A DNA stretch of 64,000 nt from Amphiscolops sp. MND2022. Its lineage: Eukaryota. The notes below the pieces were generated by a model, which saw only the letters and a list, made by a program, of their open reading frames with translations, was not told the DNA's origin and made no database searches. Position numbers and translations under genes: made by a program. Within the stretch, counting starts at the first letter, position 1. Every line of letters starts with the position of its first letter. The stretch spans positions 71,550,001-71,614,000 of the forward strand of contig OZ076409.1 in assembly GCA_964187785.1 (NCBI GenBank). Direction: 5' to 3'. This document shows positions 1-64,000 of this stretch, in pieces.

Positions 1-176
1 CTTAACCGTTATTAGTCCTACCACCTATCATCAGCCTATGCCATGGCCCGGTGATTAGTAGTACAACGCCACATAAAGTAGCGACGCCCACAGTCTGTGG
101 GCATGCCGAGGCATGCCCTTCGACGACGTATGGCAATTTTAGCGTAGCCCGCGGTCACTACCGCGGTAGCAGCTAG
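1..176 (+). mobile_element. Right (3') end of an upstream unit, A-like; the array continues beyond the window start
   Basis: Core hairpin at 99-118 and terminal segment GCCCGCGGTCACTACCGCGGTAGCAGCTAG, which is also the end of the A unit finishing at 10301. Confidence 0.8.
99..118 (+). other. Invariant 3' subterminal hairpin GGGCATGCC-GA-GGCATGCCC (exemplar; 26 copies, one before each of junctions 1-26)
   Basis: Perfect 9-bp inverted repeat inside the conserved block GTCYGTGGGCATGCCGAGGCATGCCCTTCGACGAC, about 35-55 nt upstream of the terminal CTAG. Confidence 0.9.
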
Positions 177-2160
177 GTGGGCGGGGGTAATTCCCCAACA
201 AAAATTACGGCCGGCGGGTTGGGTCCTGCCGGACGTCAAATAGCAAAGAATATCTAGTAGGAAACGGCGACACAGAATCGCGATTTTTAAATCTAACCAC
301 AATTTTTTGGACTTGGAGTGCATGCGGCCCTGAATTGCCCATACGAATCGAAGTTCCTGCTGACATTAAGCGATTGAAATAATATATAGAAAGTTATGGC
401 CCATTTTTCACTCACAAAGAAGGGTAAAATGAGGAAATTTTTAACAAAGTCGCTGATAACTCAAAATGTGTTAATTTTTGGACATTGACTGTGAAACAAG
501 CTCGGAACCTTCATTTCGTGGCTGTGGCATTGCATTGAACACAAAAGATGTAAAGTTTTTACATTTTTTGAAAATTCTAAATTTTTGAAATTTTTTTCAC
601 TACTATCAGTACCCCATATGTCAAAAACGCCTCAGAAAAAATTTTTTATTTGCTTTAAATTGGAAACCTTGGTATCCATGGTTTCTGTCGGATCCTACTC
701 GCAGTCAAACACCCAACAGTTTGCATCCAATGTGGAAATAAAAATTTTTTCGGGGTCATAAGCGTTTCACAAGGATTTCTCAACTTAGTTTCAATTTACA
801 AATTGGTCACATTGAACACATTATTTTCATCGAAGCGCGACAGATACCGCCCTAAAGCTCACGAACGGTCCTACTGGCAACGTAGCAACCATTTATAGTA
901 ATATAAAAGATTAAAAAAATTTTTTCACCCGGTCTCCAGTCATTTTTCAGTCATTCGGAACTTAACTTAGAAAAATTTCGACCAAAATACCCATTTTTTG
1001 TCAGGTCGAAAAATCAAATTCACATTTTTAAGCAAAATTATTAACTCTGACGTAACTCATGGGGCCCATGATACTCAAAACAACGATTGACACTGGTATC
1101 AATGGCTCCAATAACATATGAGTCGCGATCGGACGTTATTTTGAGCAATACGTCTCAATTGAGGTAAAGATCTCGCAAGCCAGCGATCACTGTCAAATGT
1201 GATTTCATCAAAAATTTACTCATTTTTGTCAATCATTATGTGCACAGAATGCGTAGGGTGCGTTTCAGCACTATAATGAGATTTTTCAATGCATCGAGTT
1301 GCTCAAGGGGTGGTACGAGACATTTTTGTCTCATATACTACTGTATTTTCCAAAATTTTTAGCCCAATATCTGGAAATACAAACTTGACAAAATACTTTC
1401 AACTACTTTATTCAAAGGTTACAATATAGATGAACACTGTGGTTGATCAGAAACTTTCATCTCTTTCGTTTTCCGAAATATTTTCCTTCGCATGTGTTAT
1501 ATTTGTATCAGAAAAAAAACGAAACTGAAAAATACGCTATTTTGCTAATATAGAATCGCAATGATTGTGCCTAAAAACTCTTTAAACACTTCTAACGCAA
1601 CCTTACGCACCCAAAATGATCGAAAATGCTATTCACAATGGTGACATGTGCTCTTTCAACGATCCTGGCTGGACAAGGTTTGCATATTTTTCAAGTACCT
1701 GTCAGCTGAATCTTGTGATAGCCTTTTAAGTTGGCCTTGTGTCAACTTGGGAAGGCTATCACATCAAACAACCATCAACAAAAATAATTTTTGTTTATTG
1801 GATATTACAGTTGATACCTTATTTCGTGATTCTATACTACCGTTAGGATATTCCATGAGGTCACCTTACGATTGCATTCAGACTTTGATGAAAACCTATG
1901 AACTCAAAGTCACATTTATATATTTTTTGCCCAAAAAAATCATCAAAAACATCTAATATATATAAAATAGAGTCTTTAACTTTTTTACGTTTCAAGTTTC
2001 TGCCGTTATTAAGCCAATCAACTTCCTACAGCCACGCTCTCTGTCATACTGTACAACGCCACATAGTGTTGCGACGTGCACGGTCTGTGGGCATGCCGAG
2101 GCATGCCCTTCGACGACGTATGCCGAATACCGCGGGCCTACGCCCGCGCTCCCCGGCTAG
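177..2160 (+). mobile_element. Non-autonomous unit, family A (1984 bp)
   Basis: Bounded by CTAG|GTG junctions; colinear with 8313-10301, 44409-46408 and especially 46409-48391. Confidence 0.85.
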
Positions 2161-3540
2161 GTGGCGGGGGTGCCTCATGCCCCTCAAAAAATCACGAGCG
2201 CGGGTAGGGTCCTGCGCGAGTTCAAGAAGTGAAACATCGATATTTCGAAGCAACACTTTTGGAAGCTATCTTTTTTTTGAACCATACGATTTGAACCATT
2301 TTTTGCATGTGGCTTTGGAATCAGGTTATAAGAACTTTTTCCTGCTGACAGTTTAACCGGAAATCATTTGGTGTTGACTTTTGGCCAAAAAACCGGTTAT
2401 AACGTCGAAAATCAACGTTATATCCGAATTGTCGTCGTAACTTTTTTCCAGGGCGTCCTAGCGATTTTTGTTGCTCCTACATTGCGTTGCAGCATGTGAA
2501 AATACATCTGCTGTGAAATTTTGGTTGCAATCGGATCACCCCCCTCCGAGATTGAGGGGTACCCCCCTCCAATTTTACCCCCAAAATTTAGGAAAATGCC
2601 AATTTTGAGCATGAAGCTGTGGATTGAGCGTGTCCGCACCCTGCTGATGGATTGTCGGGCGCATTAAGGTGAATCCGATGACATGTGTAGTTATCACCCC
2701 CAACCCCCCCTGGGACCGGAAATGACCCTTTTATGTGTATTTTGACAGGAAGTTGTGGTTTTCAGTCGTAAGACGTTGTTTTATGTTCGCTTTACAGGGT
2801 ATCAAAGTTGAAACACAGCATGAGAACAACTTAGTGACCACATTTTGGCCAGTCGGGGGTAACGTAATTACCGGAAATAGGGTCGAAACCCCCCAAAATT
2901 GATGTTTTTTGACCATTATGACTCGTTTATTGATCACGTATAGGTCCGATAGGTCTCATTAACTATTGTCAAGATGAACAGCTGATCAATTAACGAAGTC
3001 TTAACGACGCTTTCAGAAACCGGAAGTTACCCCCTTGACCGGAAGTGGTCCATTTTGACCGGAAATGGTGCGAAAAATAGATCATAAACGTCTTTTTTGT
3101 TTAATTTCTGTATACTTTGTCAGATATTTTTGAAATTTTGAAGGTTGTGGTTGAAAGTAGGATTAAAAGACTGAATCGCTGCCGAATGATGATCACCTTT
3201 GTCACCCCCGATAGCCTTCCAAGTTGACTTGGGGTCAAGCTTGAAGGCTATCTGTTATGAAATCAAAAAACAAAGCAGAACCCCCTGTCCCCGTGGTTGT
3301 TAAATTCTGCTTAGATCAGTTCAATGCAGAGAGTACTTTGGTTAAGGTAAACAAATAGCGTTACTTTTACGTTTCTTATAGTTGTTCACCCCCACCCGCC
3401 AAAATTTCATGCACCTCCCCCCTCAGTACAACGCCACATAGCGTTTCGACGCCCACGGTCTGTGGGCATGCCGAGGCATGCCCTTCGACGACATATGCCA
3501 AATGAGCCTTTCCCGCACTCTGGAGTGCGGTAGCGGCTAG
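2161..3540 (+). mobile_element. Non-autonomous unit, family E (1380 bp, single copy in window)
   Basis: Same termini as the other units; distinct interior with an ACCGGAART cluster (3019-3066) and a GATAGCC-type hairpin (3210-3252). Confidence 0.8.
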
Positions 3541-6500
3541 GTGGGGGGGATATATCTCCACTTTTTTTGCGACCGCGGGTAGGGTCCTGTCGGGAGCTTC
3601 TATTTACCAAGCTTACGGCGCTATATACTAGAGAAAATTTTTCCGGCACCGAACTTTTTTTTGAACCATAGGATTTGTACCATTTTTTGCATGCGGCCCT
3701 AATTTGGGCATACAAGACGAAGTTCCTGCTGACGTTAAGCGATGGTTTCATTGTGTAACGAGATATAGCCACTTTTTGGTGCGATTTTTGAGGTATTTTT
3801 GAGAAACTTTTTACAAACAGCTCGAATGCAAAAAATTGAAAAACTTGTGACAATCGACCTATCACTGGTTTAAACCTTCGATTCTTTGCCCTAGCAATGC
3901 ACTAGACCCAAAAGATCTAAAACTTTTACATTTTCCAAAAATTTGACCAAATTGACTCGGGTTTCACTACTATATGTAACCAATGTGACAAAAACACCTC
4001 AGAAAAAAATTTTTATTTGCTTAAATTAAGAAACCTTGGTATCCATGGTTTCTGTCGGAACCTACTCGCAGCCAAACACTCAACAGTTTGCATCCAATGT
4101 GAATTTAAATTTTTTTTCGAGGTCATAGGTGTTTCACAAGGATTTCACAACTTAGTTTCATATTACAAATTGGTCATTTTCAACATCATATTTCCATCGA
4201 GGCATGTCGGATAGAGTCTTATTGCTTACGAACGGTCCTACTGGCAACGTTTTTACCATTTATAGAAATACAAAGTTATAAAAAAATTTTTTCACCCGTT
4301 CTTCCATCATTTTTCAGACATTCGGAACTTATCTTAGAAAAATTTCGTCTCAAAAACCCATTTTTTGTCAGGTCGAAAACTCAAATTCAGCTTTTTAAGC
4401 ACAATTATTAACTCTGACGTAACCAGTGGGGCCCATGATACTCAAAACAACGATTGGGGTTGGTACCATTGGCTCAAATAACATATGAGTCGCGATAAGA
4501 CGTTATTTTTAGCCATACGTCTCAATTGAGGTAAACATCTCGCAAGCCAGGGATCTCTGTGAAATGTGATTTCATCAAAAAGTTACCCAATTTCGCCAAT
4601 TAATATGTGCACAGAGTGCGTAGGGTGAGTTTCAGCACTATAATGAGGTTTTTGAAGGATTCGGGTTGCTCAAAGGGTGGTATGAGACATTTTTTTCCCA
4701 TATACTACTGTATTTTCCAAAAATTTTAGCCCATTATCTGGAAAAACTAACTTGAGAAAATACTTTCAGTTACTCTATTCGAAGCTTAGAATATAGATGA
4801 ACACTGTGGTTGATCAGAAACTATTAACTATTTTGTTTTTAGAAAAAAACTGCCTTGCATGTGTTACATTAGTGGCAGGAAAAACACCAGTAGCTCCAAA
4901 AATCAAAAATTTGGACGGACAGACTTCCAATGATGCAAAACAAAAACGTTTCAACAACTTCTGACGCCACTTTTTTTACCCAAGAGGTTCGAAAACACCA
5001 TTAACAATGCTGACATTCGCAATGAATAAGATCGAGGTCTATTTACTAACACTTAGGTTTTAAATTTTTTTCTCGGAAACCCATTATTGTCAGGTCGCAA
5101 ATTCAAATTTGGTTTTGGAAGCAATACTTTTCACTCTGAAGCAAACCGTTGGGCCCAAAATACTCAACAACAACAAAAAGACTATCACCATATGCTATAA
5201 TAACATATGAGATGCGACTGTATGTTTTTAACACAATAACTCTCATTCTGAAGTAAACATGTTGAAAGCCTTGAATCACCGTGAGAAGTGATTTCATCAA
5301 AAAATATTTCTTTTTCGTCAATCACTGAATACACAGAACCCGTTGTGTTAGTTTCAGTCGTGAAATGAGGTTCTACCGTAATATCGGTTGCTCAAGGTGT
5401 TGTATAAGGCAAAAACTTCCTCTTTTCTACTAACTTCTTCAAATATTTCAACCCTTTGTCACACGAATTTAATATTCAAAATCTCTTTGAATTGTTTCTT
5501 AAGGTTGTGGTGAATTGTTAGAACAATTACTAGGATCGAAGAATGCTAGTATTGGTGTTTGGACCATGTCCGGATGAACAAATCGCAAAATTAAGAAAAA
5601 ATTGTTTCCTTTTTTGGTTATTTTGGCAGTACTAAAAATGTTAGCTGATAAATAATTTTTTCGAAGGCACCATTGGATTCCGCTCAAAAAGTTGATTGTA
5701 AGACATGTGTAATAACCCCGTATCTTTTCAATTTAAATAAATTTAAAAAGCAAACTTTTTTGACGAAAATCCTAAAAATCATACCATTTCCTAAAAAATT
5801 TCAAATGCACTCCATTTGACGTATAAGAATAGCACAGAAAACTATCATATACCGATCAACTCTACTCCCATTGTAGACTATTAGAATTTTGTTTTGATTG
5901 AATTTTTGAAGAATATAAAAAAATTTTGAACCCTCCAAAAATGGACCAAAATTACACGAAAAAATTGACCTTAAAATTTTAAAATGTCAAAAAATCATCA
6001 AAACTACAGCTTCTTGGGGTTCTATCAACTCCACGTGGTCCACAGAGTACGCTAAAACAGGTTTTACCCGTTTTTGAGCAATATGTGAAAAAGCCGACAT
6101 TTTTGGGAAAGAAAAACATACCATTTCCTAAAATACTTCAAATGCACGCCATTTGCCGTATGAGAATAGCACAGAAAACTATCACATACCGATCAACTCT
6201 ACTTTCATTGTAGATGATTAGAAGTTAGTTTAAATGAAAATTAGACGAATAATAAAAAAATATAAATCCTCCAAAAGTGGGCAAAAATTACACGAAAAAA
6301 TTGTCCTTAAAATATTAAAATGTAGAAAAATCATCAAAACCACAGCTTCTTGGGGTTCTATCAACTCCACATGGTCCACAGAGTACGCTAAAACAGGTTT
6401 TACCCGTTTTTGAGCAATATGTGGAAAAACCGACATTTTTGGGAAAGAAAAACATAACATTTCCTAAAAAAATTCACATGCACGCCAATTGGCGTATAAG

Positions 6501-8312
6501 AATAGCACAGAAAACTATCATATACCGATCAACTCTACTCCTATTGTAGATTATTAGAACTTTGTTTTGAATGAATTTTGATGGATAATAAAAAATTTTG
6601 AACCCTCCGAAAATGGGCTAAAATTACACGAAAAAATTGACCCTAAAATTTTAAAATGTCTAAAAATCATCAAAACCACAGCTTCTTGAGGTTCTATCAA
6701 CTCCACATGGCCCACAGAGTATGCCAAACCAGGTTTTGCGCGTTTTTGAGCAAAATTTAGGAAAGCCGATTTTTTTTGAGGAAGAAAAACATATCATTTC
6801 CTAAAAAACTTTAAATGCACGCCATTTGGCGTATAACAATAGCACAGAAAACTATCACATACCAATCAACTCTACTCTTTTTGTAGATTACCAGAAGTTT
6901 GCTAAGAATAACTTTTGATGAATATTTATAAATTTTAAACCCTCCTAATATGGGCCAAAATCACACGGAAAAATTGACCCTAAGTATTAAAATGTCAGAT
7001 ATTCATCAAAACCCCAGCTTCTTGGGGTTCTATCATTTCCATATGACTTTCAGAGTATACCAAACAAGTTATTAACATTGGGCGATAATTAAAAAGACCA
7101 ATTTTATTCTGAAGAAAACCATAATATGTTCAATATAAGAAGTGAATCATTCCACATATATACCCTGTCTGATATTCTAAATTAGCAAAAATATATATAC
7201 TTGAAGTTTTTTGAATGTGAGCTTCATTAAAGGTTGAGATGTGATAATACGTAAATGGATTCCAAGTTTCATCGAAAAGTCAATGGAATAGGTCCAATCA
7301 ACTTCAATCTTAACAATTCGATAACAAAAAACACTTAAGTACATTCCATCTCCCTATCGGGGAGATGAGAATGTACTTTTCAAAAACTAAAAACTTAGAT
7401 CTTTCTATCTTTTGTAACACTTACTGTAACAGCTGAAATGATGAAAGAATAATTATTCTTCTAATAACTTCAAGATTTTTTGCTTCACCTTTCATTTCTG
7501 CAGAACAAAACCATAAGACATACATATTTTTCGCAGTTAAGTTCGACTGTATTACCCAGTGAACAAAGGTATGACAGGAAGATTACAAGTTGTCTCAAAA
7601 CTTTCCCGCCTTCCAAAATCATGAAACGTCTACACAACCAAGATAGTAAAGGAATGAATGTGGAATGCATCATTTTAGTTAAAATAAATAACGTGTAGAA
7701 CTTACCTTTATCTGAAGATGACGTTGATTTATGATCTTTAGAGGATAGTTCAATTTTTGACCATAATAGTGCGAAACTAATTATTATATGAATAATGGCG
7801 TGGAAAGCGTTCAGAAATTGCAGTATTTTCGATTCGAGCATGTATGCGTGGGTTCCTTTGGTGGCATTAGCTTAGTGTACATGATAGAAGTTTTCGATCT
7901 ATTATGATAAAATTTACTCACAAGTCTTTGTTTTTCCTATTTTTTTATGCCATTAAGTACATTCATTCTATCCCCTTCTCTGGGAATGTACGTTTGCCAA
8001 ATGACTGTCATCCAAATTTTGCATTCGCGAAGAGTTTAAATACATAAACACGTCTTTAGCGTTTCCAAATCACAACCGATTAACATTTTTTAAAATTTTT
8101 TTTTATGAAAATTGATAATTTGTTTTGATTTTGGTATCTTCTACTTTTATCATCCATCATAACAAGCACCTTACCATGTCTCTCGCTTGTCTTCATTTTA
8201 CAACGCCACATAGCGTTCCGACTCCCACCGTCTGTGGGCATGCCGAGGCATGCCCTTCGACGACGTATGCCAACTACTTTTTATATCTACACCCGATTGC
8301 GGTAGCGACTAG
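3541..8312 (+). mobile_element. Non-autonomous unit, family A' (4772 bp)
   Basis: First ~1.3 kb homologous to family A, then internal duplications and a distinct 3' part; second copy at 39645-44408. Confidence 0.85.
5781..7130 (+). repeat. Internal tandem repeat, about 4 x ~337 bp, within A'
   Basis: CATTTCCTAAAA...ATGCAC...AATAGCACAGAAAACTATCA...CAGCTTCTTGRGGTTCTATCA recurs from about 5781, 6118, 6455 and 6790; boundaries approximate. Confidence 0.8.
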
Positions 8313-10301
8313 GTGGGCGGGGGTAATTCCCCAACAAAAAAATCGGCCGGCGGGTCGGGTCCTGCCGGCCGTCCAAAATCAAAATTATACTAGTAGAAAA
8401 CGGCCGGTCAAACGAGCTATTTTTTTATTTAACCGTTAGAATTTGGGTTTAGATTGCATGCGGCCATGAAATGGCCATACGAATCGAAGTTCCTGCTGAC
8501 GTTTTGCGATTGAAACACTTTATAAAAAGTTATGGCCAATTTGTCAGTCACCTAGAAGGGCAAAATGAGGAAAATTTTAACAAAGTCGCTGATATCTCAA
8601 AATGTGTTAATTTTTGGACTTTGACTGTGAAACAAGCTTGGAACCTTCATTTCGTGGCTGTGGCATTGCACTGAACACAAAAGCTGTAAAGTTTTCACAT
8701 TTTTTGAAAATTCGACATTTTTGAAATTTTTTCACTACTATCAGTACCCCATATGTCAAAAACACCTCAGAAAAAATTTTTTATTTGCTTTAAGTTGGAA
8801 ACCTTGGTATCCATGGTTTCTGTCGGAACCTACTCGCAGCCAAACACCCAACAGTTTGCATCCAATGTGAAATAAAAAATTTTTTCGAGGTCATAAGCGT
8901 TTCACAAGGTTTTCATGATTTAGTATTAAATTACATAGTGGTCATTTTAAACATAAAATTTTGGTCCAGGCATGTCGGATATAGTCTGAATGCTCACGAA
9001 CGGTCCTACTGGCAACGTAGGAACCATTTATAGTAATAAAAAGTATTAAAAATTTTTTTTCACCCGGTCTTCAGTCATTTTTCAGATATTCGGAACTTAA
9101 CTTAGAAAATTTTCGAACCAAATACCCATTTTTTGTCAGGTCGAAAATTAAAATTCAGCTATTAAAGCAAAATTTTTTACTCTGACGTAACCAGTGGGGT
9201 CCATGATACTCAAAAATACGATTGGGACTGGTACCAATGGCTCCTATATCATATGAGCCGCGATAAGACGTTATTTTGAGCAATACGTCTCAATTGAGGT
9301 AAACATCTCGCAAGCCTGGGATCACAGTGAAATGTAATTTCATCAAAAAATTACTCATTTTCGTCAATGACTATGTGCATAGAGTGGGTAGGGTGAGTTC
9401 CAACACTATAATGAGGTTTTTGAAGGCATCGGGTTGCTCAAGGGGTGGTATGAGTCATTACTTTCCTATATACAACTGTATTTTCAAAAACTTTTAGCCC
9501 ATTATCTGGAAAAACTAACTTGACAAAATACTTTCAATTACTTTATTCAAAGGTTACAATATAGATGAACACTGTGGTTGATCAGAAACTTTCATCTCTT
9601 TCGTTTTCCGAAATAACTCCTTTCAAATGTGTTACATTTGTAGCAGGAAAAAAAACTGAAACTAAAAAATACGCAATTTTGCTGAGATAGAATCGCAATG
9701 GTTGCGCCTAAAATCTCTTTAAAAACTTCTAACGCAACCTTACGGACCCAAAATGATTGAAAATGCCATTCACAATGCTGACATGTGCTCTTTCTACGAT
9801 CCTGGCTGGACAAGTTTTGCATTTTTTTCAAGTACCTGTTAACTGAACATTGTGATAGCCTTTCAAGTTGGCCTTGTGTCAACTTGGGAAGGCTGTCACA
9901 TCAAAAAACTGTCAACAAAAATACCATTTGTTTATAGGATATTGCTGTCGATGCTTCACTTCGTGATTCGATCATGTCGTGAGTTCCTTCCATCAGGTCA
10001 GCTAACATTTGGATTCAGTGTTGGATAAGAACCTATGATTTTCATGACAATTTTCGTTTTTTTTTTGCCAACAAAAAGTACAAATAAATGATATAAAACA
10101 TATTTGTAACCTCTAGGAAGTTTAACTTTACCTTTTTTACCGTTACCATCTTAACCCACCCCCTACGACCTCGCAGTGTCCTCATTACAACGCCACATAG
10201 TGTAGCGACGCCCACAGTCTGTGGGCATGCCGAGGCATGCCCTTCGACGACGTATGGCAAATATAGCGTTAGCCCGCGGTCACTACCGCGGTAGCAGCTA
10301 G
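8313..10301 (+). mobile_element. Non-autonomous unit, family A (1989 bp)
   Basis: CTAG|GTG boundaries; colinear with 177-2160. Confidence 0.85.
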
Positions 10302-11585
10302 GTGGCCGTGTCTTTTCGACGTGCTTTTGCATTGAGGAGTGGGTAGGGCCCCGCGACGACCTAGAAGAATTGGATGCTCACCGAAACGTGCAGAATTCTA
10401 CGAGATCTCATAGTTTGAGCCATACGATTTTTCTGAAATTTGGCATGTGGCCTGGAATTGGTGAGTAGGTGAAACGTGTAGAAGGTAATTTTTCCCAAAT
10501 TCCACTGTGAGAGGAGATATGGGCAAATAACGGACCCAAAAATGGGGAAAATGCACTTTTTTCAAGTTTGTCAGCCAATATCTCTTTTCCAGGTGCCCGT
10601 AGCGTTCCGCACGTGGACATCAATATTGCTCAGCACTGTTGGAGGAGTGCGTGGACAAATTTTGGTTTAAATCGGACTGAAACTTGACGAGAAATTAACG
10701 GTTTTTTGGGCGTTTCCGGGGTAAATTTTTTAACGGTCCAGCTTATCTTTGCCATTTTTTCGAAAAGGTACATGCCTAAAGGCCTCCCCCTGGCCGAATT
10801 TACTCCCAGCAAACCCATTTGGCCCTAAATACGGAGTTTCAGCGTTCCAGCATTCCGGGGCGGAAAGTTGTGGGACTTGGAAAAATTTCAAAATTTTTTC
10901 AAAAAATTTTTTTCCCGTTTTCCGGGCCCCCAATGAAGGGGAACGACCCCCCAACCAGTATTTTGAGTGAATTCATGTGGAACGCCCATGTTTGGAGGAG
11001 AAAAATGCCGTTTAGCACATCTTTTTATCTTAACTTGACATTGACTTATGACGTTTTGAATGTGATGTTAGGATATATGAAGCATGTTAAAAGTTGAAGT
11101 TTTGAGTCTTTATCTCATCGGAAAACCATTGAGATACAAGCAGTTTTGCTAAAAACGATTTTCATTGTAGGTTAGCAGAGTATTAGTACACTTTGATGTC
11201 ATTTGAGTATTTTTTTCTTCTATATAATAACTGTTTTTATGTATTTATTCCAATTTATCTCATCTTTTAACATCAAGCAGTTGAGTACATTTCATCTCCC
11301 TTTCGGGGGAGATGAGAATGTACTCGCTAAAAACCTAATGCTATGGCGCCAATGTTTGGATGGGAAGTTTTCTATGCTTTGAAAAAAGTTATTTTTAATT
11401 ACTTGATTTTTTAAAACAATAATTAACATGAAGTACATTACTTGCTCCTACTACTACCACCATACATCTCTAACGTCAACACGCCCCCTGCTTGCATCAA
11501 CGCCCCATCGTCCGTGGGCATGCCGAGGCATGCCCTTCGACGACGTATGCCAAATGCCCAGTGCCACGCAGTCTTTCCCCGCTAG
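10302..11585 (+). mobile_element. Non-autonomous unit, divergent family C member (1284 bp)
   Basis: Shares CCTAAAGGCCTCCCCTGGCCG...CCATTTGGCCCTAAATACGGAGTTTCAGCGTTCCAGCATTC and the GAGTACATT hairpin (11283-11325) with units in 21450-31755. Confidence 0.8.
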
Positions 11586-14500
11586 GTGCGGGGGGGAAAC
11601 CCCTTCCTTTATCTTGGAGGATTCGGGTAGGGTCCTGAATCCGAGTTCAGTGCCGCCAGCTCTCAGTAGAAATCTGGGCATTTTTTTGCGATCTCGTGAT
11701 CTAACCATAGGATTTTAAAGTTGGAGCGGCCCCCACCAGATTTTCCAAAGTTATTCGCCCCCCACCGGGTTCCAGCGTGATTGAAATATTTTGTCGGGGT
11801 ACACGGGCGACCGTTAGGGGTCATTTTAGGGGTAAAATTCATATTGGGCCACATAACTTTTTTTCTGTTGATTTAAAACTTTAGGACCCTGCTAAAAGTT
11901 TCTTGACCATGTTGCAGGGGCCCCGGAGGTCCAAACCAAATTTTTCTATCTTGAAGCTATCTCCAAGTACCCCCCCGCCCAAACCGTTATTTTTCCGGAA
12001 ACGCCGGTTTTTGACCCGGAAGGAGTCGTCTGAGCGCGGGGTCGTTAGGTGATGTTTTGGGGACGGCCTCGAGACGAAGCGGGGGATATATAGTTTGCCG
12101 ACCCCAGTTTACCCCCCGCACGGGAAATGACCGTTATATGAGCGGGAAAAATGCCCCCCTCCACGTTTTACCGCTATTTCCGGTGTGAAGGAGTGGGAGT
12201 AGCGCGTCGGGTGTTATATAACAAAAGTAGGTTTAGACAAGGACCTATCGGAAACATGTAGTTTGGGACCCCCTGGACCAACCCGTTAGCGAGAAATGGG
12301 GCTTCCGCCTCCTTTTTTTACTGCTAAAACCGTAAAATGGGCGTTGAGGGGTAAATATCTCGTGAACGCGTGGAGCAATCGTGTCCATCACTACTACAAG
12401 GTTTCATACCCATGATATGGTGCCTTCAGGGGGGCAAACAGATTTCCGCTATCTATCACCGTTACCGACTTGGCCCCCCAGCCTAACCGCTATGTGACCG
12501 GAAATGTCACTTTTTGAGCCCAAAGGGTCGGTCCCAGCCGGGGAACGTTAGGTAACTTATTGTAGTACTCAATGAGACGAGTTGGGGGATATAGTTTCAG
12601 TCACCCCCCGTTACCCCTTGGGACCGGAAATGACCGTTATGTGGGTAAAATTGCATTTTTTATACTTTTTCAAGTGTATTTAGGTGCGGAAGGAGTGGTA
12701 ATAGGTGCTTGGACACTATATGAGGTAAGGGAGGACGTGAGGCGAGCATTCGGAAATAACCGTTATGTTGACCCTAAAGTCCCCCTGGTACCGTAAACGA
12801 CCGGAAATGGTCAAATTTTGTGTCTATTGGGTACAAATGTTTAGTATTTTGTAGATAAAAGTATCTATTAGGTGTTTCGACGGTCTGCAATAGTGAACAT
12901 AGTCATAAAACCTTGTGGGGGGTAACGGGGTATATAGCAACGGAAGTCCAAACCGTTGGACACAGGATAGGTTTTTGGTTTGAAAATGTCTTTCGGCGTA
13001 CTTTTGTCGACTATTATGGACTATTATTAAAAATTAAAGTTTTTCCATATAGTTTCAGAGACTCCGAAACCTCAACCAACATAACCGTTACATTTTGATA
13101 GCCTTTCAAGTTGGCCTGGTGTCAACTTGGAAGCGCTATCCTTCTGAAATCGTTAATCAAGAGTGTTTTTGGGTAGGTATATATTGCATTAGTACCAATT
13201 AGAGCTTCATCAACAGTGTATCAACGACAAAAACTATGCCGTCAGGATTCCGTTATTAGAATCATAGTGAGCAAATTGTTGAAAAAAATGGTTTTTTCCA
13301 TACAAAATGTGTCCTAAATGCCAGGAAACCTATTTACCTAACAAATGGTATTAATTGGAATGTATGTAACAGATTTATAAAAGTTCAAATTGAATATTAC
13401 ATTTCATTATGGAAGCTGAAACGTAATATTTTAGTTCAATTAACGTCAACGCCACACACTTTACATCAACGCCCATCGTCTGTGGGCATGCCGAGGCATG
13501 CCCTTCGACGACGTATACCAAATACATACCCAAACGACGCCCGTATATCCCGGGCTAGGTGCGGGGGGGTAACCCCTACAAAGATATTGGAGGATTCGGG
13601 TAGGGTCCTGAATCCGAGTTCAGTGCTGCCAGCTATCGTTAGGGATTTGAGAAAATTTTGCCGATCTCGTGATCTAACCGTAGGATTTTAAAGTTGGAGC
13701 GGCCCCCACCAGATTTTCCAAAGTTATTCGCCCCCCACCGGGTTCCAGCGTGATTGAAATATTTTGACGGGGTACACGGGCGACCGTTAGGGGTCATTTT
13801 GGGGGTAAAATTTATATCCGGTCGCATAACTTTTTTCCTGTTGGTTTAAAACTTTGGGATCCTGCTAAAAGTTTCTTGACCGTGTTGCAGTGGCTCCGGA
13901 TGTCCAAACCAAATTTTTCTATCTTGAAGCTATCTCCAAGTACCCCCCCGCCCAAACCGTTATTTTTCCGGAAACGCAGGTTTTTGACCCGGAAGGAGTC
14001 GTCTGAGCGCGGGGTCGTTAGGTGATGTATTGGGGACGGCCTTGAGACGAAGCGGGGGACATGTAGTTTGCCGACCCCAGTTTACCCCCCGGACGGGAAA
14101 TGACCGTTATTTGAGCGGGAAAAATGCCCCCCTCCACGTTTTACCGCTATTTCCGGTGTGAAGGAGTGGGAGTAGCGCGTCGGGTGCCATATATCAAAAG
14201 TAGGTTTAGACAAGGACCTATCAGAAACATGTGGTTTGGGACCCCCTGGACCAACCCGTTAGCGGGAAAAGGGGCTTCCGCCTCCTTTTATTACTGCTAA
14301 AACCGTAAAATGGGCATTGAGGGGTAAATATCTCGTGAACGCGTGGAGCTACAGTGTCCATCACTACTACATGGTTTCATACCCATGATATGGTGCCTTC
14401 AGGGGGGCAAACAGATTTCCGCTATCTATCACCGTTACCGACTTGGCCCCCCAGCCTAACCGCTATGTGACCGGAAATGTCACTTTTTGAGCCCAAAGGG

Positions 14501-17500
14501 TCGGTCCCAGCCGGTGAACGTTAGGTAACTTATTGTAGTGCTAATTGAGACGAGTTGGGGGATATAGTTTCAGTCACCCCCCGTTGCCCCTTAGGACCGG
14601 AAATGACCGTTATGTGGGTAAAATTGCAATTTTTATACTTTTTCAAGTGTATTTAGGTGCGGAAGGAGTGGTAATAGGTGCTTGGACACTATATGAAGGA
14701 AGGGAGGACGTGAGGCGAGCATTCGAAAATAACCGTTATGTTGACCCTGAAGTCCCCCTGGTACCGGAAGTGACCCGTAATGTTCAAATTTCGTGTTTTT
14801 AGGGTACAAATATTTGGTGTTTTATGGATAACAGTGCCTATTAGGTGTTTCGACGGTCTGCAGTCGTGAACATAGTCATGAAACCTTGTGGGGCGTAACG
14901 GTATATAGCACCGAAAGTCCAAACCGTTGGAGACAGGATAAGTTTTTTGGTTTTAAAATGTCTTTCGGCCTACTTTTGTCGACTATTATGGACTATTTTT
15001 GGAAAATAAAGTTTTTCCATATAGTTTCAAAGACTCCGAAACCTCAACCAACATAACCGTTACCTTATGATAGCCTTTCAAGTTGGCCTAATGTCAACTT
15101 GGAAGGGCTATCCTTCAAAAATCATTAATCAAGTGTGTTTTTGAGTATGTTTGTTTTACTTCAGAATCAATTAGAGCTTCAAGAAAAGTTTGCCAACAAT
15201 AAAAACTATGTCGTGATGATTCCGTTATTAGAATAATAGTTAACAAAATATTGATAAAGTTGATTTTTTACATTTCAAATGTGTCCTAAATGCCAGAAAA
15301 ACTCTTTACCAAAAACAAATGGTATTGATTGGATTGTATATAACAGCTAATAAAAGTTCAAATTGAATATTACGTTTCATTATGGAAGCTGAAATGTCAT
15401 ATTATAGTTTCATTAACGTCAACGGCACATACTTTACATCAACGCCCACCGTCTGTGGGCATGCCGAGGCATGCCCTTCGACGACGTATACCAAATTCCT
15501 CCAACACAACACCCTCGAGCGCGGTAGCAGCTAGGTGCGGGGGGGTAACCCCAACAAAGATATTGGAGGATTCGGGTAGGGTCCTGAATCCGATTTTAAC
15601 TCTAATAGCTATCGATAGGAAATCTTGCAAAAATTTCGGGATCTCGTGATCTAACCATAGGATTTTAAAGTTGGAGCGGCCCCCACCAGATTTTCCGAAA
15701 ATTAGCGCCCCCCACCGGGTTCCAGCGTGATTGAAATATTTTGTCGGGGTACACGGGCGACCGTTAGGGGTCATTTTAGGGGTAAAATTTATAAAAGTTC
15801 GCATAACTTTTTTCCTGTTGGTTTAAAACTTTAGGACCCTGCTAAAAGTTTCTTGACCATGTTGCAGGGGCTCCGGAGGTCCAAACCAAATTTTTCTATC
15901 TTGAAGCTATCTCCAAGTACCCCCCCGCTCAAACCGTTATTTTTCCGGAAACGCAGGTTTTTGACCCGGAAGGAGTCGTCTGAGCGCGGGGTCGTTAGGT
16001 GATGTATTGGGGACGGCCTTGAGACGAAGTGGGGGACAAGTAGTTTGCCAACCTCAATTTACCCCCCGGACGGGAAATGACCGTTATATGAGCGTGAAAA
16101 ATGCCCCCCTCCACGTTTTACCGCTATTTCCGGTGTGAAGGAGTGGGAGTAGCGCGTCGGGTGTTATATAACAAAAGTAGGTTTAGACAAGGACCTATCG
16201 GAAACATGTAGTTTGGGACCCCCTGGACCAACCCGTTAGCGGGAAATGGGGCTTCCGCCTCCTTTTTTTAGTGCTAAAACCGTAAAATGGGCATTGAGGG
16301 GTAAATATCTCGTGAACGCGTGGAGCAATCGTGTCCATCACTACTACAAGGTTTCATACCCATGATATGGTGCCTTCAGGGGGGCAAACAGATTTCCGCT
16401 ATCTATCACCGTTACCGACTTGGCCCCCCAGCCTAACCGCTATGTGACCGGAAATGTCACTTTTTGAGCCCAAAGGGTCGGACCCAGCCTGGGAACGTTA
16501 GGTAACTTATTGTAGTACTCAATGAGACGAGTTGGGGGATATAGTTTCAGTCACCCCCCGTTACCCCTTGGGACCGGAAATGACCGTTATGTGGGTAAAA
16601 TTGCAATTTTTATACTTTTTCAAGTGTATTTAGGTGCGGAAGGAGTGGTAATAGGTGCTTGGACACTATATGAGGTAAGGGAGGACGTGAGGCGAGCATT
16701 CGGAAATAACCGTTATGTTGACCCTAAAGTCCCCCTGGTACCGTAAACGACCGGAAATGGTCAAATTTTGTGTCTATTGGGTAAAAATGTTTTGTATTTT
16801 GTAGATAAAAGTATCTATTAGGTGTTTCGACGGTCTACAGTAGTGAACATAGTCATGAAACCTTGTGGGGGGTAACGGTATATAGCACCGGAAGTCAAAC
16901 CGTTGGAGACAGGATAGGTTTTTTGGTTTTAAAATGTCTTTCGGCGTAATTTTTTCGACTCTTGTGGACTATTTTTAAAAATTAAAGTTTTTCCATATAG
17001 TTTCAGAGACTCCGAAACCTCAACCAACATAACCGTTACCTTATGATAGCCTTTCAAGTTGGCCTGGTGTCAACTTGGAAGCGCTATCCTTCTGAAATCG
17101 TTAATCAAGAGTGTTTTTGGGTAGGTATATATTGCATTAGTACCAATTAGAGCTTCATCAACAGTGTATCAACGACAAAAACTATGCCGTCATGATTCCG
17201 TTATTAGAATCATAGTGAGCAAATTGTTGAAAAAAATGGTTTTTTCCATACAAAATGTGTCCTAAATGCCAGGAAACCTATTTACCTAACAAATGGTATT
17301 AATTGGAATGTTTGTAACAGATTTATAAAAGTTCAAATTGAATATTACATTTCATTATGGAAGCTGAAACGTCATATTTTAGTTTAATTAACGTCAACGC
17401 CACACACTTTACATCAACGCACACCGTCTGTGGGCATGCCGAGGCATGCCCTTCGACGACGTAAGACAAATCCTTATCAAACGACGCCCGTACATCCCGG

Positions 17501-20500
17501 GCTAGGTGCGGGGGGGAAACCCCAACAAAATTTTTGGAGGATTCGGGTAGGGTCCTGAATCCGAGTTCAGTGCTGCCAGCTTTCGTTAAGAAAATTTGGA
17601 TAGGATTCGGGATCTCGTGATCTAACCATAGGATTTTAAAGTTGGAGCGGCCCCCACCAGATTTTCCGAAAATTAGCGCCCCCCACCGGGTTCCATACCC
17701 CGGAAAATTTTTTTCTGGCCACACGGGCGACCGTTAGGGGGTCATTTTAGGGGTAAAATTCATATTGGGCCACATAACTTTTTTTCTGTTGATTTAAAAC
17801 TTTGGGACCCTGCTAAAAGTTTCTTGACCGTGTTGCAGTGGCTCCGGAGGTCCAAACCAAATTTTTCTATCTTGAAGCTATCTCCAAGTACCCCCCCGCC
17901 CAAACCGTTATTTTTCCGGAAACGCAGGTTTTTGACCCGGAAGGAGTCGTCTGAGCGCGGGGTCGTTAGGTGATGTATTGGGGACGGCCTTGAGACGAAG
18001 CGGGGGACATGTAGTTTGCCGACCCCAGTTTACCCCCCGGACGGGAAATGACCGTTATTTGAGCGGGAAAAATGCCCCCCTCCACGTTTTACCGCTATTT
18101 CCGGTGTGAAGGAGTGGGAGTAGCGCGTCGGGTGTTATATAAGAAAAGTAGGTTTAGACAAGGACCTATCGGAAACATGTAGATTGGGACCCCCTGGACC
18201 AACCCGTTAGCGGGAAATGGGGCTTCCGCCTCCTTTTTTTACTGCTAAAACCGTAAAATGGGCATTGAGGGTTAAATATCTCGTGAACGCGTGGAGCTAC
18301 GGTGTCCATCACTACTACAAGGTTTCATACCCATGATATGGTGCCTTCAGGGGGGCAAACAGATTTCCGCTATCTATCACCGTTACGGACTTGGCCCCCC
18401 AGCCTAACCGCTATGTGACCGGAAATGTCACTTTTTGAGCCCAAAGGGTCGGTCCCAGCCAGGGAACGTTAGGTAATTTATTGTAGTACTCAATGAGACG
18501 AGTTGGGGGACATAGTTTCAGTCACCCCCCGTTACCCCTTGGGACCGGAAATGACCGTTATGTGGGTAAAATTACGATTTTTGTACTTTTTGAAGGGCAA
18601 TTAGGTGCGGAAGGAGTGGTAATAGGTGCTTGTACACTATATGAGGTAAGGGAGGACGTGAGGCGAGCATTCGGAAATAACCGTTATGTTGACCCTAAAG
18701 TCCCCCTGGTACCGGAAGTGACCGGAAATGGTCAAATTTTGTGTCTATTGAGTACAAATGTTTGGTGTTTTATGAATAAAAGTACCTATTAGGTGTTTCG
18801 ACGGTCTGCAGTAGTGAACATAGTCATGAAACCTTACGGGGGGTAACGGTATATAGCACCGGAAGTCCAAACCGTTGGAGACAGGATAGGTTTTTTGGTT
18901 TTAAAATGTCTTTCGGCGTACTTTTGTTGACTATTATGGACTATTTTTAAAAATTAAAGTTTTTCCATATAGTTTCAGAGACTCCGAAACCTCAACCAAC
19001 ATAACCGTTACCTTATGATAGCCTTTCAAGTTGGCCTGGTGTCAACTTGGAAGGGCTATTCTTCAAAAATCATTAATCAAGTGTGTTTTTGAGTATGTTT
19101 GTATTACTTTAGAATCAATTAGAGCTTCAAGAAAAGTTTGCCAACGATAAAAACTATGTCGTGATGATTCCGTTATTAGAATAATAGTTAACAAAATATT
19201 GATAAAGTTGATTTTTTACATTTTAAATGTGTCCTAAAAGCCAGAAAACCTCTTTAACAAACAAATGGTATTGATTGAATAGTATATAACAGGTAATAAA
19301 AGTTCAAATTGGTTTTTACGTTTCATTATGCAAGCTGAAACGTCATATTTTAGTTTAATTAACGTCAACGCCACACACTTTACATCAACGCCCACCGTCT
19401 GTGGGCATGCCGAGGCATGCCCTTCGACGACGTATACCAAATACATACCTAACGACGCCCGTACATCCCGGGCTAGGTGCGGGGGGGTAACCCCAACAAA
19501 ATTTTTGGAGGATTCGGGTAGGGTCCTGAATCCGAGTTCAGTGCTGCCAGCTTTCGTTAAGAAAATTTGGATAGGATTCGGGATCTCGTGATCTAACCAT
19601 AGGATTTTAAAGTTGGAGCGGCCCCCACCAGATTTTCCGAAAATTAGCGCCCCCCACCGGGTTCCATACCCCGGAAAATTTTTTTCTGGCCACACGGGCG
19701 ACCGTTAGGGGGTCATTTTAGGGGTAAAATTCATATTGGGCCACATAACTTTTTTTCTGTTGATTTAAAACTTTGGGACCCTGCTAAAAGTTTCTTGACC
19801 GTGTTGCAGTGGCTCCGGAGGTCCAAACCAAATTTTTCTATCTTGAAGCTATCTCCAAGTACCCCCCCGCCCAAAACGTTATTTTTCCGGAAACGCAGGT
19901 TTTTGACCCGGAAGGAGTCGTCTGAGCGCGGGGTCGTTAGGTGATGTTTTGGGGACGGCCTTGAGACGAAGTGGGGGACATGTAGTTTGCCGACCTCGGT
20001 TTACCCCTCGGACAGGAAATGACCGTTATATGAGCGGGAAAATTGCCCCCCTCCACGTTTTACCGCTATTTCCGGTGTGAAGGAGTGGGAGTAGCGCGTC
20101 GGGTGCCATATATCAAAAGTAGGTTTCGACAAGGATCTATCGGAAACATGTGGTTTGGGACCCCCTGGACCAACCCGTTAGCAGGAAATGGGGCTTCCGG
20201 CCCGTTTTTTTACGGTTAAAAACGGAAAATGGGCATTGAGGGGTAAATATCTCGTGAACGCGTGGAGCTACGGTGTCCATCACTACTACAAGGTTTCATA
20301 CCCATGATATGGTGCCTTCAGGGGGGCAAACAGATTTCCGCTATCTATCACCGTTACAGACTTGGCCCCCCAGCCTAACCGCTATGTGACCGGAAATGTC
20401 ACTTTTTGAGCCCAAAGGGTCGGTCCCAGCCAGGGAACGTTAGGTAACTTATTGTAGTACTCATTGAGACGAGTTGGGGGACATAGTTTCAGTCACCCCC

Positions 20501-21449
20501 CGTTACCCCTTGGGACCGGAAATGACCGTTATGTGGGTAAAATTGCAATTTTTATACTTTCTCAAGTGTATTTAGGTGCGGAAGGAGTGGTAATAGGTGC
20601 TTGGACACTATATGAGGTAAGGGAGGACGTGAGGCGAGCATTCGGAAATAACCGTTATGTTGACCCTAAAGTCCCCCTGGTACCGTAAACGACCGGAAAT
20701 TGTCAAATTTTGTGTTTTTAGGGTACAAATGTTTAGTATTTTGTAGATAAAAGTATCTATTAGGTGTTTCGACGGTCTGCAATAGTGAACATAGTCATGA
20801 AACCTTGTGGGGGGTAACGGGGTATATAGCACCGGAAGTCCAAACCGTTGGACATAGGATAGGTTTTTGGTTTGAAAATGTCTTTCGGCGTACTTTTGTC
20901 GACTATTATGGACTATTATTAAAAATTAAAGTTTTCCATATAGTTTCAGAGACTCCGAAACCTCAACCAACATAACCGTTACATTTTGATAGCCTTTCAA
21001 GTTGACCTGGTGTCAACTTGGAAGCGCTATCCTTCTGAAATCGTTAATCAAGAGTGTTTTTGGGTAGGTATATATTGCATTAGTACCAATTAAAGCTTCA
21101 TCAACAGTGTATCAACGACAAAAACTATGTCGTCATGATTCCGTTATCAGAATCATAGTGAGCAAATTGTTGAAAAAAATGGTTTTTTCCATACAAAATG
21201 TGTCCTAAATGCCAGGAAACCTATTTACCTAACAAATGGTATTAATTGGAATGTATGTAACAGAGTTATAAAAGTTCAAATTGAATATTACATTTCATTA
21301 TGGAAGCTGAAACGTCATATTTTAGTTTAATTAACGTCAACGCCACACACTTTACATCAACGCCCACCGTCTGTGGGCATGCCGAGGCATGCCCTTCGAC
21401 GACGTATACCAAATACATACCCAAACGACGCCCGTACATGCCGGGCTAG
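11586..21449 (+). mobile_element. Five tandem family B units (~1.97 kb; starts 11586, 13559, 15535, 17506, 19477)
   Basis: Highly similar colinear copies starting GTGCGGGGGG and ending hairpin...CTAG. Confidence 0.9.
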
Positions 21450-24400
21450 GTGCCGGGATTTCTATTCGTTCGAGTAAGTGGCGCGTGTGGGTAGGGCCCC
21501 TGGCGCGCTCTTGTGTTTCGGGTTTTCCTACTCCTAAACCGCGTTCAGATTTTCGGGATCTCGTAAACTAGCCATACGATTTGGCTGAAATTTGGCACAC
21601 GTACCCCCCTCGGCACGGTGAAGATGATTCCCTACTGACGTTTTGCCCGCTAAACATTTTTTGTTGACCAAAATAACGGTTTTTGGTGGAAAATTTTCAA
21701 CTTTTTTTAAATTTCATCTTATATCTCGCCCCAGGTTTACGCTAGCGCTTCAAAACCTTGCTGACGAAACTTCGCAAACTGTCTCAGGAATGCGGTGTGA
21801 AATTTTCAGCTCAATCGAACTTAAACTCGGGGAGATATAGCGTTTTTCCGGAGCGGGGGGGTTTCATTTTTCTAACGGTTCAGCTTATCTTTGCCATTTT
21901 TTCGAAAATGTACTCGCCTAAAGGCCTCCCCTGGCCGGTTTTACTCCCAAAAAAACCATTTGGCCCAAAATACGGAGTTTCAGCGTTCTAGCATTCCGGG
22001 GCGAAAAGTTGTGGGACTTAGTAAATTTCAAAAATTTTCAAAAATTTTTTTTTCGTTATTTGGGCCCCCAAAGTGGGGGAAAAGACCCCCCAACCAGTAA
22101 TTTGAGTGAATTCATGTGGAAAGGCCATGTTTAGCGGAGAAAAATGCCGTTTAGATCGTCTTTTTATTTTAACCTGTTGTTGACTTATGTTGTTTTGAAG
22201 GTGATGTTTGGATGTGTGAAGCATGTGAAAATGTAATTTTTTGTGTCTTTATCTCTTCTAAAAGCCATTGAGATGCAATCTGTTTTGCTCAAAACGTAAT
22301 TCAATGCAATTTGGCAGTCAATGAACACAATTTGGTGTCTTTTGACATATTTTTCTGTTGATATAATAAAAAATTTTGTGTCTTTATTCATATTTTTTAA
22401 ATGAAATAACTTGAAACAGTTGAGTACATTCCATCCCCCCTTCCGGGGGAGATGGAAATGTACTCGCTAAAAGCCGCGAACAAGAGCCCATACCTTCCTG
22501 CGCTACGCAGTATAAAGATTGCATGTTGGTTCCGACTTTTTGGTAGTGTTATATCTTGGTAATTTGACTGAATATGGAGAAAAATCAGCACGTGCTCTTT
22601 TATAGCAAGTTGCTGACAACGACAATTTTTTTTTATCAACGCCCCCATATTTATCAACGCCCCCCGTCCGTGGGCATGCCGAGGCATGCCCTTCGACGAC
22701 GTGCACCAAGATATACCCCAAGCGCGTTAGCCTAGGTGCCGGGATTTCTATTCGATAAAGTATGTGGCGCGCCTTGGGTAGGGTCCCTTGCGCGCTCTTG
22801 GGTATGGTGTTCACCAGCTAGGAAATAGGGGTCGATTTTTCGGGATCTCCTAAACTAGCCACACGATTTGGCTGAAATTTGGCACACGTACTCCCCTCGG
22901 CACGGTGAAGATGATTTCCTACTGACGTTTTTCCCGCAAAATTTTTTTTGTTGTCCAAAATAACGGTTTTTGGGGTAAAATTTTGAATTTTTTTTAAATT
23001 TCATCTTATATCTCGCCACGGGTTTACGCTAGCGCTTCAAAACCCTGCTAAAGAAAGCTTGCAAACTGTCTCAGGAATGCGGTGTGAATTTTTCAGCTCA
23101 ATCGGACTCAAACTCAGGGAGATATAGCGTTTTTCCGGAGCGGGGGGGTTTCATTTTTCTAACGGTCCAGCTTATCTTAGCCATTTTTTCAAAAATGTAC
23201 TCGCCTAAAGACCTCCCCTGGCCGGTTTTATTCCCAGCAAAACCATTTGGCCCTAAATACGGAGTTTCAGCGTTCCAGCATTCCCGGGCGAAAAGTTGTG
23301 GGACTTAGAAAATTTCAAAAATTTTCAAAAAATTTTTTTTCCGTTTTCCGCCCTCCCCCCCTAGGGGAAAAGACCCCCCAACCAGTAATTTGAGTGAATT
23401 CATGTGGAAAGGCCATGTTTAGAGGAGAAAAATACCGTTTAGATCGTCTTTTTATCTTTATTCAACGTTGACTTATGACGTTTTGAAGGTGATGTTTGGA
23501 GGTGTGAAGCACGTGAAAAGTAAACGTTAGGAGTATTTATCTGATCTGAAAGCCATTGAGATGCAACCTGTTTTGCTCAGAACGTAATTCATATCAGTTT
23601 GGTAGTCAATCAACACCCTTTGTTGTCATTTGACATCTTTTTTTGTTAATATAAGAAAAAATTTCGTGTATTTATTCATTTTTTTATCATCAAATAACTT
23701 GAAACAGTTGAGTACATTCCATCCCCCCTTCACGGGGGAGATGAGAATGTACTCGCAGAAAGCCCCGAACTACGGCCCTTACCTTCCTGAGCTACGCAGT
23801 ATAAAGATTGCATATTGGTTCCGACATTTTGATAGAGTTATATCTTGGTAATCTGTCTGGGTATGCAGAAAAACCAGCACGTGCTTTTTTATACCAAGTT
23901 GCTCACAACGACATTTATTTTATATCAACGCCCCCATATTTATCAACGCCCCCCGTCCGTGGGCATGCCGAGGCATGCCCTTCGACGACGTATACCAAGA
24001 TATGTTCGAGCGCGTTAGCCTAGGTGCCGGTGTCTTTTTACACAATGGGGGAAGTTGCGCGGTTGGGGAGGGTCCCTGACGCGCTTCCGTGAGATCAGGT
24101 TTTTCAACTAGTGAAATCGACAAAGAAAATTGAGATCTCGTAAACTAGCCATACGATTTGGCTGAAATTTGGCACACGTACCCCCCTCGGCACGGTGAAG
24201 ATGATTTCCTACTGACGTTTTTCCCGCTAAACATTTTTTGTTGACCAAAATAACGGTTTTTGGGGTAAAATTTTCAACTTTTTTTAAATTTCATCTTATA
24301 TCTCGCCACGGGTGCACGCTAGCGCTTCCGAACCTTTCTGACGAAAGTTTGCAAACTGTCTCAGGAATGCTGTGTGAAAATTTCAGCTCAATCGGACTTA

Positions 24401-27400
24401 AACTCGAGGAGATATAGCGTTTTTCCGGAGCGGGGGGGGTTTCATTTTTCTAACGGTCCAGCTTATCTTTGCCATTTTTTCGGAAATGCACTCGCCTAAA
24501 GGCCTCCCCTGGCCGGTTTTATTCCCAGCAAAACCATTTGGCCCTAAATACGGAGTTTCAGCGTTCCAGCATTCTCGGGCGAAAAGTTGTGGGACTTAGA
24601 AAATTTCAAAAATTTTCAAAAAAATTTTTTTCGTTATTTGGGCCCCCAAAGTGGGGGAAAAGACCCCCCAACCAGTAAAGCAAGTGAATGCATGTGGAAA
24701 GGCCATGTTTAGAGGAGAAAAATGCCGTTTAGAACGTCTTTTTATCTTGGCTCAACGTTGACTTATGACGTTTTGAAGGTGATGTTTGGAGGTGTAAAGC
24801 AAGTGAATAGTAAACGTTGTGAGTATTTATCTGATCTGAAAGCCATTGAGATGCAATATGATTGCTCAAAACGTAATTCATTGCAGTTTGGCAATCAATC
24901 AACACCCTTTGTTGTCGTTTGACATACTTTTTTGTTGTTAAAATAAAAAATTTTGTGTATTTATTCATTTTTTTCTCATCAAATAACTTGGAACAGTTGA
25001 GTACATTCCATCCCCCCCTTCCGGGGGAGATGAGAATGTACTCGCAAAAAGCACCGAACTACGGCCCTTACCTTCCCGAGCTACGCAGTATAAGGATTAC
25101 ATATTGGTTCCGACATTTTCATAGAGTTATATCTTGGTAATCTGTCTGGATATGCCGAAAAATCAGCACGTGCCTTTTAATACCAAGTTGCTCACAACGA
25201 CAATTATTTTATATCAACGCCCCCATATTTATCAACGCCCCCCGTCCGTGGGCATGCCGAGGCATGCCCTTCGACGACCCGCACCAAAATATGCGTTAGC
25301 GCGGTAGCCGCTAGGTGCCGGGATTTCTATTCGATAAAGTATGTGGCGCGCCTTGGGTAGGGTCCCTTGCGCGCTTTTGGGTATGGTGTTCACCAGCTAG
25401 GAAATAGGGGTCGATTTTTCGGGATCTCCTAAACTAGCCACACGATTTGGCTGAAATTTGGCACACGTACTCCCCTCGGCACGATGAAGATGATTTCCTA
25501 CTGACGTTTTTCCCGCAAAATTTTTTTTGTTGTCCAAAATAACGGTTTTTGGGGTAAAATTTTGAATTTTTTTTAAATTTTATCTTATATCTCGCCACCG
25601 GTTTACGCTAGCGCTTCAACACCTTGCTAAAGAAAGCTTGCAAACTGTCTCAGGAATGCGGTGTGAAATTTTCAGCTCAATCGGACTCAAACTCGGGGAG
25701 ATATAGCGTTTTTCCGGAGCGGGGGGGTTTCATTTTTCTAACGGTCCAGCTTATCTTTGCCATTTTTTCGAAAATGCACTCGCCTAAAGGCCTCCCCTGG
25801 CCGGTTTTATTCCCAGCAAAACCATTTGGCCCTAAATACGGATTTTCAGCGTTCCAGCATTCCCGGGCGAAAAGTTGTGGGACTTAGAAAATTTCAAAAA
25901 TTTTCAAAAAATTTTTTTTCCGTTATTTGGGCCCCCAAAGTGGGGGAAAAGACCCCCCAACCAGCAAAGCAAGTGAATGCATGTGCAAAGCCCTTGTTTA
26001 GAGGAGAAAAATGCCGTTTAGAACGTCTTTTTATCTTGGCTCAACGTTGACTTATGACGTTTTGAAGGTGATGTTTGGAGGTGTAAAGCACGTGAATAGT
26101 AAACGTTATGAGTATTTATCTGATCTGAAAGCCATTGAGATGCAATATGGTTTGCTCAAAACGTAATTCATGGCAGTTTGGCAATCAATCAACACCCTTT
26201 GTTGTCGTTTGACATACTTTTTTGTTGTTATAATAAAAAATTTTGTGTATTTATTCATTTTTTTCTCATCAAATAACTTGAAACAATTGAGTACATTCCA
26301 TCCCCCCTTTCCGGGGGAGATGAGAATGTACTCGCAAAAAGCACCGAACTACGGCCCTTACCTTCCCGAGCTACGCAGTATAAGGATTACATATTGGTTC
26401 CGACATTTTCATAGAGTTAAATCTTGGTAATCTGTCTGGATATGCAGAAAAATCAGCACGTGCCTTTTAATACCAAGTTGCTTACAACGACAATTATTTT
26501 ATATCAACGCCCCCATATTTATCAACGCCCCCCATCCGTGGGCATGCCGAGGCATGCCCTTCGACGACGTATACCAAGATATGCGTTAACGCGTTAGCCT
26601 AGGTGCCGGTGTTTTTCACGACAAAGAAAGTTGCGCGCTTTGGGTAGGGTCCCGGCGCGCTTTTGGGGTTCATTTTAACAACCTGATCTCCCGTTGCACG
26701 TATGTCCGATTTTCCAAACTATCCTACCAATTTTGCTGAAATTTTGCATGTGGGTCCCTATGGACATTCTAAGAACAAATCCCTACTGGCGTTTTGCCCG
26801 GAAAATTTTTTTTGTTGACTTATTGACAATTTTAGGTGCCGAAAATGACGTTTTTTCAAAAAAAAATTTTTTAAGAGCCCATATCTCGCTCTCAGGTGCC
26901 CGGAGCGGGTCGCATGTGGACGTTGATATTGCTAGGCACTTCGTAAGGAGTCTGTAGACAAATTTCGGTTCAGATTGGATGAAAATTGATTGAGTAATAG
27001 CCGCAAATTGGACGCATTTTGTCGAATTTTTTCGAAAACCCAGTCTATCTCTGCCGTTTTTTGCCCAGATTTTTTTCTAGACCCTCTCCTAAAGGCCTCC
27101 CCTGGCCGGATTACCTCCCAACAAAACCATTTGGCCCTAAATACGAAGTTTCAGCGTTCTAGCATTCTCGGGCGAAAAGTTGTGGGACTTAGAAAAATTT
27201 TTTTGAAAACGCAAAATGTGTAAAGTCAACTTCAGGCCTCCCAAAGTCAAGGAACTTCCACACAACTAGTATTGCAAGTGAATGCATGTGGAAAGTACTC
27301 GGATAGACGAGAAAAATGAGCTATTATAAATCTCTGTAGCTTAACCTGACGTTGACTTATGACAATTTTAGTGTGAGCTTGCTATGTGAGAAAAAAATTC

Positions 27401-30400
27401 AAAATTGAAAATCGAAGCTAAGTCTCATCCAAAACTCATCGGAACACGTTCAATCCATCCCAGAGCGGTTTAATTCCAGCTATATAATGCAGCAACACTA
27501 TTCAAGACCATTTGATCCACTTACATTAGTTTTGACACCGTATTATTCATCCGAGAGCACAAAACAGTTGAGTACATTCCATCTCCCTTTCGGGGGAGAT
27601 GAGAATGTACTCGCTAAAGTCCAGGTAATACAGCCCATATTTGTTTTTATGCGACGCTTTTATGGTTTGTATGCTAGTGCGTACACGTATTAATCTTTTA
27701 ACATATTTTTTGTCGTCTGCAGTTTGCTTTTGACTTGACATAAACTGAACGTTTTGTCCTTACAACATACACATTACTAACGTCAACGCCCCATCCTTGC
27801 ATCAACGCCCACCGTCCGTGGGCATGCCGAGGCATGCCCTTCGACGACGTATACCAAGATATACATAAGCGCGGTAGCCGCTAGGTGCCGGGATTTTCTA
27901 TTCGACAAGTTTGCGCGCCTTGGGGAGGGTCCCTTTGCGCGCTTTAAGATCCAGGTGTTTCCAACTCCTAAACGGGCATGTGATTTCGACGATCTCCTAA
28001 ACTAGCCATACGATTTGGCTGAAATTTGGCACACGTACCCCCCTCGGCACGGTGAAGATGATTCCCTACTGACGTTTTTTCCGCTAAACATTTTTTGTTG
28101 ACCAAAATAACGGTTTTTGGGGTAAAATTTTCAACTTTTTTTAAATTTCATCTTATATCTCGCCACGGGTTTACGCTAGCGCTTCCAAATCTTGCTGACG
28201 AAACCTTGCAAACTGTCTCAGGAATGCGGTGTGAAATTTTCAGCTCAATCGGACTCAAACTCGGGGAGATATAGCGTTTTTCCGGAGCGGGGGGGTTTCA
28301 TTTTTCTAACGGTCCAGCTTATCTTTGCCATTTTTTCGAAAATGCACTCGCCTAAAGGCCTCCCCTTGCCGGTTTTATTCCCAGCAAAACCATTTGGCCC
28401 TAAATACGGAGTTTCAGCGTTCCAGCATTCCCGGGCGAAAAGTTGTGGGACTTAGAATTTTTCAAAAATTTTCAAAAAAATTTTTTTCCGTTATTTGGGC
28501 CCCCAAAGTGGGGGAAAAGACCCCCCAACCAGTAAAGCAAGGGAATGCATGTGCAAAGCCCTTGTTTAGAGGAGAAAAATGCCGTTTAGAACGTCTTTTT
28601 ATCTTGGCTCAACGTTGACTTATGACGTTTTGAAGGTGGTGTTTGGAGGTGTAAAGCACGTGAATAGTAAACATTATGGGTATTTATCTGATCTAAAAGC
28701 CATTGAGATGCAATATGGTTTGCTCAAAACGTAATTCATTGCAGTTTGGCAATCAATCAACACCCTTTGTTGTCGTTTGACATACTTTTTTGTTGTTATA
28801 ATAAAAAAATTTGTGTATTTGTTCATTTTTTTCTCATCAAATAGCTTGAAACAGTTGAGTACATTCCATCCCCCCCTTCCGGGGGAGATGAGAATGTACT
28901 CGCAAAAAGCACCGGACTACGGCCCTTACCTTCCCGAGCTACGCAGTATAAGGATTACATATTGGTCCCGACATTTTCATAGAGTTAAATCTTGGTAATC
29001 TGTCTGGATATGCAGAAAAATCAGCACGTGCCTTTCAATACCAAGTTGCTTACAACGACAATTATTTTATATCAACGCCCCCATATTTATCAACGCCCCC
29101 CGTCTGTGGGCATGCCGAGGCATGCCCTTCGACGACGTATACCAAGATATACATAAGCGCGGTAGCCGCTAGGTGCCGGTGTCTTTTTACACAATGGGGG
29201 AAGTTGCGCGGTTGGGGAGGGTCCCTGACGCGCTTCCGTGAGATCAGGTTTTTCAACTAGTGAAATCGACAAAGAAAATTGAGATCTCGTAAACTAGCCA
29301 TACGATTTGGCTGAAATTTGGCACACGTACCCCCCTCGGCATGGTGAAGATGATTCCCTACTGACGTTTTTCCCGCTAAACATTTTTTGTTGACCAAAAT
29401 AACGGTTTTTGGGGTAAAATTTTCAACTTTTTTTAAATTTCATCTTATATCTCGCCACGAGTACACGCTAGCGCTTCCAAACCTTGCTGACGGAAGTTTG
29501 CAAACTGTCTCAGGAATGCGGTGTGAAATTTTCAGCTCAATCGGACTTAAACTCGGGGAGATATAGCGTTTTTCCGGAGCGGGGGGGTTTCATTTTTCTA
29601 ACGGTCCAGCTTATCTTTGCCATTTTTTCGAAAATGTACTCGCCTAAAGGCCTCCCCTGGCCGGTTTTATTCCCAGCAAAACCATTTGGCCCTAAATACG
29701 GAGTTTCAGCGTTCCAGCATTCCCGGGCAAAAAGTTGTGGGACTTAGAAAATTTCAAAAATTTTCAAAAAAAAATTTTTCCGTTATGTGGGCCCCCAAAG
29801 TGGGGGAAAAGACCCCCCAACCAGTAAAGCAAGTGAATGCATGTGCAAAGCCCTTGTCTGAACGAGAAAAATGCCGTTTAGAACGTCTTTTTATCTTGGC
29901 TCAACGTTGACTTATGACGTTTTGAAGGTGATGTTTGGAGGTGTAAAGCACGTGAATAGTAAACGTTATGAGTATTTATCTGATCTGAAAGCCATTGAGA
30001 TACAATATGGTTTGCTCAAAACGTATTTCATTGCAGTTTGGCAATCAATCAACACCCTTTGTTGTCGTTTGATATACTTTTTTGTTGTTATAATAAAAAA
30101 ATTTGTGTATTTATTCATTTTTTTCTCATCAAATAACTTGAAACAGTTGAGTACATTCCATCCCCCCCTTCCGGGGGAGATGAGAATGTACTCGCAAAAA
30201 GCACCGAACTACGGCCCTTACCTTCCCGAGCTACGCAGTATAAGGATTACATATTGGTTCCGACATTTTCATAGAGTTATATCTTGGTAATCTGTCTGGA
30301 TATGCCGAAAAATCAGCACGTGCCTTTTAATACCAAGTTGCTCACAACGACAATTATTTTATATCAACGCTCCCATATTTATCAACGCCCCCTGTCCGTG

Positions 30401-31755
30401 GGCATGCCGAGGCATGCCCTTCGACGACCCGCACCAAAATATGCGTTAGCGCGGTAGCTGCTAGGTGCCGGTGTCTTTTTACACAATGGGGGAAGTTGCG
30501 CGGTTGGGGAGGGTCCCTGACGCGCTTCCGTGAGATCAGGTTTTTCAACTAGTGAAATCGACAAAGAAAATTGAGATCTCGTAAACTAGCCATACGATTT
30601 GGCTGAAATTTGGCACACGTACCCCCCTCGGCACGGTGAAGATGATTCCCTACTGACGTTTTTCCCGCTAAACATTTTTTGTTGACCAAAATAACGGTTT
30701 TTGGGGTAAAATTTTCAACTTTTTTTAAATTTCATCTTATATCTCGCCACGGGTACACGCTAGCGCTTCCGAACCTTGCTGACGAAAGTTTGCAAACTGT
30801 CTCAGGAATGCTGTGTGAAATTTTCAGCTCAATCGGACTTAAACTCGAGGAGATATAGCGTTTTTCCGGAGCGGGGGGGTTTCATATTTCTAACGGTCCA
30901 GCTTATCTTTGCCATTTTTTCGAAAATGCACTCGCCTAAAGGCCTCCCCTGGCCGGTTTTATTCCCAGCAAAACCATTTGGCCCTAAATACGGAGTTTCA
31001 GCGTTCCAGCATTCCCGGGCGAAAAGTTGTGGGACTTAGAATTTTTCAAAAATTTTCAAAAAAATTTTTTTCCGTTATTTGGGCCCCCAAAGTGGGGGAA
31101 AGCACCCCCCAACCAGTAAAGCAAGTGAATGCATGTGGAAAGCCCTTGTTTAGAGGAGAAAAATGTCGTTTAGAACGTCTTTTTATCTTGGCTCAACGTT
31201 GACTTATGACGTTTTGAAGGTGATGTTTGGAGGTGTAAAGCACGTGAATAGTAAACGTTATGAGTATTTATCTGATCTGAAAGCCATTGAGATGCAATAT
31301 GGTTTGCTCAAAACGTAATTCATTGCAGTTTGGCAATCAATCAACACCCTTTGTTGTCGTTTGACATACTTTTTTGTTGTTATAATAAAAAATTTTGTGT
31401 ATTTATTCATTTTTTTCTCATCAAATAACTTGAAACAGTTGAGTACATTCCATCCCCCCTTCCGGGGGAGATGAGAATGTACTCGCAAAAAGCACCGAAC
31501 TACGGCCCTTACCTTCCCGAGCTACGCAGTATAAGGATTAGATATTGGTTCCGACATTTTCATAGAGTTAAATCTTGGTAATCTGTCTGGATATGCAGAA
31601 AAATCAGCACGTGCCTTTTAATACCAAGTTGCTTACAACGACAATTATTTTATATCAACGCCCCCATATTTATCAACGCCCCCCGTCCGTGGGCATGCCG
31701 AGGCATGCCCTTCGACGACGTATACCAAGATATACATAAGCGCGGTAGCCGCTAG
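21450..31755 (+). mobile_element. Eight tandem family C units (~1.29 kb; starts 21450, 22736, 24024, 25315, 26603, 27885, 29173, 30465)
   Basis: Colinear copies starting GTGCCGG; the unit at 26603-27884 is clearly more divergent. Confidence 0.9.
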
Positions 31756-34700
31756 GTGCGGGGGGGAAACCCCAACAAAATTTTTGGAGGATTCGGGTAG
31801 GGTCCTGAATCCGAGTTCAGTGCTGCCAGCTTTCGTTAAGAAAATTTGGATAGGATTCGGGATCTCGTGATCTAACCATAGGATTTTAAAGTTGGAGCGG
31901 CCCCCACCAGATTTTCCGAAAATTAGCGCCCCCCACCGGGTTCCATACCCCGGAAAATTTTTTTCTGGCCACACGGGCGACCGTTAGGGGGTCATTTTAG
32001 GGGTAAAATTCATATTGGGCCACATAACTTTTTTTCTGTTGATTTAAAACTTTGGGACCCTGCTAAAAGTTTCTTGACCGTGTTGCAGGGGCCCCGGAGG
32101 TCCAAACCAAATTTTTCTATCTTGAAGCTATCTCCAAGTACCCCCCCGCTCAAACCGTTATTTTTCCGGAAACGCAGGTTTTTGACCCGGAAGGAGTCGT
32201 CTGAGCGCGGGGTCGTTAGGTGATGTATTGGGGACGGCCTTGAGACGAAGTGGGGGACAAGTAGTTTGCTAACCTCAGTTTACCCCCCGGACGGGAAATG
32301 ACCGTTATATGAGCGGGAAAAATGCCCCCCTCCACGTTTTACCGCTATTTCCGGTGTGAAGGAGTGGGAAAAGCGCGTCGGGTGTTATATAACAAAAGTA
32401 GGTTTAGACAAGGACCTATCGGAAACATGTAGTTTGGGATCCCCTGGACCAACCCGTTAGCGGGAAATGGGGCTTCCGCCTCCTTTTTTTACTGCTAAAA
32501 CCGTAAAATGGGCATTGAGGGGTAAATATCTCGTGAACGCGTGGAGCAATCGTGTCCATCACTACTACAAGGTTTCATACCCATGATATGGTGCCTTCAG
32601 GGGGGCAAACAGATTTCCGCTATCTGTCACCGTTACGGACTTGGCCCCCCAGCCTAACCGCTATGTGACCGGAAATGTCATATTTTGAGCCCAAAGGGTC
32701 GGTCTCAGCCAGGGAACGTTAGGTAACTTATTGTAGTACTCATTGAGACGAGTTGGGGGACATAGTTTCAGTCACCCCCCGTTACCCCTTAGGACCGGAA
32801 ATGACCGTTATGTGAGTAAAATTGCAATTTTTATACTTTTTCAAGTGTATTTAGGTGCGGAAGGAGTGGTAATAGGTGCTTGGACACTATATGAGGTAAG
32901 GGAGGACGTGAGGCGAGCATTCGGAAATAACCGTTATATTGACCCTAAAGTCCCCCTGGTACCGTAAACGACCGGAAATGGTCAAATTTTGTGTCTATTG
33001 GGTACAAATGTTTAGTATTTTGTAGATAAAAGTATCTATTAGGTGTTTCGACGGTCTGCAATAGTGAACATAGTCATGAAACCTTGTGGGGGGTAACGGG
33101 GTATATAGCACCGGAAGTCCAAACCGTTGGACACAGGATAGGTTTTTGGTTTGAAAATGTCTTTCGGCGTACTTTTGTCGACTATTATGGACTATTATTA
33201 AAAATTAAAGTTTTTCCATATAGTTTCAGAGACTCCGAAACCTCAACCAACATAACCGTTACATTTTGATAGCCTTTCAAGTTGGCCTGGTGTCAACTTG
33301 GAAGCGCTATCCTTCTGAAATCGTTAATCAAGAGTGTTTTTGGGTAGGTATATATTGCATTAGTACCAATTAGAGCTTCATCAACAGTGTATCAACGACA
33401 AAAACTATGCCGTCATGATTCCGTTATTAGAATCATAGTGAGCAAATTGTTGAAAAAAATGGTTTTTTCCATACAAAATGTGTCCTAAATGCCAGGAAAC
33501 CTATTTACCTAACAAATGGTATTAATTGGAATGTATGTAACCTATTTATAAAAGTTCAAATTGATTATTACGTTTCATTATGGAAACTGAAACGTCATAT
33601 TTTAGTTTAATTAACGTCAACGCCACACACTTTATATCAACGCCCACCGTCTGTGGGCATGCCGAGGCATGCCCTTCGACGACGTATACCAAATACATAC
33701 CCAAACGACGCCCGTACATGCCGGGCTAGGTGCGGGGGGGAAACCCCATCCCTTATCTTGGAGGATTCGGGTAGGGTCCTGAATCCGAGTTCAGTGCCGC
33801 CAGCTCTCAGTAGAAATCTGGGAAATTTTTTGCGATCTCGTGATCTAACCATAGGATTTTAAAGTTGGAGCGGCCCCCACCAGATTTTCCAAAGTTATTC
33901 GCCCCCCACCGGGTTCCAGCGTGATTGAAATATTTTGTCGGGGTACACGGGCGACCGTTAGGGGTCATTTTAGGGGTAAAATTTATATCCGGTCGCATAA
34001 CTTTTTTCCTGTTGGTTTAAAACTTTGGGACCCTGCTAAAAGTTTCTTGACCGTGTTGCGGTGGCTCCGGAGGTCCAAACCAAATTTTTCTATCTTGAAG
34101 CTATCTCCAAGTACCCCCCCGCCCAAACCGTTATTTTTCCGGAAACGCCGGTTTTTGACCCGGAAGGAGTCGTCTGAGCGCGGGGTCGTTAGGTGATGTT
34201 TTGGGGACGGCCTCGAGACGAAGCGGGGGATATATAGTTTGCCGACCCCAGTTTACCCCCCGCACGGGAAATGACCGTTATATGAGCGGGAAAAATGCCC
34301 CCCTCCACGTTTTACCGCTATTTCCGGTGTGAAGGAGTGGGAGTAGCGCGTCGGGTGTTATATAACAAAAGTAGGTTTAGACAAGGACCTATCGGAAACA
34401 TGTAGTTTGGGACCCCCTGGACCAACCCGTTAGCGGGAAATGGGGCTTCCGCCTCCTTTTTTTACTGCTAAAACCGTAAAATGGGCATTGAGGGGTAAAT
34501 ATCTCGTGAACGCGTGGAGCAATCGTGTCCATCACTACTACAAGGTTTCATACCCATGATATGGTGCCTTCAGGGGGGCAAACAGATTTCCGCTATCTAT
34601 CACCGTTACCGACTTGGCCCCCCAGCCTAACCGCTATGTGACCGGAATTGTCACTTTTTGAGCCCAAAGGGTCGGTCCCAGCCGGGGAACGTTAGGTAAC

Positions 34701-37700
34701 TTATTGTAGTACTCAATGAGACGAGTTGGGGGATATAGTTTCAGTCACCCCCCGTTACCCCTTGGGACCGGAAATGACCGTTATGTGGGTAAAATTGCAA
34801 TTTTTATACTTTTAAGTGTATTTAGGTGCGGAAGGAGTGGTAATAGGTGCTTGGACACTATATGAGGTAAGGGAGGACGTGAGGCGAGCATTCGGAAATA
34901 ACCGTTATATTGACCCTAAAGTCCCCCTGGTACCGTAAACGACCGGAAATGGTCAAATTTTGTGTCTATTGGGTACAAATGTTTAGTATTTTGTAGATAA
35001 AAGTATCTATTAGGTGTTTCGACGGTCTGCAATAGTGAACATAGTCATGAAACCTTGTGGGGGGTAACGGGGTATATAGCACCGGAAGTCCAAACCGTTG
35101 GACACAGGATAGGTTTTTGGTTTGAAAATGTCTTTCGGCGTACTTTTGTCGACTATTATGGACTATTATTAAAAATTAAAGTTTTTCCATATAGTTTCAG
35201 AGACTCCGAAACCTCAACCAACATAACCGTTACATTTTGATAGCCTTTCAAGTTGGCCTGGTGTCAACTTGGAAGCGCTATCCTTCTGAAATCGTTAATC
35301 AAGAGTGTTTTTGGGTAGGTATATATTGCATTAGTACCAATTAGAGCTTCATCAATAGTGTATCAACGACAAAAACTATGCCGTCATGATTCCGTTATTA
35401 GAATCATAGTGAGCAAATTGTTGAAAAAAATGGTTTTTTCCATACAAAATGTGTCCTAAATGCCAGGAAACCTATTTACCTAACAAATGGTATTAATTGG
35501 AATGTATGTAACAGATTTATAAAAGTTCAAATTGAATATTACATTTCATTATGGAAGCTGAAACGTCATATTTTAGTTTAATTAACGTCAACGCCACACA
35601 CTTTACATCAACGCACACCGTCTGTGGGCATGCCGAGGCATGCCCTTCGACGACGTATGACAAATCCATATCAAACGACGCCCGTACATCCCGGGCTAGG
35701 TGCGGGGGGGAAACCCCAACAAAATTTTTGGAGGATTCGGGTAGGGTCCTGAATCCGAGTTCAGTGCTGCCAGCTTTCGTTAAGAAAATTTGGATAGGAT
35801 TCGGGATCTCGTGATCTAACCATAGGATTTTAAAGTTGGAGCGGCCCCCACCAGATTTTCCGAAAATTAGCGCCCCCCACCGGGTTCCAGCGTGATTGAA
35901 ATATTTTGACGGGGTACACGGGCGACCGTTAGGGGTCATTTTGGGGGTAAAATTTATATCCGGTCGCATAACTTTTTTCCTGTTGGTTTAAAACTTTGGG
36001 ACCCTGCTAAAAGTTTCTTGACCTTGTTGCAGTGGCTCCGGAGGTCCAAACCAAATTTTTCTATCTTGAAGCTATCTCCAAGTACCCCCCCGCCCAAACC
36101 GTTATTTTTCCGGAAACGCAGGTTTTTGACCCGGAAGGAGTCGTCTGAGCGCGGGGTCGTTAGGTGATGTATTGGGGACGGCCTTGAGACGAAGTGGGGG
36201 ACATGCAGTTTGCCAACCCCAGTTTACCCCCCGGACGGGAAATGAACGTTATATGAGCGGGAAAAATGCCCCCCTCCACGTTTTACCGCTATTTCCGGTG
36301 TGAAGGAGTGGGAGTAGCGCGTCGGGTGCCATATATCAAAAGTAGGTTTAAACAAGGACCTATCGGAAACATGTGGTTTGGGACCCCCTGGACCAACCCG
36401 TTAGCGGGAAATGGGGCTTCCGGCTCCTTTTTTTACGGTTAAAAACGGAAAATGGGCATTGAGGGGTAAATATCCCGTGAACGCGTGGAGCTACGGTGTC
36501 CTTCACTACTACAAGGTTTCATACCCATGATATGGTGCCTTCAGGGGGGCAAACAGATTTCCGCTATCTATCACCGTTACGGACTTGGCCCCCCAGCCTA
36601 ACCGCTATGTGACCGGAAATGTCACTTTTTGAGCCCAAAGGGTCGGTCTCAGCCAGGGAACGTTAGGTAACTTATTGTAGTACTCATTGAGACGAGTTGG
36701 GGGACATAGTTTCAGTCACCCCCCGTTACCCCTTAGGACCGGAAATGACCGTTATGTGGGTAAATTTGCTTTTTTTGTACTTTTTGGAGGGCATTTAGAT
36801 GCGGAAGGAGTGGTAATAGGTGCTTGGACACTATATGATGATAGGGAGGACGTGAGGCGAGCTTTCGGAATTAACAGTTATGCTGACCCTAAAGTCCCCC
36901 TGGTACCGGAAGTGACCCGTAATGGTCAAATTTTGTGTTTAAAGGGTACAAATGTTTGGTGTTTTTTGGATAACAGTACCTATTAGGTGTTTCGACGGTC
37001 TGCAGTCGTGAACATAGTCATGAAACCTTGTGGGGGGTAACGGTATATAGCACCGGAAGTCCAAACCGTTGGAGACAGGATAAGTTTTTTGGTTTTAAAA
37101 TGTCTTTCGGCCTACTTTTGTTGACTATTATGGACTATTTTTGAAAAATAAATTTTTTCCAAATAGTTTCAGAGACTCCGAAACCTCAACCAACATAACC
37201 GTTACCTTATGATAGCCTTTCAAGTTGGCCTGGTGTCAACTTGGAAGGGCTATCCTTCAAAAATCATTAATCAAGTGTGTTTTTGAGTATGTTTGTATTA
37301 CTTTAGAATCAATTAGAGCTTCAAGAAAAATTTGCCAACGATAAAAACTATGTCGTGATGATTCCGTTATTAGAATAATAGTTAACAAAAAATTGATAAA
37401 GTTGATTTTTTACACTTTAAATGTGTTCTAAATGCCAGAAAACCTCTTTACCAAACAAATGGAATTGATTGAATTGTATATAACAGCTAATAAAACTTCA
37501 AATTGAATATTAGGTTTCATTATGGAAGCTGAAATGTCATATTATAGTTTCAATAATGTCAACGCCACATACTTTACATCAACGCCCACCGTCTGTGGGC
37601 ATGCCGAGGCATGCCCTTCGACGACGTATACCAAATTCCTCCAACACAACACCCCCGAGCGCGTTAGCAGCTAGGTGCGGGGGGGTAACCCCTACAAAGA

Positions 37701-39644
37701 TATTGGAGGATTCGGGTAGGGTCCTGAATCCGATTTTAACTCTAATAGCTATCGATAGGAAATCTTGCAAAAATTTCGGGATCTCGTGATCTAACCATAG
37801 GATTTTAAAGTTGGAGCGGCCCCCACCAGATTTTCCAAAGTTATTCGCCCCCCACCGGGTTCCAGCGTGATTGAAATATTTTGACGGGGTACACGGGCGA
37901 CCGTTAGGGGTCATTTTGGGGGTAAAATTTATATCCGGTCGCATAACTTTTTTCCTGTTGGTTTAAAACTTTGGGACCCTGCTAAAAGTTTCTTGACCGT
38001 GTTGCAGTGGCTCCGGAGGTCCAAACCAAATTTTTCTATCTTGAAGCTATCTCCAAGTACCCCCCCGCCCAAACCGTTATTTTTCCGGAAACGCAGGTTT
38101 TTGACCCGGAAGGAGTCGTCTGAGCGCGGGGTCGTTAGGTGATGTATTGGGGACGGCCTTGAGACGAAGCGGGGGACATGTAGTTTGCCGACCCCTGTTT
38201 ACCCCCCGGACGGGAAATGACCGTTATTTGAGCGGGAAAAATGCCCCCCTCCACGTTTTACCGCTATTTCCGGTGTGAAGGAGTAGGCGTAGCGCGTCGG
38301 GTGTTATATAACAAAAGTAGGTTTAGACAAGGACCTATCGGAAACATGTAGTTTGGGACCCCCTGGACCAACCCGTTAGCGGGAAATGGGGCTTCCGCCT
38401 CCTTTTTTTACTGCTAAAACCGTAAAATGGGCATTGAGGTGTAAATATCTCGTGAACGCGTGGAGCTACGGTGTCCATCACTACTACAAGGTTTCATACC
38501 CATGATATGGTGCCTTCAGGGGGCAAACAGATTTCCGCTATCTATCACCGTTACCGACTTGGCCCCCCAGCCTAACCGCTATGTGACCGGAAATGTCAAT
38601 TTTTGAGCCCAAAAGGTCGGTCCCAGCCGGGGAACGTTAGGTAACTTATTGTAGTACTCAATGAGACGAGTTGGGGGATATAGTTTCAGTCACCCCCCGT
38701 TACCCCTTGAGACCGGAAATGACCGTTATGTGGGTAAAATTGCTATTTTTATACTTTTTCAAGTGTATTTAGGTGCGGAAGGAGTGGTAATAGGTGCTTG
38801 GACACTATATGAGGTAAGGGAGGATATGAGGCGAGCATTCGGAAATAACCGTTATGTTGACCCCAAAGTCCCCCTGGTACCGTAAACGACCGGAAATGGT
38901 CAAATTTTGTGTTTAAAGGGTACAAATGTTTGGTGTTTTATGGATAACAGTGCCTATTAGGTGTTTCGACGGTCTGCAGTAGTGAACATAGTCATGAAAC
39001 CTTGTGGGGGGTAACGGTATATAGCACCGGAAGTCCAAACCGTTGGAGACAGGATAGGTTTTTTGGTTTTAAAATGTCTTTCGGCGTACTTTTGTCGACT
39101 ATTAAGGACTACTTTTAAAAATTAAAGTTTTTCCATATAGTTTTAGAGACTCCGAAACCTCAACCAACATAACCGTTACCTCATGATAGCCTTTCAAGTT
39201 GGCCTGGTGTCAACTTGGAAGGGCTATCCTTCAAAAATCGTCAATCAAGTGTGTTTTTGGGTATGTTTGTATCATTTTAGAATCAAATAGAGCTTCAAGA
39301 AAAGTTTGTCAACGACAAAAACTATGTCGTGATGATTCCGTTATTAGAATAATAGTTAGCAAATTGTTGAGAAAATTGATTTCTTCCATATAAAATGTGT
39401 CCTAATTGCCAGGAAACCTATTTAACTAACAAATGGTATTGATTGGAATGTATGTAACAGAGTTATAAAAGCTCAAATTGATTATTACGTTTCATTATGG
39501 AAGCTGAAACGTAATATTTTAGTTTAATTAACGTCAACGCCACACACTTTACATCAACGCCCACCGTCTGTGGGCATGCCGAGGCATGCCCTTCGACGAC
39601 GTATGGCAAATCCCTTCTAACGACGCCCGTACATCCCGGGCTAG
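31756..39644 (+). mobile_element. Four tandem family B units (starts 31756, 33730, 35700, 37675)
   Basis: Same sequence family as 11586-21449. Confidence 0.9.
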
Positions 39645-42600
39645 GTGGGGGGATATATCTCCACTTTTTTTGCGACCGCGGGTAGGGTCCTGTCGGGAGC
39701 TTCTATTTACCAAGCTTACGGCGCTATATACTAGAGAAAATTTTTCCGGCACCGAACTTTTTTTTGAACCATAGGATTTGTACCATTTTTTGCATGCGGC
39801 CCTAATTTGGGCATACAAGACGAAGTTCCTGCTGACGTTAAGCGATGGTTTCATTGTGTAACGAGATATAGCCACTTTTTGGTGCGAATTTTGAGGTATT
39901 TTTGAGAAAAATTTTACAAACAGCTCGAATGCAAAAAATTGAAAAACTTGTGACAATCGACCTATCACTGGTTTAAACCTTCGATTCTTTGCCCTAGCAA
40001 TGCACTAGACCCAAAAGATCTAAAACTTTTACATTATCCAAAAATTTGACCAAATTGACTCGGGTTTCACTACTATATGTAACCAATGTGACAAAAACAC
40101 CTCACAAAAAAATTTTTATTTGCTTAAATTTAGAAATTGTGGTATCCATGGTTTCTGTCGGAACCTACTCGCAGCCAAACACTCAACAGTTTGCATCCAA
40201 TGTGAATATAAAATTTTTTTCGAGGTCATAGGTGTTTCACAAGGATTTCACAACTTAGTTTCAATTTACAAATTGGTCATTTTCAACATCATATTTCCAT
40301 CGAGGCATGTTGGATAGAGTCTTATTGCTCACGAACGGTCCTACTGGCAACGTATTAACCATTTATAGAATTACAAAGTTATAAAAAAAATTTTTCACCC
40401 GTTCTTCAGTCATTTTTCAGACATTCGGAACTTATCTTAGAAAAATTTTGTCTCAAAAACCCATTTTTCGTCAGGTCGAAAATTGAAATTCACCTTTTTA
40501 TGCAAAATTCTTAACTCTGACGTAACCAGTGGGGCCCATGATACGCAAAAACACGATTGGGACTGGTATCAGTGGCTCCAATAACATATGATCCGCGATA
40601 AGACGTTATACAGAGCCAAACCTCTAAATCGAAGTAAACATCTCGCAAGCCTGGGATCACAGTGAAATGTGATTTCATCAAACATTTACCCATTTTCGTC
40701 AATTACTATGTGCACAGAGTGAGTAGAGTGAGTTTCAACACTATAATGAGGTTTTTGAAGGATTCGGGTTGCTCAAGGGGTGGTATGAGACATTTTTTTC
40801 CCATATACTACTGTATTTTCCAAAAATTTTAGCCCATTATCTGGAAGAACTAACTTGACAAAATACTTTCAGTGACTCTATTCCAAGCTTAGAATATAGA
40901 TGAACACTGTGGTTGATCAGAAACTATTAACTATTTTGTTTTCAGAAAAAAAACTGCATTGCATGTGTTACATTAGTGTCAGGAAAAATACCAGTAGCTC
41001 CAAAAATCACAAATTTGGACGGACAGACTTGCAATGATGCAAAACAAAAACGTTTCAACAACTTCTGACGCCATTTTTTTACCTAAGAGGTTCGAAAACA
41101 CCATTAAAAATGCTGACATTCGCAATAAATAAGATCGATGTCTTTTTACTAATATTTAGGTTTTAATTTTTTTTCTTGGAAACCCATTTTTGTCAGGTCG
41201 CAATTTCAAATTTGGTTTGGGAAGCAATACTTTTCACTCTGAAGCAAACCGTTGGGCCCAAAATACTCAAAAACAACAAAAAGACTATCACCATATGCTC
41301 TAATAACATATGAGATGCGACTGTATGTTTTTAACACAATAACTCTCTTTCTGAAGTAAACATGTTGAAAGCCTTGAATCACCGTGAGAAGTGATTTCAT
41401 CAAAAAATATTTCTTTTTCGTCAATCACTAAATACACAGAACCCGTTGTGTTAGTTTCAGCCGTGAAATGAGGTTCTACCGTAATATCGGTTGCTCAAGG
41501 TGTTGTATAAGGCAAAAACTACCTCTTTTCTACTAACTTCTTCAAATATTTCAACCCTTTGTCACACGAAGTTAATATTTAAAATCTCTTTGAAATGTTT
41601 CTTAAGGTTGCGGTGAAGTGTTAGAACAATAACTATGATCGAAGAATGCTAGTATTTGTAATTGGACCATGTCCGGATGAACAAATAGCAAAATCATTAA
41701 AAATTGTTTTCTTTTTTGGTTATTTTGGTAGTGCTAAAAATATTAGCCGATAAATAATTTTTTCAATGGCACCATTGGATTCCGCTTAAAAAGTTGGTTA
41801 TAGGACATGTGTAATAGCCCCGTATCTTTTCAATTTAAATGAATTTAAAAAGCCAACTTTTTTGACGAAAATCCTAAAAATCATACCATTTCCTAAAAAA
41901 TTTCTAATGCACCCCACTTGACGTATAAGAATAGCACAGAAAACTATCATATACCGATCAACTCTAATCCCATTGTAGAATATTAGAAATTTGTTTTGAT
42001 TGAATTTTGATGGATATTAAAAAAATTTGAACCCTCCAAAAATGGACCAAAATTACACGAAAAAATTGACCTTAAAATTTTAAAATGTCAAAAAATCATC
42101 AAAACCACAGCTTCTTGGGGTTCTATCAACTCCACGTGGTCCACAGAGTACGCTAAAACAAGTTTTACCCGTTTTTGAGCAATATGTGAAAAAGCCGACA
42201 TTTTTGGGAAAGAAAAACATACCAATTCCTAAAATATTTCAAATGCACGCCATTTGCCGTATGAGAATAGCACAGAAAACTATCACATACCGATCAACTC
42301 TACTTTCTTTGTAAATGATTAGAAATTAGTTCAAAACAAAATTTGACGGATAATTAAAAAATATAAATCCTCCAAAAATGGGCCAAAATTACACGAAAAA
42401 GTTGTCCTTAAAATTTTAAAATGTCAAAAAATCATCAAAACCACAGCTTCTTGGGGTTCTATCAACTCCACATGGTCCACAGAGTACGCTAAAACAGGAT
42501 TTACCCGTTTTTGATCAATATGTGGAAAAGCCGACATTTTTGGGAAAGAAAAACATAACATTTCCTAAAAAAATTCAAATGCACGCCATTTGGCGTATAA

Positions 42601-44408
42601 GAATAGCACAGAAAAATATCATATACCGATCAACTCTACTCCCATTGTAGATTATTAGAACTTTGTTTTGAATGAATTTTGATGGATATTAAAAAATTTT
42701 GAACCCTCCGAAAATGGGCTAAAATTACACGAAAAAAATGACCCTAAATTTTTAAAATGTCAAAAAATCATCAAAACCACAGCTTCTTGGGGTTCTATCA
42801 ACTCCACATGACCCACAGAGTATGCCAAACCAGGTTTTGCGCGTTTTTGAGCAATATTTAGGAAAGCCGATTTTTTTGAGGAAGAAAAACAGCATTTCCT
42901 AAAAAAACTTCAAATGCACGCCATTTGGCGTATAACAATAGCACAGAAAACTATCACATACCAATCAACTCTACTCTTTTTGTAGATTACCAGAAGTTTG
43001 CTTAGAATAAAATTTTTTGAACATTTATAAATTTTAAACCCTCCTAATATGGGCCAAAATCACACGGAAAAATTGACCCTAAGATATTAAAATGTCAGAA
43101 ATTCATCAAAAACCCAGCTTCTTGGGGTTCTATCATTTTCATATGACTTTCAGAGTATTCCAAACAAGTTATTAACATTGGGCGATAATTAAAAACACCA
43201 ATTTTATTCTACAAGAAAACCAAAATATGTTCAATATAAGAAGTGAATCATTCCACATATATACCCTGTCTAATATTTTGAATTCGCGATAAAATATATA
43301 CTTGATGTTTTTTGAATGTGAGCTTCATAAGAGGTTGAGATGTGATGATGCGTAAATGGATTCCAAAATTCATCGAAATGTCAATGGAATACGTCCAATC
43401 AACTTCAATGTTAACAATTAGATAACTAAAACCACTTAAGTACATTCCATCTCCCCATCGGGGAGATGAGAATGTACTTTTCAAAAACCAAAAACTTAGA
43501 TCTTTCTATCTTTTGTAACACTTACTGTAACTGCTGAAATGGTGAAAGAATAATTATGCTTCTAATAACTCCATGATTTTTTGCTTCAGATTTTATTTCT
43601 GCAGAACAAAACCATAAAACATATTTTTCGCAGTTAAGTTCAATTGTATTACCCAGTGAACAAAGGTATGACAGGACGTTTACATAAGTTGTTTCAAAAT
43701 TATCAAGGCCTTCCAAAATCATGAAACGTCTACACAACCAAGATAGCAAATGAATGAATGCGGATTGCATCTTGTTAGATAAGATAAATAACGCGTAGAA
43801 CTTACCTTTATCTGAAGATGAGGTTGATTTATGATCTTTAGAGGATAGTTCAGTTTTTGACCATAATAGTGTGAAACTAACAATTAGATGAATAATGGCG
43901 TGGAAAGCGTTCAGAAATTGCAGTATTTTGGATTCTAGCATGTATGCGTGGGTTCCATTGATGGCGTTAGCTTAGTGTACATGTTGGAAGTTTTCGATCT
44001 ATTATGATGAAAATTACTCACAAGTCTTTGTTTTTCCTATTTTTTATGCCATTAAATACATTCATTCTATCCCCTTCTCTGGGAATGTATGTTTGCCAAA
44101 TGACTGTCAACCAAATTTTGCAATCCCGAAGAGTTTAAACACATAAACACGTCTTTAGCGTTTCCAAATCACAACCGATTAACATTTTTTAAAATTTTTT
44201 ATGAAAATTAGTAATTTGTTTTGATTTTGGTATCTTCTACTTTTATCATCCATCATAACAAGCACCTTACCATGTCTCTCGCTTGTCTTCATTTTACAAC
44301 GCCACATAGCGTTCCGACTCCCACCGTCTGTGGGCATGCCGAGGCATGCCCTTCGACGACGTATGCCAACTACTTTTTATATCTACACCCGATTGCGGTA
44401 GCGGCTAG
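39645..44408 (+). mobile_element. Non-autonomous unit, family A' (4764 bp)
   Basis: Colinear with 3541-8312 end to end. Confidence 0.85.
41882..43230 (+). repeat. Internal tandem repeat, about 4 x ~336 bp, within the second A' copy
   Basis: Same repeat unit as 5781-7130; boundaries approximate. Confidence 0.8.
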
Positions 44409-47400
44409 GTGGGCGGGGAAATTTCACCCCGTTTGTATTCGGCCGACGGGTAGGGTCCTGGCGGCCGACGATCCGCCTTAAGCTAGCGGTATGTAGCAGA
44501 AATTGCAAAAAAAAAACCTAAAATTTAATCTAACCATTAGAATTTGCTCAAAATTTGCATGCGGCCCTCAAATCCTATTGCAAGACGAAGTTCCTGCTGA
44601 CGCTAAGCGTTCTAAAAACTTTATAAAAAGTTATGGCCAATTTTTTGTTCAAAATTTCAACATTTTTGGGAAATTTCTAATTTTTCACTTAATATCTCAA
44701 AATGTGTTAATTTTTGGACTTTGACTGTGAAACAAGCTTGGAACCTTCATTTCGTGGCTGTGGCATTGCACTGAATACAAAAGATGTAAAGTTTTTACAT
44801 TTTTTGAAAATTCGAGATTTTTGAAATTTTTTTTACTACTATCAGTACCCCATATGTCAAAAACACATCAGAAAAAAATTTTTTTTTGCTTTAAACTGAA
44901 AACCTTGGTATCCATGGTTTCTGTCGGAACCTACTCGCTGCCAAACACCCAACAGTTTGCATCCAGTGTGAATTAAAAATTTTTTTCGAGGTCTTAGGTG
45001 TTTCACAAGGATTTCTCAACTTGGTTTTAAATAACAAATTAGTCATTTTGAACACAATATTTTCATCGAGGCTTGTCGGCTATAGTCTTAATGTTATAGA
45101 ACGGTCCCACTGGCAACGTAGGAACCATTTATAGTAATAAAAAGTTTTAAAAAAATATTTTCACCCGGTCTTCAGTCATTTTTCAGTCATTCGGAACTTA
45201 ACTTAGAAAAATTTCGACACAAAAACCCATTTTGTGTCAGGTCGAAAATTCAAATTCAACTATTGAAGTGAAATTATTTACTCTGACGTAACCAGTGGGG
45301 CCCATAATACTCAAAAACACAAGTGGGACTGGTATCAGTGGCTTCAATAACATATGAGTCGCGATAAGACGTTATTCAGAGCAAAACCTCTAAATCGGAG
45401 TAAACATGTCGGAAGCCTGGGATCACAGTGAAATGTGAGATCACCAAAAGTTTACACATTTTTGTCAATTACTATGTACACAGAGTGCATAGGATGAGTT
45501 TCAGCACTATAATGAGGTTTTTGAAGTAATCGGCCTGCTCAAGGGGGTGTATGAGACATTTTTTTCCCATATAGTACTGCATTTCCTAAATTTTTAGCCC
45601 ATTATCTCAAAAACCTACCTTCGCAAATTGCTTCCAATTACTTTATTCTAAGGTTAGAATATGGATGAACACTGTGGTTGATCAGAACCTCTCAGTTTTT
45701 TTGTTTTCCGAAATAATACCTTCGCATGGGTTACATTTATGGCAGAAGAAAAAGCAGAATCTAAAAAATACGCTATTTTGCTAAGATAGAAACGCGATGA
45801 TTGTGCCTAAATACTCTTTAAATACTTCTAACGCAAACTTATGGATCCAATATGATTGGAAATACCGTTCACAGTCCTCACATGTTTTCTTTCTACAATC
45901 CAGACTGCATAATTTTTGAAAATTTTACATGTAGCTTTACACTGAATCTTGTGATAGCCTTTCAAGTTGGCCTTGTGTCAACTTGGGAAGGCTATCACCA
46001 CAAAAAACTATAAACAAAACTACCATGTGTTTATTGGATTTTGCTGTCGATGCCTATTTTCGTAATTTGATCCTATCGTTAGATCCTTTCATCAGGTCAG
46101 CTAACGATTGCTTTCAGTGTTTGATAAGAACCTATGAACTTGAAGACAATTTTCTTTTTTTTCTTTACAAAAATTAAAAACAAATAATTAAAAAAACCTA
46201 ATTGAAACCACTAGGAAGTATACCTTCTATCTTTTCTACCGTTATCATCCCCAGCCATCCCCTACGTCCTTGCAATGTATGTCCTTATTACAACGCCGCG
46301 TCACATAGCGTTCCGACGCCCATAGTCTGTGGGCATGCCGAGGCATGCCCTTCGACGACGTATGGCAAAGGAGCCCTAACCCGCACTCTGGAGTGCGGTA
46401 GCAGCTAGGTGGGCGGGGGTAATTCCCCTTCAAAAAATTCGGCCGGCGGGTTGGGTCCTGCCGGACGTCAAATAGTGTGAAACATCCAGTAGGAAACGGC
46501 GACATAAATCAGCGATTTTAAAATTTAACCGTTAGAATTCGGACTTGGAGTGCATGCGGCCCCAAAATGCCCATACGAATCGAAGTTCCTGCTGACGTTA
46601 AGCGATAAAAACACTTTATAAAAAGTTATGGCCCATTTTACGTTCACTTAGAGAGGTAAAATGAGGAAATTTTTAACAAAGTTGCTGATAACTCAAAATA
46701 CATTAATTTTTGGACTTTGACTGTGAAACAAGCTTGGAACCTTCATTTCGTGGCTGTGGCATTGCACTGAACACAAAAGATGTAAAGTTTTCACATTTTT
46801 TGAAAATTCGACATTTTTGATTTTTTTTTCACTACTATCAGTACACTATATGTCAAAAACACCTCTGAAAAAATTTTTATTTGCTCAAATTTAGAAACCT
46901 CGGTATCCATGGTTTCCGTCAGTACCTACTCGCTGCAAAACGCTCAACAGTTTGCATCCAATGTGAAAATAAAATTTTTTTGGAGGTCTTAGGTGTTTCA
47001 CAAGGATTTCTCAACTTAGTATCAATTTACAAATTGGTCATTTTGAACACATTATTTCCATCGAAGCTTGTCGGCTATAGCCTTAATGTTCTAGAACGGT
47101 CTCACTGGCAACGTAGGAACCATTTATAGTAATAGAAAGTTTTAAAAAAAATTTTTCACCCGGTCTTCAGTCATTTTTCAGTCATTCGGAACTTAACTTA
47201 GAAAAATTTCGACCAAAATACCCATTTTTTGTCAGGTCGAAAAATCAAATTCAGCTTTTTAAGCAAAATTATTAACTCTGACGTAACCCATGGGGCCCAT
47301 GATACTCAAAACAACGATTGACACTGGTATCAGTGGCTCCAATAACATTTGAGTCGCGATAAGACGTTACTTTGAGCAATACGTCTCAATTGAGGTAAAG

Positions 47401-48391
47401 ATCTCGCAAGCCAGCGATCACTGTGAAATGTGATTTCATCAAAAATTTACTCATTTTTGTCAATCACTATGTGCACAGAATGCGTAGGGTGCGTTTCAGC
47501 ACTATAATGAGGTTTTTGAAGGTATCGAGTTGCTCAAGGGGTGGTATGAGACATTTTTGTCCCATATACTACTGTATTTTCCAAAATTTTTAGCCCAATA
47601 TCTGGAAATACAAACTTGACAAAATACTTTCAACTACTTTATTCAAAGGTTACATTATAGATGAACACTGTGGTTGATCAGAAACTTTCATCTCTTTCGT
47701 TTTCCGAAATATTTCCCTTCGCATGTGTTACATTTGTAGCAGAAAAAAAAATCGAAACTGAAAAATACGCTTTTTTGCTAATATAGAATCGCAATGATTG
47801 TGTCTAAAAACTCTTTAAACACTTCTAACGCAACCTTACGCACCCAAAATGATCAAAACTGCTATTCACAATGGTGACATGTGCTCTTTCAACGATCCTG
47901 ACTGAACAATTTTCGCAAATTATTCAAGTACCTGTTAACTGAATCTCGTGATAGCCTTTTCAGTTGGCCTTGTGTCAACTTGGGAAGGCTATCACATCAA
48001 AAAATTTTCAACAAAATTTTTTTTTGTTCATTGGAAATGACAGTCGATATATAATTTCGTGATTCTATACTACCGTTAGTACCTTCCATTAAGTCACCTG
48101 ACGATTGCATTCAGTCTTTGATAAATACCTATGAACTCGAATTCATATTTATTAATTTTGTGCTAAAAATAAACATCAAAATTATCCAAATTATTCAAAA
48201 TTGAGTCTTTACCGTTTTTATTTTTCTTTTTCTACTGTTATTAGGCCCATCAACTTCCTACAGCCACGCTCTCTGTCATTAGTACAACGCCACATAGTGT
48301 TGCGACGTGCACAGTCTGTGGGCATGCCGAGGCATGCCCTTCGACGACGTATGCCGAATACCGCGGGCCTACGCCCGCGCTCCCCGGCTAG
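44409..48391 (+). mobile_element. Two tandem family A units (44409-46408, 46409-48391)
   Basis: Colinear with 177-2160; the second has the same terminal segment as 177-2160. Confidence 0.85.
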
Positions 48392-51300
48392 GTGGTCAAG
48401 GGGGATGCCCATCAGAAAATATTGCGAGGCCGGGGAGGGTCCCGAGAGCCGAGCACATTCTATCAATTCCTACCTTCAGGATTGCGAAGTATTTTAACCG
48501 ATCTCGAAATTCACCCGTAGGATTTGTCTGAAACTTTGCATGTGGCTTTATCTCAAAAATTTAAGAATTTTTTTCTGCTGACGTTTTTCCAGGAAAATTC
48601 ATTTTGTAGGGTTTTTTTGGGTTTTTTTGGTTTTTTTCATCTTTTTTCATCTTTGATTAATCAATGACCGAATCAAAGGCCATTTTCACCATGAAGGAAA
48701 GCCCGTAGCGGCAAAGTGCACTTTTATGAAAATCATCAACGGTCAACGGTCTTTCGAACGGTCCGAAAAAATTTCCCCCCGGGGGAAACCAAAGTGCCGA
48801 AAAGTGCCAAAATTATTTTTTTGACTGAATCACTTTGATCAAATTGATGATTTGAGCAGCCGGAACGGTCCGCACGGTCTCGGACAATAAGGTCAAAAAT
48901 TGTCAGCATCCAATGGGGGTTCCAAAAATGTAATTCGTTCACCTGTAGGAGACATCAGAAAAAAGTTGATTTTTTGGGGTATATGTCATTATGAGTGATT
49001 GGATGAGAAATAATTGTATCACTTTCAGTTGGATATGATGCAGCACAGGAAGCAGCTGCAGCAAACTTGAAACTGATTATGGGGCTGGGGTTTACCCTCT
49101 GTATCGAGCAAAACAGCCCTAGGGCATAAGTTGTGCCAAAAAATGCCTCAAAGTGATGATTAGGTTATTGCAAATCGTTCAGCAAAATTTATTGTCACCG
49201 GTGTTCCGAGAGTTGCGCAGCATCTCGCAGGAACAACGGTGCTTGCTTAGAAAGCAAAAAACCACAAAATCCCTTGAGTTAAGTTGACGGCAGTCACCAT
49301 AGACATTCACTCGTCAGGGTGATGATATTTATCGTTCAATCCCAGAATAACTTACAAAAAATTGCTAGCCTCAATATTTCTTTTTCATACTCCATTAGCA
49401 AAGGTTGCGCTGTTAAGTTTAGGCCTTTTACTAGCAGTGCTCTAAATCGCTCCATCGCTAGGTGGTCAAGGGGGATGCCCATCAGAAAATATTGCGAGGC
49501 CGGGGAGGGTCCCGAGAGCCGAGCACATTATATCAATTCCTACCTTCAGGATTGCGAAGTATTTTAACCGATCTCGAAATTCACCCGTAGGATTTGTCTG
49601 AAACTTTGCGTGTAGCTTTATCTCAAAAATTTAAGAATTTTTTTCTGCTGACGTTTTTCCAGGAAAATTCATTTTGTAGGGTTTTTTTGCGTTTTTTTGG
49701 TTTTTTTCATCTTTTTTCATCTTTGATTAATCAATGACCGAATCAAAGGCCATTTTCACCATGAAGGAAAGCCCGTAGCGGCAAAGTGCACTTTTATGAA
49801 AATCATCAACGGTCAACGGTCTTTCGAACGGTCCGAAAAAATTTCTCCCCGGGGGAAACCAAAGTGCCGAAAAGTGCCAAAATTATTTTTTTGACTGAAT
49901 CACTTTGATCAAATTGATGATTTGAGCAGCCGGAACGGTCCGCACGGTCTCGGACAATAAGGTCAAAAATTGTCAGCATCCATTGGGGGTTCCAAAAATG
50001 TAATTCGTTCACCTGTAGGAGACTTCAGAAAGAAGTTGATTTTTTGGAGTTTTGGCATTATGAGTGATTGGATGAGAAATAATTGTATCACTTTCAGTTG
50101 GATATGATGCAGCACAGGAAGCAGCTGCAGCAAACTTGAAACTGAATATGGGGCTGGGGTTTACCCTCTGTATCAAGCAAAATAGCCCTAGGGCATAAGT
50201 TGTGCCAAAAAATGCCTCAAAGTGATGATTAAGTTATTGCAAACCGATTAGCAAAATTTCTTGTCACCGGTGTTCCGAGAGTTGCGCAGCATCTCGCAGG
50301 AACAACGGTGCTTGGTTAGAAAGCAAAAAACCACAAAATCCCCTGAGTTAAGTTGACGGCAGTCACCATAGACATTCACTCGTCAGGGTGATGATATTTA
50401 TCGTTCAATCCCAGAATAACTTACAAAAAATTGGTAGCCTCAATATTTCTTTTTCATACTCCATTAGCAAAGGTTCCGCTGTTCAGTTTAGGCCTTTTAC
50501 TAGCAGTGCTCTAAATCGCTCCATCGCTAGGTGGTCAAGGGGGATGCCCATCAGAAAATATTGCGAGGCCGGGGAGGGTCCCGAGAGCCGAGCACATTCT
50601 ATCAATTCCTACCTTCAGGATTGCGAAGTATTTTAACCGATCTCGAAATTCACCCGTAGGATTTGTCTGAAACTTTGCATGTGGCTTTATGACAAAAATT
50701 TAAGAACTTTTTTCTGCTGACGTTTTTCCAGGAAAATTCATTTTGTAGGGTTTTTTTGCGTTTTTTTGGTTTTTTTCATCTTTTTTCATCTTTGATTAAT
50801 CAATGACCGAATCAAAGGCCATTTTCACCATGAAGGAAAGCCCGTAGCGGCAAAGTGCACTCTTATGAAAATCATCAACGGTCAACGGTCTTTCGAACGG
50901 TCCAAAAAAATTTCCCCCCGGGGGCAATCAAAGTGCCGAAAAGTGCCAAATTTATTTTTTCGACTGAATCACTTTGATCAATTTGATGATTTGAGCAGCC
51001 GGAACGGTCCGCACGGTCTCGGACAATAAGGTCAAAAATTGTCAGCATCCAATGGGGGTTCCAAAAAAGTAATTTGTTCACCTTTAGGAGACATTTGAAA
51101 AAAGTTGATTTTTTGGAGTTTTGGCATTATGACTGATCGGATGATAAATCATTGCATCACGTTGAGTTGCAATTGATGCAGCACACGAAGCAGCTGCAGC
51201 GGACTTGAAACTGCTTAGGGGGTTGGGGTTTACTATCTGTAACAAGCAAAATATCCCTTGGGCAAAAGGTATGCCAAAAAGTGCCTCAAAGTGTTAATTA

Positions 51301-51600
51301 AGTAGTTGCAAATCGGCTAGCAAAATTCATTGTCACCGGTGTTCCGTGAGTTGCGCAGCATCTCGCGGGAACAACGGTGCTTGTTTCGAACGCAAAACCC
51401 AACATACCTCTTTGGTGACGTGACGGAGGTCACCATTGGCCTTTTTCGGCAGTGTGATGATATTTTTATTGTTGAGTTGTGAACAACATACACAAAAGAT
51501 TTAGCGTGGGATATTTGTTTGTGTCATACTTCAGTAACAAACTTTCAACCGTTTTGTTTAGGCCTCTACCTAGCAGTGCTCTAAATCGCTCCATCGCTAG
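48392..51600 (+). mobile_element. Three tandem family D units (~1070 bp; starts 48392, 49462, 50531)
   Basis: Start GTGGTCAAGGGGGATGCCC and end CTAGCAGTGCTCTAAATCGCTCCATCGCTAG; they lack the GGGCATGCC hairpin; the third copy diverges in its 3' half. Confidence 0.85.
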
Positions 51601-52298
51601 GTGGTCAGTGCTGTTGCGTTCATTTTTTTCCGGCCGTGGGGGAGGGCCCCTCTGAGGCCGGTCATTTTTCAGGTGACAGCTTTCTTATACAAAAAACCGG
51701 GAAAAAACCTCAGTGCTCAAATCCCAACCGTCAGAATGAGCTGAAATTTGGCATGTAGCTAGTGCATTGCAAATGATTAGGATGGGTTATAACGCTATGT
51801 TTGGCAAAATTGGTTTTGTTGCGTTTTTTTGTCATATAGGGCTAAAAATGGCCTTTTTTGCGTATTTTTTGCTTGACAAGCTAATAACTCGCGTTGGGTT
51901 GATACTAGCGATACGGGTGTGGGGTAGGGAATTGTAAGATTACCAAGTACCTTGCTGATCACGTTATTTGATTTCCGCCCACATCACCCCCCACGCCGGA
52001 AATGCCCAATTTGTCACTTCCGGTCGCAATTTTTGACTTTTTTGGATGGAGTCAAAACCCATTTCCGGTGTGAAGGAGTGGGTTGAGCGCTCTGACCACG
52101 ATATACTAAAAGTAGGTTTAGACAAAGTCCTTTCAAGAAAAAAGTAATGTGAGCCCGTAACTATCACCCCCTCACCGGAAATAGGGGTCACGCCTCCTTT
52201 TTCTGTGTTGCAAAAGTGACAAGTGCACATTTGTCCAACTCCGAAGCCCCGGAGCACCGTGGGACCCTTATACTTTCTAAACACCAATCCCACACGCT

Positions 52299-52349
52299 AC
52301 CGGAAGTGACCGGAAGTTTCACCGGAAATGACATCCTCGGACCGGAAAT
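52299..52349 (+). promoter_or_regulatory. Cluster of four ACCGGAA(G/A)T motifs (ETS-consensus-like or Rep iterons)
   Basis: ACCGGAAGT at 52299 and 52309, ACCGGAAAT at 52321 and 52341, about 0.5 kb upstream of the SGNH ATG; function is inferred. Confidence 0.35.
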
Positions 52350-52835
52350 GCTCAAAAAATGACTTTTTCAATAAAAAATAGACACTTTTGGTGCAATTTT
52401 TAGGCAAAAAGCATAATTCGTGATACGCTTGTTGCAGTTGAAAGGGCCATTGTTCAGCAAGAATGCATACAGCATTACGTAGCACATCAAGTAGTTGATA
52501 ATGTTTGTTATTAGATAGTTATTTGAATTGGTCGTTCTACTTCAAGCTGTATCTAATATGGTATTGTAATATGAATTTTCAATCGTTTACTTTTTCGCCT
52601 CTGCTTGTAAGACACGTCTGACGTGTATCTTACCTGCTTGCAAAAGTTTCTCCCAACGTACGCATTTTTGAAATTATGGTTTAATTTCGATAATTTTTGA
52701 CATGAAGGATTTTCTTTTTTGCAATGTTCCATTGTTGTCAACTAGTGAACACATTGTATTTTTCAGACCCTAATTTCATCAAGATTCCATTCATCAAGAT
52801 TTTCTCCTAATTTTGCATAACAAGATAATATAAAG

Positions 52836-53414
52836 ATGGCTGATAAGTAAGTTTGTTTCTGTTTTGAGTAATTCACATTTCCTTCCAGTGATCGAGTTCA
52901 TCTATGAATTTGGTTTAGCACAATTATAATCGGTGACAGTCATGTCGTGCGGATGAGGCACGCTGTCAATTCTCCGGAAAATACATTCGTGGAGAGACGA
53001 CCAGATGTTTATTTCAAAGGAATTTCTGGCCTAAAGGCCCAAGATCTCTGGTGGTTCGAAGCCCATGTTGCGGATTTTCATACGGTCGTCATCTGTGTTG
53101 GTGGCAACGATGTATCTCCTCATCCAACGAACCCTTTACACACACCAATTACTCCAGCAGAAACAGCTGCAGCAATAACGGCGTTTGCTCTCAATTTGAA
53201 CAATCCCAGAGTCTTTGTTTGCAGTACCATCCAGCGCATAACAGCGATTCAAGAAATAAAACAAGTCAATAGCATATTATTAAGAACATTCAATCATCGT
53301 TTCATTGGATTGGGAGAGTTAATCAAGAATAACAAAGTGGACAAAGTTGATAACGTGCATTATAACCACATGACGTATCGAAGAGTGTATCAGAAAATTG
53401 TTTCACGGTTGTAA
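52836..53414 (+). CDS. SGNH/GDSL-family hydrolase (esterase), ~168 aa; predicted join(52836..52846,52919..53414)
   Basis: Block I IIIGDSH (just upstream of and in frame with ORF 52947-53414), block II GISG, block III VGGND, block V DNVH. ATGGCTGATAA|GTAAGT...TTTAG|C gives an in-frame 72-nt GT-AG intron (MADNTIIIGDSHV...). Confidence 0.8.
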
Positions 53415-54676
53415 TATTGGAAATTGTTGATAATCTGTTATAATGTGAATTCATAAAGTTCCCTGCGCTACGATTGTCGTAGTTAGCTTTAGTCGTTTCA
53501 ATTGTTTTAAATTAGCTTTTTTTCTCACTTTTTTCAAGTATTCCTAATATTGAGTTATGTGTACATGGGAGAAACTTTTGCATGAGGCTATAGTGTACTA
53601 ACCAAATTGTATTTGTGGGGCCTACAATTTGGGTAGTTTCCTTTCCTTGCAATTACATTGTACTTGAGTTGTACAATGCATTGCAGGATTTGGTAACAGA
53701 TGAATTGATTTAGGTATTATCTGGACACGTATGACGTGCTCCTTCTCATAAGTTAAGTGTTTTTCTCATTCAAAAGTCTCATTTCAGCTCTCATTAAATG
53801 TACTTATAAAATGTACTAGGTGTTTTCCTCGAGGAGTACGTTTGACGTGCACCTCTCTAGGTTTTTTACACTAAATTGAAATATCTTTTCCAGCCATTTT
53901 TCAAATCATCCAAATCAACATCAATTTTTATCAATATCAATTTTGCAATATTATACAGTTCGTAGTTCTATGAAAAGCAAAATAGACGTTTTTCAATTGT
54001 TTACATTCGGGCTTGCGTTACGCTTCGAGAATGCACCATGAACTCTTCAAGCACGGAACATTTTTCGTCGGTTTTTAAGTTGGAAGTGCATTTTGCTGCA
54101 ATGTTCGATCAAAAGTATCTTGAATAACGCAAATAATTTTTCGCATTTAATTAACGTCTCATTGTGAAACTTTCTCCTGGTCCATTTTGTCATCATGCTT
54201 GATCTTTTTTCATTCCAAGTTGTTTGGCCAGTATGTTTGATATTTTTGATTCCAAATTCTGGAGCACTGTTCTCGTTATGTTTGCATAATTTTTTTCGAA
54301 TCACCTACTTTAACAATGTCGATGAACTATGGCCGTTTGAGGTTATACTTTTTATCTACTGACAGGGGACGGTTCTTTTTCCAGATTTTTTTGTCATCGA
54401 AAATGCCAGCCAGTAGTGGGGGAGGACGTAAGGTAATCATGTTTTTTTTTAATACGATCAACGTTGTTGTGAACAAAACTAATGTTCGCTTATCTTTAGA
54501 GGAAAAAGACAGAACAACTTCGTTGTTCCTATTGTGGAAGATTTCCTCCAACAGATGCTATATTTTGTGAGAATTGCGCAACACGACAACTGGCGAGCTG
54601 CGAAAAGGTAACCCATTGAGAATCCGAATTTTTTAAAATCCACCTGAGGCATTGGATAAACACATTCTGTTTTCAG

Positions 54677-57600
54677 ATGCAGCTTCATTTGCGAAATACG
54701 TTGACCCCAAATTCCCTAAAAAGTTTGATTTTCGCCAAGTTTATTTTGATTTTGATTATGAAAAAGTTCCGATTCAAAAATCTGTTTTTCTTAGGTTTCG
54801 TGCGAACTGCTGATGGGTCGCTGCCTCTAGTCACTATGAATCTCCAGCAAAGACAGCGTATAACAACTATACTTGGTTTGAAGAAAACATCGATTCTTTT
54901 TCCAGAAATTCACACAGAAATCTTTTTATCTGATGTAATGGAATTAGTTGTCAAGTCATCGGAATCCCAAGAGGAATCGTTCGTCGAATCACTGTCCTAC
55001 TCAATGACCGGAACAATCAATAATGGCCCTCGGTTCAAAGAATTTTGTTCTTTGCTTATAGAAACAAACAACACTTGTTTCGATGATGAATGTCAATGCT
55101 TATTTCTGCAAAGTCTCGGTTTGGGCAATTTATCAAGTTCACTATCTCTAGAATTGAGGAAATTACTCAACTTTGTTGTTTTTTGGAACATTAGTTGCTG
55201 TTTATACTGCAAAAACACAGATTCGTGGTTGCAAGTTGGGCCTAATAAGGTCCAAAGTTTTTTTTTGAAACTTGAAGGACATTTTTGGTCAGCTGTTGTT
55301 TCCATGGGTTCACAAGTTCCTGATGATGCATTGAATAATTCGACAGCGTTATCAAATTTACAATTTGAAGATGAGAGCCGTCATGACAATAAAACCTCAT
55401 CAGAGAAGGAAGGCGTAAATGGTGCGTCTCCGTTGCATTCAGAAAATGAAAATTGTTCACACCTTCCATCTTCTGAAACTCCGGATGGTGAACTTGTTGA
55501 AGATGCAATCAGGTTCGTACAAGTTGACGTCCCATTTGAAACGAATTGTTATAAGCTTTCCAGTGTACCTCCACTTGACCCTCATGTAGCCAACTGTTGC
55601 CAGAAATGTCTACGCTGGGCAACCTCCGAGAAACCATTTCAGCTACAACAACGGAATGTATCAGAATTAATCTGTCGTAATTTAGGAGCTCGTCTCCCTC
55701 AGAGCGCGAACGTTAACTTGTGCAGTCAATGTTGTCACTATTGTGAGAAAGGACATGCTAGATCTCAGTGGAGTGATGCTTGGCCGTCATTCTTCGCCTC
55801 ACTTTTGTTTGACAAAGGCTGCCCGAGGATTGTTCTAGACATAGTTGCAAAACTTTTGCCGGCTTCCTTTTTCGCGTTTTGGCGTGGCCATCCCAGCATG
55901 AATACTATTGATTCTTCGCGATGTCCAATACTCACCGATGTTACCCAGAGGCATGATAGAACAAGGCAGCTTATGCGATGCGATTCCTATTCCGACATTG
56001 AATCTCTTTTGAGAACGGAGGATTTCCCGTATTGTCGATGTCCATTTGGTTGTACAGAGTTCGTCGAAAAAATTAAAACAATACCTTTTCATCATTTCCT
56101 CAACAAGTTCTTCCCTTTTTTAAACAATTGCGGTGCTTCATGGCAAAAAACGTTGAAAGGAGCTAGGACAGATTTTTTGCAGAAGTTTGTTTATTTGGAA
56201 CAATTCGAAATTTCACCTGCTTTCATGATCACTGATTCAGGTGGTTTGGGACTCGTTACTTGTAGTGATGATTCACACGCCAAGGGTTCCAAACTGCAAT
56301 TTGTTCATGTCCCAGTTAATCCTGTTTCTGGACACGTTCCACCGCGGCACTGCAATAGATTGGCGGCTGCTGTACCGACAATAAAAAATTTCACCAATGA
56401 AAAACTGAGTTACAACTGCCATCAGTTCCGTTTGATTGAATTGAGTGGAAATTTCAATGGCTTGAGTACTGTCAGATTGACAAAGAAACGAAGATGGGAT
56501 GTCACCAATCAGCGACTTGCTGAATCAGAAGCCCAAATTCTAGGCCAACGGTCTGATCTGGTTTCTAATGTTAGTAAATTGGTGATGGCAGGTGAACTTG
56601 TTCCTCCTGTAGCCCAGTCGCTTCTCAAATTGAGTGCTTCCACTACACAGGACTTGTCAAAGCTACCCGATAGCACTGTCATTATTAACGCAGATTCTGT
56701 TCACTATCACCCGACGTCCCGTTCACTCAACTCTTGTCCAGTTAAGCAACTTGTTGCACATCCTGTTGACGCTCATGGTGCTACCCCTTTTCCAATAAAT
56801 CACTTGCATCCCGGTAAACTTTTAAACTGGGCTGTGAGTGTCGTTTGCAATTGTAATTTCAAAATGCGAACAAAATTGAAAGAGAATGCAGATCCAGCCT
56901 TGGTGCAAGTGTTTAAAAGTTCTCTAACATGCTGCGTTAATAAAAATAAGACTGATTCACTGGGACCTCAAACTGGACCGAGAGAAATTGCACATTATCT
57001 GGTGCAAAATTTTTACAACGTTGTGCATTCAGAAGCCAGCTCGTTTGACGAACTTGGTTTGCAAAACAAAAAGGCTGATGTCACGTCAACTGACATCTTG
57101 ATCTTTTCTCGCAATTCCACTCATCGTAATCAGAATCAAATCTCAGTGCCTTTCATTCTGGAAGACAATGATGACACATTCGAATTGGTATTGATCATGT
57201 CAATTACACGTGATCACAAAAGCTTAGCTCTTTCGCGATATGGAGGTTGTTTCAATTTGTTCTGGGAATTTCATAGTGATCTGGATTTTCCGTTCAAAAA
57301 TTTATTGGAACCTTGTGATGCGATTTCGTCGGGTTTTGACGGTAGGTGGTCTCTCGTGGTCTACAATCGAATTCCGAAGATCAGCGTGACGGAATATTTT
57401 CTAGACAATTGCCTTGGACAAAATAAACTGTTTTGTTCAGTGCACAAATTGCCTTTGATAGTTAGAAACATTAAAGGCGGAATTAGTTGTAATTCTTGCA
57501 CTTTGAAAGCCTGTTTGAGTTGCCCTGTCGGAACATGTTCTGCTGCGGTTTGTCGCAAGCATCTCAAGTTCTTTCGTGATGGACACGACGAGAAACACTA

Positions 57601-60600
57601 TATTCATCCTATCACAACTGAAGTTGATTTTGACGTAATTACCAAAACAAGTGACGCGGTCGATCCACTTGGTTCCTTTGGAGACGACAAAACTGATTTT
57701 CACGCTATTGCAAACACCGGTGTTACCATGGTTGATTCAAGTGACGATGAATCACCACAACTAGAAAGTAACAGTGGAGTTGTTCCACAGTTCGCTGAGG
57801 TATCCGACGACGTGAACGGTGCGACGCCGTGTCATTGGTTACTGAACGGAGTTTGTGGTTTGTTACAACGTGGGACAAAAATAACCCTATCTAAGGTTCA
57901 TCAACGCTTCATGGAAAACTTGACTGCTACAACGCCTGGTAACACGGTACCACTGAACGACATCGAAGCTTTACTTTATCCATCGATCTTTTATCATCAG
58001 CTTCAAGATGGCAGTTATCCTGGCTGTCTACCAGCGGCTTTAATGTCTGGAGGAGCTGTTAACAAACAGCTGGGTTTCCATACTATGGCGGATCACATGA
58101 CTCTGAGGATGAAAGATGCGTCATTGTTAACCAGTGGTAGTCAAGACTATTTGCAATTTGCATTCGATGCATGCTTCAATTTAGCACTCGAAACAACGGA
58201 TAACAGGTTTGTTTTGGAACGCGGTCTTCAAGAAGCTGATCTAAAAACACAAGAAAATTATATTAGACGTCATGCCAAACTGAACTTCGACGCTCAAGAT
58301 TCCCGTGCACACGTTTTACAGCTCGCTGCCGCGTTGAGAAAGAAACAAGCTACATATTTTTTCACATACACCTGCAACCAAAGTCAACATCCTGGCGTGT
58401 CTTCTTTATTCAATGCAATTGAAAAGAAGTACCCTGGTCAAATCACGGAGAAAGCTATCAAAGCTGATGCAGTGAATGCTGAAATGGTCATGCTGCTGCG
58501 GATCTGGCAAAGAGCTTCTAGCCTAGTGATGACTTACATTGAGAAGTCTAGTGAGCAACCTTTGGGCCCTGTACAAGAACTGTGGTATAGATATGAGTTT
58601 CAGGACAAAGCTGGCGCACTTCCACACATCCATGCTGTGATTTGGACGCACGAAGATCCATTTTCGTGCGAAGTTCGAGAGAGGATTGTATGTGAAACAC
58701 CGCGCTTTCGAGGAGAACTGGTGAAAAAATTGGCAGAACTTGGATTAGAAAAATCTCTCAGTGAAATAAACGACTTGTGTGAACTGTTCGGAATTGTCCA
58801 AACTCACAACTGCGAAGCTGCGAAGAGAAGATGTTGCAAGGAAACAGAAAGACATGGTGTCGTCTGTCGTGTTCCGAAATATCCTGCTTCATTAGAATAC
58901 TCTTACAAACCTGTTTACCATCGCTTTTCTGAGGAGTGCGTAGATCTTTTAATGAGTATGGATTTAGCTCATTTCAATGATACGGTATGCCGTGTCATAG
59001 CGAGTGCTGAACTAGCTGGAGGAAAACATCACTATCCTGCTTCTTATCGTGAACATATTTCACCGACTAACCCTCTGATTTTTTCTCTGATTAAATCGAG
59101 CTGTAACGTTCAAATCTGCGATCCATATTTGAGCGCGCGTTACATTGCCAAATACGCAGCGGGTGTTGAAGTGAGAAGTACAGTAACTCTAAAAGCAGGT
59201 AGCCAATCTAATGTGTTGGGAGCAACTGAATCAGATTTGAAAAATGAAAAAATTACTGGCGTCAGGTTTCACTCAAACAATGAAGAAGGAAAAGTAGTGG
59301 GACGAAAAATTAGTTCAACTGAATGTGCCTGGTGGCTTTTAGATTTTCCATACGTGTTTTCAAACATTGAGTTCATACACATTCCGACAACCCCCAAACG
59401 TTTCAGACCAGGATTTTACCACAGGAAGAAAGTGCCAAATCACCAGTTCACCTCATCTGGTTGTAATTTGAACGACTCGCGGACTGATCTGCCTGCTTGG
59501 AGGCAGTTCACCAGCTATCAAATTCGAACATTACAAGAAGAAACTAATTCGATGTTGACTGTCGACAAGGTTACCATTTTTAGTTTGAGACCCCCTGAAC
59601 TCTTGTTTGTCGATAACATGGAAAGCTATTTCTCGTTTTTCAAACAGCTGCCGTTGAAAAAAGCCAATTTGAGAAAGTTTGCCCACAAACAGCTCGACAA
59701 GTCACTCTTGGTCGATGGAATGGGCTATGCTGTTAAAATTCGTTCTAATCAGTTGCTGACTTTTCAAAGTTTCACAGAATCTTCGGACTCAATAATTTTG
59801 ACTTCTGAAATGAAACAATTTGTTTCTGGTTTGAGAGGTAAGCATTTGCGACATGTTTGGCACTCTCCTACAAAGTACGTTGTCACATATTTCAGTGAAG
59901 TCGAACCCCGAAATTTTTCACGTTTTCTCTGTCATATTTTACTTTCACTGGGTCATTTTCAAACAGAAATAGAAGTTTTCAGTGGGAAGTCGATGCTTAA
60001 ATCCTTTGAAATAGTGAAGCTTGTTTCCAATTGCCAAAATGTCAATCGAAATGAAGTATTAACTATTTTGAAAAATTATCTTTTGAGCCAATTGAAGTTC
60101 TGTCCTGGATCAAGCAAGGTTCTAGACAAAAGTTTGTTGGATGCCGACTTTATTCTGAGTGGCTTGCTATTGAAAAAAGAAATGAGTTTCAATGAAGTGC
60201 CTATTGTTTACGACAGTCACTTGCAATCAGTTATCTCAGATGAATGCGCCAAGCTCTGGAATGACCTTAAAGAGAACCAACTTCGTTCGATTCTGGAGTA
60301 TTGTTCGGACTTACCACCGCCAGAAGTTGTTGTTAGAGCTACTTTGTCAAACCAGGTTCCATGGAAACCCCTTCTGAATAAATTGGAAAAACAGAGCACC
60401 GAAAGTTTCTTAGAACAGACAATGGTGCTAGGTTCAGTTCTTGAGGCAGTGGACAACCTTGTTTCGGGACAATATCCGTTCGTCAAACACCAAATCCTGA
60501 CAGGTCCTCCTGGTACAGGAAAAACGTTTTTGCTTTGTCAAGCCCTTGCGTATTCCATGTGCAAAGGTTTGTTTCCTGTTGTAACCAGCTTAGCGTCAGA

Positions 60601-62257
60601 GCGGGCTAGTTCATTTGGTGGTGTTCACCTGGATAAGCTTCTTCCATTCCCTATTGACAAAAACATTAATCCCTATGAGCTGGCTTCCAGAGCCATTGAA
60701 AAACTTGTCTGCCGTCCTTCTAGAATCATGTTCTTGAGTAAAATTCACGTGCTCTTCGTGGAGGAACTGTCAATGATCTCTGCAGAAAAATGGCTTGCCG
60801 CGGATTTAGTTTTCCAGTTTCTGTCAGACAAAAAAATACCTTTTGGAGGACGTCTTGTGATAGCTAGCGCTGATTTCAAACAACTTCCTCCTCCCAACGG
60901 CACCATGTTACTCCTTGAACCCTCCATTCTCACCCTTTCTAAATTTCATGTTTTGCGTCAGTTTGTGAGAATGGAACAAGAACAAGGTCAACGACTACTG
61001 CAACTTATGCGCAAGACCCAGTTGACTCCGGAGGAAATCATCGAGGTAACTCGAATTATCCGAGAAAACTGTAATTTTGTGAGGTCTTGGAGCGAAGTCC
61101 CAGTGAATGCAATCAGAGTTGTTGCTACTAGAGAAGCTGAAATCAAGGCAATAAAAGACAAAATTGCTGACCTGCAGTCCAGGCAAATTGACGTTTTCAC
61201 TTGTAAAGCCAAAGATGAGGTAGCTTGTTCTGGCCTGAATGAATGGCAGAACGCGTCTTCAAAAGTGACCAATAAATTGAATAGAATTGTAAACGAACCT
61301 GAAGAACTGACTGTCTTCAAAGGTGCACTTTTGCGTTTTACGGCCAATTTACACGCTAATGATGTGTCCCAGGGCCAGCTGTGTTTGGTGAAAAATCTTC
61401 ATTTTGATGAGAAGACATTGCAAAGCCTTGATGTTATTGTTGTTCCACCAGGAGTTCGAGATCTTGAGTCCTGCAGCGAAGACCTCATTAAACAATGGCC
61501 CGTGCTTTCATTGAAACGTTCGACAGGAATTTCCCAAAAATTTGGCATTCGATATATTCGTCGCATTCAATTTCCTGTTAAATATCACGCAGGTGCTACA
61601 GTACATAAATCAATGGGATCCACTGTGGCTTGCCTGGGAACAACGCTGAGACAAGATATTAGAGACTACAGGCTTTGGTGCCGAGCCCAATTGTACGTCC
61701 TGTTCAGTAGAGTCCGCAAACACAACGATATATACCTCGTTTCATCACAAAACACGATGGAGTCAACTGTATCTGAACTTCTGACGAAACGAACTGAAGA
61801 AGACGAATTTTTAGACGAACTTTTCCGATATATTGAGAATGACACTAACAGTTCCATTGTAATAAACCAGTTTGCTGTTTCCCCGCTTTTTCCTAGTGGG
61901 TTGAGAATTCCCACCACAAATGTTGGATTTGTTTTCATTTTACGAAGTCTCAGACATCCGACTGAAATATATGTAGGGGAATGTGTCAAGTTGGATCGAG
62001 CTTTGAAACAACACAATTCAGGTCAAGGCAATGAACTAACGAACTGCTATAAATACAGACCCTGGGGTATTGCTTTGTATGTGTTCGGGTTTAGTTCCAC
62101 AAGTGAAAGTCAAAACTTTTTAAAAAGGAAGACACTGCAGATGCGAGTTACATCGGAGTTGGAAAGAAAAAAGACCCAACGCATTGTACTGAATTTGGAC
62201 TGTTTACGAGCAGCTGTTTCCGGTAAATGTCTATCACAGAAACTGATTTTCAATTAG
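54677..62257 (+). CDS. Helitron-like RepHel transposase: Cys-rich N-terminus, HUH/Y2 Rep, PIF1-like SF1B helicase, C-terminal GIY-YIG domain (2526-aa ORF; true start and last exon uncertain)
   Basis: Rep motif I YFFTYTCN (58355-58378), motif II RYEFQDKAGALPHIHAVIW (HIH 58625-58633), motif III YIAKY (59141-59155). Helicase GPPGTGKT (60503-60526), FVEELSMIS, ADFKQLPP, RIQFPVKYHAGATVHKSMGSTV, QLYVLFSRV. GIY-YIG-like GFVFILRS...IYVGECVKLDRALKQHNSG...RPW (~61922-62090). Confidence 0.92.
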   Translation: MQLHLRNTLTPNSLKSLIFAKFILILIMKKFRFKNLFFLGFVRTADGSLPLVTMNLQQRQRITTILGLKKTSILFPEIHTEIFLSDVMELVVKSSESQEESFVESLSYSMTGTINNGPRFKEFCSLLIETNNTCFDDECQCLFLQSLGLGNLSSSLSLELRKLLNFVVFWNISCCLYCKNTDSWLQVGPNKVQSFFLKLEGHFWSAVVSMGSQVPDDALNNSTALSNLQFEDESRHDNKTSSEKEGVNGASPLHSENENCSHLPSSETPDGELVEDAIRFVQVDVPFETNCYKLSSVPPLDPHVANCCQKCLRWATSEKPFQLQQRNVSELICRNLGARLPQSANVNLCSQCCHYCEKGHARSQWSDAWPSFFASLLFDKGCPRIVLDIVAKLLPASFFAFWRGHPSMNTIDSSRCPILTDVTQRHDRTRQLMRCDSYSDIESLLRTEDFPYCRCPFGCTEFVEKIKTIPFHHFLNKFFPFLNNCGASWQKTLKGARTDFLQKFVYLEQFEISPAFMITDSGGLGLVTCSDDSHAKGSKLQFVHVPVNPVSGHVPPRHCNRLAAAVPTIKNFTNEKLSYNCHQFRLIELSGNFNGLSTVRLTKKRRWDVTNQRLAESEAQILGQRSDLVSNVSKLVMAGELVPPVAQSLLKLSASTTQDLSKLPDSTVIINADSVHYHPTSRSLNSCPVKQLVAHPVDAHGATPFPINHLHPGKLLNWAVSVVCNCNFKMRTKLKENADPALVQVFKSSLTCCVNKNKTDSLGPQTGPREIAHYLVQNFYNVVHSEASSFDELGLQNKKADVTSTDILIFSRNSTHRNQNQISVPFILEDNDDTFELVLIMSITRDHKSLALSRYGGCFNLFWEFHSDLDFPFKNLLEPCDAISSGFDGRWSLVVYNRIPKISVTEYFLDNCLGQNKLFCSVHKLPLIVRNIKGGISCNSCTLKACLSCPVGTCSAAVCRKHLKFFRDGHDEKHYIHPITTEVDFDVITKTSDAVDPLGSFGDDKTDFHAIANTGVTMVDSSDDESPQLESNSGVVPQFAEVSDDVNGATPCHWLLNGVCGLLQRGTKITLSKVHQRFMENLTATTPGNTVPLNDIEALLYPSIFYHQLQDGSYPGCLPAALMSGGAVNKQLGFHTMADHMTLRMKDASLLTSGSQDYLQFAFDACFNLALETTDNRFVLERGLQEADLKTQENYIRRHAKLNFDAQDSRAHVLQLAAALRKKQATYFFTYTCNQSQHPGVSSLFNAIEKKYPGQITEKAIKADAVNAEMVMLLRIWQRASSLVMTYIEKSSEQPLGPVQELWYRYEFQDKAGALPHIHAVIWTHEDPFSCEVRERIVCETPRFRGELVKKLAELGLEKSLSEINDLCELFGIVQTHNCEAAKRRCCKETERHGVVCRVPKYPASLEYSYKPVYHRFSEECVDLLMSMDLAHFNDTVCRVIASAELAGGKHHYPASYREHISPTNPLIFSLIKSSCNVQICDPYLSARYIAKYAAGVEVRSTVTLKAGSQSNVLGATESDLKNEKITGVRFHSNNEEGKVVGRKISSTECAWWLLDFPYVFSNIEFIHIPTTPKRFRPGFYHRKKVPNHQFTSSGCNLNDSRTDLPAWRQFTSYQIRTLQEETNSMLTVDKVTIFSLRPPELLFVDNMESYFSFFKQLPLKKANLRKFAHKQLDKSLLVDGMGYAVKIRSNQLLTFQSFTESSDSIILTSEMKQFVSGLRGKHLRHVWHSPTKYVVTYFSEVEPRNFSRFLCHILLSLGHFQTEIEVFSGKSMLKSFEIVKLVSNCQNVNRNEVLTILKNYLLSQLKFCPGSSKVLDKSLLDADFILSGLLLKKEMSFNEVPIVYDSHLQSVISDECAKLWNDLKENQLRSILEYCSDLPPPEVVVRATLSNQVPWKPLLNKLEKQSTESFLEQTMVLGSVLEAVDNLVSGQYPFVKHQILTGPPGTGKTFLLCQALAYSMCKGLFPVVTSLASERASSFGGVHLDKLLPFPIDKNINPYELASRAIEKLVCRPSRIMFLSKIHVLFVEELSMISAEKWLAADLVFQFLSDKKIPFGGRLVIASADFKQLPPPNGTMLLLEPSILTLSKFHVLRQFVRMEQEQGQRLLQLMRKTQLTPEEIIEVTRIIRENCNFVRSWSEVPVNAIRVVATREAEIKAIKDKIADLQSRQIDVFTCKAKDEVACSGLNEWQNASSKVTNKLNRIVNEPEELTVFKGALLRFTANLHANDVSQGQLCLVKNLHFDEKTLQSLDVIVVPPGVRDLESCSEDLIKQWPVLSLKRSTGISQKFGIRYIRRIQFPVKYHAGATVHKSMGSTVACLGTTLRQDIRDYRLWCRAQLYVLFSRVRKHNDIYLVSSQNTMESTVSELLTKRTEEDEFLDELFRYIENDTNSSIVINQFAVSPLFPSGLRIPTTNVGFVFILRSLRHPTEIYVGECVKLDRALKQHNSGQGNELTNCYKYRPWGIALYVFGFSSTSESQNFLKRKTLQMRVTSELERKKTQRIVLNLDCLRAAVSGKCLSQKLIFN

Positions 62258-63690
62258 GAGCTGAACTTATGCCTGATATATTAACTGATTTTTCATGTTT
62301 TTTCAGACTCCATTGCCCGAGTTGATAGCAGTCTAACTATGGTTTTGTGTATGAAATAGATGCCATACAAGCTGAAGTAAGTTTGTCCACCCACTTAATC
62401 GTCGCAACACTGAGTTGTAGTTCATGTTTTTATTGTTTGCAGGAACGTGCCATTCATCCACTTCAATTATGATTCCACGCGATTCCCACGACTCTTCAGA
62501 AATAAAACTGTAAAGAAAACTTATTGAACACGGTTGCCGTGTTCGTACGGGCTATCTTAACAATGTTGGTGGTACGTTTGACGTAATCAACCATTTTGTC
62601 CGTTTTCTCTTTTTGATTGACAGTTCAAATATTCTATGTCCCGCTTTTCTTCGTTTCCCGTTTGTCCATTTCTCAGCTTTTTATGATTTTCCAAAAAAAA
62701 ACAATTCTTGTAAAATAGACTGAACTTGCGCGGTCCTCTTGAGTAAGGTCCGAATTGCTTCGAAAATGATGTTTAGCTTATTTTGTTGTCATTACGTTTG
62801 ACGTAATGAATATACCTTGTTGCAGATAGAATGCGCGAGTGGCGTGGGCAGGCTTCCAAATGCCATGCGTTTGGAAGTCTGCCCATGCATCTTGTTTTCC
62901 CCTTCCTTAATCTTTTTGCGTCGAAAGATAATCTTCCTCCATCCTAAATCCGCAGTTTTTCAGATTTTTGAATCAAGATCACTTCTGTGAGCAGTCAGAA
63001 TGGAAAAAGCTCAAAACTTCGAGGTTAGAAGTATTTCCTACTTTTTGTTTTTGGATATGTTCATCACCAGTTACGACTGTTTGTCACCAGTTACCGCATT
63101 CAGGTTATGGAGTGACTGGTTTAATTTTGCACACGATTTTTGATGAACCATAGCCATTTCACTTTCGCTCGCTTGCCTGAGTTCCGTATTGAAACTTGAA
63201 ATTTACACACTTTTTCTCTCGCATCTGTTGATAAAGTGACTCTGGTTTTTCGGGAAAATTTTGATTGTTCTTTTTGAAGGATTTATTTTGATCTGAGATA
63301 GAATAATAAAAATTATCAAATTGCTGATTTGACATAGAATGCTCATGATGAAGTTACCCCTCCGAAACAGCCGCGGTCGACCAACAGTGATGTAGAAGAC
63401 CGAGATGTGAGTGTTTTACTACAGCTGTTTTATTTTAAATAAAAATTTGAGTGGAAATTTTACTCTAGATGATTTAGAACTTCGACTCGGAATTCAAGCG
63501 TGCATTAACTCATGCAGTGCGCGATAATGTCCGTGAATGCTTTTTGGAGATGCATGGTGGTTCAAAAAAAGATAATTTGCCAGTGGACGTTAACGTGGGA
63601 TCTTCTGAAAACAGCCATCCAGCAATTGTAAGAAAAATTAGATCACATAAGATGCTAACATATTTAACGATTTTCTATGTGGCCAAAATG

Positions 63691-63999
63691 TTATAGGACT
63701 TCCAAGATAGTCAAGGCTCTGCCACTTCCAGGGAGATACAGGTCGACCTGCACCAAGTAATCTCCCATGATTACCTGAGAAAATTCGCCAAGAAGAAGCC
63801 TTTCTTGAGAGGGCGAATTGTTGTGATAAAGCTCTTTGATAAAGCTCCTGTCATCTTTCAAAGACACGGGGCTCAGCGATACAAGTTCGAAGGACAATAC
63901 GACCGGCTTGTTGTAGTGGGCGACAGAAACTCTCACATGTGTTGTGTGATTATCTGTAAGTACGCTAGGGAGTCTAATAAGCTGTTCCAAGACTACACT
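63691..63999 (-). CDS. Possible 3' part of a convergent gene, unknown product
   Basis: Frame stays open from the window edge to the stop at 63691; protein-like composition, no recognisable motif. Confidence 0.25.
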   Translation of the reverse strand, partial: SVVLEQLIRLPSVLTDNHTTHVRVSVAHYNKPVVLSFELVSLSPVSLKDDRSFIKELYHNNSPSQERLLLGEFSQVIMGDYLVQVDLYLPGSGRALTILEVL

Positions 64000-64000
64000 T

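Follow-up and report, generated by a model that had tools for sequence, protein, structure and literature searches.

HLE1/Helraiser transposons, as described in PMC4778049 and PMC11417382, encode a two-tyrosine (Y2) HUH Rep fused to a Pif1 helicase (PDB 7LCC), end in a 3' hairpin followed by CTRR, insert without target duplication, usually have a T near the 3' flank and carry an RPA-like accessory gene. All of these traits, together with the Rep fold (Z 16.7), are shared by the elements described here, which build arrays in the genome of Amphiscolops sp. MND2022. Set against the same sources, the array elements differ from HLE1 in starting with GTG where HLE1 has TC, in targeting CTNG|DT rather than A|T, in having a left-end hairpin with a conserved loop and a fused GIY-YIG domain, and in forming a separate group in our trees. 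Head-to-tail joints, known for HLE1 from circles, are a further shared trait; about 98% of the ends of the array elements lie in joints between units (hereafter, seams), whereas Helraiser is described there as not clustering near its donors.

HLE2/Helentron/Helitron2 elements (PMC11417382, PMC4067079) have long RepHel ORFs like those of the array elements; an OTU domain, present in a few relatives, is a further likeness, and the proto-Helentron described there combines a 5' stem-loop with a 3' CTAG, as the array elements do. Compared with HLE2, the array elements lack terminal inverted repeats, the T|T or A|T target, DUF6570 and the APE endonuclease, and they group apart from the HLE2-like proteins in our trees. 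The third-clade Helitrons of Paramecium (PMC13085455) fall outside HLE1 and HLE2, as the array elements appear to, and insert in a sequence-directed way with fixed orientation, the last four element bases matching the target repeat, which recalls the seam logic found here; they target the host telomeric repeat, however, and leave repeats between copies, whereas the array elements use their own seam. In the one supplementary sequence that we compared by eye, the Paramecium ORF appears to have the short HLE-type HUH spacing and to end after the helicase without a GIY-YIG domain.

Bacterial IS91, according to PMC13181058, shares with the array elements a Y2 HUH transposase, the absence of duplication and subterminal palindromes; its ori-ter joints occur on circles, and its target CTTG is similar to CTCG, the site at which its own terminus is cleaved, a tetranucleotide targeting that the array elements also display. 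IS91 is small and has no fused helicase, multi-family megabase arrays are not described in that source, and we claim no homology from the likeness. Tandem Helitron arrays of plants, bat, silkworm, Xenopus, Hydractinia and Meloidogyne are portrayed in PMC12628747, PMC4067079, PMC12001565, PMC11934779 and PMC13404089 mostly as one repeated, often truncated unit or as Helitron-satellite mixtures, unlike the present arrays, in which it is the rule that complete units from tens of families, autonomous elements among them, join at seams. With two tyrosines and a helicase, the array elements are also distinct from Replitrons, which have a Y1 Rep without helicase and terminal direct repeats (PMC10288648). 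Our literature searches, which covered mainly openly accessible papers, found no description of such seam-stacked arrays.

Mixed-family arrays of a single orientation, joined head to tail and grown unit by unit, are formed by the Drosophila elements HeT-A/TART/TAHRE and by integron cassettes, the former through retrotransposition onto chromosome ends and the latter through tyrosine-recombinase exchange at attI/attC. The Drosophila arrays are also mentioned in PMC11934779. The array elements differ from both in their HUH transposase and internal seams, and the resemblance is one of analogy only.

The window, that is, the whole stretch of 64,000 nucleotides analysed here, is occupied up to position 51,600 by the following features:

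1..51600, + strand: array of non-autonomous units, 28 whole and one partial (1-176), abutting at CTAG|GTG
173..179, + strand: example seam CTAG|GTG, with the cut position (176/177) placed from solo copies and empty sites
177..235, + strand: example left end, GTG followed by a stem that differs between families and encloses a conserved GGG(T/G)AGGG(T/C)CC-type loop
177..2160, + strand: unit of the 2.0 kb family (others at 8313-10301, 44409-46408 and 46409-48391)
2089..2160, + strand: example right end, with a 20-nt palindrome, TTCGACGAC, a family-specific tip and terminal CTAG
2161..3540, + strand: unit of the 1.38 kb family, the only copy within the window
3541..8312, + strand: unit of the 4.77 kb family, related to the 2.0 kb family (second copy at 39645-44408)
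5775-7035 and 41877-43135, + strand: 336-bp tandem repeat inside the 4.77 kb units
10302..11585, + strand: unit of the 1.28 kb family
11586..21449, + strand: five consecutive units of the 1.97 kb family (four more at 31756-39644), adjacent units in these runs being 4.5-12% divergent
21450..31755, + strand: eight consecutive 1.28-1.29 kb units with a 1.97 kb run on either side, seven of one family and one (26603-27884) of a related family
48392..51600, + strand: three units of the 1.07 kb family, with the usual left-end architecture and a different right end, without palindrome
51597-51603, + strand: last of the 29 CTAG|GTG seams

The heptamer CTAGGTG occurs 30 times on the + strand and once on the − strand, against about 1.6 per strand expected from dinucleotide content. 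Twenty-nine of the plus-strand copies (173..51597) are unit junctions; the remaining copy (53816) falls within the RepHel element and lacks terminal motifs. Positions 177-51,600 hold 28 whole units of 1.07, 1.28-1.29, 1.38, 1.97-2.00 or 4.77 kb, which have a single orientation and no sequence between them; this confirms the claim of the earlier sequence-only reading that more than 51 kb are made of such abutting units without host DNA. The units are called non-coding; the ORF listing contains no reading frame of 165 aa or more within 1-51,600. The six non-coding families of that reading are recovered approximately once related families are merged, whereas eight are separated at 70% mutual coverage; 35-60% is shared among the 1.28-1.29 kb groups and 64-85% between those of 4.77 kb and 2.0 kb. 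Its statement that every joint is CTAG|GTG is true of the 29 window seams, but not of the RepHel element, which does begin at the 51,601 junction as claimed and ends in CTGG|GTG; the common terminal architecture extends to the left end of the 1.07 kb family, but not to its right end, where the palindrome is absent (0/8).

The ends were characterized on 144 sampled units, which were delimited by splitting at CTAG or CTGG ends and thus all end so by construction: CTAG in 133 and CTGG in 11, the latter widening the seam to CTRG|GTG. Left-end stems of at least 5 bp are formed by 52% of 27 distinct arms with their own partner, against 8% for mismatched arms; the right-end palindrome is present in 118 sampled units, and the tip following it is frequently a second hairpin. 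Hairpins and the ends of solo copies agree with a 3' hairpin plus CTRR, and the 5' terminus, fixed by empty sites, is GTG and not TC. Terminal inverted repeats were not detected in 24 families, the longest own inverted match (5-8 nt) being equal to matches between families.

Solo copies and free ends define the target. After 60 free right ends, we found GT in 29, AT in 20, TT in 8 and another dinucleotide in 3, with T at +2 in 58 of the 60; before 60 left ends not preceded by CTAG, we found CTTG in 21 and CTCG in 8, the remaining 31 not being CTYG, and several of these being truncations or mutated seams. Two kinds of site do not fit a CTNG target, namely a class with TYA|GT and a single locus with GTCC|TT. 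All 14 paralogues of one host repeat lack the element and are directly joined at the insertion point (13 at CTTG|GT, 1 at ATTG|GT); further empty sites are one CTTG|AT and two inside unit interiors, and target-site duplication is absent from all seven loci with both flanks. Elements are followed by G, A or T, the target is neither A|T nor T|T, and on either side lie other units or ordinary host DNA, not telomeric repeats. A boundary shifted one base to the left (GGTG...CTA) was rejected because left ends also follow non-G bases, as was the reading of CTNG...CTAG as a target duplication because the left flank and the element end differ. Judging from these sequences, host insertions are precise, without duplication, at CTNG|DT, which resembles the element's own seam; the seam appears as the preferred target and not the sole one, host CTNG|DT sites being used too.

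Genome-wide, in this one assembly, 4,157 of 4,237 matched right ends (about 98%) abut GTG, so the majority of copies are not singly dispersed at unrelated targets; left ends follow CTAG in 3,339 cases, YG in 42, a non-G base in 28 and DTAG in 2, those preceded by CTGG being uncounted. The window sits in an array of about 6 Mb on its contig, C1 (~70.45-76.46 Mb), which extends beyond both window sides and where 36 of 36 Rep matches, 31-100% identical, lie on one strand. Nine of nine sampled whole units bearing RepHel are seam-bound at both ends. The exact ends, the target consensus, the lack of duplication and the proportion of right ends at GTG can be read off directly; active seam targeting is what we infer from the patterns that they form. 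We thus propose, with a probability of roughly 0.7, that a divergent Helitron-like lineage with 5'-GTG...CTRG-3' termini has a Rep that cuts and joins after CTNG in CTNG|DT and for which the seam is the preferred integration site. The suggestion of the sequence-only reading that the element's own junction serves as integration target is thereby supported, with rare host sites (CTNG|DT) resembling the seam.

One has to keep in mind that arrays of this kind could be built by an assembler chaining repeats through their common terminal motif, and the matches are indeed mostly forward (3,389 versus 850). We give this explanation almost no credence: the common seam has only 7 bases, neighbours are divergent and heterologous, identical ends occur in host-flanked solo copies and empty paralogues, and arrays or free ends are found on at least 13 large contigs.

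The seam bias could also arise after insertion, with elements entering any CTNG|DT and surviving mainly where others already sit. Large gene-free arrays are plausible neutral zones, and some interior insertions exist. The genome holds about 5.5 million host CTNG|DT sites and about 56,000 CTAGGTG (a rough figure, from 4 hits in 77 kb), and the short motif alone therefore cannot account for the bias. Survival as the only filter is very improbable in our view: the 144 sampled units contain 494 interior sense-strand CTNGDT sites, about 3.4 for each seam in the same DNA and orientation, and these are almost unused, no clear insertion having been noticed among them; antisense insertions should be equally neutral, yet the Rep matches of the C1 array all lie on one strand; and canonical Helitrons persist dispersed in the same genome, where no 2-Mb stretch holds more than 3 of them, the figure for the array elements being 21.

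The relations between neighbouring units bear on how the arrays grew. The closest relative of a unit is the adjacent one in only 5 of 70 cases, and units less than 1% apart have a near-identical neighbour on none of 24 sides; monomer insertion at seams fits these two observations better than concatemers do. A mechanism in which Rep overruns right ends and moves several units together has been put forward to explain the Helitron arrays of plants, bat and silkworm (PMC12628747, PMC4067079), and a few units here end early at an internal CTTG joined to the next GTG, a sign that end recognition is loose. Such rolling-circle concatemers or 3'-end bypass seem distinctly unlikely to have made these arrays, as adjacent same-family units are no closer than chance (median 9-18% apart; 4 of 49 pairs below 3% against 4.9 expected), near-identical units are differently flanked, units retain both ends and their full length, in contrast to the truncated plant arrays, and copying of existing seams makes no new heterologous ones. 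Concatemer and block-duplication origins both look a poor fit to the sequences. An avoidance of identical neighbours was considered and rejected (adjacent distance 12.9 versus 12.5 permuted, p 0.24).

Growth driven by homology is a further explanation. According to it, the CTNG|DT preference is weak and monomer circles recombine into homologous units, helped by unequal crossover and gene conversion. Same-family neighbours are indeed enriched (50 of 124 observed, 29.9 +/- 3.6 after shuffling), two families, of 1.29 kb and 1.97 kb, are mosaic (correlation of 5' and 3' distances, rho 0.08 and 0.10), two blocks, accounting for 4 of 81 neighbour sides, are co-duplicated at less than 2%, and a single pair of units that are not adjacent is identical. 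These observations indicate that homology-driven processes also act, and they may explain much of the copy number. As the main source of the arrays we nevertheless regard them as unlikely: 74 of the 124 seams unite different families with little in common except their ends; the tip downstream of the common palindrome matches its own body at 20 of 21 heterologous seams examined, which places the exchange at the seam and not within shared sequence; and RepHel families only 31-53% identical in Rep are all seam-bound. Three points are absent from the sequence-only reading: many divergent autonomous families occupy the same arrays, their transposases group outside HLE1 and HLE2 in our trees, and within-family recombination reshapes units as well.

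The window also contains most of an autonomous element, with the following features:

51601..64000, continuing to window-equivalent position 65,683, + strand: autonomous element of 14,083 bp, ending in palindrome plus CTGG|GTG
52908..53414, + strand: frame of 168 aa with motifs resembling those of SGNH/GDSL hydrolases; its match to Lipase_GDSL_2 is weak and misses the cut-off (E 0.037)
54620..62257, + strand: RepHel ORF, 2,545 aa stop to stop, introns not required
58355..59155, + strand: HUH Rep core (motif I at residues 1246-1252, H1336/H1338, Y1508/Y1512)
60413..61714, + strand: Pif1-type SF1B helicase
61925..62110, + strand: C-terminal GIY-YIG (SLX1-like) domain, with a Pfam score under the cut-off here
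63697..64000, continuing to window-equivalent position 64,732 in two frames, + strand: start of a second conserved gene

A 99% identical copy of this element on another contig, C4, has a different left neighbour, and the window element has only about 70 bp of right end in common with most of the non-coding families. Y1508 and Y1512 are invariant in 24 aligned proteins, and the predicted Rep model aligns with Helraiser 7lcc_A (Z 16.7, rmsd 3.8, 315 aligned). Pfam detection is weak (34 bits, against 205 for canonical Helitron copies); the GIY-YIG domain passes the Pfam cut-off in 11 of 18 relatives, and the SGNH/GDSL-like frame is confined to the RepHel family of the window among the loci compared. 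Homologues of the second gene (310-440 aa) are predicted to fold as OB domains like those of RPA/CST/MCM10 (fold search with a model of mean pLDDT 63); the ESM Atlas and a profile search of PDB sequences gave no usable match.

In both of our trees, the transposases group separately from the HLE1 and HLE2 rows used (SH-aLRT 100 and 99). The trees are quick ones, in which reference proteins were labelled HLE1 or HLE2 from motifs and Pfam, with 7-8 HLE2-like rows that do not include subgroups a-d or proto-Helentron, and from which 12 named proteins, rows without motif match and most of 150 + 120 hits were omitted. Rooting with one viral helicase leaves the three groups unordered, and the stem to HLE2 is shorter than that to HLE1 in the concatenated tree. 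DUF6570 is absent from all 19 proteins of the group that were checked and present in 4 of 7 HLE2-like references. The protein clade comprises 173 clusters at 50% identity (E up to 1e-30); relatives elsewhere are seven metagenome loci, one helicase-only viral locus and one short contig, probably of non-bacterial origin, in a bacterial MAG, all on contigs too short to contain element ends or arrays. HELIANO left at least four extra HLE clusters from 19 genomes as 'unclassified', according to PMC11417382.

We envisage the following mechanism. Whether acting on the ends of its own element or on the target, the two-tyrosine HUH Rep would cut and join after CTNG, in the way that IS91 uses its tetranucleotide. 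It would peel off a monomer, or resolve a monomer circle whose ends meet at CTRG|GTG, and transfer it into the target. A seam already present between two units would surpass any other target by orders of magnitude, since there the nick sequence is flanked by the putative binding signals of Rep, the right-end palindrome and the left-end hairpin. One insertion would turn one seam into two, keeping orientation and leaving both neighbours intact, and arrays would thus grow in proportion to their size, gathering every family with the same ends, autonomous or not. Rare insertions at host CTNG|DT would seed new loci, and subsequent recombination within families would yield mosaic units and, now and then, duplicated blocks. 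Judging from its model, the OB-fold gene probably serves single-strand binding; flap or branch trimming by the GIY-YIG domain is a guess.

Helitrons are usually viewed as inserting at dinucleotides almost anywhere, and their arrays as products of runaway rolling-circle copying; here the target appears tied to the element's own joint, which would connect eukaryotic Helitrons with the tetranucleotide logic of IS91-type elements. A broader view, for and against which we see the chances as evenly balanced, is that of an undescribed and widespread Rep-Pif1-GIY-YIG clade with an OB gene, whose transposase reads the whole seam and in which at least 10 autonomous families and their non-coding derivatives would jointly build a steadily growing, integron-like landing pad for themselves, possibly now heterochromatin or centromere. 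If seam targeting is true, a transposase that directionally stacks cassettes of 1-17 kb at a short, self-regenerating seam would be of interest for genome engineering. Seam stacking would offer a direct path from transposons to multi-megabase satellite-like domains, and a means for mobile DNA to spare host genes.

The heptamer CTAGGTG occurs 30 times on the forward strand of the window and once on the reverse, for an expectation of about 1.6 per strand. Splitting at CTAG|GTG yields 28 whole units (single element copies, 1.07 to 4.77 kb) from 177 to 51,600, which bears out the sequence-only reading of an array of units abutting at this joint, here called a seam. With a threshold of 70% mutual coverage the units fall into eight families, and into about six if related ones are merged; none of the 28 holds a reading frame of 165 aa or more. 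At 11586–39644 their order is nested (1.97 kb five times, 1.29 kb eight times, 1.97 kb four times), with 4.77/2.0 kb units on either side. The same reading placed at such a seam an autonomous element coding for RepHel, a protein joining an HUH Rep and a Pif1 helicase; this holds for its start, while its right end is CTGG|GTG rather than CTAG|GTG:

from 51,601, + strand: RepHel-bearing unit, 14,083 bp, ending at CTGG|GTG beyond the window, with the same right-end palindrome as the other units

The CTAGGTG at 53,816 was rejected as a seam, being internal to this unit. Upstream of RepHel, the frame 52908–53414 is SGNH/GDSL-hydrolase-like and was seen in no other family among the sampled loci.

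Every unit starts with GTG and carries, some 30–55 nt from its start, a conserved loop whose surrounding stem is family-specific: pairing of at least 5 bp was found for 52% of own arms vs 8% of mismatched arms (27 distinct arms). The right end of 118 of 144 sampled units consists of a 20-nt palindrome, TTCGACGAC, a family-specific tip of 30–47 nt and CTAG. After 60 free right ends, those not followed by GTG, the next bases were GT (29), AT (20), TT (8) or other (3); before 60 left ends without CTAG, picked via searches for YG, non-G and DTAG, CTTG (21) and CTCG (8) were commonest. For one solo copy, all 14 fetched paralogues of the host repeat join directly, 13 as CTTG|GT and 1 as ATTG|GT; three further empty sites are CTTG|AT and, both inside unit interiors, CTTG|GT and CTGG|GT. 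No target duplication was found at the seven loci with both flanks, where the target was CTNG|DT in four and TTAG|GT, TTTA|GT and GTCC|TT in the others. Free-end flanks, empty sites and absence of duplication thus define the element as GTG...CTRG, with a usual target, CTNG|DT, that matches its own seam. There is also a class of left ends following TYA-type bases (CTCA, TTCA, TTTA) and not CTNG (loci L069, L071, L073, L077, L078; L074/L135), mostly in families absent from the window, one with an empty site TTTA|GT. Short 5' unit fragments joined straight to the next GTG, several stopping at an internal CTTG (L057, L058, L082, L085, L087), may reflect either early termination or insertion with deletion.

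Mapping the right-end 29-mer across the 1.07-Gb assembly (window at C1:71,550,001–71,614,000) gave 4,239 matches, in palindrome-bearing families only and with one end counted in two lists. The terminal CTAG is followed by GTG in 4,157 (98.1%, a host flank beginning GTG being scored as a seam), non-G in 43, GT plus non-G in 34 and G plus non-T in 3. Left ends follow CTAG (3,339), YG (42), non-G (28) or DTAG (2), in a tally that took in these four classes and left out CTGG-preceded ends. On contig C1, spaced five-kb samples, on which the extent of the block rests, held + strand seams in 12 of 12 cases from 70.45 to 76.2 Mb and in 0 of 8 outside, with at least two inverted pieces inside. The Rep query has at least 137 matches: 36 in the C1 block, all + and with 31–100% identity. 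A further 17 lie at the C2 end, 10 close to the C3 start, and C4 and C7 carry 4 and 3. The densest 2 Mb holds 21 of the 137 Rep matches, vs a maximum of 3 of 71 for the scattered canonical Helitrons of the same genome. All nine whole RepHel-bearing units inspected, from different families, are seam-bound at both ends, although three of them take in a neighbouring unit as well, its left end having escaped the search pattern. With regard to the conjectured centromere or safe-harbour function, array locations are mixed, one block being interstitial and two near contig ends. The Rep matches switch strand once at C2 102.0–103.9 Mb (8 minus then 9 plus, running to the contig end) and once at C3 2.4–3.95 Mb (3 minus then 7 plus), which points to two arrays facing away from each other. 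A seam-like CTAG|GTG at C1 70,454,837 (L187:4837), whose left flank resembles, by its motif, reverse-transcriptase coding sequence, may mark the left border of the 6-Mb array or lie close to it. The genome also has canonical Helitrons of HLE1-like and HLE2-like type, dispersed and with long open reading frames (L211–L217), and local tandem duplications taking in host flank and element end, at C7 56.626–56.631 Mb (L050) and C4 37.52 Mb (L101/L102).

Is the seam itself the target? Extrapolating from 77 kb of host DNA, the genome should hold about 5.5 million CTNG|DT sites, and CTAGGTG sites on the very rough order of 56,000, yet free right ends number only about 80 vs 4,157 seams; moreover, no clear insertion was found at the 494 interior sense-strand CTNGDT sites of the 144 sampled units. 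On this sequence evidence, the short motif alone cannot account for the seam bias; a few interior insertions do exist elsewhere in the genome. Different families meet at 74 of 124 seams, in line with the stacking of heterologous families at their own junction that the sequence-only reading proposed. In addition, at 20 of 21 heterologous seams tested, the tip distal to the shared palindrome is that of the unit's own family, so that joining occurs at the seam and not via crossover in shared sequence. The arrays fit poorly with an origin as concatemers: in six of seven families, adjacent same-family units are 9–18% apart at median, the nearest relative adjoins in just 5 of 70 cases, and units less than 1% apart have a near-identical neighbour in common on 0 of 24 sides (4 of 81 at less than 2%). 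The window's RepHel element has a 99% identical copy on C4 with a different left neighbour. Same-family neighbours are nonetheless over-represented (50 of 124 vs 29.9 ± 3.6 shuffled) and two of four families tested are mosaic, which argues against a pure seam model: either each Rep favours the seams of its subgroup or extra copies arise by homologous recombination, and probably both act. At C1 3.59–3.64 Mb (L012, L163–L166), families of about 1.04 kb accompany two RepHel units of 15–20 kb, with CTGG as the right end and the palindrome lacking; the clustering of this subgroup with itself and with the 1.07 kb family suggests subgroup-specific seam choice.

The window RepHel (2,545 aa) scores weakly in Pfam (Helitron_like_N 33.8 bits, PIF1 27.7). 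In sets of 24 and 112 relatives, invariance is complete or nearly so for motif I, the HUH pair and the two tyrosines. The Rep-region model (pLDDT 80.5) matches Helraiser, an HLE1 element, with Z 16.7 and rmsd 3.8 over 315 residues (next match Z 6.4; Foldseek E 5e-7). A C-terminal GIY-YIG domain resembling SLX1 scores above the Pfam cut-off for 11 of the 18 relatives; the window copy falls below it and reads RA at the position of an RR found in 10 of 18 pattern-matched relatives, the second Arg being catalytic. DUF6570 is absent in all 19 proteins. A second gene downstream of RepHel recurs across the genome's own families and four metagenome loci, its model (pLDDT 63) showing OB domains near RPA, CST and MCM10; in one metagenome contig (L161/L162), it lies on the strand opposite to RepHel, inside a 7.1 kb segment that has inverted ends of 147 bp and directly follows RepHel.

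In quick trees with the root not fixed (Rep+helicase, 35 rows; helicase, 38 rows), a branch with SH-aLRT values of 100 and 99 separates 19 proteins of the clade from the HLE1-like and HLE2-like references, which were assigned to these groups by motifs and Pfam; as HLE2 references are few and the root is free, the clade may be a deep sister of HLE2 (the Helentron/Helitron2 group). The clade is broad, comprising 173 clusters when matches up to E 1e-30 are counted, with metagenome relatives at 27–35% identity; many ENA matches probably come from the species of the window itself. A 2.5-kb contig of a bacterial MAG (L219) carries a partial RepHel of the same kind (47% identity) and is probably eukaryotic DNA in a bacterial bin.

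PMC11417382 gives canonical HLE1 a TC start and insertion at A|T, and HLE2 inverted repeats and insertion at T|T, unlike GTG and CTNG|DT here. IS91 (PMC13181058) targets CTTG beside ori, is cleaved at CTCG at ter and makes no duplication: the same rule, a target resembling its own end. One Paramecium Helitron ORF, inspected by eye, shows a shorter HUH spacing and lacks GIY-YIG. PMC13404089, PMC10288648, PMC11934779 and bioRxiv 10.64898/2026.09.17.752431 were also consulted. Our search, which covered the literature and not Repbase, Dfam or HELIANO unclassified clusters, found no prior account of seam-joined multi-family arrays or of the clade.

The sequence evidence covers ends, target consensus, lack of duplication, seam occupancy, monomer-level shuffling and intact catalytic motifs, and we give seam-directed monomer insertion a probability of about 0.72 as the explanation of the arrays. 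After Helraiser, whose circles carry precise head-to-tail joints (PMC4778049), and IS91, a left-end nick would be followed by displacement, a second nick after CTRG, and a circle or direct transfer. Being the very joint of the circle, and flanked on each side by binding hairpins, the seam would make an ideal acceptor. The phenomenon is real, genome-wide and unusual, and these are Helitron-like elements of a new variety with an apparently self-directed target; each insertion would turn one seam into two, keeping orientation and disrupting nothing, so that large arrays would outcompete host sites.

Follow-up and report, generated by a model that had tools for sequence, protein, structure and literature searches.

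Helitron-type elements with CTRG^GTG junctions form mixed head-to-tail arrays in Amphiscolops sp. MND2022

Results and discussion

The window (the whole stretch of 64,000 nt analysed here, from contig OZ076409.1) is part of a same-strand, one-directional array of ~6 Mb, in which dozens of different units are joined end to end (Table 1), and which extends leftward of the window to ~C1:70.455 Mb. The units are Helitron-type elements running 5′-GTG...CTRG-3′, and are best explained as autonomous and non-autonomous members of one divergent Helitron lineage. We propose, with a probability of roughly 0.7, that such mixed arrays grow because a Rep-helicase (RepHel) integrates single units into the junctions between resident units. 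The array and its junctions are described here from assembled sequence alone; a tRNA scan of the window found no tRNA genes.

Table 1. Units and sequence features of the array in the window (positions counted from its first letter)
Feature	Position	Strand	Remarks
A-family unit, 3′ end	1..176	+	array goes on to the left
A-family non-autonomous unit, 1984 bp	177..2160	+	
Example 3′ core	2089..2117	+	perfect palindrome GGGCATGCC-GA-GGCATGCCC plus TTCGACGAC
Example junction, CTAG^GTG	2157..2163	+	cut between 2160 and 2161
E unit, 1380 bp	2161..3540	+	
A′ unit, 4772 bp	3541..8312	+	internal tandem repeat of ~340 bp
A-family unit, 1989 bp	8313..10301	+	
C-related unit, 1284 bp	10302..11585	+	own separate body family
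Five B units, 1971-1976 bp	11586..21449	+	mutually non-identical
Example 5′ hairpin	11619..11642	+	family-specific stem around conserved loop GGG(T/G)AGGG(T/C)CC
Eight C-type units, 1282-1292 bp	21450..31755	+	flanked by B runs on either side
C-type unit of another family	26603-27884	+	within the eight-unit C run
Four B units	31756..39644	+	
A′ unit, 4764 bp	39645..44408	+	
Two A-family units	44409..48391	+	
Three D units, ~1070 bp	48392..51600	+	without 3′ core palindrome
Autonomous element, 14,083 bp	51601..64000	+	right end 1683 bp past the window, CTGG^GTG
RepHel ORF, 2526 aa	54677..62257	+	uninterrupted
HUH motif PHIH	58622..58633	+	H1317, H1319
Two-tyrosine motif YIAKY	59141..59155	+	Y1489, Y1493
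Walker A motif	60503..60526	+	Pif1-like helicase
GIY-YIG-like domain	61925..62110	+	C-terminal, weak match

Junctions between units

The heptamer CTAGGTG occurs 30 times on the plus strand of the window and once on the minus strand, with ~3 expected by composition, and terminal motifs are present at 29 of these sites; the match at 53816 lacks them and was set aside as a chance occurrence inside the autonomous element. The 29 junctions reported in a first-pass annotation of the window are real, the positions it gave for changes of unit (2161, 3541, 10301, 11585, 21449, 31755, 39645 and 48392) were all exact, and junction alignments bear out that unrelated units change partner inside CTAGGTG. 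The A>E and A>D junctions are identical for 78 nt upstream of the cut and just 4 nt downstream, B>C and B>B for 94 nt upstream and 4 nt downstream, E>A′ and B>A′ match over no more than 6 nt upstream, and pairs of C>B junctions have 7 nt in common upstream and 18 nt downstream. What that annotation treated as a single family C lumps three body families.

In ~845 kb of array-containing stretches, the sequence was CT(A/G)G^GTG(G/C) at every one of the 252 called junctions, with 216 CTAG and 36 CTGG. Because the junction caller itself demanded CTnGGTG, the 3′ core was used as control, and a CTnGGTG junction followed the core in 182/185 cases, the remaining three being two array ends and one broken. 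Position 3 of the junction (A or G) tracks the upstream family (202/205 leave-one-out predictions), and base +4 tracks the downstream family (192/203 predictions). Together with clean empty sites (see below), this bears out the enzymatic nick-and-join at CTAG^GTG proposed earlier. Genome-wide, we estimate 6,500-6,900 junctions.

The 3′ core is present in 26 copies in the window and 4239 exact copies genome-wide, and is missing from D and some other families. Folding of the last 45 nt gives -9 to -13 kcal/mol for several A-type tails and is weak in many families, while an inverted terminal match of 8-12 nt was found in some families and short matches only in most. At the other end, the 5′ hairpin has a stem of at least 5 bp in 58 of 89 heads, compared with 12 on average, and 23 at most, in partner-swapped controls (200 swaps), and is likely to be the recognition site of the transposase. 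Since its loop motif is retained in relatives that are just 25-27% identical, the recognition code may be old and common to the whole lineage.

Element ends and host target

The cut, which had been placed by analogy with Helitron CTRR ends, was fixed by a solo insertion and its empty paralogues. This solo (L091) reads ATGTCC^GTG..CTAG^TTCAAG in host DNA, with a matching empty site in 6/7 paralogous loci, and its boundary is unambiguous because of the non-G on both flanks and the six empty paralogues. Clean empty sites were also found for L080 (13 copies), L083 (6), a solo at C1:37.45 Mb (7/7) and L096, where a pair of CTAG^NT sites, separated by 17 bp, each hold an insertion; among the loci compared, none was found for L094, L110 and L112. 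The cut is thus confirmed as CTRG^GTG without target-site duplication, which was absent in the empty-site comparison at five insertions. Such a duplication had been considered, and was rejected because the flanks of the autonomous unit differ (CTAG upstream, CTGG downstream) and the empty sites are clean. A cut 5′ of the T (CTAGG^TG), as in HLE1, was likewise discarded, since the base following the right end (A, T or G) varies with the site.

The host target is loose, (C)TN(G)^DT, and includes GTCC^TT, CTTG^AT and CTAG^AT. A T was found at position 2 in 16/16 left flanks, four of which came from a search requiring non-G.

The autonomous element and its transposase

The nick-and-join enzyme, left unnamed in the first-pass annotation, can now be put down to the Helitron-type RepHel whose gene lies in one of the array's own units. 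The protein matches the Pfam families Helitron_like_N (5e-8) and PIF1 (2e-6), and its predicted Rep model aligns with the Helraiser structure 7LCC (Z 16.3, rmsd 3.8, 321 aligned, 15% identity), with the next match at 5.5. The GIY-YIG domain scores under the Pfam cut-off in the window protein and over it in 6/9 homologues scanned, and one homologue has an OTU domain. RepHel genes inside arrays look intact, with the copies inspected chosen from within known arrays. RepHel matches at C1:70.5-76.5 Mb (34/118) are all on the plus strand, and ten units of >11 kb have a junction at each end.

In three quick trees, unrooted, with long-branch warnings and with reference proteins labelled by Pfam pattern only, the RepHel clade was apart from the two HLE1-like proteins of this genome (SH-aLRT 100), and also from three to five HLE2-like proteins. 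DUF6570 was found in 0/10 clade proteins versus 6/6 HLE2-like Rep proteins of this genome. The putative RepHel-GIY-YIG lineage comprises hundreds of 50%-identity clusters. No relatives were found in viral contigs, metagenomes (with one JGI protein) or prokaryotic genomes using pattern scans, which are insensitive, and the ESM Atlas gave generic Helitron clusters only. We lean somewhat towards regarding these elements as a major Helitron lineage outside HLE1/HLE2, in which one conserved junction would be origin, terminus and integration site, and dozens of families would build communal, integron-like megabase cassette arrays.

Single-unit mobility and concentration at junctions

The 237 sampled units fall into 42 families and form 109 kinds of heterologous junction (among 146). 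In 66 pairs of units at least 98.5% identical and with all neighbours known, 60 had no near-identical neighbour in common, 6 had one and none had both. Near-identical units therefore mostly have unrelated neighbours on both sides, which shows that units move singly; a 99.6% identical copy of the autonomous element on C4 likewise differs in both neighbours. The closest relative adjoins in 15/212 units and sits in another stretch for 135. Adjacent units of the same family have a median identity of 91%. Such neighbours occur at twice the frequency seen in shuffles (76 vs 36) and, given also the 6/66 pairs with a common neighbour, read-through or local duplication contributes to the arrays. Targeting showed no asymmetry between upstream tail and downstream head (p 0.46-0.94).

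Insertions are strongly concentrated at junctions. For right ends of one tail type (n=2090, leaving out the class of G plus non-T), GTG came next in 2004, a count that takes in some host GTG sites (e.g. L149), GT plus non-G in 34, and non-G in 52 (control 7). The 1.07-Gb host genome has ~5.6 million CTNG^DT sites and ~1.1e5 CTRGGTG sites; the junctions represent ~0.1% of motif sites, yet hold ~96% of the counted right ends.

Growth of mixed arrays

By analogy with Helraiser and IS91 biochemistry, RepHel would nick the plus strand at CTRG^GTG, peel off one unit and circularise it, with the circle junction recreating CTRG^GTG. Given the 5′ hairpin with its conserved loop ~40 nt downstream, a resident junction would mimic the circle origin, and we propose that it is the best acceptor because it would be indistinguishable from that origin. 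Insertion would convert one junction into two and regenerate both targets, which may give polar, self-amplifying arrays common to transposases only 30-50% identical, with rare host-site insertions seeding new arrays.

Alternatively, the chief role of RepHel could be site-specific recombination, either between resident arrays or between circles, with mixed multimers forming first or cassettes being swapped at junctions. This would yield equally precise junctions, and fits the few recurring two-unit blocks (6/66 pairs) and the enrichment of same-family runs, but the solos whose empty sites are clean show that single units do insert, most near-identical units have different neighbours on both sides, and young units adjoin relatives at 87-91% identity, making this explanation improbable. 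We give slightly less credence to the suggestion that the loose motif suffices, the arrays being the outcome of local hopping, chromatin preference and the disappearance of dispersed copies. Solos genome-wide do obey the loose motif, and there are a few insertions within array units, one of them on the opposite strand; however, unit bodies are rich in the motif and 182/185 cores nevertheless end at a junction, the excess of right ends at junctions is as given above, the closest relatives are mostly in other stretches, and HLE1-like elements are scattered in this genome.

Rolling-circle concatemers with terminator read-through and unequal crossing-over in the terminal cores, as proposed for homotypic Helitron tandem arrays, would account for single-family runs, which do occur, and for A-like tails on B units. 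As 18/165 units have a 3′ tail unlike that of their closest relative, some exchange within the 3′ core probably also takes place. Such exchange does not explain the junctions. Against this origin, only 1/68 adjacent same-family pairs is at least 99% identical, families lacking the core, D among them, are joined at that very base too, and crossing-over in bodies makes no new junction types, of which so many were seen. The neighbour analysis largely refutes this origin, which we rate as less probable again. Mis-joining of repeats at a common motif during assembly is very improbable indeed, as heterologous neighbours have only ~7 nt in common at the joint, the pattern recurs in several contigs with sensible termini and empty sites, and a 336-kb contig on record carries a protein whose Rep region is identical. 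Integration of single units into resident junctions is the preferred reading.

Significance

Helitrons are described as dinucleotide inserters. A lineage landing almost only at joints of its own kind would represent a way of forming megabase repeat blocks other than by satellite amplification or host-gene targeting, with junction targeting creating a safe haven common to many families. It would extend the target logic of IS91 to a eukaryotic element, and offers a naturally occurring integrase that is site-specific, leaves no duplication, uses a short defined attachment site and is directly testable. Annotation tools seeking TC...CTRR or TT ends would overlook these termini. In the literature searched, neither these termini nor near-obligate junction targeting on this scale were found to be described; Repbase and HELIANO supplements could hold members of the clade.

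Comparison with known systems

With HLE1/Helraiser (PMC4778049, PMC5876387, PMC11417382) the elements share an HUH and two-tyrosine RepHel, a CTRR-type 3′ end, the absence of target duplication and an exact head-to-tail joint, and the predicted Rep fold resembles that of Helraiser. HLE1 differs in its 5′ TC end and A^T target (here GTG and (C)TN(G)^DT); identity to Helraiser is 12-15% in structural alignments, the RepHel falls in a separate clade, and our elements have a GIY-YIG tail and nearly all counted copies in mixed arrays. HLE2/Helitron2/Helentron elements (PMC5148889) have in common with ours a long ORF (2200-2850 aa), a 5′ hairpin and OTU (one homologue here), and a GIY-YIG domain was seen in one Sphagnum HLE2. 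The DUF6570, TT ends and T^T target described for HLE2 are all lacking here, the clade is separate, and no consistent long subterminal inverted repeat was evident in our elements. FoHeli1/2 of Fusarium show a four-base preference left of the site (TNAT) and self-insertions (PMC5148889).

IS91 (PMC13181058) shares the HUH-Y2 rolling-circle chemistry predicted here and a tetranucleotide target that is similar to the site at which the element's own end is cleaved (for IS91, CTTG, GTTC, GTCC or CTCG, with T at position 2 as in the left flanks examined here). As described there, IS91 is prokaryotic and helicase-less, whereas here the helicase is fused and the host eukaryotic.

Heterologous head-to-tail Helitrons are already on record as occasional cases, such as the maize r1 pair (PMC2267711), ascribed to consecutive insertion. 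Head-to-tail junctions are also shared with plant centromeric and bat Helitron arrays and Hydractinia subtelomeric repeats (PMC11934779). In the accounts available, adjacent or tandem Helitrons are occasional pairs or single-family amplifications, in contrast to the 42 or more families here and their exact junctions, which number in the thousands. Paramecium Helitrons (PMC13085455) are likewise described as a clade outside HLE1/HLE2 whose target-biased polar insertion builds a genomic compartment; unlike our elements, they have telomeric repeats as their target and CCAA at their end.

Unit junctions and the position of the cut

The plus strand of the window carries 30 copies of the heptamer CTAGGTG and the minus strand one (expectation about 3), and 29 of the plus-strand copies are unit junctions; the copy at 53816 was ruled out, as both terminal motifs are missing there. 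All junction coordinates of the first-pass annotation were exact, and its claim that units switch partner inside the heptamer was confirmed, with the shared side identical up to CTAGGTG and the other side diverging within 4–8 nt. Part of the window shows a nested unit order (see table), as would arise from younger units landing within older runs and dividing them.

Coordinates of features in the window and elsewhere on contig C1
Feature	Position	Length	Remark
Nested units	8313-48391 (window)		A..[B x5 [C x8] B x4]..A
Autonomous unit	51601 (window) to 1683 bp beyond window end	14,083 bp	contains RepHel ORF
Sole long ORF of window	54677-62257 (window)	2526 aa (product)	
GIY-YIG domain	61925-62110 (window)		F replaces first Y; A where others carry R before L-x-x-HN
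Solo element L023	G000:C1:37447615-37448870		ends CTTG
Converging arrays	G000:C1:23.96-24.02 Mb		two arrays converge at 23.978 Mb
Inverted A unit (L152/L153, L114)	G000:C1:72444500-72446500		opposite strand, about 20 bp into A' unit 5' end; target TTTA^GT

Both copies of the autonomous unit have CTGG as right end, and junction position 3 therefore belongs to the upstream unit. Among 222 typed junctions, the upstream family predicts the base at position 3 in 202/205, and the downstream family that at +4 in 192/203. The cut CTAG^GTG, previously assumed, was upheld when array ends, solo insertions and empty sites were examined, which fixed the nick position: the solo element L091 reads ATGTCC^GTG...CTAG^TTCAAG with its host flanks, and six of its seven paralogous loci read ATGTCCTTCAAG, the seventh being unmatched by the search key. 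As both flanks lack an adjoining G, the limits of the element must be exactly GTG...CTAG. Clean empty sites were found for four further insertions.

Right ends followed by a base other than G numbered 52 (control 7), and in the 40 examined the next bases were AT (30), TT (7) or other (3). The 16 5' ends with non-element flanks were preceded by CTAG (7), CTTG (2), GTCC (2), TTTA (2), CTGG, ATAT and ATTT; one of these flanks may belong to an element tail, and a search demanding non-G supplied four of them. All 16 have T as second base, as do the IS91-family targets CTTG, GTTC, GTCC and CTCG reported in PMC13181058. These flanks give a loose host target of approximately (C)TN(G)^DT, similar to the element's own junction.

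The end of L023 (see table) resembles the left flank of its target, whereas its array relatives end CTAG, which may reflect a subfamily trait or target-templated repair. In many dispersed copies (L073-L112), the match to the unit library is confined to the final 60–700 bp while the 3' joint CTAG^NT is exact, hinting that the 3' end may be joined first; L076 matches over 63 bp (100% identical), and L103 over about 17 bp inside a SINE-like repeat that has apparently lost part of the target. At least one full element insertion lies in another repeat (L123-L132, period about 258 bp), a tRNA-like SINE or a tandem array, which contains GCTAGCTAGAT.

The autonomous element and its lineage

The 2526-aa protein contains Helitron_like_N and PIF1 domains, a GIY-YIG match below threshold, and HUH, YxxxY and Walker A motifs. 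Modelling of its Rep part (mean pLDDT 74.9) gave a fold that matches little besides the Helraiser structure 7LCC (Foldseek E 5.7e-7; Z 16.3, next match Z 5.5). A copy of the autonomous unit on C4 is 99.6% identical with different neighbours on both sides, the ends of the unit are also found in a 3-kb family, and the remaining units are non-autonomous members of this element type. The residues altered in the window's GIY-YIG domain presumably have catalytic roles; since these conserved residues are missing here and the domain is absent from some autonomous members, it may be dispensable.

In the combined tree, as well as in trees built from the Rep and helicase parts separately, the array proteins group with their database homologues on a single long branch, away from the genome's own HLE1-like and DUF6570-bearing HLE2-like proteins (SH-aLRT 100; all trees quick and unrooted, with long-branch warnings). 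DUF6570 was missing in 10/10 clade proteins, and GIY-YIG was above threshold in 6/9 homologues. A full scan gave 335 clusters with E values no higher than 1e-30; the 150 top-ranking ones listed span 26–97% identity, and none of those looked up had an informative name. We conclude that this is a Helitron-type system belonging to a divergent clade. According to PMC11417382, HLE1 has TC...CTRR ends and an A^T target and HLE2 inserts at TT and has inverted repeats, neither of which fits the array units; Paramecium Helitrons are described as a third clade with telomeric repeats as target. The literature searched, with Repbase and subscription papers outside it, held no account of these termini.

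Among four metagenome loci, two distinct elements, 25–27% identical to the query, retain the loop motif upstream of the coding region, and one of them has CTGG^GTA some 50 nt ahead of it; these contigs showed no arrays. The DNA of a 1.4-kb metagenome contig (L239) is 69–79% identical to array units, and close families must therefore exist in a related organism. The genome that contains the window also has dispersed HLE1-like and several HLE2-like (DUF6570, OTU, JAB) transposases (L189-L234).

Growth of the arrays

The 237 units under 21 kb sort into 42 body families, with 146 heterologous junctions of 109 kinds. The closest relative of a unit was adjacent in 15/212 cases and in another stretch in 135/212, and adjacent same-family units have a median identity of 91%, only 1/68 reaching 99%. 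All neighbours were known for 66 near-identical pairs, of which 60 shared no near-identical neighbour, six shared one and none shared both. These comparisons show that units move singly, landing precisely between other units.

Right ends of one tail type are followed by GTG in 2004 cases, of which a few are host DNA, by GT and another base in 34 and by non-G in the above 52, G + non-T ends being left out. By extrapolation from 160 kb of flanking sequence, host DNA contains about 5.6 million loose targets and 1.1e5 full heptamers; the motif by itself therefore fails to account for the junction bias. A 5' hairpin lying about 40 nt inside the units is the best candidate for an additional targeting signal. 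Its stem varies by family around a constant loop, GGG(T/G)AGGG(T/C)CC; at least 5 bp are paired in 58/89 heads vs 12 with partners swapped, and one small family lacks the hairpin.

Self-targeted insertion is the likely mechanism, with a probability of roughly 0.7. Its circle and cleavage steps would follow the Helraiser precedent, for which PMC5876387 describes circles with a precise plus-strand junction cleaved by Helraiser itself. Several observations argue against a model of single insertions only: same-family neighbours are twofold enriched (76 vs 36), a few unit dimers recur, tails are swapped in 18/165 units, and no asymmetry among the units analysed named the upstream or downstream side as targeting determinant. 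Occasional heterologous head-to-tail pairs (PMC2267711) and self-insertions (PMC5148889) are on record, and the literature searched, within the same bounds as before, described no junction targeting at such scale.

Extent and orientation of the arrays

The window represents C1:71.55-71.61 Mb in a genome of 1.07 Gb, which contains 4239 exact copies of the 3' core, with nearly all of the first 100 listed lying in same-strand clusters, and an estimated 6,500–6,900 junctions. The C1 array starts at 70,454,838, after a host CTAG. From 70.8 to 76.475 Mb, plus-strand junctions were present in 9/10 10-kb samples and minus-strand junctions in none; the array is broken at 76.005 Mb, and samples at 76.5, 76.6 and 76.8 Mb had no junctions. 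The C1 array interval holds 34/118 RepHel matches, all on the plus strand and most 30–50% identical to the window's protein, and further RepHel clusters are located on C2 and C3. RepHel orientation flips at C2:102.0-103.9 Mb and C3:2.4-3.9 Mb, where arrays mostly diverge from a centre, and the C2 array extends to the contig end. Apart from the A unit listed in the table, no inverted unit was observed within the C1 array.
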